Source: a virus
UHGV virus genome: UHGV-0304565
Length of the DNA stretch: 36,690 bases
Reading direction: 5' to 3' (one strand)
Below the pieces are notes generated by a model. It was not told the DNA's origin. It ran no database searches and saw only the letters and a list, made by a program, of their open reading frames with translations. This document shows, piece after piece, positions 1-36,690 of this stretch. How positions within the stretch are numbered: position 1 is the first letter of the stretch; each line of letters begins with the position of its first letter. The position numbers were made by a program, and so were the translations under genes.

Positions 1-19
1 TTAAACAACCTCTGTTCGC

Positions 20-47
20 AATGCCCGGCAACACGCTGGGCATTTTC
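20..47 (+). terminator. Possible intrinsic terminator at the window edge
   Basis: Inverted repeat aatgccc (21-27) / gggcatt (39-45) followed by tttt. Alternative reading: start of a minus-strand ORF (ATG at 47-49) running off the left edge. Confidence 0.3.
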
Positions 48-83
48 ATATAGACACAATCCCTCCTGATTTACACAAGCCCT

Positions 84-98
84 AAAACAATTTGTTTT
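84..98. promoter_or_regulatory. Palindromic element AAAACAA-T-TTGTTTT (early-region operator-like site, copy 1)
   Basis: Perfect 7-bp inverted repeat with 1-bp spacer, read directly; member of a recurring family. Confidence 0.45.
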
Positions 99-116
99 CT
101 ACCTTTTGTTGATTGA

Positions 117-148
117 GATAATAAGCCACATAAGAAAACAAATTGTTT
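117..148 (+). promoter_or_regulatory. Putative early promoter: -10 GATAAT (117-122) plus palindrome AAAACAA-A-TTGTTT (135-148)
   Basis: -10-like hexamer 13 nt upstream of the palindrome, same spacing as at 2621-2655, 3104-3139 and 4773-4805; directly upstream of SD taggag and ATG 160. Confidence 0.45.
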
Positions 149-159
149 AGGAGATGAAG

Positions 160-402
160 ATGTTTGGAACAGCAAAAGAAATCATCGAGAAACTGAAAAA
201 CTATCCAGAAGACGAACCCTTACTCATGGTTATGTGGCACAAAGAAGATATTGCTGAAGTAAGGACAGATCTCACTGATGAACAATGCGTACAGGTGATG
301 CAAAAAATCAGACAATGCCATAACGCTGATGTCGGCGTTAATTGGGAGGTTATATCAACTACGGCGAATGAGTTGTTTCCGAACGGGGTGGTAAAATGCT
401 GA
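160..402 (+). CDS. Hypothetical early protein (80 aa)
   Basis: ORF track 154..402; ATG 160 preferred because SD taggag (148-153) abuts ATG 154 but sits 6 nt before ATG 160. No recognisable motif. Confidence 0.6.
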   Translation: MFGTAKEIIEKLKNYPEDEPLLMVMWHKEDIAEVRTDLTDEQCVQVMQKIRQCHNADVGVNWEVISTTANELFPNGVVKC

Positions 403-584
403 AACTCACCAAATTGTATAAGACGACAGTTAGTAGCCCTACCCTCGTTACACAGCATGGCTCTGAGTGTCTACCAAATATCTGTTTCGAGCACCATACG
501 ATCTCGGACTCAATTGGGTACAGAAACGGAGTATGGGGGAGTCAGGGGAGGGAAGAAAAGCTGCGTGATTACGGTGCCACATAG
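396..584 (+). CDS. Hypothetical protein (62 aa), start overlaps previous stop (ATGCTGA)
   Basis: ORF track entry; GGGGTGG SD-like sequence 6 nt upstream; start/stop overlap suggests translational coupling. No motif support. Confidence 0.3.
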   Translation: MLKLTKLYKTTVSSPTLVTQHGSECLPNICFEHHTISDSIGYRNGVWGSQGREEKLRDYGAT

Positions 585-696
585 CAAACCATCAAGAACA
601 TTCGAAAGGTGCTCGATGTAGGATTTGATGCGGTACAATTCCACCCTGACGCTGAAATAGACGATGGTCTGGAAAATTGGAAATTGTGAGGGATAA

Positions 697-1095
697 ATGA
701 AATATGCACCATTGGCACTAATATTTTTTGTGCTTTCTGCTAATGCCACGCCAGTTGAAGAGCCTAACACTATCGTGTACCCACGATGCATGAAAATAGA
801 TCCGGAAACACACAAGCAATTACCTGGTTACAATATTGTTATGGATATAGGGAATAAATTTAAAATCGTTTCCCCAAATGGGAATTCGGTGATATCCATC
901 TCGCTTGCCCAAAGTGAAAAAGATAGGAACATGTTCGACGCCTCAGTCGGCGATGTTTACTTCTCTCGTTACCATGTTCAACCTGATGGGAACTTTCTAT
1001 ACTCAGCCTGGAGTGAAAAGGCGAAAGTTACAGTGCTGTGTAATGGTAAAAGCGGTGAGCGGCATTACGTTGACCCTATTCATTTCGAGAACTGA
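697..1095 (+). CDS. Hypothetical secreted protein with Sec-type signal peptide (132 aa)
   Basis: N-terminus MKYAPLALIFFVLSANA-TPV: hydrophobic core plus A-x-A signal-peptidase site; SD gaggg upstream. Confidence 0.6.
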   Translation: MKYAPLALIFFVLSANATPVEEPNTIVYPRCMKIDPETHKQLPGYNIVMDIGNKFKIVSPNGNSVISISLAQSEKDRNMFDASVGDVYFSRYHVQPDGNFLYSAWSEKAKVTVLCNGKSGERHYVDPIHFEN

Positions 1096-1303
1096 CTACA
1101 CAAGTAAACAAATCAATCAGTTGATAATGGCGGTCACAATTTGATTCTTTCTATAAGAATCCGTTGATCGCCACTACTCTCCTTCCATACCTGCAACCAC
1201 ACCTTTAAATATCAATAGGTTAACGTTGTTTATACCAATAAGAAAACAACTAAATAACAGATCAACGAAACGTCAACGCTTTCACCCGATTTGGTCTAAA
1301 AAA

Positions 1304-1333
1304 TTGACGTTTTCACACACCACTGCTTATACC
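1304..1333 (+). promoter_or_regulatory. Putative sigma70-type promoter (-35 TTGACG, 18-nt spacer, -10 TATACC)
   Basis: Hexamers read directly at 1304-1309 and 1328-1333; it faces into the A+C-rich tract. Confidence 0.4.
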
Positions 1334-1505
1334 CGTAATTCTACGCAGCAGACAGCGCCACAGCGTCCAATTTTCACCACAGACGACCCAACACACTACC
1401 AACAAAAACACACGCTCAAAATCGCTCCCGTTGCGTTACATAACCATATAAACAACTTATTTTCAGGTATAACAAAACAACCAAATAACACATATGCCAT
1501 TACCA

Positions 1506-1590
1506 AAAACAACCAACCTCTTTATGGCAGGCTACCGAAAAGACCCACCTCTTCTTCCCAGGCTACCGGACAACCAACCTAACTTTCACA
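1506..1590. repeat. Copy A of a degenerate ~80-bp repeat (ACCAACCTCTT ... CAGGCTACCG ... ACCCACCT ... GGCTACCG ... AACTTTCAC)
   Basis: Aligns by eye at roughly 80 percent identity with 4683-4755. Confidence 0.5.
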
Positions 1591-2088
1591 GGCAATTCGA
1601 AACTTCCATACGCGCGATACCCACGACACGCCATTACCCAAACAGCGAAGAAACACCAGAATCACTGAAACCCCAACGAAGCCTGTAACCGCAAGGTTTC
1701 TCTCAATCCCAAAAGACACGAAACATAACAATCACGGGAAACGCCATTACCCAATACACGAATAACTACAAAAGCCCTTCACACACTCCAGACAAACAAC
1801 TCAAACACAATAACGAAAACAATCGCCCACCTGCCATTACTCCATATACGGAGAAGAACAATCACCAAAACGACGAGAACACCCCATAGAATAACCACCG
1901 CAAAACGAACGAAACCACATACACCGACAGAGAAAACAACACACCCAATTCACCAACAGAAATAGTCGCCGTATAGAACATTCTGGAAGGAGTGAGCATT
2001 AACGCCTATAGAGAGGTTGAGACAGATAAAACACGAAGAAAACACAACATGTATAGCGAAGAAGCCAGGTATGTATAAGTGGGGAGGG

Positions 2089-2113
2089 AAGGAGGGGTGT
2101 CGCCTCCTTTTTC
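2089..2113 (+). terminator. Intrinsic terminator
   Basis: Stem aaggagg (2089-2095) / cctcctt (2103-2109), 7-nt loop, T-run 2108-2112. Confidence 0.55.
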
Positions 2114-2175
2114 GTATTTATTCAACTACTGATTTTATCCCCCGTAACACCCCTACGGTCAGCCTTCGGTCCATA

Positions 2176-2310
2176 CAGGGAAAAGGCTGCATCCCGCTAC
2201 AGAAACGGCTGGGTTGCCTTCGGGGAACGGCTGGAGGTTTTCAGGGAAACGGTCGAGTTGCCTGTGTGGATTTCGGGAAAAGGCTCGATGCCGGTTCAGG
2301 AACGGCGGCG
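2176..2310. repeat. Iteron-like array A: six copies of cAGGGAAAcGGCTg-type repeats
   Basis: Copies start at 2176, 2199, 2221, 2242, 2274, 2297 (spacings 23, 22, 21, 32, 23 bp), roughly two helical turns apart. Confidence 0.6.
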
Positions 2311-2620
2311 TACCGGTATAGCGAGAGGGAGAGTTGCGGCTACCCACCTGTAATGTGCGGGAAGAAGAGAGGCGCTCACGTAGGCGGACTTGCTTACCGC
2401 TGGATTCCCTCTGAATGCCCAGCTACAGCGTAATTGTGCCAGAGAGTCAGCGGGTCACAATCGATTTCAGTAGGTTTTCGGGGAGAGGATTATTCTGCCC
2501 ACCAGCCACCTTCGGCCACTAAATCAGAATAATGTAAAAAGTGTTCTCGGTACTGAACCTGAAAACTCACTGCCAAAACCACATTCACCGGAATAAAATC
2601 CTTTTTCGCCTTTGCGTTAT

Positions 2621-2655
2621 TGCGATAATAACGCCAACAAGAAAACATGTTGTTT
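2621..2655 (+). promoter_or_regulatory. Early promoter-operator module: extended -10 TGcGATAAT (2621-2629) plus palindrome AAAACA-tg-TTGTTT (2642-2655)
   Basis: About 35 bp (CGATAATwAACrCCAACAAGAAAACA..TTGTT) is shared with 4772-4805. Confidence 0.5.
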
Positions 2656-2667
2656 AAGGATTGCTTT

Positions 2668-2997
2668 ATGTTTGCAAATATCGACATCAACCAAATCAAG
2701 AAATTAACTCAAAAAGAGTTTGATCAGTTTTATGAGTTAGAAGGTTGGTCTTCCACTCTGATTAATTCGCGGTGGGTGCTTGAGCTGATGACTCGTGATG
2801 ACGCACCTGCTTTGATGATTTGCGACATGGGTGAAGATGCTGACTTTATGGATATGAGCGAATTTTGTGTGGACACATACAACCGCAGCCAGAAGTACTA
2901 CTTCACATGCGATAGCGAGAATGACGTGATTTCTAAGGTCTATCTTCACCTTGTCCAGCATTGGGACGTTCAGGAGTTTCTTGAAGTATTCGCGTAA
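2668..2997 (+). CDS. Hypothetical strongly acidic early protein (109 aa)
   Basis: ORF track 2647..2997; ATG 2668 preferred (SD aagga 2655-2659, 8-nt spacing; ATG 2647 lies inside the palindrome). About 20 percent D+E. Confidence 0.55.
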   Translation: MFANIDINQIKKLTQKEFDQFYELEGWSSTLINSRWVLELMTRDDAPALMICDMGEDADFMDMSEFCVDTYNRSQKYYFTCDSENDVISKVYLHLVQHWDVQEFLEVFA

Positions 2998-3103
2998 CCT
3001 CAACCAAAGCCAGCATTGCTGGCTTAACTTCTCTGTGGCCGCAGGGAAGAACCTGCATATCGCTCATGCACCTGATCAATATGCTTTGTAGCCGTTTTCT
3101 TAC

Positions 3104-3139
3104 TGGTATTATTTACGCCATTGAGAAAACAAGTTGTTT
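3104..3139 (+). promoter_or_regulatory. Early promoter-operator module: extended -10 TGgTATTAT (3104-3112) plus palindrome AAAACAA-G-TTGTTT (3126-3139)
   Basis: Same -10-to-palindrome spacing as the other copies. Confidence 0.45.
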
Positions 3140-3150
3140 ACGGAGTTGTG

Positions 3151-3462
3151 ATGAAGAAATCATTGGTTCTTGGTCTGGACAAAGACCAGAAGAGAAAAGA
3201 GAAGCCTGCGCTGGTTGCTCAATTAACTTTGCTGGACATCGTTGCCAATGGAACCTCTATTCGTCTGTTCCGTGAAACAGCGGTGTCTTTCGATAAAAAC
3301 ACCTTTACTCGTTATGTAATGAATGTTCGTCGCCAGCGTGGAAAAGGCTGGGTGGCATTTCAAAGAATGTGGCCGGAACATCAGCTCGAACTGGCTTTGA
3401 TGGAAGTTAACCGCGTGGCCCAGCAAGAAATTCAGAGAGCATCAGTGATGGCAATAGCCTGA
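3151..3462 (+). CDS. Hypothetical early protein (103 aa)
   Basis: ORF track 3121..3462 starts on TTG inside the palindrome; ATG 3151 with SD acggag preferred. Confidence 0.5.
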   Translation: MKKSLVLGLDKDQKRKEKPALVAQLTLLDIVANGTSIRLFRETAVSFDKNTFTRYVMNVRRQRGKGWVAFQRMWPEHQLELALMEVNRVAQQEIQRASVMAIA

Positions 3463-3496
3463 TAATGTGCAAGTGGTAATTAGTCGACAGTACGAC

Positions 3497-3524
3497 AGCC
3501 CCGCCATCCTTACGGGGCTTTTTG
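3497..3524 (+). terminator. Intrinsic terminator
   Basis: Stem agccccg (3497-3503) / cggggct (3513-3519), 9-nt loop, T-run 3519-3523. Confidence 0.7.
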
Positions 3525-3587
3525 TATTGTAAGTACATACTTACGGTTATAAAATAGAAAAATAACCAAGACACTACGGAGAGTGAA

Positions 3588-3983
3588 ATGACCGTTAAAC
3601 GCGAAAAACTGACAGTTGATGTTTACTATGCCTCTGAAACCGCCGAAGGTAAGAATGTGGCAAAAATCACCGTTGTTACGTACAACACCGAAACTGGTGC
3701 CGAAGTCCAGGCCAGTACGATCGTGCGTAAAGGTGATGCCTCCGGCGGCGAGTACGCGACTCAATACCAGTCTATTTTCGATGCAACTGACCCGCTGCTG
3801 CTGAAAATCGAGAACTACTTCCGCCAGGTTGATGAAGAGGTGTTTGAAACCATGATGAATATGGTTAACACCGTATTCGCCTCCAGCCTGAATACCAACA
3901 CTACCTGGATTGGTCAGTACGGCCTGCGCATTACCTCCGGCATTCCTGCTGACACCTTAATCCCTGAAAGCGTATTCGCTTAA
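3588..3983 (+). CDS. Hypothetical early protein (131 aa)
   Basis: Strong SD ggagag 6 nt before ATG; flanked by terminators on both sides. Confidence 0.65.
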   Translation: MTVKREKLTVDVYYASETAEGKNVAKITVVTYNTETGAEVQASTIVRKGDASGGEYATQYQSIFDATDPLLLKIENYFRQVDEEVFETMMNMVNTVFASSLNTNTTWIGQYGLRITSGIPADTLIPESVFA

Positions 3984-3992
3984 TCCTCTTTA

Positions 3993-4020
3993 AATGGCGC
4001 GTAAACCGCGCCATTTTCTT
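3993..4020 (+). terminator. Intrinsic terminator
   Basis: Stem aatggcgcg (3993-4001) / cgcgccatt (4007-4015), loop taaac, then ttttctt. Confidence 0.7.
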
Positions 4021-4027
4021 ATGCCCG

Positions 4028-4042
4028 ATAACAATTTGTTTT
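4028..4042. promoter_or_regulatory. Palindromic element AtAACAA-T-TTGTTTT
   Basis: Family member upstream of the 4101 gene. Confidence 0.4.
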
Positions 4043-4100
4043 CTGCCTTATCTGATTTGTGAAAATGATTTCACTGAAGCAACTTAATAAGGAAACCATC

Positions 4101-4475
4101 ATGGGGCTTGATATCTACATCGAGACGCAGCCAAAAAACGATCTGAATAACGATACATCCAGAAAGCGGGTTGCTTACTTCCGTAAGTTCAATGCACTCG
4201 TTGGGTGGATGGAGCGCAACGTAGGTGAAGTCGAAAATTGTGAGCTTTTAGAATTAACGATGAATGACATTTGTCTTCTGAAAGCTCATTTGATGCACAT
4301 AAACGAAAGTAATTGCGAAGAGTACTTGCCTACCCGGGAAGGTTTTTTCTTCGGCAGTCAGGAGTACGATGAAGGTTACTGGCATGATGTGGGGGAGTTG
4401 AAAGAGCTTGTGGAAGATCTGATTAAGAACCACGACTTTCACAATAACAGACTGACCTTCTGCGCCTGGTGGTAA
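4101..4475 (+). CDS. Hypothetical early protein (124 aa)
   Basis: ORF track 4059..4475; ATG 4101 preferred (SD aagga 4090-4094, 6-nt spacing). Confidence 0.55.
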   Translation: MGLDIYIETQPKNDLNNDTSRKRVAYFRKFNALVGWMERNVGEVENCELLELTMNDICLLKAHLMHINESNCEEYLPTREGFFFGSQEYDEGYWHDVGELKELVEDLIKNHDFHNNRLTFCAWW

Positions 4476-4477
4476 AT

Positions 4478-4621
4478 ATGGGCGATTTCAAGAAACGCCT
4501 GAAGGAAAGAGCCGAGATGGTCAGAAAGCAAAACGCCTCTTCTGTCATCAGATACGCAAGGCAGTTTAGTCGCAACAACAAATCAGTTGAGGAAAAGATC
4601 CTTAGCGTAATCGGTCGATAA
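4478..4621 (+). CDS. Possible small protein (47 aa), absent from the ORF track
   Basis: ATG 2 nt after the previous stop; GGTGG 5 nt upstream; followed by hairpin aaggcca/tggcctt (4627-4650). Below the 60-aa track cutoff. Confidence 0.25.
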   Translation: MGDFKKRLKERAEMVRKQNASSVIRYARQFSRNNKSVEEKILSVIGR

Positions 4622-4682
4622 TTATTAAGGCCATCAGCATTGGTGGCCTTAAATGACCATCCTGTTTCCCGCAGGCTAAAAA

Positions 4683-4755
4683 CACCAACCTCTTACCTCC
4701 AGGCAACCGACAAACCCACCTGTTCCCGTCCGGCTACCGCAACTTTCCACTTTGA
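4683..4755. repeat. Copy B of the degenerate ~80-bp repeat
   Basis: See 1506-1590. Confidence 0.5.
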
Positions 4756-4805
4756 CGCCTTATTCGTACAACGATAATTAACACCAACAAGAAAACAATT
4801 TGTTA
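4752..4805 (+). promoter_or_regulatory. Early promoter-operator module: -35 TTGACG (4752-4757), -10 GATAAT (4773-4778), palindrome AAAACAA-T-TTGTTA (4792-4805)
   Basis: Hexamers and palindrome read directly; 15-nt spacer is suboptimal. Confidence 0.5.
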
Positions 4806-4825
4806 TTTACGATAAGGAATTAATC

Positions 4826-5308
4826 ATGAATTTTATCGCTACTGTAAACGCACCCGCACATGGCAATATCGCTGTAACGTTCTCTGACATTGAAAAACGA
4901 GTACTTGGTGCATGGCGCGACAATGAGACGGTAGAACTGTCAGCACAAGAAAAATGCATTATTGCACGCGACATCATTTGTAATTGTCGTTACTCGCGGG
5001 TAATTGAGAAAGCGTATGTGGTAAATTCTGGATTCGGAACGTTCGTCTTTCCGGTGCGCTCCGGGCGATTCTGCCAGTCCAAGCTGATTGAGTTCGCTAC
5101 GCAGATTTCTGTCTGGATTAAAACTCAATCGTCGTTCAAATTTTCCGACGATGAAGCATTATCGCAGGGGATGCGGATCGCCAACAATGCAATTAAATGC
5201 AAAAACATTACGTATACCGCTGGCGTTGATACATGGAAACTGTTTTGCGCTAACTTTATGCTGAATGTATACGCAAGCAACCGCATCCACATCCTTGATG
5301 GCGTGTAA
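4826..5308 (+). CDS. Hypothetical early protein (160 aa)
   Basis: SD aagga 7 nt before ATG; weak hairpin plus ttctct downstream (5319-5343). Confidence 0.6.
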   Translation: MNFIATVNAPAHGNIAVTFSDIEKRVLGAWRDNETVELSAQEKCIIARDIICNCRYSRVIEKAYVVNSGFGTFVFPVRSGRFCQSKLIEFATQISVWIKTQSSFKFSDDEALSQGMRIANNAIKCKNITYTAGVDTWKLFCANFMLNVYASNRIHILDGV

Positions 5309-5343
5309 CTGAGAAGAGGGCCAGAAACGGCCCTTTCTCTATA

Positions 5344-5475
5344 GCCACCAGCTGCCGCAGGGAAATTTTCAGAAACGGCGAGGAACGTATTCATGAGCCG
5401 ACGGGGAACGGCCAGGATTTTTTCGGGAAACGGCTGCATTCGCCTTTATATAGAAAAAACATCGGGAAGCTGGTG
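5344..5475. repeat. Iteron-like array B (GGGAAACGGC-type repeats) flanked by inverted Chi-like octamers
   Basis: Repeat copies at 5359, 5370, 5381, 5402, 5424, 5463 (11/22-bp phasing); CCACCAGC at 5344-5351 and GCTGGTGG at 5468-5475. Confidence 0.55.
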
Positions 5476-5845
5476 GAATCCAACCAGCGGTTGTCGGACA
5501 GGTGAGCGGGGAAAATTATGATGACTTTCGTCGCCTGAGACATCCAGATTTCTTTCGTAGCGTAATCACATACGTGATTAAGTGGTGTGATTATGTGAAA
5601 AATCACGCGCACATAATACGCGAGCGGATACGGAACAAAACAAAATGCCGATCCGCGCCGACAATTAAACGCGGATCACATAGCAAGAATAAAAGCCAAT
5701 GATTAACCATACACCATAACGCAATATAACGCGATTTAAGCGCGTTAATGCGCTAAGTAATGGGTATATACTGGTAAGGATATAAAAGCGCGTCTGTGGC
5801 GTTATTTTGGCGCTTATTTTATGTTGTTGGAGTGAGTTAAAGACA

Positions 5846-5873
5846 ATAAAAAACGCGCCAATGATGGCGCGTT
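5846..5873 (-). terminator. Intrinsic terminator (minus strand), first of a tandem pair
   Basis: Stem aacgcgcca / tggcgcgtt with loop atga; A-run on the plus strand 5846-5851 gives a U-run on the minus transcript. Confidence 0.6.
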
Positions 5874-5893
5874 ATGGTGGAAGTATTGGAAAC

Positions 5894-5918
5894 GAAAAAA
5901 GCGCCCATAGTGGGCGCT
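5894..5918 (-). terminator. Intrinsic terminator (minus strand, possibly bidirectional)
   Basis: Stem agcgccca / tgggcgct (5900-5918), loop tag, plus-strand A6 before and tttta shortly after; the same 19-mer recurs at 6396-6414. Confidence 0.6.
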
Positions 5919-5923
5919 CGATT

Positions 5924-6154
5924 TTATTTATGTAAACTGATTTCAAATCCCATTTCTACAAACGCTTTTAGCATTAAAAATATATCAGCGTCATTCACGT
6001 CTGCTTTTTTCCGCTCCTGGTCGCTCAATAAGTCAATTTTGCGCGTCGTTTCATCTATAAGCTCGACTGCGCGCCCAGCGTAACCAGCGATCCCAGCGAT
6101 GCGATTAACATAATATTCATTATGGACGTTAACGCCAGCGATAAGAACAAACAT
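5924..6154 (-). CDS. Hypothetical protein (76 aa)
   Basis: SD aaggag upstream on the minus strand; last gene before the tandem terminators. Confidence 0.55.
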   Translation of the reverse strand: MFVLIAGVNVHNEYYVNRIAGIAGYAGRAVELIDETTRKIDLLSDQERKKADVNDADIFLMLKAFVEMGFEISLHK

Positions 6155-6174
6155 GATTAAGCTCCTTAAAAAAA

Positions 6175-6378
6175 TTAAACAGAATTTTGAAGTTTTCCGA
6201 TTAATGCGCTTAAACGTAAATATTCACGTTTACGCTTACAATCTCGTTTACTGTTAAGCAAATCAGAAAACGTAAAATTTAATTGGTCGCGTTGCGCGAT
6301 CAAATCATCGATTAATTCCAGTTTATAAGCGCGATACTTTGCGCGATATTCCGCGCGGATCTTGTCATAGCTGACCAT
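6175..6378 (-). CDS. Hypothetical protein (67 aa)
   Basis: ORF track 6175..6423; internal ATG at 6378 preferred because the first 15 codons span the 19-bp hairpin and an SD aggag precedes the second ATG. Confidence 0.5.
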   Translation of the reverse strand: MVSYDKIRAEYRAKYRAYKLELIDDLIAQRDQLNFTFSDLLNSKRDCKRKREYLRLSALIGKLQNSV

Positions 6379-6426
6379 TTTTAAAGCTCCTTTAAAGCGC
6401 CCATAGTGGGCGCTTGATTCCATTAA

Positions 6427-7077
6427 TTACGCTTTGAAAGCATCAGCTAAATAATTGTAGAAATCATTTTTAATGAAGCGATATTGCTGAGTACCAGCTT
6501 TCGCGCTCCCAGCTCCTTTGACTTTTTCAACAAGTCCGAGACGTTCGCAAAGATTGATCAACTGGTTGGCTTGAGTATAGCCAGCGTCCAATTTAATCTC
6601 GCACGCTTTTTTGGCTTCATTCATTAAATCGAAAACAGCGCCATTCGTGAACGTGTCGATCTCGTCGTTAATCATATCGATTAAAGCGAATACACGAGAT
6701 CCAGACATATCAGCGACGGAATAAACACACTTTCCAGCTTTAATGGATTTAACCAGATAAACCAGTTTTTCCAGTGAATAACTATTAGTCATAGCATCAC
6801 GGAAAAATACTTCTGGCGCTTGTTTGCTTGCTTTAATTGCATAGTAGAAAACAGAGCATAATTTTTCGTCTTCAACAGCGTTTACAACGTTGTTGATGAA
6901 GTAAGCAAGTTTAGTGGTTGCAGCTTGCATATTTGCTTTGTCTGCTTTAGTGTGCGTACCATTTTTATAATGTTCGTTATATGTTTGAGTTGCCAGATCT
7001 GCTTTTTCGCGCAGCTCGTCGGATACAATGGCAGCAGCTTCAATGATGGATTTTTTAGAAATGATAATGTTAGCCAT
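6427..7077 (-). CDS. Hypothetical protein (216 aa) with a helix-turn-helix-like C-terminal segment
   Basis: SD aagga 8 nt upstream; C-terminal YTQANQLINLCERLGLVEKVKG looks like a DNA-binding helix pair (pattern judgement only). Confidence 0.55.
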   Translation of the reverse strand: MANIIISKKSIIEAAAIVSDELREKADLATQTYNEHYKNGTHTKADKANMQAATTKLAYFINNVVNAVEDEKLCSVFYYAIKASKQAPEVFFRDAMTNSYSLEKLVYLVKSIKAGKCVYSVADMSGSRVFALIDMINDEIDTFTNGAVFDLMNEAKKACEIKLDAGYTQANQLINLCERLGLVEKVKGAGSAKAGTQQYRFIKNDFYNYLADAFKA

Positions 7078-7374
7078 GATTTTATTCCTTAGTATAAATA
7101 TTAAAATTTAACTCAAGAAAGAAAGTGTTTTGCACTCGTTCCTGATGCGTTCAATTATCGATACGCGAAAAAAGATTGCAAGTGTTTTTTTAAGTTTTTT
7201 TGCAGGTATGAAAGTCCTAGAAATAAAAGCTAGATCGTCGAAGGTGTTCCCTAAATAAATAATAAATTCCGGCTTTTGACCTTATATATTTATACGGGGG
7301 AGAATTGAATGAGTGTTAAACGAATGGCATGTAAAATAATAACCGGACTTAGCCGGTTATTACCCTTATAGAAA

Positions 7375-7896
7375 TTAAAACGGAAGGATTCGTTCAACCC
7401 AATCGAAGAAAATAAGTATTTTTCTACCGTCTTCCAACTTAAGTGTGACTAGACAGGCGTCAACGCCATCTGACGTTCCCTCAATTTCGCGACCGTCTGC
7501 CATGTAGACCCTTATAGATTTGCCGTTTTGGTAAGCCTGACGACATATCTTAAAAAAGTCACGACGTGATGGCTGATTAACCATCTGTTCATTGTTTAGC
7601 GTTAGTCGACCTGTGAATGAAGTGTCAACCTCTTCTATGCCCGACTCAATTGTGCTAATGCGCTCAAGAGGGAGCCTTATACGATTTGTGTTGCTAAGCG
7701 GATCTGGTGTGAGGTTCAGCTTATTTCTTGCGCTCAATAGCCCGTAGACATACATGCAAAACACTTGGCCGTCTTCGAGAGTGACTCTTACAGGAAATTT
7801 TGCACTCCGCCAGAAGAGCAAGGTGCGCTCAGCATGTTCGTAGTCTCGCGGCCAGACTTCAGCCGGTATGCCGTAGGTGATGTCCAATGTTCTCAT
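7375..7896 (-). CDS. Hypothetical protein (173 aa)
   Basis: Start overlaps the stop of the upstream gene (ATGA); hairpin aataaccgg/ccggttatt downstream at 7338-7365. Confidence 0.55.
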   Translation of the reverse strand: MRTLDITYGIPAEVWPRDYEHAERTLLFWRSAKFPVRVTLEDGQVFCMYVYGLLSARNKLNLTPDPLSNTNRIRLPLERISTIESGIEEVDTSFTGRLTLNNEQMVNQPSRRDFFKICRQAYQNGKSIRVYMADGREIEGTSDGVDACLVTLKLEDGRKILIFFDWVERILPF

Positions 7897-8486
7897 TCTG
7901 ATACTCTTAGAGGTGTTTTCAGCAACCCAAATTTAAATTCTTTGTTACCAACGACAAAGAAGGGAACCTCAACATAGATTTTTTTATCGACGGATTTAGA
8001 GTTCGCTGTTTTCTGTATGTCACGAACGATACGTTTTGAGATATTTTCATCGATAAACAATACCTTTCCATTTGTATTCCCTTCAGCCTTGGCGTAAGTA
8101 ACGATAGGCTCTTCATTGCCAACCCTAATGTTTACTTGGCAACCTGTTGTAGCCATTTCATCACAGTAAAGTGTGCCGTCTTGAACTTCCAAAACAATTC
8201 CAGATGGCTTCATGGCTTCGTCAGAGCTTACATTAACGTTTTCTGGTACAGCGGTCCCGTTAATTTGCAACCGTAATCTTTCTTTTCCTGCATTAAGTAT
8301 TGTTTCTTCTGCGTTATCTGAGAATCTGAACCAGACTGGTTGAATCAGACCTCGTGATTCGTATTTTAGTACGTCTTCAGAAGTATACATGCTGTACGTT
8401 TTTTGCATGTCGGAGACGATATCTGACAACGCATTTGCGGAAAATGACGAGAGGTATATACAAGCAAGAAGTAACGAACGTTTCAT
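7893..8486 (-). CDS. Hypothetical secreted/periplasmic protein (197 aa)
   Basis: N-terminus MKRSLLLACIYLSSFSANA-LSD: signal peptide with A-x-A cleavage site. Confidence 0.6.
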   Translation of the reverse strand: MKRSLLLACIYLSSFSANALSDIVSDMQKTYSMYTSEDVLKYESRGLIQPVWFRFSDNAEETILNAGKERLRLQINGTAVPENVNVSSDEAMKPSGIVLEVQDGTLYCDEMATTGCQVNIRVGNEEPIVTYAKAEGNTNGKVLFIDENISKRIVRDIQKTANSKSVDKKIYVEVPFFVVGNKEFKFGLLKTPLRVSE

Positions 8487-8666
8487 TTTTATACAGCGAT
8501 TGTTGCAAAGTAGAATTATAAATATCCAATAGTCTCAAACGATAAGTTTTCAACTGTAAATAGCAGACGTGTTTCTCTAAAAGCTGTGCGGCAAAGGCGT
8601 TGTTGCCGCACTCTGTCTATTAGCTCTTCAAGTCTGGCAATTCTGAAATTGACTAAGAATCCAATA

Positions 8667-8945
8667 TTACGGCAGTTTGCTTAGAATTTGCTCTAAATCT
8701 TCCTTTGTCATATTAGAGTTCTCATAGATGCGCATGATTTTCTCACGAGCCTTAGCAGAGACTCCAACGGCAGATGAAACTTTGTCAAATTCAGCCATTG
8801 TCATCGCTTCCAGAATGGTATTGATAACTTCAGCCTTAGACATTTTGATGTTTTTTTCTTTTAGTTTCATTTGAAACTTTCCAAGTTTGTCATTGGCCTT
8901 ATCGGACAATGCCACCTGACAATAAGTTGTTTTCTTTTCGCTCAT
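8667..8945 (-). CDS. Hypothetical small protein (92 aa), possible DNA-binding regulator
   Basis: Starts 2 nt after the helicase stop; hairpin plus T-run downstream on the minus strand (8588-8612). Confidence 0.5.
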   Translation of the reverse strand: MSEKKTTYCQVALSDKANDKLGKFQMKLKEKNIKMSKAEVINTILEAMTMAEFDKVSSAVGVSAKAREKIMRIYENSNMTKEDLEQILSKLP

Positions 8946-8947
8946 AA

Positions 8948-10507
8948 CTAATCTCGTTTCAGAACTCCAAAATCGAATGCGCCATCAATAGGCAATACAC
9001 CTTCTGCAAAGCCAGGTGTGGTGTCGATGATGTGTTTTCGCTCATAAGAGTGAGACAACAGGTATTTGTTGCTAATGTCAATGAAATCAGTGATAAAACA
9101 CACGTTTGCCTGATTCTTCTTGGCTCGTAAGCCACGACCGACACGCTGCCTCATTTCAACTTCTGCTTTCCCACCACCAGCCAGAATGACCGCACCAACG
9201 CTTGGCACATCAACACCGACATCCAGAATAGTCGAGCCTATTAAAACATCTATTTCGCCAGACGCTAAACTGTTCAGCTTTGCTTGCCTTGTCGCCTGGT
9301 TCGATTCCCCATAGATGAAGTCAACTCTAAGGCCGGACTCCTTCATCATCTCCATCAGGATTTGCCCGTGGCGTTTAAGACGAACCAGAGTCATGCAATT
9401 GAGAGAATGTTGCTTATAGAGCAATGCTTCGCGCACAATGGCCTCGTTACGTCCCAAATTATACACGATCCCCAACTGATAAGCCTTTTGGTAGGCTGTG
9501 CTCATACCTACTCTAAAATTAAGGTGTTTGTTGGCAAGTTCCGCCTTGATTCTGACCTCGTCTGGCTTGTAAGCAACTTTATGATAAAGGAAGTACGGTT
9601 TTGCCAGAATGCCTCGATCAATCAGGTACTTTTCTGTGACTTTAATTTCAATTCGCCCGGCCACCGCCATCAGGCGCATGTTGGCTTCCGTCGAATCCTT
9701 CATGAACGGCGTGGCTGTAAGCGCCAGACGATAGTCTGCGTTCACACATAATCTGGCGATGTCATAGAAATTTGAGCCTGAAGACTCATGCGCCTCTTCC
9801 AGAATAAGAAGAGAGACACTTGAAAGGAAGCGTTTCACCAACTCCCGACGTTTGAGGTGGTAGCTCTTTTTATCTGGTGTTGCATCGCGTGGTGGTTCTT
9901 CAAGGAAACTTGCCAGAGTTTGAACTGTAGCGACGTTGATATGTCGTGATACCTGGAACTCACCCGAGCCAATGACTCCAACCTTTTGGTCTTTTAACCA
10001 CGGTTCGCCATTTTCGGCGCGGTAGTCGATGGATCTCTGGAAGTTTTCGGCCATTTGAAACATCAGAACAGAGCGGGTTGTTAAAAATAATGTCATTCGA
10101 CCGATACGTGCAGCTGCTTTGCAGGCAACGTTAGATTTCCCGCCACCAGTAGCGATCTGCGCAATCATCATTCCCTCTCGAACCAGTGTTTCCACAGTCT
10201 GATCCTGATACGCATAATCAGGATTGTATGGGAATGGGTTAACCGCCGGATTTGGTTTTCCAAGCGCCGGGGCTTTGTCTTTGCGGATATGAACACATTT
10301 GATGCCCGCCTTGTTCAAGTTCGCCGCTACAGGCTTGGCAAAGCCAGCAGGGAACGAGTTTTTACTCCAGTTGAACATCGTGCTTGTGCCCTTCCAGTCG
10401 CCAGTCTCGACTTCGTAGCTCAACATTTGCTGCACCAGTTGCTTTACCTTGTCATCTGCGCCAGAAATAAGCGCATTTACTGCGTTAGATACAATCCGAA
10501 CAGTCAT
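8948..10507 (-). CDS. Superfamily-2 DEAD/DEAH-box helicase (519 aa)
   Basis: Walker A ATGGGKS, DExH-like LILEEAHESSG, motif VI QRVGRGLR; SD aaggaaagagg upstream. Confidence 0.8.
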   Translation of the reverse strand: MTVRIVSNAVNALISGADDKVKQLVQQMLSYEVETGDWKGTSTMFNWSKNSFPAGFAKPVAANLNKAGIKCVHIRKDKAPALGKPNPAVNPFPYNPDYAYQDQTVETLVREGMMIAQIATGGGKSNVACKAAARIGRMTLFLTTRSVLMFQMAENFQRSIDYRAENGEPWLKDQKVGVIGSGEFQVSRHINVATVQTLASFLEEPPRDATPDKKSYHLKRRELVKRFLSSVSLLILEEAHESSGSNFYDIARLCVNADYRLALTATPFMKDSTEANMRLMAVAGRIEIKVTEKYLIDRGILAKPYFLYHKVAYKPDEVRIKAELANKHLNFRVGMSTAYQKAYQLGIVYNLGRNEAIVREALLYKQHSLNCMTLVRLKRHGQILMEMMKESGLRVDFIYGESNQATRQAKLNSLASGEIDVLIGSTILDVGVDVPSVGAVILAGGGKAEVEMRQRVGRGLRAKKNQANVCFITDFIDISNKYLLSHSYERKHIIDTTPGFAEGVLPIDGAFDFGVLKRD

Positions 10508-10552
10508 AAACCTCTTTCCTTAGTGCCTTTTGTATGTTATTTGGCTATTATA

Positions 10553-10572
10553 ATAAGTAAGTGATTACTTAG
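10553..10572. promoter_or_regulatory. ATAAGTAA-family motif with inverted repeat (AGTAA-gtga-TTACT) in the divergent intergenic region
   Basis: Read directly; adjacent TATAAT at 10548-10553. Confidence 0.4.
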
Positions 10573-10589
10573 TGGATTGTAGCAATAAA

Positions 10590-11270
10590 ATGGATGTAAA
10601 AATCACGATTTTGCAGGTTGATGTTGTCAACCTTCGCCCGAATACCTGGAACACCAATTCGGTTGGTGCGCAGAATTTTGAAAAACTGAAAGGTTCTATC
10701 GAAAAATTGGGCTTTTTTAAGCCAATTTTGGCTCGTGAACTTGAAGATGGATTTTTTGAAATCCTCGGCGGCGAACATCGCTGGCGTGCTGCTATTGAGC
10801 AAGGAATTTCAACGGTTCCGGTGCTTTCTGTGGGCAAAATTAGCGATGTCGTGGCAAAACAGATGTCACTGGTGGACAACGAGCGATACGGTGAAGACGA
10901 CCAAATCGCATTGCAACGCTTCATTGAAGAAATTCAGTCAGAACTTGACTATCAACTGTCTGAAATCGCCCCGTATGACGACGAAATCTCGATGGTTTTA
11001 GCAAAAGAGGCGGCAATCGACCTTGAAGCACTGGAGGCGTTGTCTCGTGGTAGTGATGAGCCTGTCGATACCGACAAACGAGAGAAAACCGAACGTGTGG
11101 GTGCGGAACATCAGACCATGCGCTTCAAAGTAACTTTCGATGCGTCAGATCGTGTTGCAGAAACCATAAAAAACATCATCAAAGAGCAGGCTATTAACAC
11201 CGGTAATGAAATGGAGAACGCTGGTGAGGCTCTGGTGTGGCTGGTCGACTACTACAAGGAGCGTATGTAA
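10590..11270 (+). CDS. ParB/Srx-like N-terminal domain protein 1
   Basis: ILGGEHRWRAA resembles the ParB GERRxRA box. ORF track starts at GTG 10572; start uncertain. Confidence 0.6.
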   Translation: MDVKITILQVDVVNLRPNTWNTNSVGAQNFEKLKGSIEKLGFFKPILARELEDGFFEILGGEHRWRAAIEQGISTVPVLSVGKISDVVAKQMSLVDNERYGEDDQIALQRFIEEIQSELDYQLSEIAPYDDEISMVLAKEAAIDLEALEALSRGSDEPVDTDKREKTERVGAEHQTMRFKVTFDASDRVAETIKNIIKEQAINTGNEMENAGEALVWLVDYYKERM

Positions 11271-11938
11271 TGACCAAAAAGTTTGAAATCGTATATCGCG
11301 ACCCGGCAGATCTTATTCCCTATGAGATGAATGCCAAAAAGCATGATGAACAGCAGATCCGAGATCTGGCCGCAGCCATTAAAAAGCGCGGATTTGACCA
11401 GCCAATTACGGTCGATAAGAACGACGTAATTATTACTGGCCACGGCCGCCGTGAGGCTGCAATTTTTGCTGGACTTGAGCGCGTACCGGTTATTGTTCGC
11501 GATGATCTCAGTGATGACGAGGTTCGTGCGAAGCGCCTTGAAGATAACCGACTTGCCAGCATTGATTACGATGCAATTAAGCTACAGAAAGAGCTTGAGT
11601 CGCTTGTTCTGGACGATATCGAGGTTTTCGGCTTTGAAGAGCGTGAGTTGAATGTTCTCGTTGGCAGTATGACAGAAGAAATGGACACCGACTCGCTAGT
11701 TATCGATCTTGGCGAAGAAACTAAACGACAGAAGGATGAACACACCGAGATCAGTCGTGAAGTTGCAGCGGAAGAAGTACGTGTTGTCGACGTATTGGGC
11801 TTTAAAACGCTCCCTGCTGGCTCTGCCATTGTTGTTGGTGATTTGCTTGCCCATATGGAAGAAATGACGGGAGAAAGCGGGGTAGACGCATTTGTGGCAT
11901 ATGCGGAGAAGATCTCTTCCGGGGAGATGGCTGCATGA
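11270..11938 (+). CDS. ParB/Srx-like domain protein 2
   Basis: ITGHGRREAA motif; ATG overlaps the previous stop (TAATG); SD aaggag 9 nt upstream. Confidence 0.6.
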   Translation: MTKKFEIVYRDPADLIPYEMNAKKHDEQQIRDLAAAIKKRGFDQPITVDKNDVIITGHGRREAAIFAGLERVPVIVRDDLSDDEVRAKRLEDNRLASIDYDAIKLQKELESLVLDDIEVFGFEERELNVLVGSMTEEMDTDSLVIDLGEETKRQKDEHTEISREVAAEEVRVVDVLGFKTLPAGSAIVVGDLLAHMEEMTGESGVDAFVAYAEKISSGEMAA

Positions 11939-12573
11939 GCAAATACATCATCAACGTATCGTTTCAGACACGCGTAAATAAAACCACGCGCACGTTGGAA
12001 ATCGCTGAGTCGTTCGGGCTTGGCCTGGACGAAAAAGAGTGGACGCTTTACGACAATCTGGAGCTGGAAGTGAAGCAGGGCGATGTGGTGTACATCACCG
12101 GCCAATCCGGTTCCGGCAAATCCGTTGTGCTGCGCGAGTTGCAACGACAGATGAAGGATGAAGGGCTGTCTGTAGCCTCCATCGATGATTTTACCTTCGA
12201 TAATGAGGTTAACGTCATCGATCAGTTGGGCAAAACGACCAGTGATGCGCTTGGGTTGTTATCTATGGCTGGTCTGAACGATGCATATCTGTTTGTTCGC
12301 AAGCCTTCTGAAATGTCAGACGGCCAGAAATATCGTCTCAAGATTGCCAAACTGATTGAGTCAGGCGCTAAAGTATGGGCTGCTGACGAGTTCGGCGCTG
12401 TTCTAGACCGTGTAACCGCTCAGGTTGTGGCGTCTAACCTCCAGCGTGCCGCTCGAAAGGTTGGTGCGACGGTAATGGTGGCGACGACTCACGAAGACCT
12501 GAAGAACGCGCTGCGCCCGGATATGCAGATCACCAAGCACTACAAAGAACGCGTGAAGGTGGAATATGCCTGA
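11935..12573 (+). CDS. ABC-type ATPase (minimal nucleotide-binding domain, 212 aa)
   Basis: Walker A GQSGSGKS, signature-like SDGQKYRL, Walker B VWAADEF, H-loop ATTHED; ATGA overlap with the upstream gene. Confidence 0.7.
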   Translation: MSKYIINVSFQTRVNKTTRTLEIAESFGLGLDEKEWTLYDNLELEVKQGDVVYITGQSGSGKSVVLRELQRQMKDEGLSVASIDDFTFDNEVNVIDQLGKTTSDALGLLSMAGLNDAYLFVRKPSEMSDGQKYRLKIAKLIESGAKVWAADEFGAVLDRVTAQVVASNLQRAARKVGATVMVATTHEDLKNALRPDMQITKHYKERVKVEYA

Positions 12574-12820
12574 TTTGAAGATCGTAGAGCTGAAGCCATC
12601 GAAAGAGACTGATAACAACAACGTGGAAGTCATCCGCCTGCTGGAAGAAGCACTTCAGCACGCCAGAGAAGGAAAAAGCCAGAGCCTGGCGCTGTTGATG
12701 ATCAACAACGACGGCAGTGTTCTTGATTGCTGGCATAACGGCGGGCGCCCGTATGTCATGGTAGGGGCGATGGAGTCTCTTCGCCTGGATTTCATCAATG
12801 CCAATATCGAGCGCAGGTGA
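12566..12820 (+). CDS. Hypothetical protein (84 aa)
   Basis: Overlaps the ATPase stop; SD aaggtgg upstream. Confidence 0.55.
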   Translation: MPDLKIVELKPSKETDNNNVEVIRLLEEALQHAREGKSQSLALLMINNDGSVLDCWHNGGRPYVMVGAMESLRLDFINANIERR

Positions 12821-12825
12821 TCGAC

Positions 12826-13716
12826 ATGGCAGATATCATCATCAAACGCTACCGCCCTGAAGAGTTTCCGCGTCATCTGGACTTTCTGGAGCGAATGACT
12901 GTCACAAAGGGAACTGTAGAGGACTGGCACGCTCTTAAGTCGCTTCACTACAAAACAGACGGCAAACCTTTCGCGCCAACATACTATCGCTGCGAACTGG
13001 ATGACCGTCTGGTGGGCGTCGTGGTTATGGCTTACCCGAAACTTCTGCTGGCACCTCGCCATCGCATGTTTCCTAAGTTGAAACCAACCACCAATACCAC
13101 CGTGGCTAACCAGTACTGGGGCCGGTACGTGAATAACAACTTTGCGGTGATCAGCCGCTCAGTTGTGGATACTCAGTACCGTGGCGTAGGCGTCTCTTAT
13201 CGAATGATTAACCTGGTTAGCAGGATGCATGACCGGCCAATCATTGAGATCCAGTCATCGATGAGCAAATACAATCCCTTCGCCATGAAAGCAGGGTTTA
13301 AGTTCATCCGCCCTGAGCGACCGAAGAGCTATGAAAGTGCACTGCGTGTGTTCCAGCGCCATTTCCGCTCCGACCCGGGTGATAACGAGGCGATCGTCAA
13401 AGAGTTGTTCGCTATGAGCGAGTCTCGTCGTCGCCGTGCACTGCGTGATCTGGTGGCGGACTACCACAAAAACAGTTCCCTGGCAAAAGCTGGGCGGAAT
13501 CGTGGCACGACGATTCAGGACATTGCCGACAGTCTGGTGGACGAGGCCAGCATTGTGAAGCTGCTCAAGGACATTCACAACCTGAGCTTTACGTCTCCGT
13601 TGTATGGTGTGTATCGAAACCCTGACTTTGGTCGTCGACTGCCTGACACGCTGCCACTGCTGGCATTCGACAAACAACCTTTGGATAAACCGTTAGAAAT
13701 TGCTTTACCGGCATAA
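12826..13716 (+). CDS. GNAT-like acyltransferase-fold protein with C-terminal extension
   Basis: GNAT motif A-like QYRGVGVSYRMINLV and motif B-like NPFAMKAGFKF. ORF track starts at GTG 12817 overlapping the previous stop; ATG 12826 used. Confidence 0.5.
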   Translation: MADIIIKRYRPEEFPRHLDFLERMTVTKGTVEDWHALKSLHYKTDGKPFAPTYYRCELDDRLVGVVVMAYPKLLLAPRHRMFPKLKPTTNTTVANQYWGRYVNNNFAVISRSVVDTQYRGVGVSYRMINLVSRMHDRPIIEIQSSMSKYNPFAMKAGFKFIRPERPKSYESALRVFQRHFRSDPGDNEAIVKELFAMSESRRRRALRDLVADYHKNSSLAKAGRNRGTTIQDIADSLVDEASIVKLLKDIHNLSFTSPLYGVYRNPDFGRRLPDTLPLLAFDKQPLDKPLEIALPA

Positions 13717-13725
13717 GGATTTGCC

Positions 13726-13992
13726 ATGACGTTAACCGATAAACAAAAGGACATCATCAAAACGCTCAATCTCGGTTATGAGCGAGGTCATCTACTTGAC
13801 CTGGACGAATTGCTTGAAGTTTTGCCGTACAAGACAACCAAGCAAAGTATCCAGTTCTCAATTCGCGCTCTGATAAAAAAGGGGCTGGTGGAGAAAGGGC
13901 ATACGCGCCAACGCAGTGACAATCGCTATCACCGCCGAACTCTTGGGTTAACTACTTTAGGTCGAGCCAAAGCGAAGTTACTGGTGATGTAA
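13726..13992 (+). CDS. Small basic protein (88 aa), possible winged-helix DNA-binding regulator
   Basis: SD aagga 7 nt upstream; segment SIQFSIRALIKKGLVEKG resembles MarR/PadR-type recognition helices (pattern judgement). Confidence 0.45.
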   Translation: MTLTDKQKDIIKTLNLGYERGHLLDLDELLEVLPYKTTKQSIQFSIRALIKKGLVEKGHTRQRSDNRYHRRTLGLTTLGRAKAKLLVM

Positions 13993-14016
13993 TCGGTCTG
14001 GGAGCTTATTTAAAGA

Positions 14017-14071
14017 CCTGCTTCTGTATATATAAATAATAAGTAACTTATTAAATATATACGGAAGCAGG
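14017..14071. promoter_or_regulatory. Long near-perfect palindrome (about 18-bp arms) centred on AATAAGTAACTTATT
   Basis: Left arm cctgcttctgtatatata (14017-14034) against right arm tatatacggaagcagg (14056-14071), one mismatch. Confidence 0.5.
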
Positions 14072-14108
14072 CTTCGTAAGACATGCCAGACCTAATTAAA
14101 CACCCCAG

Positions 14109-14148
14109 AAAACAAGTTGGTTAGCAGATGCAGTAAACAAGTTGTTTT
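14109..14148. promoter_or_regulatory. Two tandem AAAACAA-G-TTGkTT palindromes upstream of the terminase genes
   Basis: Copies at 14109-14122 and 14134-14148, same family as the early-region operators. Confidence 0.45.
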
Positions 14149-14187
14149 AGAGCGCATGGACGCGCTCTGTGTGTTTTAGAGGGATCT

Positions 14188-14820
14188 ATGACGGTCGAAA
14201 AAGACGAGGTAAAAACTCGCCTGACACCAGCGGAGTGGGCCGAAGCTGAAGCCAAATGGACGTCAGGCGAATATACACTCTCAAAGCTGGAGGAAGAGTA
14301 CGGCATTCGTCGTGAAACACTCTCCAGACATTTCAAAAAGCGAGGATTAGAGAAAGGCGCGGACTCTGTTGGGAAGATGGTTCGTGAGTCTCTTAAATCT
14401 GACGCAGAGCTTCGCGCTAAAGCCCGTGCGGAAAAGATAGAAGAACGTCGTACACGTTATGACGGCTGGGCGTATGCGTTGGGGCAGATGGTGATGGTCG
14501 AAGTCACTACGGCCAAACGTGAGGGTAAGCCTTTAGGGGCGATTGAGGATTCTCTCAAGAGCTTACAGAGAGCCAGTAATACCCTTGCAAAATGCTTTGA
14601 AGTTTCGTCCAAAGCATTGGGCATGGATCATGCGGAAAATGACGAGGAAGAAATTCCGAACCTGGTATTTGGTGAGCTTACGCCTTCCCAGGTGGCGAAA
14701 TTACGTCAGGAAGACGACGAGCCTGAAATCATCGATGACGAATTGCTTGAGACGTTGGAAGAAGAAACTCTAAGCGAATTTGATGCGACAGATGATGGAA
14801 GTGAAGGGGAGGACGAATAA
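14188..14820 (+). CDS. terS: Terminase small subunit (putative)
   Basis: Position immediately upstream of terL with 1-nt stop/start overlap; N-terminal HTH-like segment; acidic C-terminus. Confidence 0.6.
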   Translation: MTVEKDEVKTRLTPAEWAEAEAKWTSGEYTLSKLEEEYGIRRETLSRHFKKRGLEKGADSVGKMVRESLKSDAELRAKARAEKIEERRTRYDGWAYALGQMVMVEVTTAKREGKPLGAIEDSLKSLQRASNTLAKCFEVSSKALGMDHAENDEEEIPNLVFGELTPSQVAKLRQEDDEPEIIDDELLETLEEETLSEFDATDDGSEGEDE

Positions 14821-16076
14821 TGGCAATCCCGTCCTCGCTCAGTCTTGTGCAACTGCATTCTGGACAGATGAAAGTCTTCCAGTCTCCGCATCGATTTAAA
14901 GTTGTTTGTGCTGGTCGACGCTGGGGAAAATCCCGGTTGTCGATCTCCACTATTATTCGTGCGGCGGCAAAGGAAAAAAAGCAAAGGGTCTGGTATGTCG
15001 CTCCTACTTACCAGATGGCTCGCCAGATTTTGTGGGACGATCTACAGGAAGTTCTGCCTCGTAAGTGGGTTAGGAAAAAGAACGACACCACGATGACAAT
15101 CGTGTTGAAGAACGGTTCGGAGATCGCCCTCAAAGGTGCTGATAAGCCTGACACTCTGCGCGGCGTAGCGTTGCATTTTGTAGTGCTTGATGAATTTCAG
15201 GATATGAAGGCTGACACCTGGTACAAGGTGTTACGACCTACTCTTTCATCGACACGCGGCGGTGCACTGATCATTGGTACGCCAAAAGGCTTCTCGGAAT
15301 TTCACAAACTGTGGACTATAGGCCAGAACGTAGAGCTGCAAAGAAAGGGACAGTGGAAGAGCTGGCAGTTTGTAACTGCCGATTCTCCGTTTGTGCCTAC
15401 GGCGGAAATTGAAGCTGCTAAGAACGATATGGACCCCAAATCGTTCGCTCAGGAGTACCTGGCCAGCTTTGAGAACATGTCCGGGCGCGTTTACTACCCG
15501 TTCGATCGTAACGTGCATGTAAAACCGCTTCAGTTCAACCCTCGGTTGCCTATATGGGTAGGGCAGGACTTCAACATTGACCCGATGTCTTCAGTAATTT
15601 TGCAACCTCAGCCAAATGGTGAGCTATGGGCAATTGATGAATTGGTGCTCTTTTCCTCTAACACGGCAGAAGTTTGTGATGAGCTTGAGAGACGCTTCTG
15701 GCGCTGGAAATCACAGGTAACGGTATTTCCAGATCCGGCAGGTGCTTATCGCCAACATGCTCGTGGGGAGTCTGACGTAGACATATTCAAAGAGAAGGGA
15801 TTCTTACGTGTCGATTATTCGAAAAAGCACCCGCCAATTGCGGATCGTGTTAATGCTGTTAACCGAATGCTGATGTCCGCATCTGGAGATATCCGGCTGT
15901 ATATCGATCCGAAGTGCAAGCATTTGATTGATTCACTGGAAAAAGTCATCTACAAGCCTGGAACACGAGATATGGATAAGACAGGTGGCATTGAGCATAG
16001 TGCAGACGCATTGGGCTATCCAGTACATCGTAGGTATCCAGTCAAAAACCGTGTTATTCTTGGTGGTTCTCGGTAG
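14820..16076 (+). CDS. terL: Terminase large subunit
   Basis: P-loop GRRWGKS, Walker B HFVVLDEF, C-terminal nuclease-like region; position before portal. Confidence 0.85.
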   Translation: MAIPSSLSLVQLHSGQMKVFQSPHRFKVVCAGRRWGKSRLSISTIIRAAAKEKKQRVWYVAPTYQMARQILWDDLQEVLPRKWVRKKNDTTMTIVLKNGSEIALKGADKPDTLRGVALHFVVLDEFQDMKADTWYKVLRPTLSSTRGGALIIGTPKGFSEFHKLWTIGQNVELQRKGQWKSWQFVTADSPFVPTAEIEAAKNDMDPKSFAQEYLASFENMSGRVYYPFDRNVHVKPLQFNPRLPIWVGQDFNIDPMSSVILQPQPNGELWAIDELVLFSSNTAEVCDELERRFWRWKSQVTVFPDPAGAYRQHARGESDVDIFKEKGFLRVDYSKKHPPIADRVNAVNRMLMSASGDIRLYIDPKCKHLIDSLEKVIYKPGTRDMDKTGGIEHSADALGYPVHRRYPVKNRVILGGSR

Positions 16077-16092
16077 GTAAGTAATTATCTAA
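16077..16092. promoter_or_regulatory. ATAAGTAA-family motif (GTAAGTAATTATCTAA) upstream of portal
   Basis: Read directly. Confidence 0.35.
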
Positions 16093-16102
16093 GGTTATTC
16101 AA

Positions 16103-17677
16103 ATGGAATTGAACGACAAACAAATTAAGGATCTGGTGGCGCGACGCCACCCGGAATACGAAAAGAAAAAAGAACATTGGGACTTCCTCGCCAGCACTTA
16201 CGCTGGCGGGCGTGGTTGGTTTACAGACAATATCTTTCGTTACTTTAAAGAGGGAGATCAGGAGTTTAAGGAGCGTGTTGAGCGTGCCTATCGCTTCAAC
16301 CACACCCGTGAGGTGGTAAACCTCATCAACAAATATCTCTTTAAAGAAGACATTCATAGAAATATCGAAGAGGCACCAGAGCAGATCCGCAATTTCTGGA
16401 AACGTGCGACTCGCCAGAATGCCTCTATTGACTCATTTATGGCCGCCATTGATTTGCAGTCGTCTATTTACGGTCGCATATGGGTTGTTGTCGATAGCAC
16501 GATGAGTGGTGATGTTGAGTCAGTAGCTGACGAGAAAAAGAAAGATGCTCGCGCCTACGCCTACTGGATTTCACCTCAGCAAATGCTGGATGTGGCATGG
16601 GACGACGACGGGAATATGTTGTGGGCGTTAATTGTGGAAGTCGCTCGTGATGACGCAGATCCTTTTACTTCTACAGGTCAGGAATACCAACGTTATCGTC
16701 TGTGGACACAAAACGAGTGGTATCTGTTCCGTGAGGAAGTGAAGAAGGGCGCTGGTGGAGCAGGTCGCCGTCAGGCAAAAGTTATTTTAGAGGATAGCGG
16801 TGAGCATAATCTCGGCGTAGTTCCTGTGTTTCCTGTTGATTGTATTGGAGAAAGTGAATCACCGTATTTCAGCCCATCGTTGATCGATGATATCGCTTAT
16901 CTTGATCGTGCGGTTGCAAACTATCTGTCAAACCTTGATGCCATTATTCAGGATCAGACATTTAGCCAGTTGGCTATACCGGTACAGTCGCTTTTACCTG
17001 GTGATGAAAACCACACTAAAGTGCTTGAAATGGGCACAAAGCGAGTCTTCACCTACGATTCTGAAGGTGGAAACCAGCCGTTTTATCTGTCACCAGACCC
17101 GAAACAAGCTCAGATGATCATCACTACGATTAAGACGGTGATTAACGAAATCTACCATTCAGTTGGTGTAGCTGGTGAGCGAACGAAGCAGGACAACGCA
17201 CAGGGAATCGATAATTCATCTGGTGCCGCAAAAATGTATGACTTCCAGCGTGTAAATAGCTTGCTTGTCACAAAAGCAGAGCGTCTGGAAAGGGCTGAAC
17301 GCCAAATCATGCTACTGGTTGCGAAATGGATGGGGGTAGATCTGGACGAAGACCACTCTTTAATTGCGTATCCAGAAAGTTTCGATATTCGTGGCCTTAC
17401 TGATGAATTTTCTGTTGCCGAGAAACTGTCATTACTTCAGGCACCGGACTCTGTACGTCGTCACCAGATGGAAATGCTTATTGAGAAGATTTTCCCGAAC
17501 ATTACTGAGGCGATGAAAAAGGAATTTGATAAAGATCTCTTGAATTTTCCTCCAAAAAATGATCTAAATACCCTTGAAAATAAGTCAGTACATACTTATG
17601 ATCGTGGTGCAGCCCAAGAAAGCGGGCAAGATCAACCCCGAGGGAATGGGGACTCATCTACTCAAGAGAACGAGTGA
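16103..17677 (+). CDS. Portal protein (putative)
   Basis: 524-aa protein directly downstream of terL and upstream of scaffold and capsid; call rests on size and synteny. Confidence 0.7.
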   Translation: MELNDKQIKDLVARRHPEYEKKKEHWDFLASTYAGGRGWFTDNIFRYFKEGDQEFKERVERAYRFNHTREVVNLINKYLFKEDIHRNIEEAPEQIRNFWKRATRQNASIDSFMAAIDLQSSIYGRIWVVVDSTMSGDVESVADEKKKDARAYAYWISPQQMLDVAWDDDGNMLWALIVEVARDDADPFTSTGQEYQRYRLWTQNEWYLFREEVKKGAGGAGRRQAKVILEDSGEHNLGVVPVFPVDCIGESESPYFSPSLIDDIAYLDRAVANYLSNLDAIIQDQTFSQLAIPVQSLLPGDENHTKVLEMGTKRVFTYDSEGGNQPFYLSPDPKQAQMIITTIKTVINEIYHSVGVAGERTKQDNAQGIDNSSGAAKMYDFQRVNSLLVTKAERLERAERQIMLLVAKWMGVDLDEDHSLIAYPESFDIRGLTDEFSVAEKLSLLQAPDSVRRHQMEMLIEKIFPNITEAMKKEFDKDLLNFPPKNDLNTLENKSVHTYDRGAAQESGQDQPRGNGDSSTQENE

Positions 17678-17698
17678 TAAGTAACAAAAGGAATTTTT

Positions 17699-18586
17699 AT
17701 GAATCTGTGGCAAATGCTTTTGGCCCGTCGTGGTCTGATGGATGTCGCTGAAGCGCATGAGCGTGGAGGCGCTGGCGGTGTAGCTGCTGATAATGAGCAG
17801 AGCACACAAGATCCTGACAAACAGGGTGAACAAAAAGAGCAGCCGAAGGGCGATGACGAATACGCTGGCATGACTCAGGAAGAGTTACTGGCCGAACTTC
17901 GTAAAACCAAGAAAGCTGGTGCTGAACTGCTGAAGGAGAACATGAAGCGCAAAGAGAAAGAGCGCACATTGGCCGATCAGCTTGCTCAGTACGGTGATAT
18001 CGACCCGGCGCGTGCTCGCCAGCTTTTAGAAGCTGAACAGGCCGCAGAAAATGCACGTCGTGAGGCGGAGCAAGCTGAACTGGAGCGTCGTGGTGAGTTC
18101 GATGCTGTTAAAAAACAGATGATCGAAGCACACCAGGCAGAGCTGGCACAGCGTGACGAACGTTATACAGCACTGGAAAGTGAAAACGCATCACTGAAAT
18201 CTCAATTAGTCGAGATGACCGTGGGCGCTTCCTTCAGTAACTCTCTCTTCCTACGTGACAAAGTTCTGATGACCCCGGCAAAAGCCCGCGTGATCTACGG
18301 TTCTCATTTTGAAGTGGGTGAAGACGGTAGCGTAGTGGGTTATGACAAACCGGCAGGTCATAAAGAACGAGCTGTTCTGGTTGACGGTGAAGGTAAGCCG
18401 TTGCCGTTTGAATCCGCGATTGAACGCATTGTGCGGGCAGATCCGGAAGCTGACGCATTGATGCGTAGCGAAGCCAAGCAGGGTGTAGGCTCACATTCCA
18501 AATCGACCTACATAATATCCCAACCGAAGAACAAGTCGACTATGGATAAGTTGGCCTCCGGTCTGGGGAAAATTGGACTTAAGTAA
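17699..18586 (+). CDS. Capsid scaffolding protein (putative)
   Basis: Charged, alanine/glutamate-rich helical sequence between portal and major capsid genes. Confidence 0.55.
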   Translation: MNLWQMLLARRGLMDVAEAHERGGAGGVAADNEQSTQDPDKQGEQKEQPKGDDEYAGMTQEELLAELRKTKKAGAELLKENMKRKEKERTLADQLAQYGDIDPARARQLLEAEQAAENARREAEQAELERRGEFDAVKKQMIEAHQAELAQRDERYTALESENASLKSQLVEMTVGASFSNSLFLRDKVLMTPAKARVIYGSHFEVGEDGSVVGYDKPAGHKERAVLVDGEGKPLPFESAIERIVRADPEADALMRSEAKQGVGSHSKSTYIISQPKNKSTMDKLASGLGKIGLK

Positions 18587-18611
18587 CATCTAAATCAAAG
18601 GGAATTGATAG

Positions 18612-19487
18612 ATGCCATTACTGCGTGAAGAAGCTGAAAAGCTGTCTAACAACGAACTTGAACAGGGTGTGATCGAAACTATCATCGATCGCGATGACCT
18701 GTTTGCCATCCTGCCTTTTATGAAAATTAATTCAAAGGCATATCTGTACAACCGTGAAAAAACGCTGAGCGAAGCTACTTTCATTGATGTGAACGACACC
18801 ATCACCGAAGGTGCAGCAACCTTCGAAGAGAAAGTTGCGAAGCTGCGCATTCTGGCTGGCGACGTTGACGTCGACAAATTCCTGGCTACCACTATGGCTG
18901 ATACCAACAACCAGCTGGCTATCCAGGTTCGTCAGAAAGTCAAAGGTCTGGCTCGTGCCTTCCGTCGCAATCTGATTGTTGGCGACTCCACCACTAACAA
19001 CAAAGCCTTCGACGGCATTCCACGCCTGATGCACGCAGATCAGAAGATCGATATCGCCGGTGCATCTATGACTTTCTCTATGTTCGACGAACTGGTCGAT
19101 GCGGTGAAAGATCTTGGTGCTGACTGCATCATGATGCGTTCAGAGCACCTGCGTGCTTACCGTGCGCTGCTGCGTACAGTAAACGTAGGCCCGTCTGAAA
19201 TCATGATGGAGAACTTCGGTCGTCCGATGCTGTGTCATAACGGCGTTCCGTTCATCATCAACGACTTCATCCCGACCGATTCTGGCAAAGCAAGCATCTA
19301 CTGCCTGCATCTGTCAGAAGAGAACGGCGTTACTGGTCTGTATGGCGGCGACAACGCAGGTATCGTTGTTGAAAACATTGGCACTGTACAGAACAAAGAC
19401 GCAGTACGTACCCGTGTGAAGTGGTACTGCTCTCTGGCGAATAAGCACGATAAGGCTATCGCTGCACTGACCAATGTAAAAATTTAA
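18612..19487 (+). CDS. Major capsid protein (putative)
   Basis: 291-aa protein after scaffold, strong SD, followed by a strong terminator. Confidence 0.7.
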   Translation: MPLLREEAEKLSNNELEQGVIETIIDRDDLFAILPFMKINSKAYLYNREKTLSEATFIDVNDTITEGAATFEEKVAKLRILAGDVDVDKFLATTMADTNNQLAIQVRQKVKGLARAFRRNLIVGDSTTNNKAFDGIPRLMHADQKIDIAGASMTFSMFDELVDAVKDLGADCIMMRSEHLRAYRALLRTVNVGPSEIMMENFGRPMLCHNGVPFIINDFIPTDSGKASIYCLHLSEENGVTGLYGGDNAGIVVENIGTVQNKDAVRTRVKWYCSLANKHDKAIAALTNVKI

Positions 19488-19497
19488 TCAGTGTGGT

Positions 19498-19513
19498 AGA
19501 TAAGTAATTATCT
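19498..19513. promoter_or_regulatory. Palindromic ATAAGTAA-family motif AGATAAGTAATTATCT
   Basis: Perfect 5-bp arms GATAA/TTATC with 4-bp spacer. Confidence 0.4.
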
Positions 19514-19520
19514 ATGTTTA

Positions 19521-19548
19521 AGGGTGGGCTATACGCCCACCCTTTTTG
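19521..19548 (+). terminator. Intrinsic terminator after the major capsid gene
   Basis: Stem agggtgggc / gcccaccct, loop tatac, T5 run. Confidence 0.75.
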
Positions 19549-19560
19549 TAGGAGCAAGAA

Positions 19561-20481
19561 ATGCCAGAACAAAAGATGAAGATTACGGAAGAGGCATTTT
19601 CGGATTTTACGGGGCATATGTGCCGCGCCGGATTTACCAATTCTATCTCCGATGAACCTTTAACCGAGCGGCAACAAAGTCAGCTATCTGCTTGTTTGCA
19701 GGCGGTTCCCCTCTCCCAATCCGTAAACATAACCCCGGCTTCACCGTCAGTTTTGGTTGGGAAAACTGTTCAACTTAGTGCAGGTATTAGTATGGGTAAG
19801 AGTGCCAGTTCATTCACCTGGAAGTCAGCGAATGATCAAATTGCAACCGTTAACGGCACTGGATTAGTAACTGGTGTAGCACCAGGCAAAGTAAAAATTA
19901 CTGCAACTGATCAGGAAACCCAGCTTTCCGCGTCAGTGGAAGTCACCGTAAATCCGGTAGCCGTTCAATCCGTAACGGTAACGCCAGACTCAACCTCTGT
20001 TGAGAAAGGGAAATCAGTCAGTCTGAAAGCGAATGTTCAGCCGTCAAATGCGACGAATAAGGCTGTTACCTGGTCTTCAAAAAATGAAGATAAGGCAACG
20101 GTAGACCAGAGCGGGAACGTTACTGGTGTAGAAGTTGGCACTGCGACGATTGAGATCGTTTCCCAAGATGGCAGCAAAAAGGCAACTGCAACGGTGGAAG
20201 TAACTGCGCCTGTTGTGGCTGTTACCGCCGTCGAAATCGACCCAAATAGCACAACCGTTGAGGCAAACAAAACTGTTCAGCTGACCGCAAATGTCGAGCC
20301 GGCAGGAGCCACAAATAAAACCGTTACTTGGGAATCCAAAAATACCGAGTTTGCAACGATTGACAGCGAAACCGGTGTTGTAACTGGTGTTGCGGCTGGT
20401 ACTGCCACAATCGAGGTTACTACCCAAGATGGTAGCCACAAAGCGACAGCAACTGTAGAAGTTACTGCCGCACAGGAATAA
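19561..20481 (+). CDS. Ig-like (Big_2-type) domain protein with three tandem domains; probable capsid decoration protein
   Basis: Three repeats of the pattern V.V.P...V..G.T.QL.A.V.P..AT...VTW.S.N...ATV...G.VTGV..G.ATI....QDGS.KAT..VEVT. Confidence 0.65.
   Translation: MPEQKMKITEEAFSDFTGHMCRAGFTNSISDEPLTERQQSQLSACLQAVPLSQSVNITPASPSVLVGKTVQLSAGISMGKSASSFTWKSANDQIATVNGTGLVTGVAPGKVKITATDQETQLSASVEVTVNPVAVQSVTVTPDSTSVEKGKSVSLKANVQPSNATNKAVTWSSKNEDKATVDQSGNVTGVEVGTATIEIVSQDGSKKATATVEVTAPVVAVTAVEIDPNSTTVEANKTVQLTANVEPAGATNKTVTWESKNTEFATIDSETGVVTGVAAGTATIEVTTQDGSHKATATVEVTAAQE
19951..20466 (+). repeat. Intragenic tandem duplication (two ~258-bp Ig-domain units)
   Basis: Protein repeats 2 and 3 are also similar at nucleotide level. 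Confidence 0.5.
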
Positions 20482-20525
20482 CCGATATTGGGCGGCTTTC
20501 GCCGCCCAAGTGGAGAGAAAGCGTT

Positions 20526-20960
20526 ATGAAACCAGCAAAAATTGTTTTATTAGAACCGCAATTTTCCGGTTATTCGGGAATGTTGTGCGGCGTTCAGTTC
20601 GAGAACGGGGTGTCCGTAGCGGAGTTGCCTTTTATCGATCAGCAAAGGATTTGTGCCTCAATGCGAGCATCAACAGTCGAGGGCAAAAATGTTTCTCCGT
20701 CTGCCGCATACAGTGATCGTGGCGAGTTGGCCGCAGACCTGATTACCGAGCCAGCAGCACCTGACATTGTGCCAATGAAACGTGGGACACCAGATGAACC
20801 GGCCAAACAGATCCAGACTTTCACACGAGAAGAGTTGGAGTCAATTGCAGACAATGAAGGCATTGCCGGTCTACGTGTGATTGGTAATCAGGTTGGTGTC
20901 AAAGCGAAAGGAATTGTCGAGATGATTGAAGGCATCCTGAAAGCACAAGGCGGTGAGTAA
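20526..20960 (+). CDS. Hypothetical virion/head-tail protein (144 aa)
   Basis: GC hairpin 20488-20510 then SD ggagag; located within the structural module. Confidence 0.5.
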   Translation: MKPAKIVLLEPQFSGYSGMLCGVQFENGVSVAELPFIDQQRICASMRASTVEGKNVSPSAAYSDRGELAADLITEPAAPDIVPMKRGTPDEPAKQIQTFTREELESIADNEGIAGLRVIGNQVGVKAKGIVEMIEGILKAQGGE

Positions 20961-21793
20961 TGGCGCAGATCGACTCGTATCGTAGCGGTGAAGCTGTTTC
21001 CCTTTCATTTGCCTTCAACGTGCTGGATATCGAATCTGCTACCTACACAGTAAAGGACAGCACCGGGGCTATTCTCGTTGATGGCGAGCCGCTAGAAATT
21101 ACCAGCGGTCAAATGTCGATTCCGGTTGTCGTGTCGGCTGAATATAACCAGCTTTCTGAGAAAGAACGCGATCTGCGGTACGTCATTGTGAAGGCTGTTG
21201 CATCGGGTCTGACGCATGAAGAGCGGCAAATGTATGTTCTGCTGAATAGTTTTGAACTGTCGATACCAGAACAGTCGTTTGCAACTGTCGCTGATGCTCA
21301 AATGCAGGCGATCGATATGCTGAATGGGGACACTTTGCTGTCGGATGGTGAAGGCTTAATGCGCAAGCGTCTCATTGAGGCTACCAGACGAATTAAAACT
21401 TTACCGTTCTCAATCCGCAAAATTCTACGTATCGACTTTGACCGATACGATCGCCCTCAAAATATGCTGAATGTGTATGACATTCCGTGGGGAGCAGATG
21501 GAGCGTACCGGCATGATTTAGTCGATTGGGAAAAGATGACGCAGGAGAAGTTTGAAGAGTTCCCTGACTACTTCAAAGAAGCGTTGATGCTTGCCGTTGT
21601 CAACGAAGCGTGTGAGATCGCAAATGGCAATGATGTAGCCGCAGCACGAGAGGATGGCATTTTGTCAGAGTCCATCGGTGAAACAACCAACATGTACCGT
21701 ACCGGTAAAGCTGCAAACGTGCATGTGGCTCGTAGTACCTGGCGCTTGCTGGTCAGTTACATCAACAACCGTATGATTGTTCGCCGTGCGTAA
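20960..21793 (+). CDS. Hypothetical structural protein (277 aa)
   Basis: ATG overlaps the upstream stop; located within the structural module. Confidence 0.5.
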   Translation: MAQIDSYRSGEAVSLSFAFNVLDIESATYTVKDSTGAILVDGEPLEITSGQMSIPVVVSAEYNQLSEKERDLRYVIVKAVASGLTHEERQMYVLLNSFELSIPEQSFATVADAQMQAIDMLNGDTLLSDGEGLMRKRLIEATRRIKTLPFSIRKILRIDFDRYDRPQNMLNVYDIPWGADGAYRHDLVDWEKMTQEKFEEFPDYFKEALMLAVVNEACEIANGNDVAAAREDGILSESIGETTNMYRTGKAANVHVARSTWRLLVSYINNRMIVRRA

Positions 21794-21872
21794 CGCCAGT
21801 CGCATTATTTACTTTTGGTCTAAAGGGTTTTTGGCCAGTAATGAGAGCGACCGACAACAACAGGGAGAGAGC

Positions 21873-22217
21873 ATGAATATTTCATGGCAAACAGAAATTG
21901 CGATCTACCGCTTTGGCGCAAAGAACGTTTACGGTGAGGCGCAATTACAATTCGTCAGGAAGACGAATGTCGGCGTGGTTAAGTTCGAACAGAGTAATGA
22001 GAAATCGTCAGTTCGTGCTGATAGCTCTGGTAGTCGTGGTAAGGCGAGTCTGGAGCTGTTTGATGCTGTGTTAGTTGTCCCTTTGGAAGCGGCTGTACAA
22101 CTTGATGATGTACTGATCCTTGAAGGTCAAAAATTAAAGGTGTCCAGTGTTCATCGCCGCTGGGGGCTACGAGGAAGACCTGGGCATCTTGAAGTAGGGG
22201 CGAATATATGGGTCTGA
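21873..22217 (+). CDS. Hypothetical head-tail joining protein (114 aa)
   Basis: ORF track 21777..22217; ATG 21873 with SD gggagag preferred. Confidence 0.45.
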   Translation: MNISWQTEIAIYRFGAKNVYGEAQLQFVRKTNVGVVKFEQSNEKSSVRADSSGSRGKASLELFDAVLVVPLEAAVQLDDVLILEGQKLKVSSVHRRWGLRGRPGHLEVGANIWV

Positions 22218-22681
22218 AATACGATGCGCATCAGTTCAAACGTGCGGGGAATCGACTCAACAACAGCCAGAAAGCATTTAAGCGATATCTTATTCGGGAC
22301 ATGGAAAAGCTGGCGCGTTTGGTTGAGCGTCTCAGCCGTGCAATGGCCCCGCTGGAAACCGGATCTCTGGAGACAGCCATCTTTGCCAGGGTGATTAAAG
22401 AAGGTTATTCAGGGCTGCGTATTGAGCTTTCTGTGTCTGGAGCAAAACCACGTCAGGGGCATCCGGGCGTAGAAGTAGGTGACTATGCTAAGTACATGGA
22501 GCTGGGTAAATACCGACTCGGTTATCTTTCTCGAATGAAGAACGTGACAAACCCACCAATTGCCGGTGTTAAACCCCGTGTTGGGCCACACTTTCTGGAA
22601 AGAGCGGTGGAAATTAGCGAGAAGCAGTTCTCAGAAGCGATTCTTGAGGCTGCCAGAAAAGCCGGATTTACGAGAGGTTAA
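22208..22681 (+). CDS. HK97 gp10-like tail completion/head-tail adaptor protein (putative)
   Basis: Motif PLETGSLETAI resembles the D/ETGxLRxSI signature of that family; position upstream of the major tail gene. Confidence 0.45.
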   Translation: MGLKYDAHQFKRAGNRLNNSQKAFKRYLIRDMEKLARLVERLSRAMAPLETGSLETAIFARVIKEGYSGLRIELSVSGAKPRQGHPGVEVGDYAKYMELGKYRLGYLSRMKNVTNPPIAGVKPRVGPHFLERAVEISEKQFSEAILEAARKAGFTRG

Positions 22682-22682
22682 T

Positions 22683-23066
22683 GTGTTTATTGAAGCGTTT
22701 GCAAGTTTGATGCAGAAGGCAAAGATTGGCACGGTCGGGACTGACATTTTCTGTCACTACTTGCCTGCCAATGTGAAATCTGGCGTCCTGCTTATTAACC
22801 CAAATACCGGTATTAGCATCGATCATGAGCTACAGGGCTTTTATCTCGAATCATTCACAATCATTGTGCGTGGTTCGTCAATTACTACGACGGTTGAGAA
22901 AGCCAATAAAATCATTGAGATGTTTCCAGTAGAGGAAACGGAATCTGGTGGTGTTTATTTTCGACTTGTACGACCGATGGCGATGCCAATCATTTATCCC
23001 AAAAATGATGGGGCATTAATAGAAGCAGGCATTCCTGTTGAATTTGCTGGCTATTTATTGAATTAA
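22683..23066 (+). CDS. Tail terminator-like protein (putative, lambda U position)
   Basis: ORF track 22560..23066 overlaps the upstream gene by 120 nt; GTG 22683 (SD gagagg) or ATG 22710 are more plausible starts. Confidence 0.4.
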   Translation: MFIEAFASLMQKAKIGTVGTDIFCHYLPANVKSGVLLINPNTGISIDHELQGFYLESFTIIVRGSSITTTVEKANKIIEMFPVEETESGGVYFRLVRPMAMPIIYPKNDGALIEAGIPVEFAGYLLN

Positions 23067-23073
23067 CTCAATT

Positions 23074-23091
23074 AGTAAGTATATACTTACT
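23074..23091. promoter_or_regulatory. Perfect 18-bp palindrome AGTAAGTATATACTTACT (ATAAGTAA family)
   Basis: Read directly; 50 nt upstream of the major tail gene start. Confidence 0.4.
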
Positions 23092-23140
23092 ATTAGCGCA
23101 ATGAATGCGTAGAATTAACGGAAAAAGGAGTTTTCCATCA

Positions 23141-23887
23141 ATGTCTAATACCCATGTAAAAAACATCAAACTTGGTGCCTGTAAGGTGTCGTTTGGTGGT
23201 GTGGATTTGGGTTACACCAAAGGTGGTGTTCAGGTTGAAGTAGCCACTGAAACGCTGAAAGTCACCGTCGATCAGTTGGGGCAGACCGTAATTTCCGAAT
23301 TAGTTCAGGGGCGCAACATTACCATCACCGCGCCTCTGGCTGAGTCTGTACTCCAAAACATGGTTGACCTGATGCCTGGTTCTACTCTGAGCGAAGATGA
23401 CAGCTCTGTCACGATCACATCTGCACAGGGCGTTAACCTGATTGATGTGGCGAAGGAGCTGGTTCTGACTCCGCAGGACACCACCGACTATGTGTTGACC
23501 ATCCCGAAAGCGGCAACCGCGGGCAACTTCACTATGACCTACCAGTCTGATGATGTTCGTGTGTTCTCTGTTCAGTTCAGCGCATACCCGGATGATGAAG
23601 GCGTTCTGGGCAAAATGAGCGGCCCTAAACCGGTAAAAACTGTGTCGATCTCACCGGAATCTCCAACCGTAAAAGCTGGAGAAACTGTGCAACTGACAGC
23701 CGAAATCACTCCAGCTGATGCCGCAGACAAAACCGGTGTTTGGGAATCCGAAGATCAGGAAAAGGCCACGGTAGATCAAACGGGTCTGGTACGTGGTGTG
23801 GCGCAGGGTTCTACAAATATCTCCTTCACCAGCAATAGCGGTGGTAAGAAGGCAACTAAGTCAGTAACGATTAACCCCGCAGATTAA
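23141..23887 (+). CDS. Major tail protein with C-terminal Ig-like (Big_2) domain
   Basis: ORF track 23105..23887; ATG 23141 with SD aaaaaggag preferred. C-terminal segment matches the Big_2 pattern of the 19561 gene; same architecture as lambda V. Confidence 0.7.
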   Translation: MSNTHVKNIKLGACKVSFGGVDLGYTKGGVQVEVATETLKVTVDQLGQTVISELVQGRNITITAPLAESVLQNMVDLMPGSTLSEDDSSVTITSAQGVNLIDVAKELVLTPQDTTDYVLTIPKAATAGNFTMTYQSDDVRVFSVQFSAYPDDEGVLGKMSGPKPVKTVSISPESPTVKAGETVQLTAEITPADAADKTGVWESEDQEKATVDQTGLVRGVAQGSTNISFTSNSGGKKATKSVTINPAD

Positions 23888-23900
23888 TCAGTAATTAAGC

Positions 23901-23927
23901 AGAGGCTCAGGATGGGCCTCTCTTTTA
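23901..23927 (+). terminator. Intrinsic (probably partial) terminator after the major tail gene
   Basis: Stem agaggc (23901-23906) / gcctct (23916-23921), T-run 23923-23926. Confidence 0.55.
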
Positions 23928-23942
23928 AAAGGATTTTAACCA

Positions 23943-24260
23943 ATGACCAAATTACTCGATCTCGATTCCATTCTGCCTCCGAAGAAAAGCATCAAATTTG
24001 GCGGTCAGGAATATCCCATCGTTGAAATGACGGTAGGTCTGTTCGTTTCCATCAAGCAGATGGAAGGTAAAGATCTCATGAACATGTCTCCTGTTGAGCA
24101 AGTGACAGCTTATGCAGATCTGGTTCGTAAGGTTATCCCTTCAGTACCTGACGAAGTTCTTGAAAAACTGACTGTTCCGCAACTCCAGCAGATCTTCACC
24201 TTCGCTATGGAAGTGATTGATGAAGAAAACGAAAAAGCGGCTGGCGAAGGGGCAAAGTAA
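23943..24260 (+). CDS. G: Tail assembly chaperone (lambda G-like)
   Basis: 105-aa acidic protein between major tail and tape measure genes. Confidence 0.65.
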   Translation: MTKLLDLDSILPPKKSIKFGGQEYPIVEMTVGLFVSIKQMEGKDLMNMSPVEQVTAYADLVRKVIPSVPDEVLEKLTVPQLQQIFTFAMEVIDEENEKAAGEGAK

Positions 24261-24610
24261 TTTCCCGCGATGAATCCGGGACAAGGACCGTCTCAATAGA
24301 TCTCGGATTCTATTTCAGTCGTGTAGTTGCTCACTACGCCGTGTCGCCATTAGAGCTACTGAACGTTCCTCTCACGATGTTCTGGATGCTCAGTCGCAAT
24401 ATAGACCGTCTGCGTGCGGAAGAGGATGTCCGCAACTTACAAGTCGCTCGTGCGTCCCAGGCGGATGGCGAGGCTGTGAAGGCGTTCATGGAGGGTTTGC
24501 AACTCAGGATTGGAAGACCAGTCGTAACAGATAAAGTCTACGATCCAAGCCAGGATAAGGCAGACCCTGACGCCAAAGAGCAACTGATGCAAATATTTGG
24601 CAGAGGATGA
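23943..24610 (+). CDS. Tail assembly chaperone GT-like fusion made by a programmed -1 frameshift near 24231-24260
   Basis: The -1 frame is open from 24224 to 24610 and overlaps the end of G; candidate slip sites gAAAAAg (24231-24237) or AAG-TAA (24255-24260). Confidence 0.5.
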
Positions 24611-24617
24611 CAAGGGA

Positions 24618-27600
24618 ATGTCACAAAACGTAGAGTTTATCCTGTCGCTGGAAGACAAACAGTTTACAGCGTCAATCGATCGTGCGGGGAAACTGCTTAC
24701 TCGATTTGGTGAGCAGGTAACAAAGCCTGCTCAAAAAATCCAAACCTTTGAACGCTCTTTGGGTTCGGTCGCCCGTATTATTGGCGTTCTGGAAAGCAAG
24801 CTCGATTCTACGGCAGATAAACTACAGGATGTAGCTGCCGGTTTTGAGCTTGCTTCAGATGCTACGCGTAAAATGCGTGGCAACATCACCAGCCTCAATT
24901 CTGGTCTTAAAGCCCTGATTGAGCGCGTCGATACGACAACTTCTTCAGTAGATAAACTCACCGCGTCATTACGTAAAGTGCAATCAGAGCTAAATGATTT
25001 CTCTGATTGGGCGACCTATGCAAGCAAAAGCGCAAGCCGCTTTGGTACGGAGGTCAAAGAAGCCTCTGCGTCCGTGAGTGGCATGAATACGCGTCTTAAT
25101 GCCACGACGAAGCGACTCAGTAATTGGGGTGTCACAACGAGTCAGGCTGCCGAGGGACTGAAAAAGGTTCGTGAGCAGATGGACGAAGTTATCGGACGTC
25201 AGCAACTGATTAGCAAGCCGGTACGCGTTCGTACATCTGGAAGTGGCGATGGTGGTAGCGGGCGGCGTAGCGGCGCTTCTGGCCATAGCGGTAAAAGTAA
25301 CGAAGGAGGTATGTTCTCTGGCCTTCGTGGCAACATTTTCCTGCTTGGCGAGATCGGAGATGCAGCCAGAACGGTTACTGACATCATGTTTGGGTGGCAG
25401 AAGCCTATTGTTGAAGCTGCGGCCGAAATGGAACGTATGCGGGTGATGCTTCGAGGGTTGAATAAGGAGAAGTCCAACCCGGGCCAGGCTGCCGCTGATG
25501 ATATGAAGTACATCGTAGACATGGCTCAAAATGCGCCGTTCGCGATGCAGGCGTTAACAGACTCCTTCGTGAAGTTTCGTTCTGCTGGCTTAGATCCAAC
25601 CGATGGTTCTCTGAAGGCGCTGGTGGACTCCGTTGCTCGTTTTGGTGGTGATAGTGAGCTGTTGAAACGTGCGGCTGTGGCCGTTCAGCAGATGTCCGGT
25701 AAGGGCGTTGTGTCAATGGAAGAGCTACGTCAGCAATTAGGTGAAGCCGTTCCTAACGCGATGCAGGCAATGGCAGACGCCGCAGGCATCACTATGGGGG
25801 AACTAACTAAAGCCGTTGCCAGCGGTACGGTTGAGGCAAAGCAGGCGTTGTCTCTGATGTTTGTTGGTCTGCGTGCGGAGAACGAGAACGCAGCGAAAGA
25901 CATGATGCAAACCTACACAGGTGCGCTGGCGCAACTTCAGACGTCATTCACGTTATTTGCTGATCGAGTTGGTCAGGCTGGATATCTGGATTCTCTATCA
26001 AAGGGGATGAAAGAACTGGCTTCAATCATGAATAGCGCCGAAGGGATTTCGTTTGCCAATTCTTTAGGTTCGGGGTTAACGACGGCAATCGATGGGTTGC
26101 GTCAGCTTGCTCAATGGTTAGCAAAGAACCAAGAGCTGGTAATTAATCTCGGTAAGGTCGTGGCCGCGATGGTTGCGTTCAAACTGATGCGAGCAGGGAT
26201 CATGGGGGTAGTTGGCGCTGGCAGCCAGATGGTTAGCACCTTTGCCACGATGGCGACCGCCATACAGACTCCATTTAACCTCGGCGCTACAGCAGTAACT
26301 CGATTCAATCGTGCGGCACGTATGGGGTTGGCTCCGATCCCCTCTCTTATTTTCGCCATCCGTGGGGCGATTACGGGGCTTAAAGGTGCTTTTGCAGGAT
26401 TAACGGCGTTCATTGCAGCAAACCCTATAGGGGCAGCATTTACAGTTGCCACTGTAGCTGTTGCTGGCCTAATCACGTACATGACCATGCTCCGCAGCGA
26501 AACTTCAAAGGTCGTTGACGAGATTAGGAAAATACCAGAAGCGATGACAGCGGCCAAACGTGCACAAATGGCCGACCGCGCAGAAAAGCTCGAAAAGCAG
26601 ATTCTTGCTGATCAACGAGCATTAAAAACTGGTGAGGGTGTTAATTACGTATCTAACTCTGCCGGTGTTATTACTCACAAAGAGTCGAAGGCTGACATCG
26701 AAGCTCGCCTGAAAAAAAATCAGGAAGAGTATCAAAAGATAACCGGCACGATAGCTCTTGGTGACGGCGCTGTAGCAAAGCGTTTGGCTAAAGAGGCTGC
26801 CGAATCTCAGATTGAGAAAATTCGAGCGGAAAACCAGATTTTCGCGGCAACATTCGTGAAGGCCCGGCAGGAGGCTCTGGAGAAGATCCAGAAAATCAAT
26901 GATGACAGTTCACTTTCAGATGATGAAAAGAACAAGCTATTGGCACCGTTACGTGAAACGGTAAACAAAAGCTATCTGGAGCCTGCGCAAAAACTGGTTG
27001 ATTCACTTTCTTCTCGTAAGAATGCGACCGAGAAGCAAATCGCGACTCTTAATGATCAGCTTGAAAAAGCCAAAAAGGATGGAAATACCGAGCAGATCCA
27101 GAAACTGCAAGGCAGTATTCGTGGTTATCAGGAGCATTTGGAAACCGTTGCTCAGGAACTGACTCAGGCAGAGTTCGAGAGAGATAACGCGGCCAAAACT
27201 GGTAAGGGCGTGATGTCAAACCAGGGGACTGTTCTTGGGTTAGGTACAACTGATAAAGCTGCTCAGAAGGCGCTGGCGCAATATATGCGAAACCAGATGG
27301 ATTCTGCGACTTATCAGCGTACTTTGCCTGACGGCACTCCGATGATGGACTTCGAAGGTAAGCCTATTATTGGGCCTAAACAACTCAAGACGCAGCTTAA
27401 TTTGCAGAAAGCATCCAGTGCCAGCTCTCTGGAGAAAATGAGCGATGAAGAGCGTGCCGCAGCCATTGCTGCACTGACTAAAGCTCGTGAACAGGATGCC
27501 GCAGCCGCCGAGAAAGCCGCCCAACGATCAGCTAATGCTTCGCAGCGTGCGGCCAAGAAGGAACAGGCAGCGCAACAGAAACTGGCAGCCGGATACCAGA

Positions 27601-29189
27601 AGGCTCTGGACAAAGCCGATCAGCTTATGGGGCAAATGGGTGAAAGCTCTAAGGCTACGGTATCGTTTGATCAGTCTCTTCGCGATACAACGAAATCGCT
27701 GACAGATTTGGCTAATGCGGTTCCTAACGAGTTCATCACTCAAGAGATGATCGACAAGGCGAAAAAACGTCTTGAAGACCTCAAAAATGCGACACCTGAA
27801 TATCGCGAGATGTTTAATCGCCGCAATGTTGAGCAGATGATCTCCACTTGGGCACCGGAGGCGGATTCCATTATTAGTGCTGGCTATACGCCGTCTCGCG
27901 AAGAGAAAGTTGCTGATTTCGAAGACACCTACAACCGCAATCTCAAAGCGTTGATAGAACTTCGTGATAAGGCGTCTGATCCTAAAGTTGTGGCGCTTTA
28001 TACAAAGAAAATCAATCAACTGATTGCTGCTGGCAATACCGCGCTCATTAAAGAGACAGGGACTGCGACGCAGAAGTTGGCACTGGAATACGAAAACCTG
28101 GCAGAGCAGATCGAAAGCACCTGGACTGACTTGTTTAGTGGCTTAACGGATGTCCTGACTGATTTCGTTATTAACGGGAAGATGAGCTTCTCCAGCCTGT
28201 CTCAGTCCATTTTGAAAGATATCACCAATATGGTCGTGAAGTCGCAGATCACGCTGCCTCTAATGAACATGTTGGGGATGGGAACCACCGCAGCTGGTAG
28301 TTCACAGAGTGGTAATTTGCTCACCGGGGTTGCTTCCGCAGTTGCCAATCAAGGTGTGCGCATAAGCAACACTGTTAATGGCGACAAGTCGGTAGGAGAA
28401 GCCACGAAGGAGACGTCCAGTTCGGTAACTGGATTGGGGCAAACGACACAGCAGACCACCAGCGCAATTGGCACAGCAACAAATGCGATTGGTAGCTGGG
28501 TATCAGGGCTATTTGATAGCACCGAAGCCAAAGATGCTGAGACAAAAGCAGTGAAGGATTCCATCTTCTCGATGCAGAACCTCAGCTCTGTTACCGGTGC
28601 TCTGTCTGCCGCGTTTGCAATGCTTGGAGCTAATGCTTCCGGCTCTGGTAATAAGTGGTTGAATTTCGGCGCGACAGTTGCATCTGGGTTGGTTTCAGTA
28701 TGGGCAGGTGGTGGATTCGATGGATTGATGTCCGGTTCTTCTGGCTCAACTTCCGGGTTCAACAATCTGACCAGTTCTGCTGCCGATGGCACGAATGGTA
28801 TTCCTGCAATTCCGAAGTTTGCAAATGGTGGCATATTCGGAAAAGACGGCGTGATCCCGCTCCGGGCATACCAGAAAGGCGGTATCGCCAACTCACCTCA
28901 ATTGGCGTTGTTTGGGGAAGGCGATATGAATGAGGCGTATGTTCCATTGCCTGATGGTCGAACAATCCCTGTAACGCTCAGTACCGATGGTATGAGTGGA
29001 GGAGGAAATGTTCTTTCTCCGGTATCAATTGAGATCAACGTCCATAGTGACGGTAGCACAACTGAATCCGGCGATACAGAAAGCATATGGAACAATGCCG
29101 CTCAACGGATGAAAGCAATCGCGCTTGAGACTATCGCTCAAGAGAAACGCCCTGGCGGATCACTCAACCCAAACACTCAACGTAACTAA
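24618..29189 (+). CDS. Tail tape measure protein (about 1523 aa)
   Basis: Very long alanine-rich helical protein with a hydrophobic central segment; position after G/GT. ORF track starts at TTG 24597. Confidence 0.85.
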   Translation: MSQNVEFILSLEDKQFTASIDRAGKLLTRFGEQVTKPAQKIQTFERSLGSVARIIGVLESKLDSTADKLQDVAAGFELASDATRKMRGNITSLNSGLKALIERVDTTTSSVDKLTASLRKVQSELNDFSDWATYASKSASRFGTEVKEASASVSGMNTRLNATTKRLSNWGVTTSQAAEGLKKVREQMDEVIGRQQLISKPVRVRTSGSGDGGSGRRSGASGHSGKSNEGGMFSGLRGNIFLLGEIGDAARTVTDIMFGWQKPIVEAAAEMERMRVMLRGLNKEKSNPGQAAADDMKYIVDMAQNAPFAMQALTDSFVKFRSAGLDPTDGSLKALVDSVARFGGDSELLKRAAVAVQQMSGKGVVSMEELRQQLGEAVPNAMQAMADAAGITMGELTKAVASGTVEAKQALSLMFVGLRAENENAAKDMMQTYTGALAQLQTSFTLFADRVGQAGYLDSLSKGMKELASIMNSAEGISFANSLGSGLTTAIDGLRQLAQWLAKNQELVINLGKVVAAMVAFKLMRAGIMGVVGAGSQMVSTFATMATAIQTPFNLGATAVTRFNRAARMGLAPIPSLIFAIRGAITGLKGAFAGLTAFIAANPIGAAFTVATVAVAGLITYMTMLRSETSKVVDEIRKIPEAMTAAKRAQMADRAEKLEKQILADQRALKTGEGVNYVSNSAGVITHKESKADIEARLKKNQEEYQKITGTIALGDGAVAKRLAKEAAESQIEKIRAENQIFAATFVKARQEALEKIQKINDDSSLSDDEKNKLLAPLRETVNKSYLEPAQKLVDSLSSRKNATEKQIATLNDQLEKAKKDGNTEQIQKLQGSIRGYQEHLETVAQELTQAEFERDNAAKTGKGVMSNQGTVLGLGTTDKAAQKALAQYMRNQMDSATYQRTLPDGTPMMDFEGKPIIGPKQLKTQLNLQKASSASSLEKMSDEERAAAIAALTKAREQDAAAAEKAAQRSANASQRAAKKEQAAQQKLAAGYQKALDKADQLMGQMGESSKATVSFDQSLRDTTKSLTDLANAVPNEFITQEMIDKAKKRLEDLKNATPEYREMFNRRNVEQMISTWAPEADSIISAGYTPSREEKVADFEDTYNRNLKALIELRDKASDPKVVALYTKKINQLIAAGNTALIKETGTATQKLALEYENLAEQIESTWTDLFSGLTDVLTDFVINGKMSFSSLSQSILKDITNMVVKSQITLPLMNMLGMGTTAAGSSQSGNLLTGVASAVANQGVRISNTVNGDKSVGEATKETSSSVTGLGQTTQQTTSAIGTATNAIGSWVSGLFDSTEAKDAETKAVKDSIFSMQNLSSVTGALSAAFAMLGANASGSGNKWLNFGATVASGLVSVWAGGGFDGLMSGSSGSTSGFNNLTSSAADGTNGIPAIPKFANGGIFGKDGVIPLRAYQKGGIANSPQLALFGEGDMNEAYVPLPDGRTIPVTLSTDGMSGGGNVLSPVSIEINVHSDGSTTESGDTESIWNNAAQRMKAIALETIAQEKRPGGSLNPNTQRN

Positions 29190-29231
29190 CTATCGACTGC
29201 CCCGACCGGGGCAGTCTCACAAGGATGTGAG

Positions 29232-29567
29232 ATGGAAAGACAAACGTTTAATTGGTATCCAGATTACGAATCTGAAAAAAGCGTAAAACCGAATGTAACG
29301 ATACTTAATTTTGGTGATGACTACGAGCAACGACAGGCTCAAGGTCTTAATCGTATTAAAGAAGAATGGTCGCTAACCTTTACCAGACCATACAACGAAA
29401 TTAATGCAATCGATGACTTCCTGACTGAGCGAGCAGGCGTTGAGTCGTTCTATTGGGTTAATCCAAGAGGAAAACGGATTGTAGTTGTATGCGACAGTCA
29501 TACGGTCAAGCGATATCAAGGGTACGCTGTATTAACCGCTCCATTCAGACAAGTATTTGAGGCTTAA
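29232..29567 (+). CDS. M: Minor tail protein M
   Basis: Size and pattern (FGD.Y.QR...GLN ... FL.E..G...F.W..P) match lambda M as I recall it; GC hairpin 29195-29216 upstream. Confidence 0.75.
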   Translation: MERQTFNWYPDYESEKSVKPNVTILNFGDDYEQRQAQGLNRIKEEWSLTFTRPYNEINAIDDFLTERAGVESFYWVNPRGKRIVVVCDSHTVKRYQGYAVLTAPFRQVFEA

Positions 29568-29575
29568 GTATCTGG

Positions 29576-29596
29576 ATAAGTAAGTACTAATTTAAT
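29576..29596. promoter_or_regulatory. ATAAGTAAGTACTAATTTAAT motif (late-region family)
   Basis: 15 of 19 positions match 35929-35949. Confidence 0.4.
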
Positions 29597-29649
29597 ATTA
29601 TTGTGGCGCTGACAGGATGTTAGCGCCTACTTATTTCAAGGATGAAACA

Positions 29650-30348
29650 ATGGGAATAAAAGCTGATATTCAGAGCTTATCTCCCTCTGCACTCATTGAG
29701 TTGTTCGTACTGGATATGTCGAACACAACTTCAGGGGGGAAGCTATTCTTCCACGCCGGAACAAACGAACTGATGCAACCGGTTGTCTGGCAAGGAGTGA
29801 CATACGAGCCGTGGCCAATCAAAGCATCAGGCTTTGACAAAACGGGTCAGGGAACGTTACCACGTCCAAAAATTCAGGTATCGAACTTTGCCGGAACCGT
29901 CTCTGCGGAAGTTCAGGCAAACGACGATCTTGTTGGCTGCCGCATTATTCGCAAGATGACGCTGGCTCGCTTCCTCGATGCCGTTAATTTTAAAGATGGC
30001 AACCCAACAGCAGATCCAAACCAACATTTCCCGGATGAAATGTGGTTTATCGAACAGAAAACTCTCGAAACTCATCAGGTTGTCGAGTTTGAATTGTCCA
30101 GTGTGTTCGATTTGATGGGGGTGCAACTGCCGTATCGTCAGATCATTAAAAACACCTGCCCGTGGAAATACCGAGGGCCAGAATGCGGCTATACCGGCCC
30201 ATATTTCGACAAAAATAACCAGCAGACGTCTATGTCTGGTGCTGATTACTGCACAAAACGTTATGACGCCTGTAATGCGCGTCGGAATTATTTTGCCAAC
30301 GGAGTGATCCATTTTGGCGGATTTATTGGAGCTACGCGGTATGGGTAA
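29650..30348 (+). CDS. L: Minor tail protein L
   Basis: ARFLDAVNF, WQG, CGYTGP and FGGF segments match lambda L; ATG 29650 with SD aagga preferred over track start 29617. Confidence 0.8.
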   Translation: MGIKADIQSLSPSALIELFVLDMSNTTSGGKLFFHAGTNELMQPVVWQGVTYEPWPIKASGFDKTGQGTLPRPKIQVSNFAGTVSAEVQANDDLVGCRIIRKMTLARFLDAVNFKDGNPTADPNQHFPDEMWFIEQKTLETHQVVEFELSSVFDLMGVQLPYRQIIKNTCPWKYRGPECGYTGPYFDKNNQQTSMSGADYCTKRYDACNARRNYFANGVIHFGGFIGATRYG

Positions 30349-31138
30349 TAAAGCAATCCCTGAGCTTGGCTCTGACGTTATGCAGCAAATCTATCTCTGC
30401 GCCATAAATCGCTACCCTAATGAAGCGTGTGGCTTTCTGGTTAGAACTAATGGCGACAAATATCGCTTTATGGAAGCGCGGAATGTTTCGGAGAACCCGC
30501 AGAACACTTTTGTAATGCACGTTGACGACATTATGGCGGCAGAGGATGCGGGTGATGTTATCGCAATCTGGCATTCACATACTGATGAATCAGCAGAAGC
30601 ATCTGATGCCGATCGTGCAGGCTGCGAAGCGACGGAAGTTCCGTGGATGATTCTGGCTATTCGCAAGAATGTTGAGGGAGATGCCCCTTTCCATTTTAGC
30701 GAGATGAATGTGATCACACCTGATGGTTTCGAAATGCCATACCTGGGCAGACCGTATGTATTTGGCGTATTCGATTGCTGGATGTTGTGTCGGGACTATT
30801 TGAAGCGTGAGTTTAACGTCGAACTAAACCCGAACGCACACCTGCATATTCCATCGTGGTACACCGGCGATAACGACATTCTCGACCAGAACTACCGAAA
30901 CGAAGGATTGGTACGGCTTGCGCCCGGAACAGAGCCTCAACGTGGGGACATCTTCTTTATCCAATACGGGAAAATGCCTGACCACTGCGCGGTTTATATC
31001 GGCGATGGAATGATTCTTCATCACCAGATCGACCGCCTTAGTTGTCGTGCTTATTACGGCGGAATGTATCAGAAACATACGACGCATCACTTGCGTCACA
31101 GAGACTTGCTCAAGGGAGATGAGACGTGTCTGAGTTAG
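30341..31138 (+). CDS. K: Tail tip assembly protein K-like (MPN/JAMM plus NlpC/P60 domains)
   Basis: JAMM motif WHSHTDESAEASDAD; C-terminal Cys/His-containing region consistent with NlpC/P60. Start ATG 30341 or TTG 30314. Confidence 0.75.
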   Translation: MGNKAIPELGSDVMQQIYLCAINRYPNEACGFLVRTNGDKYRFMEARNVSENPQNTFVMHVDDIMAAEDAGDVIAIWHSHTDESAEASDADRAGCEATEVPWMILAIRKNVEGDAPFHFSEMNVITPDGFEMPYLGRPYVFGVFDCWMLCRDYLKREFNVELNPNAHLHIPSWYTGDNDILDQNYRNEGLVRLAPGTEPQRGDIFFIQYGKMPDHCAVYIGDGMILHHQIDRLSCRAYYGGMYQKHTTHHLRHRDLLKGDETCLS

Positions 31139-31719
31139 TTCATGTGCAGCTTGGCGGCCCTATGGCCAAACATTTTGGCCGCCACTGGCATCTAAAGGTG
31201 CGTAATACAAAACAGGCTCTGGATTTAATTGAGGCTAACAAGCCTGGGTTTAAAGCATGGATGAAGCGCAACATCAAAACCTATGACAGATACCACATCC
31301 AGATCACCAATAAACAGGGTCACAAGTGGTCTGTGGACGAGAGTGAATATCAGATGATGGGGCAGTCTGACAACATTGCCAAAATACGCATTACCCCTGT
31401 TCCGCGAGGGAGCGGCGGATCTGCTTTTGGGTGGTTTCAGACGGTAGTAGGGGCCGCTTTGTTGGTTGTATCGGCGGTAATGATGCCTGCTTTAGCACCT
31501 CTCGGTTTGTCACTGATGATGGGCGGTATATCACAAATCATATCGCCGCAAGCCACTAACGAAAGTGTGAGGCAAGCGGATAATTCGAACTCATATTATT
31601 TCGACGGCCCTCAAAATACAGAAAACCAGGGAAACCCAGTACAACTTATCTACGGCGAGGAAATTCTGGTTGGCTCACAGGTTGTGAGTTCTTCAATCAC
31701 GATTGACCAGCTAATGTAA
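31126..31719 (+). CDS. I: Tail assembly protein I-like
   Basis: GTG start with SD gggag, overlaps the end of K; position between K and J; hydrophobic segment mid-protein. Confidence 0.6.
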   Translation: MSELVHVQLGGPMAKHFGRHWHLKVRNTKQALDLIEANKPGFKAWMKRNIKTYDRYHIQITNKQGHKWSVDESEYQMMGQSDNIAKIRITPVPRGSGGSAFGWFQTVVGAALLVVSAVMMPALAPLGLSLMMGGISQIISPQATNESVRQADNSNSYYFDGPQNTENQGNPVQLIYGEEILVGSQVVSSSITIDQLM

Positions 31720-31737
31720 ACAAGGATTTTTTTGAAC

Positions 31738-34700
31738 ATGGAACAGTTCAAGAAGAAAAAGTTACCGCTGTTTATTGCCGGTGCGGGTGGTAAAAAAAGC
31801 AGCAAAAGCTCTAGCCGTACACCGGTTGAAGCCGACGATACCGTAAATTCTCGTGCAATGGCCGCTATCCTCGATCTTCTTGGGGAAGGTGTAATTGGCG
31901 GCTTGGTAAATGGCGCAAGATCTATTTTTATCGACGATCTGCCGATTGTAAATGAAGACGGTTCCTCCAACTTCAGCGGAATCACATGGGATTTTCGCGA
32001 CGGTTCGCAAGACCAGACTCCAATGTCTGGCTTTGATTTTGTCGAAACGCCTAAATCCGTCAATATCCAGTTAAAAAAAACACATTATGTAACGGTTTCA
32101 ATCGATAACGATGAAGCTGATCGGGTTCGTGTCATCATGAAGTTTCCTTCTTTGCGAAGCATAGATAAAAAAACTGGTGACACGAACGGTACAACCGTTG
32201 AGTACAAGTTCCAGATAGCAAATGGCGACTCAACATTTGTAGATGTGGTCGCAGAAGGTGAAAAAAGCGTTGGCATTAAGCTAACTGCAAAGAAGACAGG
32301 TGTTTATTACCGTAGCTATGAGCTGAAGCTGTCTAAGCCTGGACGCGCGTACAAGGTTCGTGTAGTCCGTATTACCGATGATAACAGCAGCCAGTATCTC
32401 TATAACGATACATGGGTGGACTCAATAGGTGAGATTGTAGATACACCGATGAACTACCCAAACTCTGTGCTGGTGGGGCTGAAGGTTAATTCTGAGCAAT
32501 TTGGTAGCACCATGCCATCTCGTTCGTATTTGGTGCGTGGATTAAAAATTCGCGTGCCGTCAAACTACAACGAGGCCAGCAACACTTATGATGGTGTATG
32601 GGATGGCACTTTTAAGCTGTTGTCTTCTTCAAACCCTGCGTGGATTCTCTTTGATTTGCTTACCAATGCTCGATATGGCCTTGGTCAGTATGTGTCGGAA
32701 TCTATGATTGACCTCGGCCAGCTATACCAGATCGGTCGATATTGTGACGAAGAGGTTGATGATGGCTTTGGTGGTAAAGAGAAACGCTTTGCAATCAATA
32801 CGCAGATCACCAGTCGACAGGACGCATACCGATTAATTCAGGATATTGCCGGTGCATTCCGCGGTATGGTGTTTTGGGCTGGTGGCATGGTTAACATCAT
32901 GCAGGATAGTCCATCAGATCCGGTAATGATGTTTACCAACTCCAACGTCAAAGATGGACTGTTTACCTATAAAGGTTCTGCGCGTAAAGATCGCCCATCC
33001 GTTGCGCTCGTAACCTACAACAACAAGGAGGACGGTTATAAGCAAAACATCGAGTACGTTGAAGATCAGGACGCAATGCGCCGTTATGGTGAGCGTAAAA
33101 CAGAAGTCGTAGCATTTGGATGTACAAGCCGAGGCCAGGCTCACCGAGTTGGTTTGTGGCTTTTGTATACCGCCAGAATGGAGTCGGATGTAATTACATT
33201 TACTGCCGGTTTAGACGCCTCATTTCTGATGCCCGGTGAAACCGTTCTGATTCAGAACAAATATCGTGCAGGTAAACGTAACTCCGGTCGAATTGTGGAG
33301 TTTACCAAAAACAGCATCACTCTCGATGCGCCTGTGTCGTTAGCTAAAAGCGGCAGCTTTATTCGGATATTGAATCAGGAAGGCAAAATCGTTGAACGCG
33401 ATGTTCTTGAAACTGGCGAAAACATAACAAAGGTTACGTTTTCAAAAGCTCTGTCGTCAGCGGAAACGCCTGTTTTGAACGGTGTCTGGACAATTACAGA
33501 ACCAGATCTCGAACCTATGCGCGTTCGCATCGTTAACATCGCGCAGGGGGAAACGCCGGGTAGCTTTGACATCACCGCTGTTGAGAACAATCCGTCTAAA
33601 TATGAGGCGATTGACAATGGTGCAACGCTTATCCCGCAGAATACGACGGTATTGGACCCGACTTACTCCAAGCCGTCTAATTTGCAAATCACCGAAGGGA
33701 CTTATCTCTCAAGCCCAGGCAACCTGTCAGTAAAACTGACTGCAACATGGGAAGGGAAATCTCCAGAGTATTGGATCAGTTGGCGACGTTCTGATGAAAA
33801 CAATGTATCGAACTGGCAATCGGCGCGTGTAACCGAAGAGCAATACGAAATCGTTAATGTTGCGGAGAATGGACGCTACGACTTCCAGCTGTATGCGGTT
33901 TCATTCAACGGTAAAAAAACAGAGATTATCAGTACCGTTTATCAGGTGCTGGGCACAATGACACCGCCAGATGCTCCAACGTCATTAACGGCCGTTGGAG
34001 ACTATCGTAATGTGATACTGAATTGGGTTAATCCAGATTCGGTAGACCTTGATCACATTAATGTTTACGCATCCCAGACCAACAATCTGGATACAGCGAA
34101 ACTGATCGCAGAGTCTGCAAGCACCACCTTTACACATGCTGGTCTTGGGGATAGCGAAACGTGGTATTACTGGGTTCGAGCATCGAACAAGCGAGGTATG
34201 TTAAGTCCTCCGAACTCAAACTTGGGGACAGAGGCGACAACTCGCGATGTACTGTCGTTCCTGACAGGCAAAATTACGTCTTCTGAACTTGGCCAGGCTT
34301 TACTTGAGGAAATCGACTCAAAAGTATCTCAGGAGGCGGTGGATTCCATCTATGAACAGATGGATGAAAGTCTGAAAAGCCTTGATGACAAGTTTACAGA
34401 GACAGATCGGCGGCTTGAAGAAGCTCAAAACGATCTTAAAACGGATGTTTCCAGTACTGTAAGCAAGGTGGAAGACGCTCTTAAGGAAGTTGAAAACTCT
34501 AACGCTGCTTTAATTCAGTTGCAGGAAACTGTATCAGAGCAGGGCAAAGCTGTAGCTGGAGCTGTTGAGGCGGCAAATGCAGCACTTGACAATTCATCGG
34601 CTTTAATCGCGGAGGAACGTGAAGCACGAGTTGAGGGTGACTTGGCAAACGCGAAAGAAATTGAGGCGATGAAGTCAACTGTAGATAGCAGTTTAGCCAC

Positions 34701-35898
34701 CATTGAAGAAATGAAAAAAACCGTGGCTGAAGTTGAGCGTTCCAGTGCCGAAGTGACAACAAACATTGAGGCATTGGCTAAAACAAACATCGATCTTGCT
34801 TTGCGTCAGGATGAAGATCAGCACAAGCAGATGGTGAGTAATGCGAAGATCACCACAACTCAGAAGGCTTTTGCAGACGATATATCTGCAATGGCTACGA
34901 AAATGGAAGAAATTCGCGCTGAAATAAATGAGGATATCAGAGCTTCAATCACTGAAGAAACAACGGCTCGTGTAGATGCTGATAATGCTATTGCAAGCAG
35001 AATCACCAAACTTGAATCAAAGATTAACGATGATATTTCTGCCGCAATTGTGAGTGAACAAGAGGCACGAGCTAGTGCCGATGAAGCACTTTCAAAAGAA
35101 ATACTATCGTTACAAGCCAAAATTGAAGGCGATATTAGTGCAGCTATATCTGAAGAAAAAATTGCCCGAGCAACTGCTGATGAATCTTTAGCACAACAGA
35201 TAACCACATTGAAGAGCCAGACGGGTAAAGATATTAAGGCGGCTGTAGCAGAAGAGACGAAAGCCAGAACTGACGCTGATTCGGCTTTGGCTTCTAGTAT
35301 CACTAATCTACAGGCGCAAACGAGCAAAGATATTAATGCCGCGATTACGTCTGAGGCGACTGTGCGCACAAACGCCGACAATGCTCTAAGTGGACGAATT
35401 GACACCTTAAAAGCATCAGTTGATGGAAATACAGCGACAATTCAAGAGCAGGCAACTGCTATTGCTGATACTAACAAAAAGGTTTCAACCGCGTGGACGT
35501 TGAAGATGGAAACGTCAACAAGTGGTGGGCAAAAATATGTCGCAGGTATTGCGCTTGGAATTGACACCACGGGGCTTTCCCAGTTTTTGGTGCAAGCAGA
35601 TCGATTTGGTCTAGTCAACTCAGTTAACGGAAAGATCACCACACCATTTGTTATCGAAAACAGCGTTGCATACATGAATGGTGCGTATATTAAGGATGGT
35701 ACTATCACAAATGCAAAGGTAGGTGACTTGCAATCAACAAACTTCGTAAGCGGACGAGCCGGATGGCGATTTGGTAAAAATGGAACGCTTGAGATCAACG
35801 GCAATAGTGGCGGCAATGGGAGATTGGTTATAAATGGTCAGAGGATTGACGTTTATGATGACAATAATGTCCTTCGAGTTAGGATTGGTCAGCTTTGA
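31738..35898 (+). CDS. J: Host specificity protein J (central tail fibre/tip attachment protein)
   Basis: Multiple segments match lambda J (YPN..LVG..V.SEQFGS, VPSNYN, WDGTFK, AFGCTSRGQAHR.GLWL, KITxSxLGxxLLE, YVAGIxL...LSQFLV). Contains a long coiled-coil insert and lacks the lambda C-terminal domain. Confidence 0.9.
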   Translation: MEQFKKKKLPLFIAGAGGKKSSKSSSRTPVEADDTVNSRAMAAILDLLGEGVIGGLVNGARSIFIDDLPIVNEDGSSNFSGITWDFRDGSQDQTPMSGFDFVETPKSVNIQLKKTHYVTVSIDNDEADRVRVIMKFPSLRSIDKKTGDTNGTTVEYKFQIANGDSTFVDVVAEGEKSVGIKLTAKKTGVYYRSYELKLSKPGRAYKVRVVRITDDNSSQYLYNDTWVDSIGEIVDTPMNYPNSVLVGLKVNSEQFGSTMPSRSYLVRGLKIRVPSNYNEASNTYDGVWDGTFKLLSSSNPAWILFDLLTNARYGLGQYVSESMIDLGQLYQIGRYCDEEVDDGFGGKEKRFAINTQITSRQDAYRLIQDIAGAFRGMVFWAGGMVNIMQDSPSDPVMMFTNSNVKDGLFTYKGSARKDRPSVALVTYNNKEDGYKQNIEYVEDQDAMRRYGERKTEVVAFGCTSRGQAHRVGLWLLYTARMESDVITFTAGLDASFLMPGETVLIQNKYRAGKRNSGRIVEFTKNSITLDAPVSLAKSGSFIRILNQEGKIVERDVLETGENITKVTFSKALSSAETPVLNGVWTITEPDLEPMRVRIVNIAQGETPGSFDITAVENNPSKYEAIDNGATLIPQNTTVLDPTYSKPSNLQITEGTYLSSPGNLSVKLTATWEGKSPEYWISWRRSDENNVSNWQSARVTEEQYEIVNVAENGRYDFQLYAVSFNGKKTEIISTVYQVLGTMTPPDAPTSLTAVGDYRNVILNWVNPDSVDLDHINVYASQTNNLDTAKLIAESASTTFTHAGLGDSETWYYWVRASNKRGMLSPPNSNLGTEATTRDVLSFLTGKITSSELGQALLEEIDSKVSQEAVDSIYEQMDESLKSLDDKFTETDRRLEEAQNDLKTDVSSTVSKVEDALKEVENSNAALIQLQETVSEQGKAVAGAVEAANAALDNSSALIAEEREARVEGDLANAKEIEAMKSTVDSSLATIEEMKKTVAEVERSSAEVTTNIEALAKTNIDLALRQDEDQHKQMVSNAKITTTQKAFADDISAMATKMEEIRAEINEDIRASITEETTARVDADNAIASRITKLESKINDDISAAIVSEQEARASADEALSKEILSLQAKIEGDISAAISEEKIARATADESLAQQITTLKSQTGKDIKAAVAEETKARTDADSALASSITNLQAQTSKDINAAITSEATVRTNADNALSGRIDTLKASVDGNTATIQEQATAIADTNKKVSTAWTLKMETSTSGGQKYVAGIALGIDTTGLSQFLVQADRFGLVNSVNGKITTPFVIENSVAYMNGAYIKDGTITNAKVGDLQSTNFVSGRAGWRFGKNGTLEINGNSGGNGRLVINGQRIDVYDDNNVLRVRIGQL
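34924..35418 (+). repeat. Five tandem ~99-bp (33-aa) repeats inside J
   Basis: Protein repeats of the pattern DI.AAI..E...R..AD.AL...I..L.A... Confidence 0.65.
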
Positions 35899-35928
35899 TT
35901 GTGGAAAAAAATAATCATTTCTGTAAAA

Positions 35929-35994
35929 ATAGGTAGGTACTAACTTAATGGTGGGCATGGAACGCCCACCATATCTAGGAGCAAAGGATAAATG
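35929..35994 (+). promoter_or_regulatory. Late regulatory module: ATAGGTAGGTACTAACTTAAT motif, GC hairpin (35950-35970), SD aggag, ATG
   Basis: Same architecture as 19498-19563 (motif, GGTGGGC/GCCCACC hairpin, TAGGAGCAA SD). Confidence 0.45.
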
Positions 35995-36690
35995 TGGTAC
36001 AGGGAAGGTACAATAAATCTCACTAAAGGAAATAAAACTGTAGTGGGAACAGGCACAGCCTGGGGAGTGACGGCGAACGGCGTCCTTCCAGGTATGATAT
36101 TGATTGGCCCCGATAATAAGTTATATGAAATAAAATCAATCGAGAGTGACACTTCGTTAACTCTTGTTGAAGCCTACGGTGGCAGCACCCAAACAAATGT
36201 TCCGTGCAGAATAATTACGACCTATGAAGGTGATTTGACCCAATTTAGTGCTCGTTTTACTGCGCTTATGTCTCGCATGTCAGCCGATTCAAAAATGATG
36301 CGTAGTTGGCTGACTGCCGTGGATGAAATAACAATTGAGCGTGAAGATGGCACGGAATTAACCGTAAAATCCCTTACGCAGATCGTTAATGAGCACAATG
36401 AGAACCTAGAATGGTATAAAGAAAATACTCCCATAATTAACACCGCTGCACAAAAAGCTAAAGAGGCGGCAGCGAGCGCAACAGCGGCCAAAAAATCAGA
36501 AACCAACGCAAAAGCGAGTGAGACCGCGGCGAAGAGCAGCGAAACGAACGCGAAGTCCAGCCAGACGGCAGCGAAAACCAGTGAGACGAATGCAAAGGCG
36601 AGCGAGACGGTGGCGGTAAACTCGGCGAAAGCCGCCGCAACCAGCCAGAGCGCAGCAAAAGCAAGTGAGGATGCTGCAAGAGAATATGCA
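35992..36690 (+). CDS. Side tail fibre protein, 5' partial (runs off the window)
   Basis: Open frame of 233 codons to the window edge; C-terminal part shows the K.SETNAK.SE.AA repeats typical of phage side tail fibres; strong SD. Confidence 0.7.
   Translation, partial: MWYREGTINLTKGNKTVVGTGTAWGVTANGVLPGMILIGPDNKLYEIKSIESDTSLTLVEAYGGSTQTNVPCRIITTYEGDLTQFSARFTALMSRMSADSKMMRSWLTAVDEITIEREDGTELTVKSLTQIVNEHNENLEWYKENTPIINTAAQKAKEAAASATAAKKSETNAKASETAAKSSETNAKSSQTAAKTSETNAKASETVAVNSAKAAATSQSAAKASEDAAREYA

Follow-up and report, generated by a model that had tools for sequence, protein, structure and literature searches.

The intergenic gaps of this virus genome carry a recurrent short sequence with local dyad symmetry, which an initial annotation took for a late-promoter or late-regulator element, and we asked what kind of signal it is and what might read it. 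The window, that is, the whole 36,690-nt stretch of DNA analysed, belongs to an SSU5-like phage-plasmid and is 99% identical to Escherichia phage CMS-2020a. An imperfect palindrome with the consensus ATGATA[A/G]GTAAGT|ACTTAC[T/C]TATCAT has the octamer ATAAGTAA as its left arm. In the window's lineage the half-arm reads (TGA)TA[A/G]GTAAGT, and the part that is constant across the family is TA[A/G]GTA-N6-TAC[C/T]TA, comprising two outer hexamers around 6 variable bp. The palindrome measures 18–26 bp, its symmetry reaches about 13 bp to either side of the centre, and copies are found in both orientations relative to transcription. All sequences quoted in the initial annotation are present in the window, 23074–23091 is indeed a perfect 18-bp palindrome, and comparison confirmed that the motif differs from the "early" palindrome AAACAAnTTGTTT; the several dyad registers drawn there resolve into a single common one, centred on GT|AC.

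Exact ATAAGTAA occurs five times in the window, always on the + strand (10553, 14039, 17677, 19500 and 29576), compared to 1.02 occurrences in shuffled sequence, with 1 of 100 shuffles reaching five, and it is the most recurrent intergenic 8-mer of the complete, near-identical genome of phage Cyrano. A 27-nt weight matrix trained on Cyrano and then run on the window returned 9 sites at ≥15 bits as compared to 0.02 in shuffles, and the core TARGTA-N6-TACYTA, allowing at most one mismatch, was matched 5 times where 0.07 matches were expected. Genome-wide, the counts were 34 sites in Cyrano (about 1 in shuffles) and 32 in SSU5. Within the 16.6 kb of Cyrano intergenic DNA we counted 30 sites, whereas first- and third-order Markov shuffles made from the same intergenic DNA only yielded 0.15–0.19; the 94 kb of coding DNA held only 3. 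The recurrent intergenic motif with dyad symmetry is real and far above chance.

In total, the window harbors eight clear copies and one doubtful one. Although none had been noted in the early region, ATTGTAAGT|ACATACTTA at 3520–3546 (14.8 bits; orthologues at Cyrano 96695 and SSU5 93174) lies there, preceded by a terminator-like hairpin and overlapping a sigma-70-like TTGTAA-17-TAAAAT at 3527–3555 in the promoter scan. The copy TAAGTAAGT|GATTACTTA at 10548–10574 (23.7 bits), an exact match to TARGTA-N6-TACYTA, occupies the divergent gap between a UvsW-like helicase operon on the minus strand and a parB-like operon on the plus strand, with TATAAT-like hexamers adjoining on both strands. At 16071–16097, TAGGTAAGT|AATTATCTA (24.1 bits; a conserved island in a 47-sequence alignment) fills the 26-nt gap between TerL and portal genes, such that the left arm contains the TerL stop codon and the right one runs into the Shine-Dalgarno sequence of the portal gene. 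Within the 3' end of the portal gene, TAAGTCAGT|ACATACTTA at 17575–17601 (24.0 bits) falls exactly into the spacer of TTGAAA-17-TATGAT (17574–17602), the best sigma-70-like match of the window (10/12), which is directed at the scaffold-like and major capsid genes; this geometry is retained in SSU5, L052, L055, L076 and L078. It is the true copy in this neighbourhood, in place of the ATAAGTAA at 17677–17684 (+) listed previously. The latter is a stop-codon run behind the portal gene, lacks a second arm as well as any extended match, and is absent from the matrix scan (≥8 bits). Next, TAGATAAGT|AATTATCTA at 19494–19520 (26.5 bits) is placed immediately after the major capsid gene and immediately before an intrinsic terminator; across a 37-sequence alignment its outer hexamers are conserved, and the flanks and terminator spacing are variable. 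The terminator itself (19520–19547, + strand; GGGTGGGC...GCCCACCC followed by TTTTT; detected in the terminator scan; −19.6 kcal/mol) is near-invariant in the alignment and is a neighbour outside the palindrome motif. Further downstream, TTAGTAAGT|ATATACTTA at 23069–23095 (21.6 bits; highly conserved in 45 sequences) precedes the major tail gene and overlaps a sigma-70-like TTGAAT-18-TATACT at 23058–23087, and TAAGTAAGT|ACTAATTTA at 29574–29600 (26.9 bits; alignment), which separates tail genes M and L, overlaps a sigma-70-like TGGATA-17-TATTAT at 29573–29601, with a hairpin behind it at 29603–29629 (−17.0 kcal/mol). The last copy, TAGGTAGGT|ACTAACTTA in + strand reading (35924–35950; 25.7 bits; orthologues at Cyrano 22457 and SSU5 21946), separates the tail J gene from the tail-fibre gene, with a hairpin without T-run behind it (35948–35972; −16.8 kcal/mol). 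The likeness between 29576–29596 and 35929–35949 had been recognised but understated, as they share 18 of 21 positions rather than 15 of 19. The usual order of elements is terminator then promoter, from which four late-region copies deviate.

The doubtful member, previously counted as a copy at 14038–14052, is the centre of a separate ~57-bp palindrome, CCTGCTTCTGTATATA...TATATACGGAAGCAGG (14016–14072), which reaches 19.8 bits at its centre only. This element is present in three copies per genome (Cyrano 31184, 78108 and 108366; SSU5 33482, 78328 and 103273), and both public records begin within it, at window position 14054/55. The actual entry to the late operon, upstream of terS, carries the "early" palindrome together with a terminator-like hairpin. 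The 14038–14052 site is also about 150 nt from a start codon, so the claim that all copies lie within about 60 nt of one does not extend to it; several copies are separated by only 12–28 nt from the start codon that follows, or extend into its Shine-Dalgarno sequence.

SSU5-type genomes of about 105–110 kb contain about 27–30 copies in almost every genome part, those of Cyrano being nearly all intergenic. They occupy the short spacers that separate co-directional gene blocks, as well as the divergent promoter region of uvsW and parB. Of about 27 sites in the complete genomes of Cyrano and SSU5, only about 7 belong to the structural/lysis module, the remaining ones being located upstream of helicase/primase, ligase, SSB, RecA-like, SbcCD, RNR, ThyX, methylase and parB-like genes. 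Together with the early copy at 3520–3546, this distribution does not support the proposed late specificity. Orthologous gaps carry copies in Salmonella phage SSU5 and about 80 related contigs, where alignments reveal the sites as conserved islands amid variable flanks and variable distances to neighbouring hairpins. The symmetric 18–26 bp consensus is conserved across genera, and no lineage examined, L071, L076, L078 and L081 among them, lacks the copy ahead of the parB-like operon. Variants exist: the sites of Klebsiella phage ST13-OXA48phi12.3 read TAAGTAAGT|ACTTACCTA, and in the L081 lineage, which shares 99% identity with Klebsiella plasmids, the half-site is TA[T/A]GTA[A/T]nT. A distant relative, with a major capsid protein of 48% identity, has kept the same palindrome, whereas identity in its ParB-like protein is only 41%.

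The earlier interpretation is partly supported, the element being most plausibly a recognition site for a regulator. The best reading, to which we give an even chance, is that the copies are dispersed operator or roadblock sites of a putative, probably phage-encoded regulator. A symmetric sequence-specific protein, dimeric or a dimer of dimers, would bind the palindrome on double-stranded DNA. At copies that overlap a sigma-70 promoter, binding of this protein would shut out RNA polymerase, as could be the case in the spacer of 17574–17602, at the −10 element of 23058–23087, at the −35 element and spacer of 29573–29601, and at both core promoters of 10548–10574. A further copy of the in-spacer type (TTGAAA-17-TATCAT) is found at Cyrano 57455 and SSU5 55704, and three more promoter-like matches overlap copies, although such matches are overall fewer than in shuffles. 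At copies flanked by a stop codon on one side and the following ribosome-binding site on the other, the protein might act as a roadblock to read-through, a role that is conjecture, as most copies show no recognisable promoter. Jointly, these effects would keep the lytic genes for replication, recombination and the virion quiet in the plasmid-prophage state. Expression in the Cyrano lysogen has been reported for toxin-antitoxins, CYRAN_43 and others (PMC9928086), and the lysogen-expressed genes mostly have no adjacent copy, consistent with operators. Points against this reading include that an activator would be expected to have the same genomic distribution as a repressor and that four late-region copies lie directly upstream of hairpins, not downstream of terminators.

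An alternative close to the initial annotation, P1-type middle/late promoters that depend on an activator, is unlikely in our view. Host RNA polymerase would in that case be recruited by a phage activator bound to the inverted repeat, directly ahead of a −10 hexamer. Late promoters in the annotated P1 record read AAGT(G/T)ACTT-N4-TAnnnT, and the phage-plasmid studied here likewise has AAGT..ACTT as a short inverted repeat, its inner 8 bp being AAGTACTT, beside TAnnnT (TATCAT/TATGAT) in about half of the copies. Most copies are without a −35 element, and they precede lytic genes, the lysogen-expressed ones mostly lacking them. However, the repeat spacing is 8 bp as compared to 9 bp in P1, the distance to the hexamer differs as well, and the edge hexamer is equally frequent in the two directions (13 vs 10 of 23 in Cyrano; 13 vs 14 of 21 in SSU5), with no P1-like fixed offset enriched along transcription. 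We sought a fixed −35 element at the copies and found none, nor was there a directional −10/−35 signal, and the register of recognisable promoters relative to the palindrome varies from site to site. That the symmetric motif is itself a promoter is not supported, and its closeness to ribosome-binding sites and start codons and its occurrence beyond late genes likewise argue against P1-type activation. A small winged-helix-like protein encoded just upstream of terS (13726–13992; weak Sta1/Lrs14 match, E = 0.003) recalls the arrangement of lpa and pacA in P1, but an Lpa homologue is not detectable (best E = 0.024, for a protein missing from SSU5). An RNA-level element, a hairpin in polycistronic mRNA for processing, stability or translational control, is highly improbable and already disfavoured. 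The palindrome is capable of folding, copies lie in transcribed gaps near ribosome-binding sites, and a FljA-like protein, from a family that acts on a 5' UTR, is encoded at 7375–7896. Against this, arm mismatches on the transcribed strand were equally often G.T and A.C (50 vs 50), arms paired no better within sites than when swapped between sites (5.96 vs 6.23 of 9 in Cyrano; 7.00 vs 6.84 in SSU5), both orientations occur, and an Rfam search of the motif gave no match. True hairpins nearby behave differently: the small stem in the major tail gene leader (23096–23110, + strand; −5.5 kcal/mol), a neighbour of the palindrome, shows compensatory changes among relatives (GCGCA/TGCGT, GCACC/GGTGC, GTGTC/GACAC, CCGCA/TGCGG). 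Because the arms vary independently, without compensatory pairing, a dimeric protein probably recognises the palindrome in double-stranded DNA rather than as an RNA hairpin. Just as improbable are recombination linkers, or module-boundary sequences, and a by-product of stop-rich, AT-rich spacers. Such origins could account for the stop codons in two frames per strand, the frequent presence of the upstream gene's stop codon inside the motif and the restriction to spacers. They are already disfavoured by breakpoint, shuffle and conservation tests, in that homology breakpoints between the window and SSU5/Cyrano are 450–3400 nt from the nearest copy (artificial record ends excepted), the enrichment survives intergenic-only shuffles including third-order Markov ones, and the symmetric consensus is kept across genera.

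If a protein reads the palindrome, the host nucleoid-occlusion factor SlmA is a possible but rather doubtful binder. The copies would then be SlmA-binding sequences (SBS) at about 50 times their chromosomal density, E. coli having only 24–52 SBS per 4.6 Mb, and SlmA could act as a repressor of lytic promoters already at hand in the host, or could link inhibition of FtsZ-ring formation to the quantity of phage-plasmid DNA. In the published SBS, GTGAGTACTCAC, half-site positions 1, 2, 4 and 5 must be G, T, A and G, position 3 takes either purine (G to A, Kd ~60 nM vs ~50 nM) and position 6 either pyrimidine (PMC3020112), and the phage core GTAAGT|ACTTAC conforms to all of these rules. The flanks are shared too with the 24-mer SBS consensus AAGTAAGTGAGCGCTCACTTACGT and the natural site SBS17, GTTAGTGACCATTTACTTAC (PMC4423959; PMC4117426), so that with the published degeneracies TAAGTRAGY|RCTYACTTA equals the phage 18-mer; both are palindromes open to a dimer-of-dimers reading, on the phage side a presumed one. 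SlmA represses from an SBS between −35 and −10 (PMC3573117), the very geometry at 17574–17602, and the ST13-OXA48phi12.3 sites have perfect SBS cores. Individual phage sites fit less well. The strict pattern GTRAGNNCTYAC is matched by 0 window, 1 Cyrano and 3 SSU5 sites and, with one mismatch, is only about twofold above shuffles; the key residues are mostly confined to one arm, both AGT...ACT triplets being present at only 3 window sites, and about half of the arms have G (TAGGTA) at the conserved A. Moreover, chromosomal SBS are mostly intragenic and avoid promoters, and the inner bases of L081 (Klebsiella) and L071 (Enterobacter/Cronobacter) break SBS positions 4 and 5 despite SlmA-bearing hosts, while another Klebsiella lineage retains them. 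Since half-sites thus differ between phage lineages of the same host genus, the binder is most likely phage-encoded and co-evolving. The identical palindrome of the distant relative, by contrast, is more readily explained by a host factor that is conserved than by a phage protein that co-evolves. One candidate binder is the ParB/Noc-like protein (10596–11270, + strand; Pfam ParB_N E = 4.5e-13) encoded by the first gene past the most universally conserved copy, which matches Spo0J, ParB and Noc structures and has a GxxRxxA-like motif, GGEHRWRAA. That such a ParB/Noc/KorB-type CTPase clamp loads at or binds the copies, which would then serve partition, condensation or long-range silencing and not be classical operators, appears quite improbable. 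KorB of plasmid RK2 has many dispersed palindromic operators, and B. subtilis Noc likewise uses dispersed palindromes, a dozen to several dozen being bound by a ParB-family protein in these systems. A Noc consensus is quoted in PMC3020112. Two ParB_N proteins are encoded here, with the most universal copy in the promoter region of their genes, and ParB-like protein 1, the fastest-diverging protein of its neighbourhood, diverges furthest (44–47% identity) in the lineage whose motif is altered most. In contrast, ParB, Noc and KorB half-sites are contiguous with a conserved centre, whereas here outer hexamers are conserved around a variable one, and the distant relative's palindrome is unchanged at only 41% ParB identity. 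ParB-like nuclease-domain proteins beside terminase genes are also common in phages without such sites, which counts against a clamp.

For the dispersed operators that we favour, the classic immunity repressor is not the binder, as CYRAN_45, the putative repressor of Cyrano, is without a homologue in SSU5. The P1 C1 operators differ in being asymmetric 17-mers (ATTGCTCTAATAAATTT) and in their absence before virion genes, which use Lpa promoters in P1, and no C1 homologue was found among the proteins encoded here. In both cases, however, a ~100-kb plasmid prophage has many scattered copies of one protein-binding site (putatively so here), several of which overlap sigma-70 promoters of lytic genes, according to the P1 annotation. 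The stoperators of mycobacteriophage L5 and cluster A are asymmetric 13-mers in fixed orientation to transcription that are bound by the immunity repressor. Whereas the site described here is symmetric, occurs in both orientations and has only a putative binder, the two sets are alike in their proposed role, silencing the genome by blocking transcription, in number (about 25–30 copies), in their placement in short gaps genome-wide, including the structural operon, and in often lying beside stop or start codons.

All sequences that the initial annotation had quoted for its recurrent intergenic motif were found in the window, and the recurrence of its 8-mer ATAAGTAA was confirmed, with five copies, all on the plus strand, against 1.0 expected. 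In the complete genome of the phage-plasmid Cyrano, the same 8-mer is the most frequent one in intergenic DNA, with 22 exact copies, 20 of which are intergenic. From these Cyrano copies, whose flanks showed a longer common sequence, we made a 27-nt weight matrix, which identified 34 sites in Cyrano (~1 in shuffles), 32 in Salmonella phage SSU5 and 10 in the window, 9 of the latter scoring at least 15 bits as compared to 0.02 in shuffles. The enrichment persisted when only the intergenic DNA of Cyrano was randomized, first- and third-order shuffles yielding 0.15-0.19 sites versus 30 observed, and only 3 sites were located in 94 kb of Cyrano coding DNA as compared to the 30 in intergenic DNA. 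Shuffling of the whole window, the whole genome and the intergenic DNA alone thus excluded chance or base composition as the origin of the motif, which is real and strongly non-random.

Within the window, copies of the palindrome lie at 3520-3546 in the early region, at 10548-10574 in the divergent uvsW/parB region, at 16071-16097 in the TerL/portal gap, at 17575-17601 within the portal gene, and at 19494-19520, 23069-23095, 29574-29600 and 35924-35950. The copies at 3520-3546 and 17575-17601 had been overlooked, and the former shows that the early region, where none had been seen, does contain a copy. Conversely, the site formerly listed at 17677 is not a member of the family. A weak matrix match at 4810-4836 is probably false, and the match at 14027-14053 represents the centre of a different element.

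The window is part of an SSU5-like phage-plasmid. Its identity amounts to 99% with Escherichia phage CMS-2020a, 96-98.5% with Cyrano (phage-plasmid pLF82 of E. coli LF82) and ~81% with Salmonella phage SSU5. From 14055 onward it corresponds to Cyrano from position 1 onward, with the gene order terS, terL, portal, scaffold-like gene, major capsid protein, head-tail genes, major tail protein, tape measure, the tail tip genes M, L, K, I and J, and tail fibre. The preceding part (1-14054) matches the final ~15 kb of Cyrano. Small early genes are located here, along with two operons, of which the leftward one encodes a UvsW-like helicase and a FljA-like repressor, and the rightward one two ParB-like proteins and two ABC ATPases. 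SSU5-like phage-plasmids are widespread; 822 plasmid records in PLSDB match a 10-kb piece of the window (Klebsiella, Escherichia, Enterobacter, Yersinia, Salmonella). The points at which homology of the window to SSU5 or Cyrano breaks off do not coincide with copies of the motif, leaving a role as recombination linker unsupported.

The motif is an imperfect palindrome, ATGATA[A/G]GTAAGT-ACTTAC[T/C]TATCAT, with its centre (hyphen) between GT and AC. Typically, one arm of a copy is near-perfect and the other degenerate, and among the co-directional genes of Cyrano the two orientations are equally frequent (17 plus, 17 minus). In distant IMG/VR relatives, whose major capsid proteins are 82-85% identical, the same gaps retain copies with changed inner bases, the half-site reading TAGGTAGnn in the related contig L071, TA[A/G]GTATnn in L076 and L078, and TA[T/A]GTA[A/T]nT in L081 (L081-type variant, TATGTAAAT-ACATACATA). 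Because the inner bases vary between lineages, the family-wide core is TA[A/G]GTA-N6-TAC[C/T]TA. Alignments of the capsid/Ig-like, TerL/portal, Tc1/major tail and tail M/L gaps, comprising 8 to 47 distinct sequences per gap, revealed the palindrome as a conserved island, with the adjoining spacer and the distance to the next hairpin being variable. An identical 18-mer, TAAGTAAGTAC[T/A]TACTTA, occurs at least four times in the still more distant 103-kb contig IMGVR_UViG_2713896750_000003 (loci L114, L131 and L140), at gene junctions that partly differ from those of the window; its major capsid protein is 48%, its portal 54% and its ParB-like protein 41% identical, and the contig had no match in PLSDB. 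Scanning viral contigs for the exact pattern also returned unrelated ones that carry the 18-mer inside (TAAG)n-type repeats. In L089, L134, L148 and L159, it lies within (TAAG)n/(CTTA)n palindromes that are paired with a second element, TAAGTAAGTAG...TACTTACTTA, ~2.1 kb away, as if bracketing a small cassette.

A palindrome in transcribed DNA may be read as duplex DNA or as an RNA hairpin. On the transcribed strand, arm mismatches are equally divided between G.T and A.C (50 each), and Watson-Crick pairing within a site (5.96 of 9 positions in Cyrano, 7.00 of 9 in SSU5) is about that obtained when arms are swapped among sites (6.23±0.19 and 6.84±0.17, respectively). These data point to an absence of selection for a hairpin and to arms that evolve as independent half-site copies, which is the signature expected, at the sequence level, of a symmetric protein reading duplex DNA. 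An RNA hairpin or processing site was therefore rejected, the mismatch-type and partner-swap tests having revealed no compensatory changes and an Rfam search of the window no family matches. The same approach can detect RNA structure where it is present, as illustrated by the hairpin at 23096-23110 in the leader of the major tail gene, just behind the 23069-23095 copy, which displays clean compensatory stem changes among relatives (GCGCA/TGCGT, GCACC/GGTGC, GTGTC/GACAC, CCGCA/TGCGG). These changes suggest that the hairpin, which precedes a conserved ribosome-binding site, GGAAAAAGGAG, is functional as RNA. In the late region, four copies each have a GC-rich hairpin 2-20 nt behind them (19520-19547, 23096-23110, 29603-29629 and 35948-35972; -5.5 to -19.6 kcal/mol). 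Of these hairpins, only that at 19520-19547 is clearly an intrinsic terminator. In other parts of the genome, the hairpins come before the copies. Given this arrangement and the variable spacing, we take the hairpins as neighbours of the palindrome rather than as one unit with it. The palindrome itself is very probably a protein-binding site of some kind on duplex DNA.

Regarding its function, the motif had been interpreted as a late-promoter or late-regulator element. That the motif is a recognition element for regulation, and not the same as the early palindrome, is upheld, whereas late specificity and promoter nature are not. Only ~7 of the ~27 good sites in Cyrano and SSU5 are situated in the virion and lysis module. 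The other sites are found in the divergent uvsW/parB region or ahead of genes encoding helicase/primase, ligase, cobalamin-related enzymes, SSB, a RecA-like protein, SbcCD, ribonucleotide reductase, ThyX and methyltransferases. There is no directional -10 or -35 element: TAnnnT at the palindrome edge was found on the two sides at 13 versus 10 of 23 sites in Cyrano and 13 versus 14 of 21 in SSU5, representing a symmetric extension of the motif, and neither TAnnnT at other offsets nor a -35 along the gene direction was enriched. The best promoter-like match of the window, TTGAAA-17-TATGAT at 17574-17602, holds the palindrome exactly in its spacer and is directed towards the scaffold-like and capsid genes, a geometry kept in SSU5, L052, L055, L076 and L078. 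Similarly, TTGAAA-17-TATCAT surrounds the copies at Cyrano 57455 and SSU5 55704, weaker sigma-70-type matches extend over three copies (3520, 23069, 29574), and the copy in the divergent region is adjoined by TATAAT-like hexamers. A self-contained sigma-70 promoter was nevertheless discarded, since the best fits shift register between sites, most are weak and directional -10/-35 elements are missing. Such a site-to-site variation in register suits an operator occluding RNA polymerase rather than a fixed promoter element. Several copies, such as the one in the TerL/portal gap, are located 12-28 nt before the next start codon or overlap its Shine-Dalgarno sequence. Most likely, the copies serve as operators or roadblocks for a symmetric, probably phage-encoded DNA-binding protein, a mechanism to which we give roughly an even chance of being correct. 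The literature that could be searched, whether by motif sequence or by regulation in SSU5/pHCM2, gave no account of the motif or of the regulatory circuitry of the SSU5 family. The conserved regulon of ~30 sites should offer a handle on how ~100 kb of co-directional lytic genes are silenced or switched on; moreover, the motif represents a simple bait for finding the master regulator and a sequence signature for recognizing family members.

Comparison with known phage and plasmid systems helps to place this arrangement. The inner repeat resembles the '-22 box' of the Lpa-dependent late promoters of P1, a 9-bp inverted repeat AAGTnACTT (AAGT(G/T)ACTT; AAGTGACTT or AAGTTACTT in the P1 record). 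However, the repeat described here, AAGTACTT, is 8 bp long, lacks the central base and is embedded in an 18-26 bp palindrome. Moreover, P1 Lpa promoters carry TAnnnT at a fixed downstream distance, whereas the P1-like offset occurred 2 versus 2 times on the two sides, and they are confined to late genes (virion, lysis), unlike the present sites. Tblastn and phmmer searches of Cyrano, SSU5 and the window found no Lpa homologue, the best E-values being 0.024-0.67. Though the inner repeat is truly similar, we thus rejected a P1-type late promoter, since the spacing differs, directionality is lacking and no Lpa homologue was detected. The scattering of many copies over a plasmid-prophage genome (34 in Cyrano, 32 in SSU5) recalls the P1 C1 operators, but these are asymmetric 17-bp sequences and not palindromes, and no C1 homologue was detected at E <=1 by tblastn, with 0.75 as the best phmmer E-value. 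L5-type stoperators, at which the immunity repressor binds and blocks elongation, likewise occupy short intergenic gaps in tens of copies, including those of the structural operon, yet they are asymmetric and maintain a single orientation relative to transcription, in contrast to the symmetric, evenly oriented motif. In the P1 C1, L5 stoperator and RK2 KorB systems, one site present in many copies allows a single protein to control a large mobile genome. The arrangement reported here would work like these systems and is a member of none of them, as sequence, symmetry and protein all differ.

The binding protein could also be supplied by the host. The motif resembles the SlmA-binding sequence (SBS), and SSU5-type phage-plasmids, the hosts of which include E. 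coli, Salmonella (pHCM2-like), Klebsiella and Yersinia (pMT1-like), may be loaded with 25-30 SBS look-alikes and would thereby co-opt the nucleoid-occlusion factor SlmA, a scenario that we regard as unlikely. In such a case, lytic promoters could be repressed or blocked by SlmA provided by the host. Another possibility is that SlmA activation and division inhibition would increase along with phage-plasmid DNA, being modest at ~5 copies in the lysogen and massive in lytic replication. In the SBS consensus GTGAGTACTCAC, G, T, A and G are essential at positions 1, 2, 4 and 5, position 3 is any purine and position 6 any pyrimidine (PMC3020112), and the inner 12 bp of the phage consensus, GTAAGT-ACTTAC, obey every one of these rules. 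When the flanks are included, every non-degenerate position of the 'SBS consensus' oligonucleotide AAGTAAGTGAGCGCTCACTTACGT is identical in the phage 18-mer, and the natural site SBS17 has GTAAGTAAAT as one of its arms (PMC4423959; PMC4117426). A promoter carrying an SBS in its spacer is repressed by SlmA (PMC3573117). The retention of an identical palindrome in the relative with the 48% identical major capsid protein and the perfect SBS cores in Klebsiella phage ST13-OXA48phi12.3 also speak for this resemblance. Individual copies, however, conform less well. The strict 12-mer GTRAGY-RCTYAC is exact at 0 sites in the window, 1 in Cyrano and 3 in SSU5, and its count with one mismatch allowed is about twice that in shuffles. 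Both the AGT and ACT triplets are present at only 3 window sites, and half of the phage arms harbor G at the conserved A of the SBS. Most phage sites have one arm that is perfect for the SBS, and a similar degeneracy is seen in the natural sites SBS12 and SBS17. Taking AGT-N8-ACT with TAA/TTA flanks as the most conserved SBS residues, as inferred here from three published sequences, we found TAAGT-N8-ACTTA at 2 window, 4 Cyrano and 5 SSU5 positions as compared to 0.07-0.10 in shuffles, most copies having it on one arm only. Furthermore, lineages in SlmA-bearing hosts exhibit non-SBS cores, and a shared host SlmA does not go along with a shared sequence: of two Klebsiella-borne lineages, ST13-OXA48phi12.3 has the canonical half-site and L081 the TA[T/A]GTA[A/T]nT variant. 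Should the resemblance prove functional, this would be, to our knowledge, the first mobile element to exploit host nucleoid occlusion via DNA sites.

Lineage-specific half-sites, of which the Klebsiella pair is the clearest case, argue for a phage-encoded, co-evolving binder. No SlmA homologue encoded by the phage was found. CYRAN_45, a putative Cyrano repressor, was dismissed because it is absent from SSU5, which retains the sites. The FljA-like repressor (7375-7896, minus strand; Pfam Flag1_repress, E = 1e-68) was dismissed because it is highly allelic among phages with the same motif. Its 60-100% identity among phage-plasmids with 95-98% identical capsid genes (loci L163-L224) is the pattern of an exchangeable immunity determinant, and the protein probably belongs with the other palindrome, AAACAAnTTGTTT. 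Circumstantial evidence points to ParB/Noc-like protein 1 (10596-11270) as a candidate binder. Two encoded proteins have a Pfam ParB_N domain. ParB-like protein 1 matches Spo0J, ParB and Noc structures and contains the sequence GGEHRWRAA (GxxRxxA-type domain). In all lineages, a palindrome copy is located in the promoter region of its gene, which is the fastest-diverging one of the neighbourhood. When L071, L076, L078 and L081 were compared, it was 44-47% identical in L076 and L078, as opposed to 81-82% for TerL and 76-82% for the ABC ATPases; TerS and an 88-aa protein diverged rapidly as well. Additional candidates are ParB-like protein 2, the 88-aa protein (13726-13992), which gave a weak winged-helix signal, and a 92-aa protein (8667-8945), the counterpart of CYRAN_117, which is in a list of genes expressed in the lysogen (PMC9928086). 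A co-variation test singled out none of ParB-like 1, ParB-like 2, the 88-aa protein and TerS, all of which follow overall divergence, nor did the distant contig with the same motif discriminate between these four.

The second palindrome family, GAAAACAAnTTGTTT(TC), yielded 17 matches in the window versus 0.72 expected. Most copies are located in the early region (83-99, 134-150, 1450-1464, 2641-2655, 3125-3141, 4027-4043, 4791-4807 and 8918-8934), within 55-nt repeats resembling a promoter plus leader. Two further copies (14108-14122 and 14133-14149) closely precede terS, with a terminator-like hairpin (14148-14169) coming after them, suggesting that entry into the late operon may be under control of the second palindrome. 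The family resembles CAAGTTGTAA in the leader of Salmonella fliC, the target of FljA, and the window encodes the FljA-like repressor. A third element, a ~57-bp palindrome CCTGCTTCTGTATATA...TATATACGGAAGCAGG (-28.8 kcal/mol when folded single-stranded), is present in three copies per genome, at window 14016-14072, at Cyrano 31184, 78108 and 108366, and at SSU5 33482, 78328 and 103273. The public records of Cyrano and SSU5 both begin at its right edge (window 14054/55), and one of the copies is situated behind the parA operon. The element could have a packaging, centromere or origin-type function.

Several other repeats were observed. Iteron-like direct repeats of 28-31 nt, ACAACCAACCTC...CAGGC, are found in the early region at 1506-1593 and 4650-4743, with three copies each. 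The translation-start context AAGGAAAAACACATG recurs in Cyrano intergenic regions (e.g. upstream of 59105, 57498 and 84682) and at window 17685-17701, and among Cyrano intergenic segments AAACACAT is present in 11 and AACACATG in 10. Beyond the window, the region 42575-42825 of Cyrano, in an integrase/repressor module absent from SSU5, contains a palindrome copy with an exact SBS-type core, composed of CTGGTAAGT and GCTTACCGA on the two sides of its centre, ~38 nt upstream of the repressor start, together with two more isolated GGTAAG half-sites.

Follow-up and report, generated by a model that had tools for sequence, protein, structure and literature searches.

A terminase-adjacent cassette of ParB-like, ABC-type ATPase and GNAT-like genes in SSU5-like phages, most likely acting on viral DNA

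Phage thymine dioxygenases of 5mYOX clade E need a ParB-like partner that has a nucleotide-binding and a C-terminal domain and no obvious DNA-binding domain, and terminase genes are frequent neighbours (19%) in the 5mYOX contigs (O'Toole et al. 2026, PMC13229309). ParB-CTPase folds are also found fused to DNA methyltransferases and to acetyltransferases, and one ParB-acetyltransferase fusion binds GTP, according to a survey built on Pfam domains (Kaljevic et al. 2025, PMC12704722). Mom, the DNA adenine methylcarbamoylase of phage Mu, has a GNAT fold and modifies DNA after replication. In the uncharacterised family COG2401/'MK0520' an ABC-type ATPase is followed by a predicted acetyltransferase.

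We discuss here a cassette with two ParB-like proteins, an ABC ATPase and a GNAT-like acyltransferase. It lies in the window, by which we mean the whole stretch of 36,690 nucleotides that was analysed (UHGV-0304565); this is an SSU5-like phage-plasmid, with 99% identity to Escherichia phage CMS-2020a. The initial annotation did not recognise the combination as a described system, and we found no publication in the literature that describes the module or its linkage of terminase and ParB. The ABC and acetyltransferase pair is already on record as COG2401, and ParB-acetyltransferase fusions are in the 2025 survey.

Gene order, junctions and flanking features

The open reading frames of the initial annotation are all present (Table 1), as are the motifs that it listed: GGEHRWRAA, GHGRREAA, GQSGSGKS, SDGQKYRL, QYRGVGVS and NPFAMKAGFKF.

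Table 1. Features in and around the cassette, by position in the window
Feature	Position	Strand	Remarks
SF2 helicase, UvsW-like	8948-10507	-	Pfam ResIII, DEAD, Helicase_C
ParB1	10590-11270	+	226 aa, pI 4.55; alternative upstream GTG at 10572
ParB2	11270-11938	+	222 aa, pI 4.53; ParB1 paralogue
ABC ATPase	11935-12573	+	212 aa, soluble
Small ORF	12566-12820	+	84 aa, phrog_796, optional
GNAT-like acyltransferase	12826-13716	+	296 aa, pI 9.8; alternative GTG at 12817
Winged-helix-like (wHTH) protein, sixth gene	13726-13992	+	88 aa, basic, pI 10.2
AT-rich near-perfect palindrome	14017-14071		55 bp, between cassette and TerS-like gene
Intrinsic-terminator-like hairpin and T-run	14148-14178	+	terminator scan; directly upstream of TerS-like start
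TerS-like gene	14188-14820	+	210 aa, acidic
TerL	14820-16076	+	Pfam terminase domains

Three of the four stop/start overlaps proposed earlier stand. At the ParB1/ParB2 junction (GTAATGACC) one base, 11270, is common to TAA and ATG, at the ParB2/ABC junction (GCATGAGC) there is an ATGA at 11935, and the ABC gene and the small ORF (ATGCCTGA) overlap by 8 nt, 12566-12573. The fourth, between the small ORF and the GNAT gene (CAGGTGATCGACATGG), requires GTG 12817 as the GNAT start, and is doubtful because the ATG at 12826, 5 nt past the small-ORF stop, is the start annotated in SSU5 and fits the N-termini of 35 homologues, while the GTG has no homologue support. Fixed protein ratios through translational coupling are plausible. 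Stop/start overlaps are commonplace in phage operons and alone do not go beyond chance. What does is the conservation of gene order in distant relatives, together with fusion of the same domains elsewhere.

The small protein had been counted as part of the module, a view that we reject. About half of the close relatives are without the 84-aa ORF (present in 38 of 79, and missing from Cyrano and PhiR41_1), and other small genes, likewise morons, fill its ABC-GNAT position in relatives L004 and L005. It is an unrelated optional insert outside the module core, and insertions fall exactly at the ABC-GNAT junction. The wHTH gene (phrog_900) is in 79 of 80 close relatives, and in the SSU5/Nickievirus-type lineage always comes after the GNAT gene; in L003-L005 and nickie the position is held by an ORF of 87-113 aa (87, 92, 100 and 113). 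Its product gave only weak matches, to the Sta1/Lrs14 and LexA DNA-binding wHTH families.

The cassette is next to the terminase genes, as first noted, with a gap of 195 nt between the wHTH gene and the TerS-like gene. The TerS-like protein matches phrog_867 ('DNA binding domain', 4.4e-100) and its stop overlaps the TerL start; from its position this acidic DNA-binding protein is the probable small terminase subunit. TerL has Pfam domains Terminase_6N, Terminase_3 and Terminase_6C, and matches phrog_10250 and phrog_2. The palindrome in the gap has 17-nt arms that are 94% complementary (DNA fold -17.3 kcal/mol, z = -7.45), and inside it, 62 nt past the wHTH stop, is the point at which the records of SSU5 and Cyrano were opened to linear form. 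A regulatory or packaging-related role for the palindrome is possible. The hairpin beyond it probably ends the cassette transcript, and L004, L005 and nickie have a similar GC hairpin and T-run just before the TerS-like gene. Given this terminator-like site between cassette and terminase operon, the cassette may be expressed at an early or middle stage and not in step with packaging. On the other side the helicase gene is transcribed divergently from the cassette and is in the same place in L003, L004, L005 and nickie; this neighbour is limited to the SSU5/Nickievirus-type lineage and is not beside the module in other lineages.

Domains of the cassette proteins

ParB1 (phrog_723) has an N-terminal ParB/Noc-type nucleotide-binding domain with box II GGEHRWRAA and a box III-like DNERY, followed by an acidic linker and, at the C-terminus, by a beta-alpha-alpha region that is conserved. 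ParB2 (phrog_930) has a more divergent box II, GHGRREAA, and its family matches the ParB1 family with 98.6% probability (hhalign). Both pass the Pfam cut-off of 26.3 bits for PF02195 (ParB_N), with 49.5 bits for ParB1 and 35.2 for ParB2. However ParB1 scores 43 bits for TIGR00180, below the cut-off of 58.45, and the ParB1-family profile matches only the N-domains of the Noc/ParB structures 7nfu, 6sdk and 6t1f. No HTH or other recognisable DNA-binding domain was detected in either protein by domain and profile searches. The AF2 model of ParB1 (pLDDT 37.5) was too low in confidence for use. Since the pair is acidic, without a DNA-binding domain and with a deviant box II, DNA loading and NTP binding by these proteins are assumptions on our part.

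The ABC ATPase has a complete set of motifs (Walker A GQSGSGKS, signature SDGQKYRL, Walker B VWAADE, D-loop AVLD and the H-loop His in TTHE), with 50.2 bits for PF00005 (ABC_tran) against a cut-off of 25, and among PDB entries it is closest in sequence to transporter NBDs. It also has a family-specific N-terminal motif, IAESFGLGLDE, in common with the ABC part of fused ABC~GNAT proteins. Pfam thus confirms two ParB_N domains and one ABC_tran, and the profile searches called for earlier do not reveal a standard partition system.

In the GNAT-like protein the GNAT core (about residues 20-160) has the CoA-pyrophosphate motif YRGVGVSY, with the canonical R-G-x-G CoA loop retained, and is followed by a conserved helical domain of about 130 residues for which no relatives were recognised. 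Most members of the family escape Pfam. The GNAT module is basic family-wide (median pI about 9.4-9.8), which fits a polyanionic substrate, and its top viral structural match is Mom, a DNA-modifying GNAT.

Conservation, fusions and genome context

The gene order of the cassette is kept in relatives that are only 41-45% identical. Every complete close relative has intact copies of its genes, and the ABC and GNAT genes were never lost among 80 relatives; these two are as conserved as TerL, with ParB1, ParB2, wHTH and TerS evolving faster. The cassette is in the core genome of the SSU5/Nickievirus-type siphoviruses, which are of about 110 kb.

Hundreds of remote homologues, of the COG2401 type, are ABC~GNAT fusions with the ABC part first, and the family-specific motifs of both halves recur in them. 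Many other viruses, of bacteria and of archaea, thus have the two parts in a single protein. Among viruses there are also ParB~Zn-ribbon~ABC~GNAT triple fusions, whose N-termini match the ParB2 family with 97.7% and the ParB1 family with 96.5% probability (hhalign), and in Planctomycetota prophages fused ABC~GNAT genes are flanked by ParB_N genes that stand alone. Domain fusions and conserved gene order support the earlier view of one functional module, and show that the ParB-like pair, ABC ATPase and GNAT protein form one functional unit.

The module is also found in a fusion with a family-B DNA polymerase (PolB~ABC~GNAT) located inside a replication module, and in one further context, an SPbeta-like replication module. 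It is beside TerL in four arrangements: in Pseudomonadota phages (the window, L003-L005 and nickie); in a sediment virus (L009), where the triple fusion is followed by a 158-aa ORF, TerL and portal; in Planctomycetota prophages (L187, L199 and L203); and in Bathyarchaeia-type viruses, with TerL directly upstream in 51 of 80 loci. Some fused homologues (L188 and L190) are among cellular genes with no phage context. As an association, the link of the module to DNA transactions is shown. Gene adjacency is no guide to the identity of the substrate.

Proposed function and comparison with known systems

The module most likely acts on viral DNA, judging from these sequence comparisons. The initial annotation had offered a DNA or RNA modification, packaging-associated or anti-defence role; the ParB and PolB fusions, four terminase arrangements and TerL-level conservation of ABC and GNAT narrow this towards a core function linked to DNA or packaging, and speak against a dispensable anti-defence accessory. 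We tentatively suggest, as the preferred reading, an acyltransferase that is guided by ParB, gated by ATP and active on viral DNA around packaging. The cassette would be a single multi-subunit enzyme, with the soluble ABC ATPase and basic GNAT-fold acyltransferase as its engine and the acidic ParB-like paralogues as partner or targeting subunits, a role presumed by analogy with the ParB partners of phage thymine dioxygenases and with ParB-methyltransferase fusions. The ParB-like pair would keep the enzyme on phage DNA, and ATP-driven dimerisation of the ABC subunit would gate or position the GNAT domains, which would acylate, with acyl-CoA as the donor, a target on phage DNA that has been replicated and is about to be packaged. 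The target would most likely be a DNA base, following a Mom-like logic in a different enzyme family, and the wHTH protein and intergenic palindrome may give site specificity or regulation. We found no literature report of DNA modification in SSU5-like phages.

It is rather unlikely, but deserves consideration, that the module is a packaging accessory whose acetylation target is not DNA but a protein or small molecule, with ParB and ABC coupling it to DNA or the motor. Candidate targets are terminase, portal, the ParB-like or TerS-like proteins, DNA-bound nucleoid proteins, which need clearing before packaging, and polyamines, which neutralise packaged DNA. The recurrent terminase adjacency, in four arrangements, is in keeping with this, and the acidic ParB-like and TerS-like proteins (pI 4.5-4.6) could offer a docking surface to the basic GNAT (pI 9.8). 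However the PolB fusions and replication-module contexts indicate DNA generally and not the packaging motor, the module is conserved in bacteria and archaea although host nucleoid proteins differ, and the terminator-like site parts the cassette from the terminase operon.

We consider it unlikely that the acyltransferase serves anti-defence or host takeover by inactivating some factor of the host, such as an immune protein or a signalling nucleotide. There is a precedent in AcrVA5, a GNAT anti-CRISPR in which an acyltransferase inactivates a host immune factor. Anti-defence has been suggested as a role for phage ParB-fold fusions (PMC12704722), and the variable small genes inserted in the cassette are a frequent trait of accessory regions. 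Against this are the TerL-like conservation of the ABC and GNAT core, never lost in 80 relatives, and its presence in Pseudomonadota, Planctomycetota and Bathyarchaeia viruses with differing host defences. In PADLOC the GNAT protein had no match, and the ABC ATPase had only matches of the generic P-loop kind.

An RNA (tRNA) cytidine-type acetyltransferase like TmcA/NAT10, with a GNAT that modifies a nucleobase and is powered by an ATPase, is quite improbable. The pairing of ATPase and GNAT is that of TmcA and the GNAT module is basic, and in phage nickie genes for tRNA-Met and tRNA-Asn lie a few kb upstream, but the window has no tRNA genes, Pfam gave no TmcA-type domain matches, the ATPase is ABC-type and not helicase-type, and ParB-like partners, PolB fusions and terminase adjacency indicate DNA.

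That the cassette is an ordinary ParB partition system of a phage-plasmid, or an auxiliary gene for an ABC transporter, as in public annotations ('ParB-like partition protein', 'ABC transporter' and 'ABC transporter ATP-binding subunit' in GenBank) and in line with the relation of the element to phage-plasmids, is hardly credible and is contradicted by the sequence evidence, as the cassette has no ParA-type ATPase, its ParB-like proteins have no HTH and are under the TIGR00180 cut-off, no transmembrane segment was found in any cassette protein and no permease gene was found, the annotated 'ATP-binding subunit' is a GNAT fold without a P-loop, the module is also in archaeal viruses and in Nickievirus phages, which have long terminal repeats and were isolated as lytic siphoviruses (PMC11256456), and L005 has a separate ParA-family gene 6 kb upstream. 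The ATPase is a true ABC-type NBD, and we uphold the earlier statement that the cassette does not encode a ParA/ParB partition pair.

With regard to known systems, canonical ParABS ParB/Noc proteins are the best PDB profile matches of the ParB-like pair (Noc 7nfu; ParB 6sdk, 6t1f and 7bnk). However the cassette proteins differ in being acidic, in having no HTH and no detectable ParB C-terminal domain, in partial replacement of the box II arginines (GGEHR and GHGRR) and in the lack of ParA, and the module is also in non-plasmid viruses. The phage ParB-methyltransferase fusions phrog_498 and MTase_II PDLC03229 (PADLOC) have an N-domain like those of the cassette, ParB2 matching at 1.7e-31 and 2.9e-17 respectively. 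For such fusions the sections consulted of PMC12704722 report no ABC ATPase component and no terminase link. The 5mYOX ParBs are, like ours, phage ParB-fold proteins beside an enzyme, a likeness of description, but there is one of them, with an Fe/2OG dioxygenase as partner, whereas the cassette has two paralogues with an ABC ATPase and a GNAT.

Mom is as basic as the cassette GNAT (pI 10.0 and 9.8), and a similar HY motif and beta-hairpin align, with no significant sequence kinship (hhalign 0.6% and 22%; no PF25680 match). The R-x-x-G-x-G CoA loop, retained by the cassette family, is lost in Mom, which also acts with neither ABC nor ParB partners and has no terminase link. A further close system is COG2401/'MK0520', a label that JGI and some GenBank records give to the family in the window; being without assigned function, COG2401 explains no mechanism. 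The order is identical, and the motifs EAFGLGxDE before Walker A, FHYK, RGxG, YNPF and C-terminal Y.xW.NP are common to both, but COG2401 has the two domains fused in one protein, and the window has them as two adjacent genes between which optional genes can be inserted.

Gene layout and the region before the terminase genes

The cassette region is 99.3% identical to the corresponding region of Escherichia phage CMS-2020a and 98-99% identical to that of phages Cyrano and PhiR41_1, the value being 86% for Salmonella phage SSU5 and 81-82% for phage-plasmids of Klebsiella, and on this basis we take the window to be part of an SSU5-type phage-plasmid of about 108 kb. The genes were checked by a six-frame ORF list and by direct reading of the junctions, and all of those proposed in the initial annotation are present at the positions in the table. 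Every motif quoted there was also found in the sequence, and for the two ParB-like proteins and the ABC protein the domains proposed agree with Pfam, which gives ParB_N twice and ABC_tran. Three of the four overlaps that had been described between the genes are as first read (TAATG, ATGA and one of 8 nt), but the fourth requires a GTG start at 12817 for the GNAT-like gene. The ATG at 12826, which is 5 nt past the stop of the preceding gene, is favoured by the SSU5 annotation and by the N-termini of 35 homologues. We do not count the stop/start overlaps as significant in themselves, as they are normal in phage operons.

Features of the cassette and its flanks in the window
Feature	Position	Strand	Basis or remark
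UvsW-like helicase	upstream of cassette		divergent transcription
ParB1	10590-11270	+	six-frame ORF list, junction reading
ParB2	11270-11938	+	six-frame ORF list, junction reading
ABC	11935-12573	+	six-frame ORF list, junction reading
Small ORF (84 aa)	12566-12820	+	six-frame ORF list, junction reading
GNAT-like	12826-13716	+	six-frame ORF list, junction reading
88-aa gene	13726-13992	+	six-frame ORF list, junction reading
AT-rich near-perfect palindrome, 55 bp	14017-14071		DNA fold z = -7.45
AAACAAGTTG, two copies	14110-14119, 14135-14144		25 nt apart, between palindrome and terminator-like hairpin
GC-rich hairpin with T-run	14148-14178		directly upstream of TerS-like start codon
TerS-like gene (phrog_867), then TerL	after 195-nt gap 3' of cassette		

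In GenBank, both SSU5 and Cyrano are linearised within the palindrome, 62 nt past the stop of the 88-aa (wHTH) gene, and the palindrome may have a part in regulation or packaging, or be a mere assembly break point. The AAACAAGTTG repeats are a possible site for a DNA-binding protein, for example the wHTH or TerS-like protein. The hairpin has counterparts in two of the distant relatives with the same gene order (L004, 11442-11478, and L005, about 11430-11465) and in Pseudomonas phage nickie (L012, 7400-7428). Given this conservation of position, the cassette from ParB to wHTH and the terminase operon look like separate transcription units, or the hairpin marks a point of regulated read-through.

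Domains of the ParB-like, ABC and GNAT-like proteins

Both ParB-like proteins have the N-terminal ParB/Srx domain (PF02195, 49.5 bits for ParB1 and 35.2 bits for ParB2, cut-off 26.3) and they are paralogues (hhalign 98.6%). The profiles of both families match Noc/ParB N-domains in the PDB, and the resemblance to the ParB/Noc nucleotide-binding domains ends in each case at about residue 100. A match was also obtained between the window's ParB domains and that of phage ParB-methyltransferase fusions. Box II deviates in both proteins from the canonical GERRxRAA, being GGEHRWRAA in ParB1, with the first Arg replaced by His, and GHGRREAA in ParB2. Pfam gave no match in either protein for HTH_ParB, the central parS-binding domain, and the whole-protein score with TIGR00180 is 43 bits for both, under the cut-off of 58.45. 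No ParA partner was found in the cassette, where the sole ATPase is ABC-type and the CbiA/ParA match of 19.1 bits is below the cut-off of 25.4. The view in the initial annotation that this is not a ParA/ParB partition pair is thus upheld by the family of the ATPase (PF00005), the lack of HTH_ParB and the TIGR00180 score. The AlphaFold2 model of ParB1, made from a shallow alignment of 9 sequences that are all at least 85% identical, is poor (pLDDT 37.5), and for this reason the beta-alpha-alpha, ribbon-helix-helix-like form of the C-terminus is only a hint.

The ABC protein has the Walker A (GQSGSGKS), signature (SDGQKYRL), Walker B (VWAADE), D-loop (AVLD) and H-loop (TTHE) motifs in that order, and scores 50.2 bits with PF00005 (cut-off 25). 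Its closest PDB matches are transporter NBDs. A transporter function was considered and is rejected because there is no membrane segment in any cassette protein (no hydrophobic 19-residue window above 1.5); no permease family was found among the cassette neighbours.

The GNAT-like protein had no match in Pfam, NCBIfam or PADLOC, and a PDB search with both the sequence and the profile gave chance matches only (AlkD, E ~1; a myosin chimera, E 0.19). It has hundreds of homologues, and an alignment of 36 of them has 39 invariant columns. With this alignment as input AlphaFold2 gave a confident model (pLDDT 86.7) that has the alpha/beta fold of the GNAT superfamily. Motif A (Q/R-x-x-G-x-G/A) is found in the CoA-pyrophosphate loop Y-R119-G-V-G122-V-S-Y125, in which R119, G122 and Y125 are invariant across the 36 homologues; the counterpart in proteins where this domain is fused to ABC is PKYRGIGLG, and remote fused relatives score at or near Pfam GNAT cut-offs (for example P0236, Acetyltransf_1, 25.6 bits against 20.7). 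For the helical C-terminal domain, about 130 residues long, no relative was recognised. The protein is basic (pI 9.8), whereas the ParB-like proteins are acidic (pI 4.5), and the basic character is family-wide, with a median pI of 9.4 in proteins that stand alone and of 9.8 in the GNAT half of fused ones.

Among predicted viral structures the best match of the GNAT-like protein is Mom. Membership of the Mom family (PF25680) is rejected, with no Pfam match and with hhalign probabilities against 24 Mom homologues of 0.6% for A1 and 22% for A5. We regard the likeness to Mom as one of fold only, a specific relationship being rejected at the sequence level.

The unit has, then, an ABC ATPase that is complete, a GNAT fold whose CoA loop is intact and a pair of ParB-fold nucleotide-binding domains.

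Conservation, fusions and genomic context

Among 80 close relatives in IMG/VR the genes for ParB1, ParB2, ABC, GNAT and the 88-aa protein are intact wherever the contig spans them. The 84-aa ORF (phrog_796) is present in 38 of 79 close relatives and is absent from Cyrano and PhiR41_1, and the cassette minus this ORF is a conserved core module. These conservation statistics were served by searching viral contigs with the GNAT family of the window, a scan that gave close relatives only and was of no use for distant context. ABC, GNAT and TerL are slow to change, their identity being no lower than 80-86% even among the most distant of the close relatives, and change is faster (58-78%) in ParB1, ParB2, the small basic protein and TerS. 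This is the pattern expected for a catalytic core with faster-evolving specificity subunits, and not for a dispensable accessory.

The order in distant relatives is a helicase diverging from ParB, ParB, ABC, variable small genes, GNAT, small basic protein, TerS-like, TerL and portal, with the GNAT proteins at 41-45% identity. We found this order in prophages in two metagenomic contigs and Ectothiorhodospira, and in Pseudomonas phage nickie; for phages of Rhizobium, Stenotrophomonas and Xanthomonas, 105-120 kb in size, the finding is of the GNAT-like gene itself. The junction of ABC and GNAT is a hot spot for insertions (12566-12820 in the window), with three genes in L004 (8961-9999), which code for Phage_gp49_66, a RyR-domain protein and an unknown, and two small ORFs in L005 (9262-9736).

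A profile of the GNAT family found 877 relatives among 1.84 billion representative proteins. Many of them are of 450-500 aa, with the GNAT-like part as the C-terminal half and ABC_tran (Pfam) as the N-terminal half, and the alignment of the fused proteins has family-specific motifs common to both the ABC and GNAT proteins of the window. A motif ahead of Walker A, for instance, is EAFGLGxDE in the fusions and IAESFGLGLDE in the window ABC. Four relatives of 666-699 aa have an extra N-terminal ParB-like domain and a zinc ribbon, and in hhalign the N-termini of these triple fusions match the ParB2 family at 97.7% (E 2.4e-12) and the ParB1 family at 96.5% (E 1e-9). A family-B DNA polymerase is the fusion partner in two relatives, and in one there is an intein in the ABC domain (these are among P0204, P0173 and P0164). 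In P0204, from an uncultured virus, PolB, ABC and GNAT are in a single protein of 1260 aa (L006/L007, 10001-13783). The intein bears a LAGLIDADG domain. The fusions show that the parts of the cassette work together, and synteny and fusions combined mark ParB1, ParB2, ABC and GNAT as one conserved unit.

With regard to position, the module adjoins the terminase genes, as first reported, and adjacency to TerL is found in the window arrangement and in three others. In a sediment virus (L009) the genes after the triple fusion P0227 are a 158-aa ORF, TerL, portal and a Mu-F-like gene. In Planctomycetota prophages (L187, L199 and L203), a set in which the complete Planctomicrobium sp. SH527 genome is represented, a fused ABC-GNAT gene stands next to a separate gene for ParB_N and just upstream of TerL. 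This TerL is of the Pfam family TerL_ATPase, which differs from the family of the window TerL. In Bathyarchaeia viruses and proviruses, 51 of 80 IMG/VR loci and several MAG contigs have the fused gene directly 3' of TerL and in the same orientation; the 51 loci are 50-99% mutually identical and are counted as one lineage. The PolB fusion lies in a replication module with a primase-polymerase, RecA and a 5'-3' exonuclease, and another fused gene is within an SPbeta-like replication module. The common denominator of the terminase and polymerase links is viral DNA, and the unit is genomically tied to DNA-handling machines.

Three further observations concern particular loci. The sediment virus also has a canonical-looking ParB of 457 aa, with ParB_N and HTH_ParB, about 1 kb upstream of the fusion and on the opposite strand (L009, 5502-6875, minus strand), so that ParB-fold proteins of two kinds coexist in this virus. 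In a few Planctomycetota copies, in MAG contigs of Gemmataceae and Phycisphaerales (L188 and L190), the fused ABC-GNAT gene is amid cellular genes (for a sulfatase, GH10 and a xylose-isomerase-like TIM barrel) and no phage genes were detected close by; these copies may be prophage edges or domesticated. The ends that many IMG/VR contigs have shortly after the fused gene were considered as genome termini and rejected, as in 12 of 71 loci the end falls exactly on the stop codon, which points to provirus trimming at gene boundaries; in the IMG/VR loci (L093-L172) there is no contig end within 2 kb upstream of the fused gene.

Possible function and relation to known systems

The module recognised in the initial annotation is real and was well read. 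Its suggestion of a DNA or RNA modification, packaging-associated or anti-defence role has been narrowed by the comparative data, and is unproven. We tentatively prefer the reading that the module acylates DNA bases, and regard it as quite possible. The ParB-like pair would keep the enzyme on phage DNA, ATP-dependent dimerisation of ABC would gate the GNAT domains, and an acyl group would be passed to DNA or to something bound to DNA. The full proposal is of a previously unrecognised DNA-modification machine, common to bacterial and archaeal tailed viruses, in which an ATP-gated GNAT acyltransferase held by ParB folds acylates viral bases at replication or at the hand-over to terminase, and in this form it is possible, if less likely than not.

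Published ParB precedents support the logic of this mechanism by analogy. Phage thymine dioxygenases need a co-encoded ParB-like protein that has nucleotide-binding and C-terminal domains and no DNA-binding domain, and terminases are frequent neighbours of these ParB-dependent enzymes (PMC13229309). Fusions of the ParB-CTPase fold with methyltransferases and with acetyltransferases occur in both phages and bacteria, and the nucleotide bound by this fold is CTP, ATP or GTP (PMC12704722). Against the mechanism, the GNAT-like protein is not in the Mom family, the ParB-like proteins are acidic with no DNA-binding domain, a terminator-like hairpin stands between the cassette and the terminase operon, and DNA modification in these phages is undocumented.

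The target could instead be a protein or small molecule within packaging, which we think unlikely; if the packaging machinery is the target, the module would be a new terminase accessory. An anti-defence role is improbable; PADLOC models for known anti-phage defence and GNAT toxins gave no match for the GNAT-like or small proteins, and for ABC there were partial P-loop matches only (mad3, PtuA). RNA acetylation is very improbable, the ATPase being ABC-type and there being no Pfam or NCBIfam match to the TmcA/NAT10 architecture of helicase-type ATPase, GNAT_acetyltr_2 and tRNA-binding domain; a tRNA link was dropped, as the window has no tRNA genes. That the module serves partition or transport is scarcely credible.

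If DNA modification is the function, acyl-CoA-dependent, ATPase-coupled chemistry would join the known phage DNA modifications, and a new machine of this kind would imply a new acyl-type DNA mark. By taxonomic spread it would be among the more widespread of such systems, as the unit is in enterobacterial phage-plasmids (common in clinical Klebsiella, E. coli and Salmonella), phages of plant pathogens, Planctomycetota prophages and Bathyarchaeia viruses. Whether the target is DNA or packaging machinery, this would be the second independent case, after the thymine dioxygenases, of the ParB nucleotide-binding fold as an enzyme partner and not a partition protein; that ParB folds can be partners of DNA enzymes has only recently been recognised. 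Close relatives that could be used for experiments include Cyrano and PhiR41_1, the latter with E. coli K-12 MG1655 as recorded host.

Public annotations of the module genes are inconsistent and misleading, those of SSU5 and Cyrano among them. The ParB2 gene of phage nickie (L012, 4322-5014) is labelled 'DNA methyltransferase', the GNAT-fold protein is an 'ABC transporter ATP-binding subunit' in PHROGs and RefSeq, and other labels are 'ABC transporter' and, for ParB-like proteins, 'partition protein'. This widespread mis-annotation is corrected by the present analysis, whichever reading holds.

In the literature searched, Krishnan et al. 2020 (NAR, ABC-ATPase classification) apart, we found no description of the three-part ParB/ABC/GNAT unit, of its fusions, of its core-gene status in SSU5/Nickievirus-type phages or of the way in which its link to the terminase recurs in viruses of bacteria and archaea. 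Each of the domain families is already known, and the pairing of ABC with an acetyltransferase has been catalogued but is uncharacterised. The family is named COG2401 or 'MK0520' by JGI and in some GenBank records, and on the evidence of architecture, shared motifs and the JGI name it has an ABC domain with this same GNAT-like domain, either fused or adjacent, as in the window.

Follow-up and report, generated by a model that had tools for sequence, protein, structure and literature searches.

An operon-end hairpin, operator-type sites and a leader hairpin upstream of terS in an SSU5/pHCM2-type phage-plasmid: a plausible junction of two transcription units

In the virus genome UHGV-0304565, analysed as one stretch of 36,690 nucleotides (hereafter, the window), the terminase genes are separated by a spacer of 195 bp (between 13726-13992 and 14188-14820) from a preceding gene which encodes an 88-aa winged-helix-type (wHTH) protein. 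The spacer holds a long palindrome, followed by short symmetric sites. This arrangement raises the question of whether the spacer ends transcription, controls it or takes part in DNA packaging. On balance, the spacer is regarded here as the junction of two transcription units, where an operon-end hairpin is followed by putative repressor sites and by a leader hairpin with a probable regulatory role. The definition of a compound control region upstream of the terminase genes, given in the initial annotation, is a fair description, with the correction that the operator is not an early-only one.

The spacer region is 99.8% identical to CP053388.1 ('Escherichia phage CMS-2020a'), 98% to pLF82/Cyrano, 87.5% to Salmonella phage SSU5 and about 79% to Klebsiella phage-plasmids, and on the basis of these identities the window was assigned to a phage-plasmid of the SSU5/pHCM2 type. 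The genes located upstream of the spacer on the same strand encode two ParB-family proteins, an ABC ATPase and an MK0520-like protein. The wHTH gene is the last one of this ParB-like/ABC-ATPase/MK0520-like operon, and its position is syntenic in all relatives, lytic Nickievirus included. The TerS-like protein has a HTH at the N-terminus and an acidic C-terminus, and its gene overlaps the start of terL by 1 nt. Outside its own family, TerL shares only about 25% identity with the proteins of T5-like, Jersey-like and other phages, too little to deduce how the DNA is packaged. Sequence searches with TerS and with the 88-aa protein did not return relatives of solved structure. Scanning for TerS detected 4 loci in genome contigs, and 79 loci were found in IMG/VR by using a TerS alignment. 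Rhizobium phage B1VFA, with its 3.6-kb DTR, was evaluated as a possible relative and discarded, being absent among the TerS hits and having a record start unlike the module. The coordinates of the features discussed below are reported in Table 1.

Table 1. Features identified in the spacer and in the flanking genes. Positions refer to the window; a dot indicates that no strand is assigned.
Feature	Position	Strand	Notes
88-aa winged-helix-type protein gene	13726..13992	+	phrog_900 match, full length; LexA_DNA_bind similarity weak
Left outer arm GGTCTGGGAG, compound palindrome (~100 bp)	13995..14004	.	pairs with 14086-14092; kept in relatives
Core palindrome, copy A, 55 bp, near-perfect	14017..14071	+	repeat finder, RNA fold, paralogues
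Right outer arm CCAGACC	14086..14092	.	partner GGTCTGG (13995-); repeat finder and fold
Distal site AGA-AAACAAGTTGGTT	14107..14122 (13-mer 14110-14122)	.	1 mismatch, in the right half
Proximal site AGT-AAACAAGTTGTTT	14132..14147 (13-mer 14135-14147)	.	perfect 13-mer; product of a 25-bp duplication
terS leader hairpin	14148..14169	+	terminator-like scan match; covariation
Shine-Dalgarno AGAGGGA	14178..14184	+	invariant in all relatives aligned; holds the second GGA
terS-like gene, 210 aa	14188..14820	+	phrog_867 'DNA binding domain'; terminase small subunit in the Cyrano annotation
terL	14820..16076	+	Terminase_6N / Terminase_3 type

The long inverted repeat listed in the initial annotation is present, with arm coordinates that differ by just 1-2 nt. 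Its core, denoted copy A, starts 24 nt past the stop codon of the wHTH gene (13990-13992). The outer arms (14017-14033 / 14055-14071) are 17 nt long and 94% complementary, with one mismatch. The inner arms (14029-14044 / 14046-14061; 16 nt, 88%) are centred on position 14045, within AATAAGTAACTTATT (14038-14052), and their register is offset by one from that of the outer arms, through a 2-nt indel in the TA run. The resulting stem has a GC-rich base of 10 bp, extended by AT pairs, and is followed on the 3' side by CTTCGTAAG, a weak U tract with 3-4 T in 9 nt. RNA folding of the + strand yields -30.5 kcal/mol for copy A, to be compared with -8.5 +/- 2.3 for shuffled sequences (z = -9.5, with none of 200 shuffles reaching the same value). 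When the outer inverted repeat is included, the region 13993-14100 folds into a hairpin of about 100 nt at -48.4 kcal/mol (z = -9.9). An Rfam search of positions 13500-14500 returned only sub-threshold matches to miRNA precursors, which reflect a generic long hairpin. Evaluation of the base pairs over 25 unique sequences revealed that nearly all of them are invariant (covariation term -0.08); since most pairs do not vary, covariation of the palindrome neither proves nor disproves an RNA structure.

Copy A is one of a family. A scan of the whole Cyrano genome for the arms identified two more copies, at 31159-31211 and 78084-78138, and paralogues are found at syntenic places in SSU5 (33458-33513 and 78304-78360), for three copies in all, spaced roughly in thirds round the circular genome. 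The outer arms, CCTGCTTCYGTATATA...TATATACRGAAGCAGG, are identical across the three copies both in Cyrano, where the added copies read CCTGCTTCTGTATATA ... TATATACRGAAGCAGG as copy A does, and in SSU5; the AT-rich centres differ. The outer stems also differ in sequence from copy to copy, and every copy folds very stably, stretches of about 110 nt giving -45.5 kcal/mol for copy B and -38.8 kcal/mol for copy C. Each copy is placed behind an operon of the + strand, whose final gene is the wHTH gene for copy A, the last gene of the parA operon for copy B and an adenine methyltransferase gene for copy C. The gap between stop codon and palindrome, 24 nt in the window, measures 23-24 nt for the Cyrano copies and 22-27 nt for those of SSU5, and a CCCAGAC motif recurs 3' of all copies.

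Over the 25 unique sequences the arms hardly vary, compared to a divergence of about 50% in the flanks, and the arm sequence is kept from one paralogue to the next as well as between Escherichia, Salmonella, Klebsiella and Yersinia. In pCAV1099-111 a lineage-specific box, CCTTGCTCTGGATAGTATTTA, is found at the syntenic places, the copies having changed in concert. Slippage of the TA run alters the spacing of the arms by +/-2 bp, and the palindrome is not lost. Further copies of all three palindrome types are contained in IMG/VR contigs; when these contigs were scanned by using a 15-mer arm, mostly chance matches in unrelated contigs were obtained, along with some extra copies of the palindrome. 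In relatives with a TerS identity of 53-59%, homologous arms lie about 100 nt apart, and at 33-40% identity the place of the palindrome is taken by unrelated inverted repeats of 22-33 nt. In the spacer between wHTH gene and terS of lytic Nickieviruses, which keep the gene module, a comparable inverted repeat was not found.

Copy A, one of three paralogues, is best read as a hairpin of the terminator type, located at the operon end of the upstream unit. Intrinsic terminators combine a stable, GC-rich stem-loop, such as copy A forms, with 7-9 mostly U nucleotides directly 3' of it, which copy A lacks in the window. The number of T in the 9 nt past the hairpin, on the transcribed strand, is 5-7 for copy B, 5-6 for copy C and 3-4 for copy A. 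Copy B is followed by TCTTTTTCT (in SSU5) or TCTTTTAAA, a U tract of the expected kind, and copy C by CTTTTTAAG or CTGTTTTAT, which resembles such a tract in part. Copy A itself has a T8 run behind it in pCAV1099-111, and a T5 run in the loci L075 and L078 (CTTTTT in L078). In the lineage of the window its weak U tract suggests that copy A is probably leaky, rather than tight. All three copies were passed over by a consensus terminator scan, since their stems are too long for its model (no more than 20 pairs, with a loop of 3-8 nt).

Transcript levels are available for LF82 (RNA-seq; Misson et al., PMC9928086 S1 table), where the genes CYRAN_28-30, forming the parA operon, are reported at log2 5.2-10.8, and the next gene, CYRAN_31, at 2.3-4.2. 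The transcript drop across copy B, between CYRAN_30 and CYRAN_31, is thus as large as ~200-fold (PMC9928086 S1 table). Across copy A it amounts to 1-1.8 log2 units only, with both genes near background in lysogens (PMC9928086). The RNA of the wHTH gene exceeds that of its upstream neighbour, CYRAN_122, by 2-3 log2 units in several samples.

Additional information derives from L077 and L078, two IMG/VR loci with a TerS identity of 68-69%, in which terS is set apart from the wHTH gene by an inserted gene of 1.1 kb, located on the minus strand and encoding 297 aa. In both, the palindrome is still found right after the stop codon of the wHTH gene, where the two flanking genes now converge, and an operator-like site and the GGA hairpin have stayed just ahead of terS. 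This split assigns the palindrome to the upstream unit, as its end, and assigns operator and leader to the beginning of the unit of terS. In addition, terS is left without a co-directional upstream gene and retains operator and leader, which implies that it must own a promoter. Among the functions envisaged for the palindrome in the initial annotation, that of a terminator fits best, considering the three copies located behind operon-final stops, the T runs of copies B and C, the RNA drop at copy B and the L077/L078 arrangement, with the reservation that copy A itself has a weak U tract.

T4-type phages contain repeated regulatory cassettes made of a stem-loop plus a promoter (PeSL). The palindromes are similar to Rho-independent terminators and to PeSL in that a GC-clamped hairpin is placed past a stop codon, with a T run in copies B and C, and is repeated at operon boundaries, where the promoter/operator of the next unit follows. 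Unlike usual intrinsic terminators, they have a core of 25+ bp, which reaches about 100 nt with the outer arms, and an AT-rich centre; moreover, copy A is nearly devoid of a U tract, and the arm sequence is conserved across genera. Such conservation of the primary sequence of the arms goes far beyond the needs of a plain terminator. Together with the concerted change of the copies, it calls for a partner that recognises the sequence, or for gene conversion among the copies.

The main alternative explanation is that the palindromes serve in the first place as DNA sites for a protein of the phage-plasmid, either centromere-like or ParB-loading sites or sites for the wHTH protein, the hairpin being a by-product of two-fold symmetric binding. 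It would account for outer arms nearly invariant in all copies and lineages, next to flanks diverged by ~50%, and for the concerted change seen in pCAV1099-111 (CCTTGCTCTGGATAGTATTTA); it also agrees with the placement of copy B right behind the parA operon (24 nt) and of copy A right behind an operon with two ParB-family genes, with the distribution of the copies roughly in thirds round the circle, with the constant adjacency of the wHTH gene, and with the presence, in the same place in distant relatives, of arms ~100 bp apart or of other 22-33-nt inverted repeats. DNA binding, however, predicts neither the fixed distance of 22-27 nt from the stop codon nor T runs on one side only, as in copies B and C. 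The tolerance for a +/-2 bp slippage of the arm spacing, the retention of the ParB/ABC/wHTH/terS module in lytic Nickieviruses where no comparable palindrome was found, and the recognition helix of the wHTH protein, nearly unchanged where the arms of the relatives are unrelated in sequence, weigh against it as well, and the explanation is considered rather unlikely. The linear plasmid-prophage N15 has dispersed palindromic centromeres, to which the present elements are similar, being palindromes scattered in a phage-plasmid, partly within phage gene regions, with one by the partition operon; they differ in their fixed position behind stop codons, in the one-sided T runs and in the circularity of the plasmids. 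Still less probable is that the hairpins are RNase III-type processing or 3'-stabilising structures within long polycistronic transcripts, and that terS is read through from the promoter of the ParB operon, which has a perfect -10 element (TATAAT, 10549-10554). Stems of at least 25 bp, the missing U tract of copy A and the lack of a promoter consensus upstream of terS are compatible with this possibility, and the excess of wHTH RNA over CYRAN_122 (2-3 log2 units) fits a protected 3' segment, but the steep drop at copy B (up to ~200-fold), the T runs trailing copies B and C, and the terS gene of L077/L078, which must own a promoter in the absence of a co-directional upstream gene, all weigh against it.

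The initial annotation had also suggested that the palindrome may be part of a packaging recognition region, and copy A is in fact immediately upstream of terS/terL. This possibility is weakened by the presence of three copies per genome and by the availability of a repeat-boundary explanation for the only break that points to it, i.e. the one in the SSU5 record. This record, sequenced from virion DNA, ends with ...ACTTATTA and starts with AATATATACGG (AATATATACGGAAGCAGG), inside the right half of the palindrome and 8-9 nt from the dyad. In SSU5 copy A reads ...TAAGTGACTTATTA / AATATATACGG and copy B ...TAAGTTACTTATTA / TTATTTATACGG, where the slash indicates the record cut, which is also the point where the likeness of A and B stops. 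As the break falls exactly at the A/B divergence, a repeat-induced contig end explains it as well as a physical terminus, or better, and it is probably an assembly artefact. The start of the Cyrano record, 1 nt from the SSU5 break, was considered as an independent terminus and discarded, Cyrano being a re-annotation of pLF82, drawn against SSU5 and apparently opened to match. In the read set ERR8973296, Cyrano is covered at contamination level.

A terminase recognition or cleavage site (cos, pac or the boundary of a DTR) in copy A would resemble the cosN - cosB - Nu1 arrangement of lambda, with a symmetric element, short repeats corresponding to the cosB R sites and a small terminase gene within ~170 bp. 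It differs from lambda cos in that the element is found three times per genome, the repeats are of the transcription type and TerL is a Terminase_6N protein, compared to GpA of lambda. Terminase sites are expected to be single in the genome and linked to terS/terL across relatives. Both in Cyrano and in SSU5 there are three copies, two of them far from the packaging genes; the linkage is broken in L077/L078, where the palindrome is 1.1 kb from terS and stays with the upstream gene, and no comparable inverted repeat was found in the Nickievirus spacer. The 'cosB-like' repeats belong to an 18-site family of the transcription type, and Klebsiella-type relatives have one only; no metagenomic contig was found to end at the palindrome. 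A literature search did not reveal papers mapping the termini of SSU5-type phages. For the distant Pseudomonas phage Nican01, which has the same ParB/ABC/wHTH/terS/terL module, a 'DTR (long)' is listed, without coordinates (PMC11256456), so that fixed ends are possible in this phage group. With this in favour, and with the opening of the SSU5 record as the other supporting observation, a terminase site at copy A is nonetheless very unlikely, and the palindrome is probably not a DNA-packaging site.

Two other types of element were compared with the palindrome and rejected. A protelomerase target of the telRL type, i.e. a palindrome of ~56 bp, is at odds with the circular state of the relatives collected in PLSDB (pHCM2, pCAV1099-111 and others), and the records of Cyrano, pCAV1099-111 and SSU5 do not annotate a protelomerase. 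The arm CTTCCGTATA resembles loxP, CTTCGTATA, but a lox-like recombination site would have a spacer of 6-8 bp, and the spacer here is 20-100 bp.

The second component of the spacer is represented by the two tandem operator-type sites already noticed in the initial annotation, which are real and belong to an enriched motif. A search of the window for AAACAA-N-TTGTTT with up to 2 mismatches gave 19 strand-hits, compared to 2.2 expected, and none of 100 shuffles reached 19. In Cyrano 18 sites were found with up to 1 mismatch, compared to 0.3 expected. All are intergenic and located 13-40 nt upstream of start codons (17 of the 18), except for the one at 97940, which is just within the annotated 5' end of CYRAN_110. 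They precede early genes, and also parA, the helicase gene, CYRAN_47 (annotated in the Cyrano record as a dimethylbenzimidazole phosphoribosyltransferase), nrdB and terS. Both 13-mers upstream of terS sit within a 25-bp direct duplication, identified by the repeat finder. The proximal site corresponds to the sole copy found in Klebsiella and pCAV-type relatives, and the duplication is carried by the E. coli and SSU5 types. The left flank of the terS copies, TTAAACAC..CAGAAAAC, listed for the distal one, is common to the CYRAN_47, nrdB and helicase sites of Cyrano, and the terS operator sites are retained down to a TerS identity of 58%. The proposal that the packaging genes, too, are under the early-type operator is essentially sustained: the terS sites are true members of the family, conserved to that level of identity, but the family is not specific for early genes, as its presence at parA, helicase, CYRAN_47 and nrdB indicates.

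Five early sites of the motif are found exactly 10-11 nt 3' of a -10 element (GATAAT/TATTAT), in some cases of the extended TGn form, so that the motif covers approximately +1 to +15. Three other sites are placed in such a way that the TTGTTT half could act as a -35 element, the spacing having been derived by hand for one of them (93114). The occurrence of the motif in two different positions relative to promoters points to a DNA operator rather than an RNA element. The 13-mers are presumably binding sites for a putative repressor of the phage-plasmid, and candidate cognate proteins, selected from the annotation, are CYRAN_45, 98, 114 and the 88-aa wHTH protein. No sigma-70 consensus promoter was detectable between 13993 and 14187. 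This suggests that the terS promoter is weak, activator-dependent or atypical, and for the same reason the relation between operator and promoter at terS was derived from the other sites. Phage P1 has dispersed C1 operators, asymmetric 17-mers. The similarity with P1 lies in the number and placement of the sites, about 18 copies of a short motif over a phage-plasmid of ~108 kb, at replication, partition, early and morphogenesis promoters; the differences are that here the site is a perfect palindrome of 13 bp and that the repressor is putative.

Between the operators and terS the spacer contains a leader hairpin, with a stem formed by GAGCGC/GCGCTC, 8 bp when extended, and a loop AUGGAC which includes an invariant GGA at 14158-14160. 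A T-rich run (14170-14177) follows directly. This GC hairpin with its T-rich tail (14148-14179), located before the Shine-Dalgarno sequence, had been missed in the initial annotation. Comparison of 16 diverse leaders revealed that pairing of the stem 14150-14155 / 14162-14167 is kept, with double changes in 4 of the 6 pairs. The covariation score is 0.424, versus 0.257 for shuffled alignments, none of 500 shuffles reaching the observed value, and slid controls are far lower. The loop is AAGGAU in SSU5, GGA being kept. The T-rich tail is lineage-specific, and it is strong (T8-T9) in the distant loci L090-L094, in which it comes after a different palindrome and a clear promoter (TTGACA-17-TACAGT). 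The order promoter/operator, leader hairpin, terS is a conserved layout. The leaders targeted by CsrA/RsmA contain a GGA in the loop of a hairpin and another one in the Shine-Dalgarno sequence. By analogy, the terS leader could be compared with them, as it has a short GC stem, a GGA in the loop (AUGGAC in the window) and a second GGA in the Shine-Dalgarno sequence, 24 nt downstream; the resemblance is one of sequence only.

A mechanism may be proposed on these bases. Once transcribed, copy A would fold and end, or pause, the transcript of the upstream ParB-like/ABC-ATPase/wHTH unit, and would protect its 3' end, acting as an element of the intrinsic-terminator type, leaky because of its poor U tract. 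A repressor dimer encoded by the phage-plasmid would occupy the 13-mers and block the entry of RNA polymerase into terS. After initiation, the leader hairpin might provide a further level of control, either by attenuation or as the target of a translational regulator. The sequence features, their number, conservation and placement relative to genes, the covariation of the small hairpin and the published RNA drop at copy B are observed, and from these we infer termination at copy A itself, binding of a repressor to the 13-mers and the location of the terS promoter. A broader scheme, which is speculative and improbable, is that the three palindromes of ~100 bp are a set of cis-elements read by one protein, either of the ParB family, a ParA partner or the wHTH protein, coupling termination or read-through at operon ends with segregation or condensation; in this case copy A would gate the packaging operon.

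Phage-plasmids of the SSU5/pHCM2/pMT1 type, which carry resistance genes, are often found in Salmonella Typhi, Yersinia pestis, E. coli, Klebsiella and Enterobacter; a literature search did not return descriptions of gene regulation for this type. Each of the elements reported here is of an ordinary kind, within an uncharacterised and medically relevant family of phage-plasmids, and for this reason they are of practical rather than conceptual value, for annotation and for planning experiments on induction or packaging. They provide a first cis-regulatory map, which consists of three operon-end hairpins, a network of about 18 operator sites reaching terS, and a terS leader with a GGA loop. It follows for users of the SSU5 reference that its start point is not to be taken for a physical end of the genome. 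The map also includes a second palindromic motif, located at structural-gene sub-operons.

In addition to the operators, a second family of palindromic motifs, TAAGT-N4-ACTTA, was detected; Cyrano contains eight of these sites against 0.2 expected, and eight exact copies of ATAAGTAAGT, for which the expectation is 0.15. These sites precede structural-gene sub-operons for tail and tail fibre; they also stand in front of the ParB operon and of certain replication genes. Upstream of the ParB-like operon, the site directly follows a perfect -10 hexamer, TATAAT; the operon, which ends at the 55-bp palindrome, probably has its regulated promoter here. In lysogens, RNA from CYRAN_123, the wHTH gene which corresponds to window 13726-13992 and closes this operon, exceeds that of its upstream neighbour CYRAN_122 by 2-3 log2 units in six of ten samples (PMC9928086, S1 table); either a promoter of its own or stabilisation of the RNA segment by the 3' hairpin may account for the excess.

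In the early region, several genes each have a predicted promoter of their own (window 85-148, 1450, 2643, 3127, 4029 and 4793). At sites 136, 2643, 3127 and 4793 an AGA-AAACAA-N-TTGTTT operator lies at a fixed distance of 10-11 nt from a GATAAT or TATTAT -10 element, preceded in two cases by an upstream TGn; at sites 85 and 4029 the TTGTTT half of the operator is so positioned that it could serve as a -35 element.

Of the two operators in front of terS, the second copy arose by a 25-bp tandem duplication; relatives of the Klebsiella, pCAV and pVH1 types have a single one. In the leader hairpin of terS, the loop contains an invariant GGA (AUGGAC in the window, AAGGAU in SSU5), and another GGA, 24 nt downstream, is part of the terS SD, a layout which may be likened to that of CsrA/RsmA-regulated leaders.

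Coordinates of the sequence features, grouped by type
Feature	Sequence	Coordinates
TAAGT-N4-ACTTA sites	window	3530-3543, 10558-10571, 23076-23089
ATAAGTAAGT sites	window	10553-10562, 29576-29585
TATAAT hexamer	window	10549-10554
Probable ParB-like operon promoter	window	10549-10571
TA runs in palindrome arms	window	14027-14034, 14055-14061
terS operator duplication	window	14106-14122, 14131-14147
Leader loop GGA	window	14158-14160
GGA in terS SD	window	14182-14184
Inserted gene, minus strand	L077	426-1319
Inverted repeats, promoter, leader and terminator before terS	L090-L094	about 1150-1500
CCCCTTAATTAAAAGATTTTAAAAAGAGCTTTAAATACTATCYRGAGCMAGG gene-end repeat	pCAV1099-111 (L222, L223)	56252-56330, 108520-108575

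The arms of the 55-bp palindrome act as a small microsatellite, because the length of their TA-dinucleotide runs varies by +/-2 nt among otherwise identical relatives (L020, L027, L035, L057). The SSU5 reference JQ965645.1 opens within the palindrome, at the very nucleotide from which copies A and B of the repeat begin to differ (position 4055 of L001, 1 of L004); this start is probably an assembly artefact and not a genome end. The centre of the palindrome reads TAAGT-N1-ACTTA, i.e. the half-sites of the second motif at another spacing. In two IMG/VR relatives (L077, L078), the wHTH gene is separated from terS by an inserted minus-strand gene of 297 aa, with the palindrome on one side of it and the operator and leader of terS on the other.

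In pCAV1099-111, a repeat of about 55 nt, CCCCTTAATTAAAAGATTTTAAAAAGAGCTTTAAATACTATCYRGAGCMAGG, is common to the ends of the last parA-operon gene and of the methyltransferase gene; each of these two genes takes its final codons and its stop codon from it.

The distant IMG/VR relatives L090-L094 (TerS identity 33-40%) carry inverted repeats of 22-33 nt, about 100 nt apart; in L090, two tandem copies of TTGTCATTTTGAACTTATGC face three inverted ones. Downstream of these repeats lies a consensus sigma-70 promoter, overlapped by the palindrome AGTCAGCGCTGACT and followed by a leader of about 40 nt, a strong terminator (T8-T9) and terS; the order of promoter, leader and terminator resembles that of lambda PR'-tR'.

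Follow-up and report, generated by a model that had tools for sequence, protein, structure and literature searches.

Stem-loops in the late-gene spacers of an SSU5-like phage-plasmid

The window, i.e., the whole 36,690-nucleotide stretch of viral DNA analyzed here, belongs to an SSU5-like phage-plasmid and is 98% identical to Escherichia phage Cyrano, as judged by comparing gene order and identity. SSU5-like phage-plasmids spread resistance genes in Enterobacteriaceae. The original prediction placed GC-rich hairpins immediately upstream of the Shine-Dalgarno (SD) sequence at four late genes, and all four are present, within 1-3 nt of where they had been put:

19520-19547, plus strand: hairpin 1 with its U-tract, 32 nt 3' of the major capsid gene stop codon (19487)
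19561-20481, plus strand: Ig-like head-decoration gene with three Big_2 domains, a variable cassette flanked by hairpins 1 and 2
20488-20509, plus strand: hairpin 2, 6 nt after the Ig-like gene stop codon and 16 nt before the ATG at 20526
29195-29216, plus strand: hairpin 3, between the tape-measure gene (stop codon 5 nt upstream) and gene M (ATG 15 nt downstream)
35948-35972, plus strand: hairpin 4, between gene J (stop codon 49 nt upstream) and the fibre gene (ATG 19 nt downstream)

All four are intergenic, lie on the plus strand 3' of stop codons and have perfect GC stems of 9-10 bp, with predicted folding energies of -15.8 to -19.1 kcal/mol. Hairpin 1 (19520-19544) pairs AAGGGTGGGC with GCCCACCCTT over 10 bp around a TATAC loop (-19.1 kcal/mol). 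The other three each contain a 9-bp stem, closed by the loops TTTC at site 2 (-17.5 kcal/mol), GACC at site 3 (-18.0 kcal/mol) and ATGGAAC at site 4 (-15.8 kcal/mol); hairpins 2 and 3 carry no U-tract. As predicted, sites 1 and 4 have GGTGGGC/GCCCACC and TAGGAGCAA in common.

A count of perfect GC-rich hairpins of at least 8 bp gives 19 hits in the window, distributed over 11 loci, where 100 dinucleotide-shuffled sequences average 1.4 ± 1.4; hits of at least 9 bp number 10, against 0.5 in the shuffles. Folding z-scores of the spacers at sites 1-4 are -4.75, -3.54, -4.89 and -2.06, respectively. Each member of the predicted set is thus real, yet the set is incomplete, as hairpins of the same kind, imperfect and with one G·U pair apiece, are found at 14148-14169, 23901-23921 and 29605-29627. 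An Rfam 15 scan of the whole window returned zero families at the gathering threshold, and a simple terminator scan picks out site 1 alone, with a shortened stem. A dispersed repeat of the REP/BIME or MITE-like type was considered and rejected: the stems vary from site to site, the 7-nt arm is common to sites 1 and 4 only, and the stem sequence at any one site also varies among relatives.

The stems are maintained as plus-strand RNA

In relatives, compensatory changes maintain each of the four hairpins. A GC hairpin occurs at site 1 in 49 of 51 distinct relative sequences and at site 2 in 23 of 27, the latter built from 11 different 5' arms. MAFFT/RNAalifold called no structure at site 2, because loops of 3 and 4 nt shift the stems out of register, and a structure-anchored count was used there instead. 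At site 3, 14 different 5' arms occupy the same position and seven of eight pairs show double changes; pairing reaches 89% versus 39-53% in slid registers, and none of 500 shuffles is as good. Similarly, site 4 is 93% paired versus 25-46% in slid registers, with three covarying stem pairs. Internal G·T pairs outnumber A·C mismatches 19 to 3, a bias expected only for RNA folding from the plus strand. Collectively, the pairing at sites 3 and 4 and the G·T bias show that the hairpins are selected plus-strand structures, i.e., RNA elements, as the original prediction had supposed. At sites 2 and 3 the loop sequence varies freely and can even be inverted (TTTC reversed to GAAA in some relatives at site 2, GACC/GGTC at site 3), indicating that at these sites the stem alone matters.

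The hairpins are anchored to upstream stop codons

The Ig-like gene between the capsid gene and gp7 is present, absent or length-variable among relatives, and hairpin 2 is gained or lost together with it. Hairpin 1 keeps its place after the capsid gene both where the Ig cassette comes next and where gp7 does. Cyrano has 37 such hairpins, of which 34 lie between genes, though 87% of its genome is coding; across 21 co-directional spacers, the median stop-to-hairpin distance is 16 nt, whereas that from hairpin to next start is 68 nt (range 15-759). The position just before the SD follows from the very short late spacers. Each of the four hairpins does lie in the spacer upstream of an SD, ending 15-19 nt before the ATG, but the gap to the SD is about 2-7 nt rather than the 5-15 nt proposed. 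A unifying device placed before the SD is not borne out, since the Cyrano hairpins track stop codons and hairpin 1 is indifferent to the next gene.

Putative terminator and mRNA-decay barriers

We consider the four hairpins to be plus-strand stem-loops at late-cistron ends, drawn from a genome-wide gene-end population (about 34) that would define and protect mRNA 3' ends, and assign this reading a probability of roughly 0.55. They do not constitute one device but a mixed set, composed of one predicted terminator, two probable mRNA-decay barriers and one member of a GGA-loop class described below. As such, they are ordinary gene-end elements of a known kind and not surprising. From the stop anchoring, strand, covariation, conservation and U-tract status of hairpins that are themselves observed, we infer termination, exonuclease blocking and effects on expression.

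A T5 run occupies 19543-19547, with TTTTTG directly 3' of the hairpin 1 stem, and T5-6 runs are seen in the relatives' variants inspected. The tails at sites 2, 3 and 4 (GTGGAGAG, TCACAAGG and ATCTAGGA, respectively) contain just 1-2 T in their first 8 nt, which upholds the claim that only one of the four hairpins has a U-tract. Judged by its stem and U-tract, hairpin 1 is a predicted canonical intrinsic terminator; as terminator or attenuator it would act just behind the capsid gene and thereby keep head-gene mRNA more abundant than the downstream message. Among the late genes, a hairpin that follows immediately and carries a run of at least 4 U is found after two, the capsid gene and the tail-tube gene, whose product is presumably of high copy number, given its role as tube subunit.

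Sites 2-4 are stable, U-tract-less, located at cistron boundaries and conserved in related genomes. In E. coli, stable U-tract-less stem-loops mark and protect 3' ends within operons and at Rho-dependent ends, and are conserved (Dar & Sorek 2018; PMC5927463, PMC6061677). By this analogy, the hairpins at sites 2 and 3 most likely act as barriers to 3' exonucleases, and of the earlier proposal that the U-tract-less sites are processing or stability elements rather than terminators, stability is the best reading at these two sites while RNase III processing falls away. Hairpins 2, 3 and probably 4 would most likely terminate E. coli RNA polymerase inefficiently, and would instead block PNPase and RNase II, exonucleases that degrade 3' to 5', once the transcript has been cut or has stopped further downstream. 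The late transcript of ~22 kb may in this way be partitioned into segments of unequal stability, i.e., head genes, Ig cassette, connector-to-tape-measure, tail tip and fibre.

Several observations sit uneasily with decay barriers. The tape-measure and J proteins are low-copy, so that there is no evident reason to stabilize their messages. With just 5-6 nt separating hairpins 2 and 3 from the stop codon, terminating ribosomes must melt them, which could indicate a translational role. The conserved GGA loop of site 4 and the three additional hairpins is left unexplained by a simple barrier, and 5' protection of the downstream cistron, of the papBA type, predicts an identical sequence picture. 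A literature search for transcript maps of the Cyrano or SSU5 late genes, and for papers on terminators after capsid genes, found none that was usable; Cyrano RNA-seq is given in one paper as gene-level values only, in lysogens.

Gene-end terminators and decay barriers of this kind would represent a further case of a long phage late transcript tuned to unequal protein copy numbers, and are useful for the annotation and engineering of SSU5-like phage-plasmids. The analysis also yields rules that separate hairpin types from sequence only: anchoring to stop or start, a free or conserved loop, and the G·U/A·C mismatch bias.

A class of hairpins with a conserved GGA loop

Site 4 and the three additional hairpins form a class, marked by a conserved GGA loop and a start codon 18-22 nt further downstream; two smaller hairpins at genes M and L display the SD itself:

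14148-14169, plus strand: hairpin GAGCGC/AUGGAC/GCGCUC with GGA in its loop, the terS ATG following after 18 nt
23901-23921, plus strand: hairpin 13 nt after the tail-tube gene stop codon and 21 nt before the next ATG
29217-29230, plus strand: small hairpin UCACA/AGGA/UGUGA, displaying the gene M SD in its loop
29605-29627, plus strand: 10-bp hairpin in the M-L spacer, its end 22 nt upstream of 29650, the likely start of gene L
29633-29648, plus strand: weak hairpin UUUC/AAGGAU/GAAA, displaying the gene L SD in an ANGGAN-type hexaloop

A loop GGA, one feature of CsrA binding sites, is present at site 4, 14148, 23901, 29605 and 29217 and absent from sites 1-3 (loops UAUAC, UUUC and GACC), which speaks against the single class that the original prediction implied. 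At site 4, the loop GGA (35959-35961) is kept in 15 of 16 aligned relatives, with AAGGAU(A) in relatives, and further GGAs lie in the SD region at 35978-35980 and 35986-35988, placing a second GGA at the SD within the 10-63 nt bridging range of CsrA. The 14148 hairpin retains GGA in 20 of 21 distinct relative sequences (AAGGAU in 11) over compensatory stem changes. The 23901 hairpin, which contains GGA within CAGGAUG, one U·G pair and a CUUUU tail, retains it in 26 of 28 while its stem covaries (GAGGCUC to GAGGCCC). The 29605 hairpin, which has a U-rich tail and a single G·U pair, presents ACAGGAUGU at its tip, and (A/G)CAGGAnGU is found in 42 of 47. The small hairpins are likewise maintained in relatives: 29217-29230 is 96% paired with one covarying pair, and 29633-29648 is 97% paired and almost invariant. 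GGA-loop hairpins precede terS, the tail chaperone gene, gene L and the fibre gene, and SD-in-hexaloop hairpins occur at genes M and L.

The class resembles CsrA operators and may be regarded as putatively of that type. Known CsrA targets include the glgC leader, with a hairpin plus the SD, the CsrB repeats CAGGA(U/A/C)G, the SELEX ligand RUACARGGAUGU and the ANGGAN hexaloop (PMC7652899). A tentative alternative is that site 4, the three additional hairpins and the M and L SD hairpins, with sites 1-3 excluded, act as an operator; the RNA-binding protein would be GGA-specific, and host CsrA is the simplest candidate. Sitting on the loop GGA, a dimer would bridge to the SD GGA ~20-25 nt downstream, repressing or tuning translation of terS, the tail chaperone, the tip proteins and the fibre. 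In line with this, GGA stays constant over covarying stems at the fibre, M-L, terS and tube-G sites, and the loops CAGGA(U/A/C)G, ACAGGAUGU and C-AAGGAU-G fit the CsrB repeat, the SELEX core ACA..GGA..GU and the ANGGAN hexaloop, respectively; ACAAGGAUGU at 29217-29230 also agrees with the SELEX core. The hairpin-plus-SD arrangement and its spacing agree with the glgC model and the bridging range. In Cyrano, GGA loops are found in four of eight late-operon upstream hairpins versus none of nine elsewhere, the distance from hairpin end to ATG being 18-22 nt in each of the four. In the plasmid ColE7, CsrA is reported to repress the lysis gene of an SOS-induced operon.

On the other hand, GGA is also the SD core, and its presence in a loop may mark a standby site for ribosomes or be a relic. 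In window-wide counts, the strict motif ACA.?GGA.GT is the sole enriched CsrA motif (4 on the plus strand and 0 on the minus strand, versus 1.1 expected), whereas looser motifs show no enrichment: CARGGATG occurs 3 times versus 2.1 expected, and RTACARGGATGT, with at most 2 mismatches, 4 times versus 7.2. The stems are longer and more stable than usual SELEX ligands, and several GGA hairpins also carry U-rich tails after stop codons, as plain terminators do. A literature search for CsrA control of phage late genes found no report. If the class does bind CsrA, host global post-transcriptional control extends to phage morphogenesis genes; were the operator reading true, translation of packaging, tail-tip and fibre proteins would be tied to the physiological state of the host.

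Another candidate binder, a FljA-like protein encoded on the minus strand (7375-7896; PF03614, 1e-68), was set aside as a remote lead. FljA-type proteins repress translation of host fliC, whose E. coli leader contains a GGAA-loop hairpin upstream of the SD, and host fliC is the simpler target.

An 18-bp palindrome recurs between genes

An 18-bp palindrome (consensus TAGGTAAGTACTTACCTA) recurs genome-wide at many intergenic sites and precedes hairpins 1 and 4. The copies referred to here, none assigned to a strand, are:

10554-10571: head of the long plus-strand gene array, abutting a TATAAT hexamer
16074-16091: terL/portal junction, its first TAG being the terL stop codon
19497-19514: between the capsid gene stop codon and hairpin 1
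23073-23092: upstream of the tail-tube gene, a variant, TAGTAAGTATATACTTACTA, that is itself a perfect palindrome
29573-29594: degenerate copy in the M-L spacer, a near-perfect palindrome in Klebsiella relatives
35930-35947: directly abutting hairpin 4

It consists of 9-bp half-sites with an AAGT/ACTT core. A hand count of mismatches in the copies gave 7 G·T versus 8 A·C; with no strand bias, the palindrome is read as a DNA site, and an RNA-level reading was discarded. A TAnnnT -10-like hexamer stands at a fixed offset in 8 of 14 copies (hand count). P1 late promoters are built from a 9-bp -22 inverted repeat bound by Lpa, a 4-nt spacer and a TAnnnT -10 hexamer. A P1 Lpa homologue in the element was looked for and dropped, as tblastn gave a best E-value of 0.39 and BLASTP against the window ORF nothing. 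More doubtful than the operator reading by itself is a joint one, in which the GGA-loop and SD-in-hexaloop hairpins are candidate operators for CsrA or another GGA-binding protein and the palindrome marks a separate, DNA-level regulon. If so, the palindromes would be operator or activator sites heading each module.

Other readings of the hairpins

All four hairpins could be working terminators or attenuators that are read through during lytic growth with a phage or host factor. Site 1 is canonical, UUUU follows the site 4 stem in some relatives (TTTT in the DNA of a few only), and the hairpins lie at module boundaries, beside a palindrome that may bind a regulator. However, intrinsic termination by E. 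coli RNA polymerase needs a U-tract, which sites 2 and 3 lack in all relatives examined, and no antiterminator was identified; we regard this as unlikely.

Improbable, too, is that the hairpins serve the downstream cistron, through 5' stem-loop protection after an RNase E cut (papBA type) or insulation of the ribosome-binding site. The late-operon hairpins do all end 15-22 nt before the ATG, and an RNase E-like motif (AU↓AUU) adjoins hairpin 2; yet across the genome hairpin position is tied to the preceding stop codon, not to the start that follows, and hairpin 1 holds its position whichever gene comes next. The motif at site 2, absent in SSU5, is the single instance of RN↓WUU beside the hairpins and was judged too weak.

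DNA-level elements, i.e., cruciforms, protein sites or recombination joints for cassette exchange, are very unlikely. The loop inversions reveal strand-switch events at these DNA palindromes, and hairpins 1 and 2 bound the Ig cassette, with both deletion-joint types occurring; but the 19-to-3 G·T bias is strand-specific and fits RNA only, and stems at the same site vary freely among relatives, arguing against a conserved sequence-specific protein site. RNase III processing sites or SD-occluding coupling devices, both entertained in the original prediction, are the least credible: T7 RNase III sites are intercistronic as well, but RNase III needs a duplex of about two helical turns (about 20 bp), far more than stems of 9-10 bp without extension, and the SD lies 2-7 nt 3' of each of the four stems, with neither SD nor AUG inside. 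The small hairpin at 29217-29230 shows its SD in the loop rather than hiding it.

Comparison with known systems

The major capsid gene of T7, gene 10, is followed by T-phi, an intrinsic terminator or attenuator, and phiX174 has weak intercistronic terminators. Site 1 is alike in having a GC stem and U5 directly after the most abundant structural gene, with a second case after the tail-tube gene; it differs in the 18-bp palindrome between stop codon and hairpin. Mosaic phage genomes contain Hendrix-type morons, i.e., cassettes of genes flanked by terminator hairpins. The Ig-like gene carries hairpin 2 on its 3' side and similarly varies between capsid gene and gp7 in relatives; unlike a moron, the Ig cassette has no promoter of its own identified.

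The palindrome is dispersed, as P1 C1 operators are, and its AAGT/ACTT core recalls the -22 box of P1 late promoters, AAGTnACTT; however, its spacing differs by one base, the central base being missing, and it also precedes replication-type genes. Like CsrA operators, site 4 and the three additional hairpins combine a loop GGA and matching flanks with a second, SD GGA 20-25 nt downstream, yet the phage stems comprise 8-10 bp rather than 4 or fewer, the setting is the inside of a late operon, and sites 1-3 have no GGA. Finally, sites 2-4 share with the internal protective stem-loops of E. coli (malE-malF type; PMC5927463, PMC6061677) their stability, lack of a U-tract, location at cistron boundaries, conservation and occurrence several per operon; most of the E. 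coli elements sit within the downstream coding sequence, whereas the phage hairpins fill the intergenic spacer.

Late genes and GC-rich hairpins of the phage-plasmid

Between 18500 and 30000, the window is 98.4% identical to Escherichia phage CMS-2020a, 97.7% identical to phage Cyrano (pLF82 phage-plasmid) and 80.6% identical to Salmonella phage SSU5. The plus-strand late gene order was taken from annotated relatives.

Late genes in the window
14188, +, terS
14820, +, terL
16103, +, portal
17699, +, scaffold
18612-19487, +, major capsid
19561-20481, +, Ig-like decoration protein with three Big_2 domains
20526, +, gp7
between gp7 and tape measure, +, connector and tail genes (tail tube ends at 23887)
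end 29189, +, tape measure
29232, +, M, followed by L, K and I
end 35898, +, J
35992, +, fibre

The Cyrano annotation starts gene L at the equivalent of 29617; a start at 29650 has an SD (AAGGA, 29638-29642) 7 nt upstream and agrees with the SSU5 and PhiR41_1 annotations, making 29650 the more probable start. The minus strand at 7375-7896 encodes a complete member of the FljA family, the repressors of phase-1 flagellin (PF03614, E = 1e-68). Proteins of this type prevent host fliC mRNA from being translated, and a phage-plasmid with such a gene may silence the host flagellin.

All four hairpins of the original prediction, which placed them immediately upstream of the SD of late genes, are present.

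The four predicted hairpins
19520-19544, +, site 1, after the major capsid gene
20488-20509, +, site 2, after the Ig-like gene
29195-29216, +, site 3, after the tape measure gene
35948-35972, +, site 4, before the fibre gene

Their stems of 9-10 bp have energies of -15.8 to -19.1 kcal/mol, the spacers fold with z-scores of -2.1 to -4.9, and the next ATG follows 15-19 nt after each hairpin. A scan of the window for GC-rich hairpins with perfect stems gave 19 matches at 11 loci for stems of 8 bp or more (dinucleotide shuffles: 1.4 ± 1.4) and 10 matches for 9 bp or more (shuffles: 0.5); an Rfam search gave no match. As predicted, site 1 alone carries a U-tract (TTTTTG), and sites 1 and 4 share the GGTGGGC/GCCCACC stem and the TAGGAGCAA context. 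The observation is confirmed, and its interpretation is supported in part.

Further hairpins lie outside the late spacers. One hairpin sequence, AGCGCCCATAGTGGGCGCT, occurs twice in the early region about 500 nt apart (5900-5918 and 6395-6415), its first copy having T-runs on both sides and resembling a bidirectional terminator. An 8-bp hairpin with an 8-nt loop (24710-24733), also present in Cyrano, falls within the tape-measure coding sequence, towards its 5' end.

Conservation and folding as RNA

The four spacers were each collected from up to 80 related viral contigs and four annotated phages. A GC hairpin is retained in 49 of 51 distinct sequences of site 1, 23 of 27 of site 2 and 24 of 26 of site 3; its 5' arm takes 11 different forms at site 2 and 14 at site 3. 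At site 3, RNAalifold recovered the helix with double-sided changes in 7 of 8 pairs; pairing is 89% versus 39-53% in slid registers, and 49 double-change cells were counted versus 22.6 in shuffles, none of 500 being as good. At site 4, three pairs covary and pairing reaches 93%, versus 25-46% in slid registers. Counted per sequence rather than per independent event, isolated in-stem mismatches number 19 for G·T and 3 for A·C, indicating that the plus strand folds as RNA, since only then is G·T tolerated.

Neither the sequence nor the orientation of the loop is fixed at sites 2 and 3 (TTTC/GAAA, GACC/GGTC), indicating that nothing reads these loops. Both orientations of loops 20497-20500 and 29204-29207 occur among close relatives, a hallmark of strand-switch inversion at perfect DNA palindromes.

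Hairpins follow the upstream stop codon

The Cyrano genome was assembled as a proxy for the whole element. It contains 37 perfect GC hairpins, 34 of them intergenic in a genome that is 87% coding. Across 21 co-directional spacers, the median distance from upstream stop to hairpin start is 16 nt (within 19 nt in 14 of 21), versus a median of 68 nt (range 15-759) from hairpin to next start; hairpins of minus-strand genes are likewise anchored to their own stop codons. About half of the Cyrano hairpins are followed by T-rich tails and resemble ordinary terminators. The late-operon hairpins are therefore part of a general gene-end population rather than a device placed upstream of the SD, and their closeness to the next SD follows from the shortness of the late spacers (42-93 nt).

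The Ig-like gene between sites 1 and 2 bears on the same point. The capsid-to-gp7 gap is 79-101 nt and geneless in some relatives and about 340, 550, 780 or 1042 nt in others, indicating that this gene is a cassette. In cassette-less relatives, hairpin 1 still lies directly 3' of the capsid gene, followed by the SD context of site 1 in some and of site 2 in others. Hairpin 1 is part of the 3' end of the capsid gene and hairpin 2 part of that of the cassette. Across relatives the Ig-like gene is missing or about 250-950 nt long, and both possible deletion joints at its flanking hairpins are found.

A separate class with GGA loops

Folding of the other late spacers revealed further hairpins, three of them imperfect and outside the original prediction, and small hairpins that hold the SDs of genes M and L.

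Hairpins found by folding
14148-14169, +, GGA-loop hairpin before terS
23901-23921, +, GGA-loop hairpin after the tail-tube gene, with a CUUUU tail, ending before the tail chaperone gene
29605-29627, +, GGA-loop hairpin between M and L, wholly intergenic given the L start at 29650
29217-29230, +, small hairpin holding the gene M SD (ACA-AGGA-UGU)
29633-29648, +, small hexaloop hairpin holding the gene L SD (C-AAGGAU-G)

A GGA-containing loop is common to the first three and site 4, placing site 4 in a class apart from the three hairpins with which it had been grouped. All four end 18-22 nt before an ATG. GGA is kept in 15 of 16 sequences at the fibre hairpin (site 4) and in 26 of 28 at the tube hairpin (23901; loop CAGGAUG), the terS loop in 20 of 21 (AAGGAU, AUGGAC, AAGGAA) and (A/G)CAGGAnGU of the M-L hairpin in 42 of 47, in each case while the stem covaries. 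Among Cyrano upstream hairpins, GGA loops occur in 4 of 8 in the late operon versus 0 of 9 elsewhere.

Published rules for CsrA sites comprise the CsrB repeat CAGGA(U/A/C)G in hairpin loops, the SELEX consensus RUACARGGAUGU and an ANGGAN hexaloop, and in the glgC layout a hairpin site is combined with an SD site, with bridging over 10-63 nt (PMC7652899). The GGA-loop hairpins and the M and L SD hairpins agree with these sequence rules. The window by itself gives weak support: its plus strand has 4 occurrences of ACA.?GGA.GT versus 1.1 expected (p about 0.03), and looser CsrA motifs are not enriched in it. We hypothesize that, among the four predicted hairpins, only site 4 is a candidate CsrA-type binding site.

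In one relative (IMGVR_UViG_2711768037_000009), a tandem GGTGAT repeat replaces the M-L hairpin. Just upstream of the terS hairpin lie two direct copies of AAACAAGTTG (14110-14119 and 14135-14144), the second extending to a 13-bp palindrome, AAACAAGTTGTTT; the element is kept in relatives and could serve as a promoter, as an activator site or in packaging.

A dispersed palindrome

The likeness of sites 1 and 4 reaches upstream into an 18-bp palindrome with the consensus TAGGTAAGTACTTACCTA.

Palindrome in the window
10554-10571, 16074-16091, 19497-19514 and 35930-35947, copies (0.01 expected by chance)
23073-23092 and 29573-29594, variants

Cyrano has 14 copies at up to 3 mismatches, all in spacers except 3528 (near the portal gene end), frequently starting on a stop codon or immediately 3' of one, and lying upstream of replication- or early-type as well as structural or late genes. 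At three places (Cyrano 5444, 22449, 67884), a GC hairpin follows, its 5' arm starting 1-7 nt after the end of the palindrome. A hand count over the Cyrano copies gave 7 G·T versus 8 A·C mismatches; as there is no RNA-type bias, we read the palindrome as a probable DNA site for a dimeric regulator, either an operator or an activator site. The promoter region of a putative repressor gene (Cyrano 42604) contains a weaker copy. The AAGTACTT core partly resembles the 9-bp -22 repeat AAGTnACTT of P1 late promoters, yet the spacing differs; a -10-like hexamer stands at a fixed offset in only 8 of the 14 Cyrano copies, and a search for a P1 Lpa homologue found none.

Proposed functions and known systems

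On sequence grounds, the hairpins belong to known kinds, namely a terminator, probable decay-barrier hairpins and possibly a CsrA-type operator. Site 1, directly 3' of the major capsid gene, has the sequence of an intrinsic terminator, and a second terminator-like element follows the tail-tube gene. In the simplest reading, partial termination at both would enrich capsid and tail-tube messages.

A 5' protective role of the papBA type appears improbable, fitting the stop-codon anchoring less well than a role at gene ends. Translational coupling, also proposed originally, is ruled out in the form of SD occlusion by the position of the SD outside the stems, and RNA processing by RNase III is ruled out by stems of 9-10 bp, which are too short.

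At sites 2 and 3, no U-tract was found in any of the relatives examined. In E. coli, stable, conserved stem-loops that lack a U-tract mark 3' ends, both internal to operons and Rho-dependent, and act as blocks to PNPase and RNase II (PMC5927463, PMC6061677). The original suggestion of stability elements is by analogy consistent with sites 2 and 3: these match the protective stem-loops of E. coli operons and would act as decay-barrier hairpins against PNPase and RNase II.

What the first reader, a model, noticed from the sequence alone, without database searches (positions are those of the whole stretch)
24224..24260. Programmed -1 frameshift window joining the G-like chaperone to the downstream T-like frame
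The -1 frame relative to G is open from 24224 to 24610, overlapping the last 12 codons of G and ending 8 nt before the tape measure start. This is the conserved G/GT arrangement of long-tailed phages. Candidate slip sites are the A-run gAAAAAg at 24231-24237 and the AAG-TAA stop context at 24255-24260. Neither is the canonical lambda GGGAAAG heptamer, so the exact site and efficiency are uncertain.
Basis: partly seen in the sequence, partly recalled or inferred. Interest (0 to 1): 0.4.

Follow-up and report, generated by a model that had tools for sequence, protein, structure and literature searches.

The report
Unannotated tail-chaperone frameshift in SSU5-like phage-plasmid
This phage-plasmid most likely makes a second, longer tail-assembly chaperone when a small share of ribosomes slip back one base on A-AAG at the last codon of the first gene; the trick is well known in phages but is not annotated in any public record of this family that I sampled.

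Summary

- **Source.** The window is 99.8% identical to Escherichia phage Cyrano, an SSU5-like phage-plasmid.
- **Gene order.** A 105-aa ORF (23943-24260) lies between the major tail gene and the tape-measure gene. Its -1 frame is open from 24224 to 24610.
- **The -1 frame is coding.** It is continuous in all 98 related loci. The 28 codons between G's stop and the first start codon (GTG 24341) are conserved as protein. They vary mainly at third codon positions (11/3/22; p=5e-4).
- **No independent start.** GTG 24341 is present in only 40 of 64 unique relatives. No candidate start in the T frame has a Shine-Dalgarno sequence.
- **Slip site.** In 27 of 48 unique sequences a -1-frame TGA cuts the overlap to 13 nt. 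This excludes the A-run at 24231-24237. The only invariant slippery element is NNA_AAG followed at once by TAA or TAG (24254-24260). It persists down to 37% G identity.
- **Wider family.** More distant relatives carry the canonical heptamers A_AAA_AAG or G_GGA_AAA at the same place.
- **G fold.** The G model resembles annotated tail assembly chaperones (Foldseek).
- **Stimulator.** A hairpin at 24266-24323 is a plausible stimulator but is unproven.

Verdict: a new, unannotated member of the known G/GT class. It uses a tetramer-plus-stop site instead of a heptamer. Interest is modest.

The parts
23141..23887 (+). Major tail (tube) protein gene with a C-terminal Big_2 Ig-like domain. It is the upstream neighbour that defines the synteny.
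   Evidence: Pfam Big_2 E=5.8e-26 and PHROG major-tail hits. Annotated 'Tail protein' in Cyrano. ATG 23141 has a strong SD (-8.2 kcal/mol), whereas ATG 23105 has none.
23943..24260 (+). G-like tail assembly chaperone ORF: 105 aa, 11.7 kDa, pI 4.6. Stop TAA at 24258-24260.
   Evidence: ORF list. SD of -5.4 kcal/mol. phrog_893, function unknown. The AlphaFold model (pLDDT 72) has as its best BFVD Foldseek match an annotated tail assembly chaperone (E=2.8e-4, TM 0.64), and about 12 more such proteins are in the top 50. Three of 100 distant relatives weakly hit Pfam Phage_TAC_7.
24224..24260 (+). Overlap of the zero frame (G) and the open -1 frame in this window. Only the last 13 nt (24248-24260) are open in the -1 frame in most relatives.
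   Evidence: Frame translation. Overlap lengths among 48 unique relatives are 13 nt in 27, 37 nt in 18, 28 nt in 2 and 97 nt in 1.
24231..24237 (+). Rejected as the conserved slip site.
   Evidence: A downstream -1-frame TGA (window-equivalent 24245-24247) is present in 27 of 48 unique relatives. Codon 98 is GCC or GCA (Ala) in diverged relatives.
24254..24260 (+). Proposed slip site A_AAG (24254-24257) with the zero-frame stop TAA (24258-24260) directly 3'. tRNA-Lys re-pairs from AAG 24255-24257 to AAA 24254-24256, and the next codon read is GTA 24257-24259.
   Evidence: Codon 104 is GCA (60) or GTA (4), codon 105 is AAG in 64 of 64, and the stop is TAA or TAG. The same motif occurs at 48% and 37% G identity. 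The conserved -1 peptide starts at K-V-I.
24257..24610 (+). T-like -1 frame segment: 117 codons plus the TGA stop. The predicted GT product is join(23943..24257, 24257..24610), 222 aa, 24.8 kDa.
   Evidence: Peptide KVI[ST]R[DE]ESG..VSID[LF]GFYFSRV.. is conserved. Variable sites by codon position are 11/3/22 for 24257-24340 and 39/23/74 for 24341-24607. phrog_1131, function unknown. Product sizes.
24341..24343 (+). GTG used as the start of a separate 'hypothetical protein' in public annotations. Probably not a real start.
   Evidence: GTG is present in only 40 of 64 unique relatives. SD energy is +0.9 kcal/mol. Gene callers place this ORF's start at five or more different positions.
24266..24323 (+). 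Candidate stimulatory hairpin. It starts 5 nt after the stop and 8 nt after AAG. Its core helix is GAATCCGG 24272-24279 paired with TCGGATTC 24303-24310.
   Evidence: The same architecture appears in independent folds of all 8 SSU5-group sequences, with z from -1.3 to -3.9 and one at 0.03. The core 8 bp are paired in 28 of 28 distinct sequences, with one compensatory U-A to G-C change and four one-sided pair-preserving changes. Both arms encode conserved residues, so the evidence is only suggestive.
24618..29189 (+). Tape measure protein gene, the downstream neighbour.
   Evidence: Pfam TMP_3 E=4.3e-27 and Tape_meas_lam_C E=6.1e-13. SD of -5.8 kcal/mol.

Best explanation
**What it is.** The 105-aa ORF at 23943-24260 is the tail assembly chaperone (G analogue) of an SSU5/Cyrano-type siphovirus phage-plasmid.

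**What most ribosomes do.** Most ribosomes terminate at TAA 24258 and release G (11.7 kDa).

**What a minority do.** On the last sense codon, the single enterobacterial tRNA-Lys (anticodon mnm5s2UUU) unpairs from AAG (24255-24257). It re-pairs one base upstream on AAA (24254-24256). Reading then continues in the -1 frame from GTA 24257 to TGA 24608-24610. This yields a 222-aa G-T fusion (24.8 kDa).

**Likely stimulators.** The adjacent stop codon (a slow or empty A site) and a downstream hairpin at 24266-24323 probably raise slippage to the percent range.

**Likely function.** By analogy with lambda, the G part would coat the tape measure protein. The T part would recruit the major tail protein, and the G:GT ratio would be fixed by the frameshift efficiency.

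**Shown here:**
- the frame geometry;
- coding conservation in the -1 frame with no start codon;
- invariance of NNA_AAG_TAR;
- a chaperone-like fold for G.

**Inferred:**
- that the fusion is actually made;
- whether tRNA-Lys slips in the A site or the P site;
- the roles of the stop codon and the hairpin;
- the efficiency;
- the binding partners.
For: **Synteny.** Major tail protein with Big_2, then G, then the T frame, then a tape measure with TMP_3 and Tape_meas_lam_C.

**Frame continuity.** The -1 frame is continuous in all 98 loci (48 unique sequences). It is also continuous in relatives at 48%, 37% and about 30-40% G identity.

**Coding signal.** Bases 24257-24340 have no ATG, GTG or TTG. 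Even so, the stretch is conserved as protein. Variable sites by codon position are 11/3/22 (chi-square p=5e-4), the same pattern as the rest of T.

**No independent start.**
- GTG 24341 is present in only 40 of 64 unique relatives.
- SD energies before T-frame starts are -0.9 kcal/mol or weaker, against -5.4 for G, -5.8 for the tape measure and -8.2 for the major tail protein.
- There is no promoter-like site nearby.

**Slip site.**
- A -1-frame TGA limits the overlap to 13 nt in 27 of 48 unique sequences.
- Within those 13 nt only A_AAG allows re-pairing.
- The base before the GCA or GTA codon varies (G, A or C), so a tandem P-site slip is not conserved.
- AAG is found in 64 of 64 sequences and the preceding codon always ends in A.

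**Wider family.** Distant relatives carry canonical heptamers at the same place: L103 has GCA_AAA_AAG (A_AAA_AAG) and L101 has G_GGA_AAA.

**Second site in relatives.** In L092, L094 and L097 the major tail gene ends C_CCA_AAG_TAA or TAG, with its Big_2 domain in the -1 frame.

**Literature.**
- A_AAG is the most shift-prone Z_ZZN tetramer in E. coli. It reaches 5.6% with a strong downstream stimulator and about background without one (PMC4066793).
- NNA_AAG sites are used by B. subtilis cdd and by IS1222 (PMC5009743).

**G fold.** The best BFVD hit is an annotated tail assembly chaperone at E=2.8e-4, and many more are in the top 50.

**Hairpin.**
Against: - There is no protein-level evidence for the fusion. 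Neither the Cyrano paper nor the other literature I searched mentions it.
- There is no canonical heptamer. An A_AAG tetramer alone is barely above background in E. coli reporters, so function depends on stimulators that are not proven here.
- Single-sequence hairpin z-scores are weak (-1.3 to -1.6 in the window). Both hairpin arms lie in conserved coding sequence, and the structure is not conserved in L098.
- From general knowledge, UAAU is an efficient termination context, which would work against long pausing.
- G and T have no Pfam or NCBIfam hits and no profile similarity to lambda G or T.
- The fold search for the T domain was uninformative.
Confidence: 0.8

Rival explanations
1. The T-frame ORF is a separate gene translated from its own start (GTG 24341, or ATG 24377 or 24386), as every public annotation I sampled has it. 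There is no frameshift.
For: Public records list two separate hypothetical proteins. An ATG at the FWM motif (24386) is universal among relatives.
Against: GTG 24341 is missing in 24 of 64 unique relatives. None of the candidate starts has an SD. The 28 upstream codons have no start codon, yet they are conserved as protein with third-position-biased variation. They are also modelled as structured, with pLDDT 70-84. Gene callers disagree on the start, giving products of 74 to 116 aa.
Confidence: 0.07
2. The frameshift happens at the A-run GAA_AAA_G (24231-24237), either by ribosomal slippage on A_AAA or by transcriptional slippage. This would give ...DEENEK-SGWRRGKVISR...
For: In this window the -1 frame is already open at that point, and A_AAA allows tRNA-Lys to re-pair.
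Against: In 27 of 48 unique relatives, SSU5 included, a -1-frame TGA lies downstream of the run. Codon 98 is Ala in diverged relatives. The -1 peptide upstream of K-V-I is not conserved. From general knowledge, five A residues are too few for efficient RNA polymerase slippage. A small side contribution in this particular phage cannot be excluded.
Confidence: 0.03
3. Termination-reinitiation. Ribosomes finish G at TAA and restart nearby on a non-canonical codon (ATT 24260 or GTA 24257). This would make a free T protein of about 116 aa instead of a fusion.
For: The conserved T-frame peptide begins right at the stop codon. One gene caller produced a 116-aa product starting near there (P0179).
Against: The codon at 24260 is ATT, ATA, ATC or GTT across relatives, so it is not a conserved initiator. 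There is no SD, beyond weak and non-conserved purine-rich runs. Distant relatives place canonical heptamers 6 to 9 nt before the stop, which makes sense only for frameshifting. From established knowledge of lambda G/GT, the T domain must be linked to G to function.
Confidence: 0.05
4. The open -1 frame is a non-functional relic or a chance ORF.
For: In the single sequence, openness alone has P of about 0.12.
Against: The frame is conserved across Escherichia, Salmonella, Klebsiella, Yersinia, Photorhabdus and metagenomic relatives, with a coding substitution pattern.
Confidence: 0.02

Closest known systems
Phage lambda G/GT tail assembly chaperones and the conserved -1 frameshift of long-tailed phages (Levin et al. 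1993; Xu et al. 2004, 2013, 2014, as summarised in PMC5009743)
   Same: Two overlapping ORFs sit between the major tail gene and the tape-measure gene. The second ORF is in the -1 frame without its own start. The slip lies near the end of G. G is small and acidic, the fusion is about twice its size, and the T frame ends just before the tape-measure start.
   Different: There is no G_GGA_AAG heptamer. The site is a bare A_AAG tetramer on the very last sense codon, abutting the stop. G and T show no detectable sequence similarity to lambda G or T (hhalign probability below 1%) and no Pfam family. G is 105 aa here against 140 aa in lambda.
NNA_AAG / A_AAG -1 frameshift sites: B. subtilis cdd (A_CGA_AAG), IS1222 (G_CGA_AAG) and synthetic E. 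coli constructs (PMC5009743; PMC4066793)
   Same: A single tRNA-Lys slips from AAG to AAA. There is no re-pairing requirement for the 5' codon. Efficiency is low unless stimulated. The 5' codon ends in A.
   Different: The 5' codon here is GCA or GTA, not CGA. The zero-frame stop follows immediately. The biological context is phage tail assembly, not a transposase or an incidental extension.
'Shifty stop' frameshifting (Weiss et al. 1987; prfB CUU_UGA +1; Listeria phage PSA +1 sites; from general knowledge and PMC5009743)
   Same: The slippery codon lies directly 5' of a stop codon. Competition with release factor could therefore set the frameshift ratio.
   Different: The direction is -1, not +1. 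The contribution of the stop codon is not tested here.
Ig-like domains added to phage structural proteins by programmed frameshifts (Fraser et al. 2006; from memory)
   Same: In relatives L092, L094 and L097 the Big_2 domain of the major tail protein lies in the -1 frame after C_CCA_AAG_TAR. This is the same A_AAG-plus-stop layout as the G/GT site.
   Different: In this window the Big_2 domain is fused in frame (23141-23887). This parallel therefore concerns relatives only.

Membership tests
G/GT-type tail assembly chaperone pair with programmed -1 frameshift (functional class, Xu et al. 2004) | Two adjacent or overlapping ORFs located between the major tail protein gene and the tape measure gene | tested here: met
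   Major tail protein 23141-23887 (Big_2), G 23943-24260, T frame 24224-24610, tape measure 24618-29189 (TMP_3, Tape_meas_lam_C). The same order occurs in all relatives examined.
G/GT-type tail assembly chaperone pair with programmed -1 frameshift (functional class, Xu et al. 2004) | The downstream ORF is in the -1 frame, lacks its own conserved start and SD, and is conserved as coding sequence right up to the overlap | tested here: met
   Variable sites by codon position are 11/3/22 in the start-less 28 codons. GTG is present in only 40 of 64 unique relatives. SD energy is -0.9 kcal/mol or weaker.
G/GT-type tail assembly chaperone pair with programmed -1 frameshift (functional class, Xu et al. 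2004) | A conserved slippery sequence within the overlap (canonically X_XXY_YYZ) | tested here: inconclusive
   The canonical heptamer is absent in the window and in the whole SSU5 group. A conserved Z_ZZN tetramer A_AAG is present in 64 of 64 sequences. Distant family members do have A_AAA_AAG or G_GGA_AAA.
G/GT-type tail assembly chaperone pair with programmed -1 frameshift (functional class, Xu et al. 2004) | G has a tail-assembly-chaperone fold | tested here: inconclusive
G/GT-type tail assembly chaperone pair with programmed -1 frameshift (functional class, Xu et al. 2004) | Both G and GT are produced at a fixed ratio, both are needed for tail assembly, and both are absent from virions | not testable with these tools
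   This needs protein analysis and genetics. No such data are in the papers I searched.
Lambda gpG / gpT sequence families (e.g. Pfam Phage_tail_T) | Significant sequence or profile match to the family model or to lambda G or T | tested here: not met
   There are no Pfam or NCBIfam hits for G or T. hhalign of the family profiles against lambda G and T gives probabilities of 0.6% and 0.3%. The pair is an analogue by position and architecture. It is not a demonstrable sequence-family member.
Z_ZZN (A_AAG) tetramer -1 frameshift sites of Enterobacteria | A_AAG in the correct register (AAG a zero-frame codon preceded by A), with the -1 frame open across it | tested here: met
   GCA AAG TAA lies at 24252-24260, and the -1 frame reads AAA GTA. 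The register is conserved in all relatives down to 37% G identity.
Z_ZZN (A_AAG) tetramer -1 frameshift sites of Enterobacteria | A stimulatory element (downstream structure at about 5-9 nt and/or an upstream SD-like sequence), needed for percent-level efficiency | tested here: inconclusive
   The hairpin at 24266-24323 starts 8 nt after AAG. It is recovered in all 8 SSU5-group folds, and its core is 100% paired with one compensatory change. However, z-scores are modest, both arms are under coding constraint, and it is absent in L098. The upstream purine-rich GGNGARGRG is not conserved as an SD.

The most novel reading that the evidence does not exclude
A_AAG placed directly against a stop codon may be a lineage-specific, reusable -1 'shifty-stop' cassette in SSU5-like phage-plasmids. 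Release-factor competition, not a heptamer, would set the product ratio. The same cassette would serve two tail genes: G/GT in all members, and the addition of the major tail protein's Ig domain in some relatives. The family would also have moved between canonical heptamers (A_AAA_AAG, G_GGA_AAA) and this minimal form.
Probability: 0.3. Interest if true: 0.45.

Novelty: new member of a known kind. Interest (0 to 1): 0.3.

Why it matters
**Annotation.** The same region occurs in 749 PLSDB plasmids, including Yersinia pestis and Salmonella records, and in 12 phage records. Every annotated record I sampled lists two 'hypothetical proteins'. The PHROG families involved (893 and 1131) are labelled 'unknown function'. 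Recognising the pair as G/GT assigns both families a function. It also corrects hundreds of gene models and removes an ORF whose start is called inconsistently.

**Mechanism.** This is a natural, well-conserved case of a minimal A_AAG tetramer used for an essential viral recoding event, with the stop codon as the immediate 3' context. It would make a convenient system for testing how termination competes with -1 slippage.

**Limits.** The class of event is textbook, so the conceptual gain is modest.

Tried and rejected
**Searches that gave nothing**
- Pfam and NCBIfam scans of G and T found nothing above noise.
- The T-domain model (pLDDT 65) gave no informative fold match. The only hit was one uncharacterised homologue.
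- hhalign of the G and T family profiles against lambda G and T showed no similarity.
- An Rfam scan of 24100-24500 gave only chance-level hits, and no known frameshift element.
- The promoter and terminator scan found no internal promoter for T.
- Literature searches on the SSU5 or Cyrano frameshift found nothing. The Cyrano paper mentions neither a frameshift nor a chaperone.

**Ideas considered and rejected**
- The A-run as slip site: rejected on the comparative evidence above.
- A tandem slip on G_GCA_AAG: the base before GCA or GTA varies (G, A or C) and re-pairing would be poor.
- Transcriptional slippage: there are only 3 A residues at the conserved site.
- The +1 frame: it closes within 4 codons of G's stop.
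- An upstream SD-like stimulator (GGNGA / AAGGGG): the Gly-Glu codons force part of it and the rest varies.
- A short local hairpin, TCCCG-N9-CGGGA at 24263-24281: its pairs never covary, so it says nothing either way. It also competes with the longer hairpin.

**An error of my own**
- My first frame script read the +1 frame by an off-by-one error. I corrected it.

Full report
**1. What the sequence shows**

The window is 99.8% identical over 23100-25100 to Escherichia phage Cyrano (OV696614). Cyrano is the SSU5-like phage-plasmid of E. coli LF82. The window is also 81-91% identical to SSU5 and to Klebsiella phage-plasmids.

The layout of the region is as follows:
- The ORF 23943-24260 encodes 105 aa and ends ...GAA GGG GCA AAG TAA.
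- In the -1 frame two stops (TGA TGA, 24218-24223) are followed by an open stretch from 24224 to the TGA at 24608-24610.
- The first ATG, GTG or TTG in that frame is GTG 24341.
- The +1 frame closes four codons after G's stop.
- The tape-measure ATG is at 24618.

There is indeed no X_XXY_YYZ heptamer in the overlap.

On its own, the 39-codon open stretch upstream of GTG is not remarkable. Shuffles of the same bases stay open about 12% of the time.

**2. Context**

The upstream gene (23141-23887) is a major tail protein with a C-terminal Big_2 domain. The downstream gene (24618-29189) is a tape measure protein with TMP_3 and Tape_meas_lam_C domains.

G and the T-frame product match only PHROG families of unknown function, phrog_893 and phrog_1131. 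Neither matches anything in Pfam or NCBIfam.

Public annotation treats them as two separate hypothetical proteins:
- Cyrano, SSU5, Klebsiella phage ST13-OXA48phi12.3 and PhiR41_1 all do so, with no joined feature.
- The same region is present in 749 PLSDB plasmids: Klebsiella 307, Escherichia 199, Enterobacter 89, Yersinia 62 and Salmonella 49. All 39 annotated records among the 40 sampled read 'hypothetical protein (x2)'.
- In the protein collection the T ORF is called with at least five different N-termini, giving products of 74 to 116 aa, and none is named.
- The paper that re-annotated Cyrano mentions neither a frameshift nor a chaperone.

**3. Comparative test of the frameshift**

I collected 98 related loci from viral, genome and metagenome collections. 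They contain 48 unique sequences for the stretch from G's tail to the T stop, and 64 unique for the whole G-T region.

In every one of them the -1 frame runs without a stop from G's last codons to the T stop.

The -1-frame translation is conserved from exactly K-V-I-[ST]-R-[DE]-E-S-G...V-S-I-D-[LF]-G-F-Y-F-S-R-V onward. Upstream of that Lys it is not conserved; relatives read RKRKSGWRRG, RG, RS, RR or SRCWGRS.

A codon-aware alignment gives these counts of variable sites by codon position in the -1 frame:

| Segment | Codons | Variable sites at positions 1 / 2 / 3 |
|---|---|---|
| G's stop to GTG 24341 (24257-24340) | 28 | 11 / 3 / 22 (chi-square p = 5e-4) |
| Rest of T (24341-24607) | 89 | 39 / 23 / 74 |
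| G codons 1-90 | 90 | 52 / 31 / 85 |

That stretch is therefore translated in the -1 frame, although it has no start codon.

The annotated start is not credible:
- GTG 24341 is present in only 40 of 64 unique relatives. The others have GTA, GTC, GTT or ATT.
- Candidate T-frame starts have no Shine-Dalgarno pairing. Their energies are +0.9, +0.4 and -0.9 kcal/mol, against -5.4 for G, -5.8 for the tape measure and -8.2 for the major tail protein.
- No promoter-like site precedes the ORF.

**4. Locating the slip**

In 27 of 48 unique sequences, SSU5 itself included, the Gly101 codon is GGT instead of GGC. This creates a TGA in the -1 frame at window-equivalent 24245-24247 and leaves only 13 nt of overlap.

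Any conserved slip must therefore lie within AGG GGC AAA GTA (-1 frame), which is GGG GCA AAG TAA in the zero frame.

In addition, Lys98 is Ala (GCC or GCA) in diverged relatives.

Within the 13 nt the pattern across 64 unique sequences is:
- codon 103 varies (GGG, GAG, GAA or GAC);
- codon 104 is GCA (60) or GTA (4), so it always ends in A;
- codon 105 is AAG in 64 of 64;
- the stop is TAA or TAG.

The base before codon 104 varies (G, A or C). A two-tRNA heptamer slip is therefore not conserved. Only A_AAG is.

Relatives at 48% (L098) and 37% (L099) G identity still have GCA AAG TAA or TAG, with the T motif following in the -1 frame.

Members of the same PHROG at about 30-40% identity keep the -1 arrangement but use other sites:
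- L103: GCA_AAA_AAG CAG TAA, the dnaX-type A_AAA_AAG heptamer.
- L101: G_GGA_AAA.
- L102: CAG GGG AAG TAA.
- L104: GAA_AAG, with A_AAA also present.

Canonical heptamers at the homologous place in the wider family are strong evidence that the arrangement is a programmed frameshift. They suggest that the SSU5 group uses a reduced form of it.

**5. An independent parallel**

In three diverged lineages (L092/L093, L094/L095 and L097) the body of the major tail protein ends GCC CCA AAG TAA or TAG. The Big_2 domain continues in the -1 frame (PKVKVTGVTV...). That site is the shift-prone heptamer C_CCA_AAG abutting a stop.

In 86 other loci, and in this window, the body and the Ig domain are fused in frame.

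So the 'A_AAG then stop' layout recurs in this phage group at a second gene where frameshifting is a known strategy.

**6. Mechanism**

From the literature:
- Z_ZZN tetramers can direct -1 frameshifting in E. coli. A_AAG is by far the best of them, reaching 5.6% with a strong downstream pseudoknot, but it is barely above background without a stimulator (PMC4066793).
- NNA_AAG sites are used at B. subtilis cdd and in IS1222. Their efficiency depends on the wobble behaviour of the tRNA that reads the 5' codon (PMC5009743).
- E. coli has a single tRNA-Lys for both AAA and AAG (PMC5009743).

A stimulator is therefore expected. Two candidates exist.

*The stop codon.* It sits directly 3' of AAG in every SSU5-group sequence. 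This 'shifty stop' layout would leave the A site empty while tRNA-Lys occupies the P site.

*A downstream hairpin.* Folding the 68-71 nt after AAG separately gives the same long irregular hairpin in all eight SSU5-group sequences tested. It starts 5 nt after the stop, at window 24266-24323.
- The z-scores range from 0.03 to -3.9, and most lie between -1.3 and -2.3.
- The 8-bp core is GAAUCCGG 24272-24279 paired with UCGGAUUC 24303-24310.
- The core is paired in all 28 distinct sequences. It shows one compensatory U-A to G-C change (Photorhabdus) and four one-sided changes that keep pairing.
- Both arms encode conserved residues (ESG and LGF), and the structure is not kept in L098. I therefore rate it as suggestive only.

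Whether tRNA-Lys slips in the A site or in the P site cannot be decided from sequence.

**7. Is G a chaperone?**

- The G model (pLDDT 72; a beta-hairpin followed by four helices) finds an annotated tail assembly chaperone as its best BFVD match (E=2.8e-4, TM 0.64). About a dozen more are among the top 50.
- A profile search found 426 distant relatives of 100-130 aa. All 100 that I scanned fall in phrog_893, and three weakly match Pfam Phage_TAC_7.
- There is no profile similarity to lambda G or T.
- The fold search for the T domain was uninformative. In the T model, however, the start-less N-terminal 28 residues are the better-predicted part, with pLDDT 70-84.

The pair is thus a positional and architectural analogue of lambda G/GT. 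It is not a demonstrable member of lambda's sequence families.

**8. Predicted products**

- G is 105 aa, 11.7 kDa, pI 4.6.
- GT is join(23943..24257, 24257..24610), 222 aa, 24.8 kDa.
- The junction reads ...AAGEGAK|VISRDESG....

**9. Verdict**

The A-run candidate is rejected. Independent initiation, reinitiation and chance are unlikely.

This is a new, unannotated member of a well-known class. Its slip site is minimal (a tetramer plus a stop) instead of a heptamer.

Its practical value is in correcting annotation across hundreds of phage-plasmid records, and as a natural system for studying competition between termination and slippage. Its conceptual novelty is modest.

Noticed in passing
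L092:2150-2260, L094:2150-2260, L097:2140-2250; compare window 23141-23887: In three diverged lineages the body of the major tail protein ends C_CCA_AAG_TAA or TAG, and the Big_2 Ig-like domain lies in the -1 frame. This is probably a second programmed -1 frameshift with the same A_AAG-plus-stop layout. In the window and in 86 other loci the body and the Ig domain are fused in frame. No consistent downstream hairpin was found.
   Followed up: partly
L103:1790-1830, L101:1790-1824, L102:1800-1821, L104:1020-1062: Distant phrog_893 relatives (about 30-40% identity) keep the -1 T frame but use different slip motifs: A_AAA_AAG, G_GGA_AAA, G_GGG_AAG next to the stop, and GAA_AAG. The slip site therefore turns over within one chaperone family.
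   Followed up: partly
window 23897-23926: A strong hairpin (-14.7 kcal/mol, z=-3.1) followed by a T-run (TTTT) lies between the major tail gene and G. It looks like a terminator or attenuator and could lower expression of the chaperone and tape-measure genes relative to the tube protein. The simple terminator scan did not list it.
   Followed up: partly
window 23105 vs 23141: The mechanical ORF for the major tail protein starts at ATG 23105, which has no SD. ATG 23141 has a strong SD (-8.2 kcal/mol) and matches the public 747-nt CDS.
   Followed up: yes
L076 (G codon 14) and L042 (major tail gene): One metagenomic relative has a premature TAG in G. Another has the Big_2 domain in the +1 frame, with the body ending ...CCAAAGCGGTGA. 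These may be assembly errors, pseudogenes or further variants.
   Followed up: no
window 24341-24610 and its homologues in the public protein collections: Gene callers give the T-frame ORF at least five different N-termini (74, 77, 83, 86, 89, 108 and 116 aa), all named 'hypothetical protein'. This scatter is a useful signature of a missed frameshift.
   Followed up: yes
L085 (Bacillota MAG) and L089 (Candidatus Fimivivens MAG): Contigs that are 98% and 74% identical in G to this enterobacterial phage-plasmid are filed under Bacillota MAGs in the genome collection. This is probably a binning artefact and not a true host.
   Followed up: no

Follow-up and report, generated by a model that had tools for sequence, protein, structure and literature searches.

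The source of the energy with which a non-contractile tail opens and breaches the cell envelope is an open question. The J gene in a 36,690-nt stretch of the virus genome UHGV-0304565 (hereafter, the window) poses it for a single protein: what does a long helical insert with tandem repeats do in a tail-tip protein that ends without the receptor-binding domain of lambda J? As we set out below, J has a hub and fibronectin-III part in common with lambda, followed by a repeat-bearing shaft and a short ending in common with phage T1 and the F-type pyocins (Table 1), and the repeat array is most likely a metastable spring of the F7-pyocin type. The architecture is solid, as are the homologies, the switch motif and the variation in repeat number; the trimeric state, the docking site of the side fibres, the attachment of tip proteins and the fold-switch mechanism are what we infer. 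The reading taken whole, in which J is the central fibre protein of an SSU5-like Escherichia coli phage-plasmid, built on the T1/F-type-pyocin plan and not on the lambda plan and with the fold-switching array included, stands in our estimate at about an even chance.

Table 1. Features of the J and side tail fibre genes in the window
Feature	Position (nt)	Strand	Basis or remark
Tail-tip/central fibre protein J gene	31732–35898	+	1388 aa counted from TTG 31732
Hub and fibronectin-III part common to lambda J (aa 20–862)	31789–34317	+	BLASTP E = 4e-118
Junction motif KITSSELGQALLEEID closing the hub/FN3 part (aa 847–862)	34270–34317	+	
Heptad-type alpha-helical shaft (aa 863–1028)	34318–34815	+	Hydrophobic periodicity, AF2
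Strictly conserved island KTNIDLALRQDEDQHKQMVSNAKITTTQK (aa 1017–1045)	34780–34866	+	Acidic cluster; relatives' alignment
Predicted helix break within the island (aa 1029–1040)	34816–34851	+	AF2
Five tandem 33-aa repeats (aa 1065–1229), putative fold-switching segment	34924–35418	+	Repeat statistics
Beta-structured tip domain (Phage_Tail_Tip/DUF1983)	35419–35841	+	Pfam aa 1236–1370
Last 18 residues (...VYDDNNVLRVRIGQL) and stop codon; T1-type short ending	35842–35898	+	Aligns to T1 gp33 end
Side tail fibre gene (Stf), 5′ part, cut by the window end	35992–36690	+	PHROG tail-fibre families
Stf N-terminal anchor domain (~aa 1–90)	35992–36261	+	
Stf Ala/Ser-rich 14-aa repeat region (42-bp repeat)	36499–36615	+	

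A lambda-type hub with a T1-type ending

The true start of J is probably the ATG at 31738; in relatives the annotated start is the equivalent ATG. Pfam identifies the N-terminal hub domains (Phage-tail_3 and FNIII-A_GpJ), FN3 domains (fn3) and, towards the end, Phage_Tail_Tip. BLASTP aligns aa 20–862 with residues 2–836 of lambda J at 32% identity (876 columns) and a second segment, aa 1233–1321, with lambda residues 841–931. The gap left between them, aa 863–1232, establishes that the insert relative to lambda described in the first-pass annotation is real, with a net size of ~370 aa in place of the ~390 residues given there. The conserved blocks said to flank it were found where they had been placed, with QKYVAGIALGIDTTGLSQFLV at aa 1267–1287 and 404 residues separating it from KITSSELGQALLEEID. 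Nucleotide homology with Cyrano and CMS-2020a SCU-107 extends no further than J nt 2583–2586 (aa 861–862), and we therefore place a mosaic boundary at this position.

The tip domain is a full-length match to PF09327 (E = 6e-42), and Foldseek matches of the tip region include the lambda central fibre (8XCJ and 8XCI) and SU10 (7Z4B). Only 18 aa lie beyond this domain. The lambda-type C-terminal domain is missing, as the first-pass annotation had it: J lacks the receptor-binding domain that lambda J carries beyond the fibre, and 101 aa follow LSQFLV in J, compared with 235 aa in lambda J. Among 58 SSU5-like relatives, 44 have the short ending and 14 have another, 13 of the latter with 178–235 aa after FLVQADRF, not 96.

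A PDB sequence search with aa 834–1388 retrieved T1 gp33 (E = 2.7e-28), with an alignment spanning the repeats as well as the C terminus, and the F2-pyocin central fibre (E = 1.9e-27), in which residues 970–1193 of 1204 align with J repeats 3–5 and the tip; the match to lambda J was restricted to its residues 840–942. The end of J aligns with that of T1 gp33, ...RLRVQIGRL at residue 1168 of 1172. Coil and tip were matched by 1,769 phage records, 401 of which reach at least 80% query coverage. In the large protein database, J and Stf matches were fragments of less than 1000 aa only; the full-length comparison comes from phage, plasmid and IMG/VR DNA. The coil with repeats and the short ending, which had been implied to be out of the ordinary, thus turn out to be shared by T1 gp33, F-type pyocin central fibres and hundreds of other siphophage J proteins; the design is familiar from phage T1 and the F-type pyocins, which goes most of the way towards refuting that implication. 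The receptor of T1 gp33 is FhuA. For annotation, the lesson is that a J which looks 'truncated' and has a long coil is an ordinary central fibre of the T1/pyocin type.

A two-part shaft and a regular repeat array

Heptad character had been ascribed to the whole insert. It holds for about the first 200 residues, with a hydrophobic period of 3.54 over aa 863–1064; the repeats have a period of 3.66 and are of hendecad type, as 33 = 3 × 11. Heptad-shaft indels among relatives measure 7 or 11 aa. AF2 (monomer, with alignment) predicts a single helix over aa 852–1030 and a second over aa 1040–1220, with beta strands after it. The break between the two helices (pLDDT < 50 at model residues 196–207) falls within an acidic island that is near-invariant, with conservative substitutions only, in five J proteins (those of the window, SSU5, PhiR41_1, CMS-2020a SCU-175 and Cyrano) and in the aligned IMG/VR relatives.

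This acidic break is probably where the side fibres dock, a candidate role assigned on the analogy of pyocin shafts, which have an acidic kink to which the side-fibre anchor domain binds (PMC12874032, PMC13455828). A separate side tail fibre gene does follow J from 35992, as had been proposed and as translation confirms, after a gap of 93 nt. In profile comparisons, its N terminus proves homologous to the anchor domain of the pyocin side fibre (E = 5e-7 to the F2-pyocin side fibre N terminus, 25VE residues 3–83, and E = 8.5e-9 to 23GD_B). With this N terminus as query, tblastn found SSU5-like phages and one Aeromonas phage only, the context in the latter not being comparable.

The five tandem repeats have exactly the coordinates first assigned to them. 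Their mean pairwise amino acid identity is 47.6%, compared with 9.9 ± 1.6% (maximum 17%) in 2,000 shuffles, and the autocorrelation of the J repeats peaks at 33 and 66 only. At the nucleotide level the units are just 42–59% identical, because of which Tandem Repeats Finder and a second DNA-level repeat search left the 33-aa array unreported. The repeats are old and have diverged in their DNA, which makes the array an unlikely site for slippage. Across 68 distinct units, the consensus is xGxDIxAAIxxExxARAxADxALAxQIxxLKAQ, with E12, R16 and D20 invariant or nearly so, and AF2 (monomer) predicts the array as helix with pLDDT > 90. A literature search for hendecad repeats in tail fibres, and for PhiR41_1, returned nothing relevant.

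The array varies in length among relatives, as anticipated: SSU5-like relatives have 4, 5, 6, 9 or 10 repeats, in steps of always exactly 33 aa, with a single unit separating PhiR41_1 from CMS-2020a SCU-175. What distinguishes the length classes of different lineages is the gain or loss of entire units.

The repeats also carry the motif of a known fold switch, SxSxxMxxLxS with an Arg four residues from an acidic M position (PMC12874032). In the 165-aa array the full motif was counted 13 times in forward or reversed form, compared with 2.8 ± 1.6 times in shuffles (0 of 3,000 reaching the observed count), and the matches keep to phases 7, 15 and 22 of the unit. Enrichment is found nowhere else in J, the heptad shaft having 2 matches for 2.5 expected.

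Spring, spacer or host-range device

In the mechanism that we propose, the J trimer would continue after its hub and FN3 domains into a long alpha-helical shaft of three parts: a heptad coiled coil of the ordinary kind, ~165 aa long; the conserved acidic helix break, at which the side fibres would dock through their N-terminal OB-like domain; and the 165-aa array of five 33-residue (3 × 11) units. At its end the shaft would carry a beta-structured tip domain that lacks a receptor-binding domain, recognition being delegated to the side fibre with its adhesin and probably also to small tip-binding proteins of the T1 gp32/gp31 type, which in the SSU5-like lineage would be encoded elsewhere on the plasmid. 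As in F7 pyocin, the virion would hold the array as a coiled coil; on receptor engagement the array would refold to a triangular beta-prism, and this would draw the tip open and set the tape measure protein free. This fold switch has been demonstrated by experiment in F7 pyocin only, and in 24 phages it has been predicted with AlphaFold (He et al. 2026, PMC12874032). Three putative beta-prism 'seed' strands, with which the non-switching region and the tip domain would begin, lie at aa 1224–1230, 1233–1245 and 1251–1262 (pLDDT ~50 in the AF2 monomer). The AF2 monomer, modelled with an alignment, takes the helical state alone and is neutral on the beta-prism. The shaft of the window J has more than double the length of the pyocin shaft, and half of it is without the motif. 

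A further step, which we offer as a tentative idea with the balance against it, is that the coiled-coil-to-beta-prism spring is built in quanta of one 33-residue unit, each supplying three 11-residue strands, in keeping with the three motif phases per unit. The SSU5-like phage-plasmids would then be a natural series of 4–10-unit springs, mounted on a non-switching heptad shaft with a conserved acidic kink holding the side fibres, and the number of repeats would set how much energy is stored or how long the stroke of tail opening is, here in a real, inducible E. coli phage and not in a pyocin.

The trigger would come from receptor recognition, which in T1-like phages, on the accepted model, falls to separate receptor-binding proteins carried by J-like tips (PMC8594841). 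No match to gp32/gp31-type genes was found anywhere in the window, and neither such receptor-binding protein genes nor a cor-like lipoprotein gene lie directly downstream of J there. The T1 gp32/gp31-type pair adjoins J in L046-type relatives and comes after Stf in Cyrano-like ones; in the plasmid ESBL242, the nearest complete relative, it is at 95,049–95,947, ~40 kb from J. In ESBL242 and PhiR41_1, two genes of 107 and 230 aa that follow Stf had been candidates for this pair by size; they have no similarity to T1 gp32/gp31 and by their sequence features look like lysis genes. According to the statement in PMC12312913 that cites Kim 2014, SSU5 binds the lipopolysaccharide (LPS) core through the fibre adhesin gp22; the receptor being attributed to the fibre adhesin, it is uninformative on the trigger of J. 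The suggestion that the tip has a different receptor strategy from lambda is plausible in view of this LPS-core binding and of the pair in ESBL242. The place to look for receptor specificity is the side fibre together with small tip proteins, the latter possibly encoded far from J.

The same shaft could instead be a static spacer, a stable trimeric coiled coil whose only work is to set how far the tip reaches and to bear the side fibres; repeat number would match its length to how thick the host surface layer is, and there would be no refolding at all. The confidently predicted AF2 helix suits such a device, the 4–10-unit classes would shift reach by ~5 nm per unit, and a Klebsiella relative, in which the shaft position holds coil and carbohydrate-binding-like modules totalling ~2900 aa, resembles an instrument of reach or adhesion. 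Yet a spacer needs neither the invariant E/R/D core residues nor the small-residue pattern of the switch motif, which is enriched in the repeats only, and the homologous pyocin segments do switch; we regard a purely static role as possible, though on the unlikely side. The copy-number variation, down to the single unit between PhiR41_1 and CMS-2020a SCU-175, would also be expected of a fast-evolving, length-variable region acting directly in host range or host-defence evasion. Slippage is unlikely between units so diverged at the DNA level, however; one copy number is kept across many isolates of a lineage (10 units, for example, at 24 loci); unit sequence is under strong constraint across the 68 distinct units; and the tip past the array is almost identical in Salmonella and E. 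coli members, which places specificity probably elsewhere. A direct role in host range or defence evasion is accordingly improbable.

That there is no real repeat, and that the periodicity is a by-product of Ala/Glu-rich low complexity, has next to no probability. Biased composition, long antisense open reading frames across the region and the silence of DNA repeat finders all speak for it, but composition-preserving shuffles never came near the observed identity, the 33-aa indels of relatives are register-exact and the 33-aa unit is also present in T1. The shuffling and the indels refute a chance or low-complexity origin.

The window J is an unusually regular example of the pyocin-type segment, and close relatives differ by whole units only. 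They reside on inducible, engineerable phage-plasmids of E. coli and Salmonella, which makes the fold switch testable in a true phage.

Comparison with known central fibres

Lambda J (PDB 8IYK, 8XCJ) resembles the window J in the hub, the FN3 domains and the beginning of the central straight fibre (residues 2–836 and 841–931 of lambda J). It is without the repeat shaft, with only ~55 residues from the junction motif to LSQFLV, and has an extra C-terminal part of ~200 aa with the LamB-binding domain, which is missing in the window J.

The F-type pyocin central fibre proteins (F7 PyoF CFP; F2 fibre, PDB 25VF; PMC12874032, PMC13455828) share the hub and FN3 domains, the helical shaft, the terminal Phage_Tail_Tip domain and a segment of ~33-residue periodicity with SxSxxMxxLxS and Arg/Asp ladders, and they work with a side fibre that has a homologous N-terminal anchor domain. 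The switching segment of F7 is 163 aa long, compared with 165 aa for the array of the window J. The window J differs in its ~370-aa shaft with an additional heptad zone of ~165 aa, in repeats that are far more regular, in belonging to a genuine phage, a phage-plasmid, and in having no small tip-protein genes beside it; the switch demonstrated in F7 is for the window J our inference.

T1 gp33 (PDB 9L9P; PMC11945409) and the J-like proteins of Drexlerviridae (PMC8594841) share with the window J 33-aa repeats of one family, the C-terminal ending and the conserved element preceding the repeats, and, at the family level, the use of separate gp32/gp31-type proteins. The T1 coil is ~200 aa long with two near-identical units, and the T1 receptor-binding protein genes and cor lie directly downstream of J, whereas the window J directly precedes a side fibre gene. 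Pseudomonas phage DEV gp56 (PDB 9ZE4; PMC12892993) combines a J-like coil with a tip domain and recruits separate receptor-binding proteins at the end, here in a short podovirus fibre of 429 aa without the hub part.

Anatomy of the J shaft

The longest J open reading frame opens with TTG at 31732, from which residues are counted here; annotated relatives begin two codons later, at ATG 31738. BLASTP aligns lambda J residues 2-836 with J residues 20-862 and lambda residues 841-931 with residues 1233-1321, leaving about 370 J residues (863-1232, the shaft) where lambda has essentially nothing. Pfam Phage_Tail_Tip matches in full length at residues 1236-1370, with 18 residues remaining beyond it, and the distance from LSQFLV to the C terminus is 101 residues in J versus 235 in lambda. 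The lambda alignment, the Pfam match and the LSQFLV distance confirm the insert and short end seen in the first-pass annotation, which had also placed the five 33-aa units exactly.

The five units share a mean pairwise identity of 47.6%, versus 9.9 ± 1.6% in shuffles, excluding a chance origin of the repeats, and array autocorrelation peaks at 33 and 66 only. TRF is silent on the array because its units are just 42-59% identical in nucleotides. The insert is not uniform: the hydrophobic period is 3.54 (heptad) at residues 863-1064 and 3.66 in the repeats, a hendecad (11/3) that fits 33 = 3 × 11. AF2 with alignments predicts helices at residues 852-1030 and 1040-1220, a low-confidence helix break at 1029-1040, and beta strands beginning at 1224. 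The break lies within KTNIDLALRQDEDQHKQMVSNAKITTTQK, the sole near-invariant shaft stretch among aligned SSU5-like J proteins, where substitutions are conservative only. Foldseek finds the tip domain similar to both the central fibre of lambda and the tip fibre of SU10. Several long antisense ORFs over the coil and tip region are taken to be by-products of the shaft's biased codon content, not genes.

Features and matches, with their locations (L numbers denote DNA records of relatives, with coordinates inside those records; E values are from a PDB sequence search with J residues 834-1388)
Feature	Location	E value	Remark
J	window 31732-35898		1388 aa from TTG
Repeat array	window 34924-35418; J aa 1065-1229		five 33-aa units
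Antisense ORFs	window 34499-35816, minus strand		91, 181 and 124 aa
Side fibre 42-bp tandem repeat	window 36499-36615		2.8 copies, 73% matches
Variable regions	window 1-1105 and 7372-8697
T1 gp33 (9L9P)	33-aa repeat region and C-terminal end (...RLRVQIGRL at 1168/1172)	2.7e-28
F2-pyocin central fibre (25VF)	residues 970-1193 of 1204	1.9e-27
DEV gp56 (9ZE4)	coil plus tip	1.9e-19
Lambda J (8IYK)	residues 840-942 only	8.3e-10
T1 gp33 gene	L010:11044-14562		two near-identical units
vB_KpnS_p4727 J homologue	L009:294-12455
gp32/gp31-type pair, L046-type	L046:5591-6909		directly after J, lipoprotein gene ahead of pair
gp32/gp31-type pair, Cyrano-like	L029:9272-10390		after side fibre gene, then lipoprotein gene
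gp32/gp31-type pair, ESBL242	95,049-95,947 (L092:1550-2448)		~40 kb from J, outside window

Relatives and length variation

The last 359 aa of J match 1769 records in the phage collection, of which 401 reach at least 80% query coverage, with many Drexlerviridae and HK022 among them. Together with the PDB matches (see table), this makes a coil with 33-aa units, a tip domain and then a stop the usual design in a large subfamily of J. J joins the T1/F-pyocin class of central fibres as a new member that is unusually long and regular, and we hold this account of its architecture and homology with high confidence. In the T1 paper, gp33 residues 821-1172 were unresolved and were modelled as a 370 Å alpha/beta fibre. 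The two T1 units (LTDIREVIATETEALSREIDQLKAQIGDDIQAS) arose by recent duplication; the window's units, of the same type, are old and diverged.

The window belongs to an SSU5-like E. coli phage-plasmid, and its genes around J run in the order tape measure, M, L, K, I, J, side tail fibre. Nucleotide identity of J is 77.5% to Salmonella phage SSU5 along the entire gene and 90-98% to E. coli relatives. J is also 98.9% identical to that of plasmid ESBL242 (NZ_KP792123), which is collinear with the window from about 1100 on. Two stretches without an ESBL242 match of more than 300 aligned bases are therefore variable regions of the element. The 96-98% nucleotide homology with Cyrano and CMS-2020a SCU-107 ends at J nt 2583-2586 (residues 861-862; window 34317), at the end of the LLEEID motif. 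This endpoint is a recombination boundary, with the hub part on one side and a shaft-plus-tip module on the other.

There are 5 units in the window and SSU5, 9 in PhiR41_1 and 10 in CMS-2020a and Cyrano, with PhiR41_1 and CMS-2020a SCU-175 differing by exactly one; 58 IMG/VR loci fall into classes of 4, 5, 6, 9 and 10. In the alignment of relatives, array indels are in-register steps of precisely 33 aa, which points to a structural unit and away from slippage, and heptad-zone indels are 7 or 11 aa. The first-pass interpretation stands in part: the array length variation it predicted is borne out (4-10 units), and its implication that the design is unusual is not supported.

The short J ending occurs in 44 of the 58 loci; 13 continue for 178-235 aa beyond FLVQADRF and one ends after 79 aa. 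One protein fragment with the longer end carries Pfam PF12421. This polymorphic C terminus parallels the Drexlerviridae, where TolC-binding phages have a J C-terminal extension replacing the separate RBP locus (PMC8594841). In the SSU5-like Klebsiella phage vB_KpnS_p4727 (PQ492289), the KITSSELG..LLDEID junction is followed by ~2900 aa in which coil segments and ~10 jelly-roll, carbohydrate-binding-like modules alternate, then by the usual tip domain and an extra C-terminal domain. Insertion of large modules at the junction following the FN3 domains is evidently a general feature.

Probable tip proteins and a candidate side-fibre docking site

SSU5 is reported, in a passage of PMC12312913 citing Kim et al. 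2014, to use fibre protein gp22 for binding the core oligosaccharide of LPS. T1-type J proteins are believed to bear RBPs attached non-covalently, whose genes lie beside J along with cor (PMC8594841); T1's own are gp32 and gp31. Homologues of this pair (phrog_557 and phrog_425) vary in placement between relatives, and none was found in the window. On this indirect evidence, the tip of the window J is probably not bare. A cor-like lipoprotein gene accompanies the pair in two of three placements; the ESBL242 pair sits among early genes.

Pyocin side fibres attach to an acidic shaft kink through an N-terminal OB-like domain (Gu et al. PMC13455828; He et al. PMC12874032). A profile built from the N terminus of the window side fibre matches the N terminus of its F2-pyocin counterpart (25VE residues 3-83, E = 5e-7) and one 23GD chain (E = 8.5e-9). 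For docking, the conserved acidic helix break at J residues 1029-1040 is the clear candidate; side-fibre docking on this kink is putative, and we propose it tentatively. Within the side fibre gene, the 42-bp repeat encodes 14-aa Ala/Ser-rich, ETNAKASETAAKSS-like units.

A possible fold switch in the repeats

In the F7 pyocin central fibre, residues 921-1083 make up a trimeric coiled coil that, on cell binding, refolds into a triangular beta-prism, whereupon the tip opens and the tape measure protein is ejected; Gln at its small residues blocks killing, not assembly (He et al., bioRxiv 2026, PMC12874032). Switching strands are marked by SxSxxMxxLxS, in many cases with an Arg spaced four residues from an M position that is acidic. 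Of 24 siphophage central fibres, 21 are predicted by AlphaFold to show this dual behaviour too (PMC12874032).

The array holds 13 full 11-residue motifs, forward or reversed, versus 2.8 ± 1.6 in shuffles (0 of 3000 reached 13), at three fixed phases in every unit: reversed at 7, forward at 15 and 22. No enrichment was found in the heptad zone, the first 862 aa or the tip. Across 68 distinct units the consensus is xGxDIxAAIxxExxARAxADxALAxQIxxLKAQ, with E12 and R16 invariant, D20 99% conserved and fixed small residues at positions 7, 8, 15, 17, 19, 22, 24 and 32; the R16-D20 and E12-R16 spacings agree with the described salt-bridge pattern.

A purely static spacer would fit the helix prediction, the unit-number length classes and the 4046-aa Klebsiella J, whose same junction is filled with coil and modules, but leaves the motif-specific constraint unexplained. 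That the array is a fast-evolving specificity region is unlikely, given the DNA-level divergence of the repeats, a copy number that stays uniform in each lineage, and tips that are near-identical between Salmonella and E. coli members. A fold switch in the window phage, with a beta-prism state predicted by analogy with the F7 pyocin, is a finely balanced reading that falls just short of probable. The F7 switching segment (163 aa) and the J array (165 aa) are alike in size.
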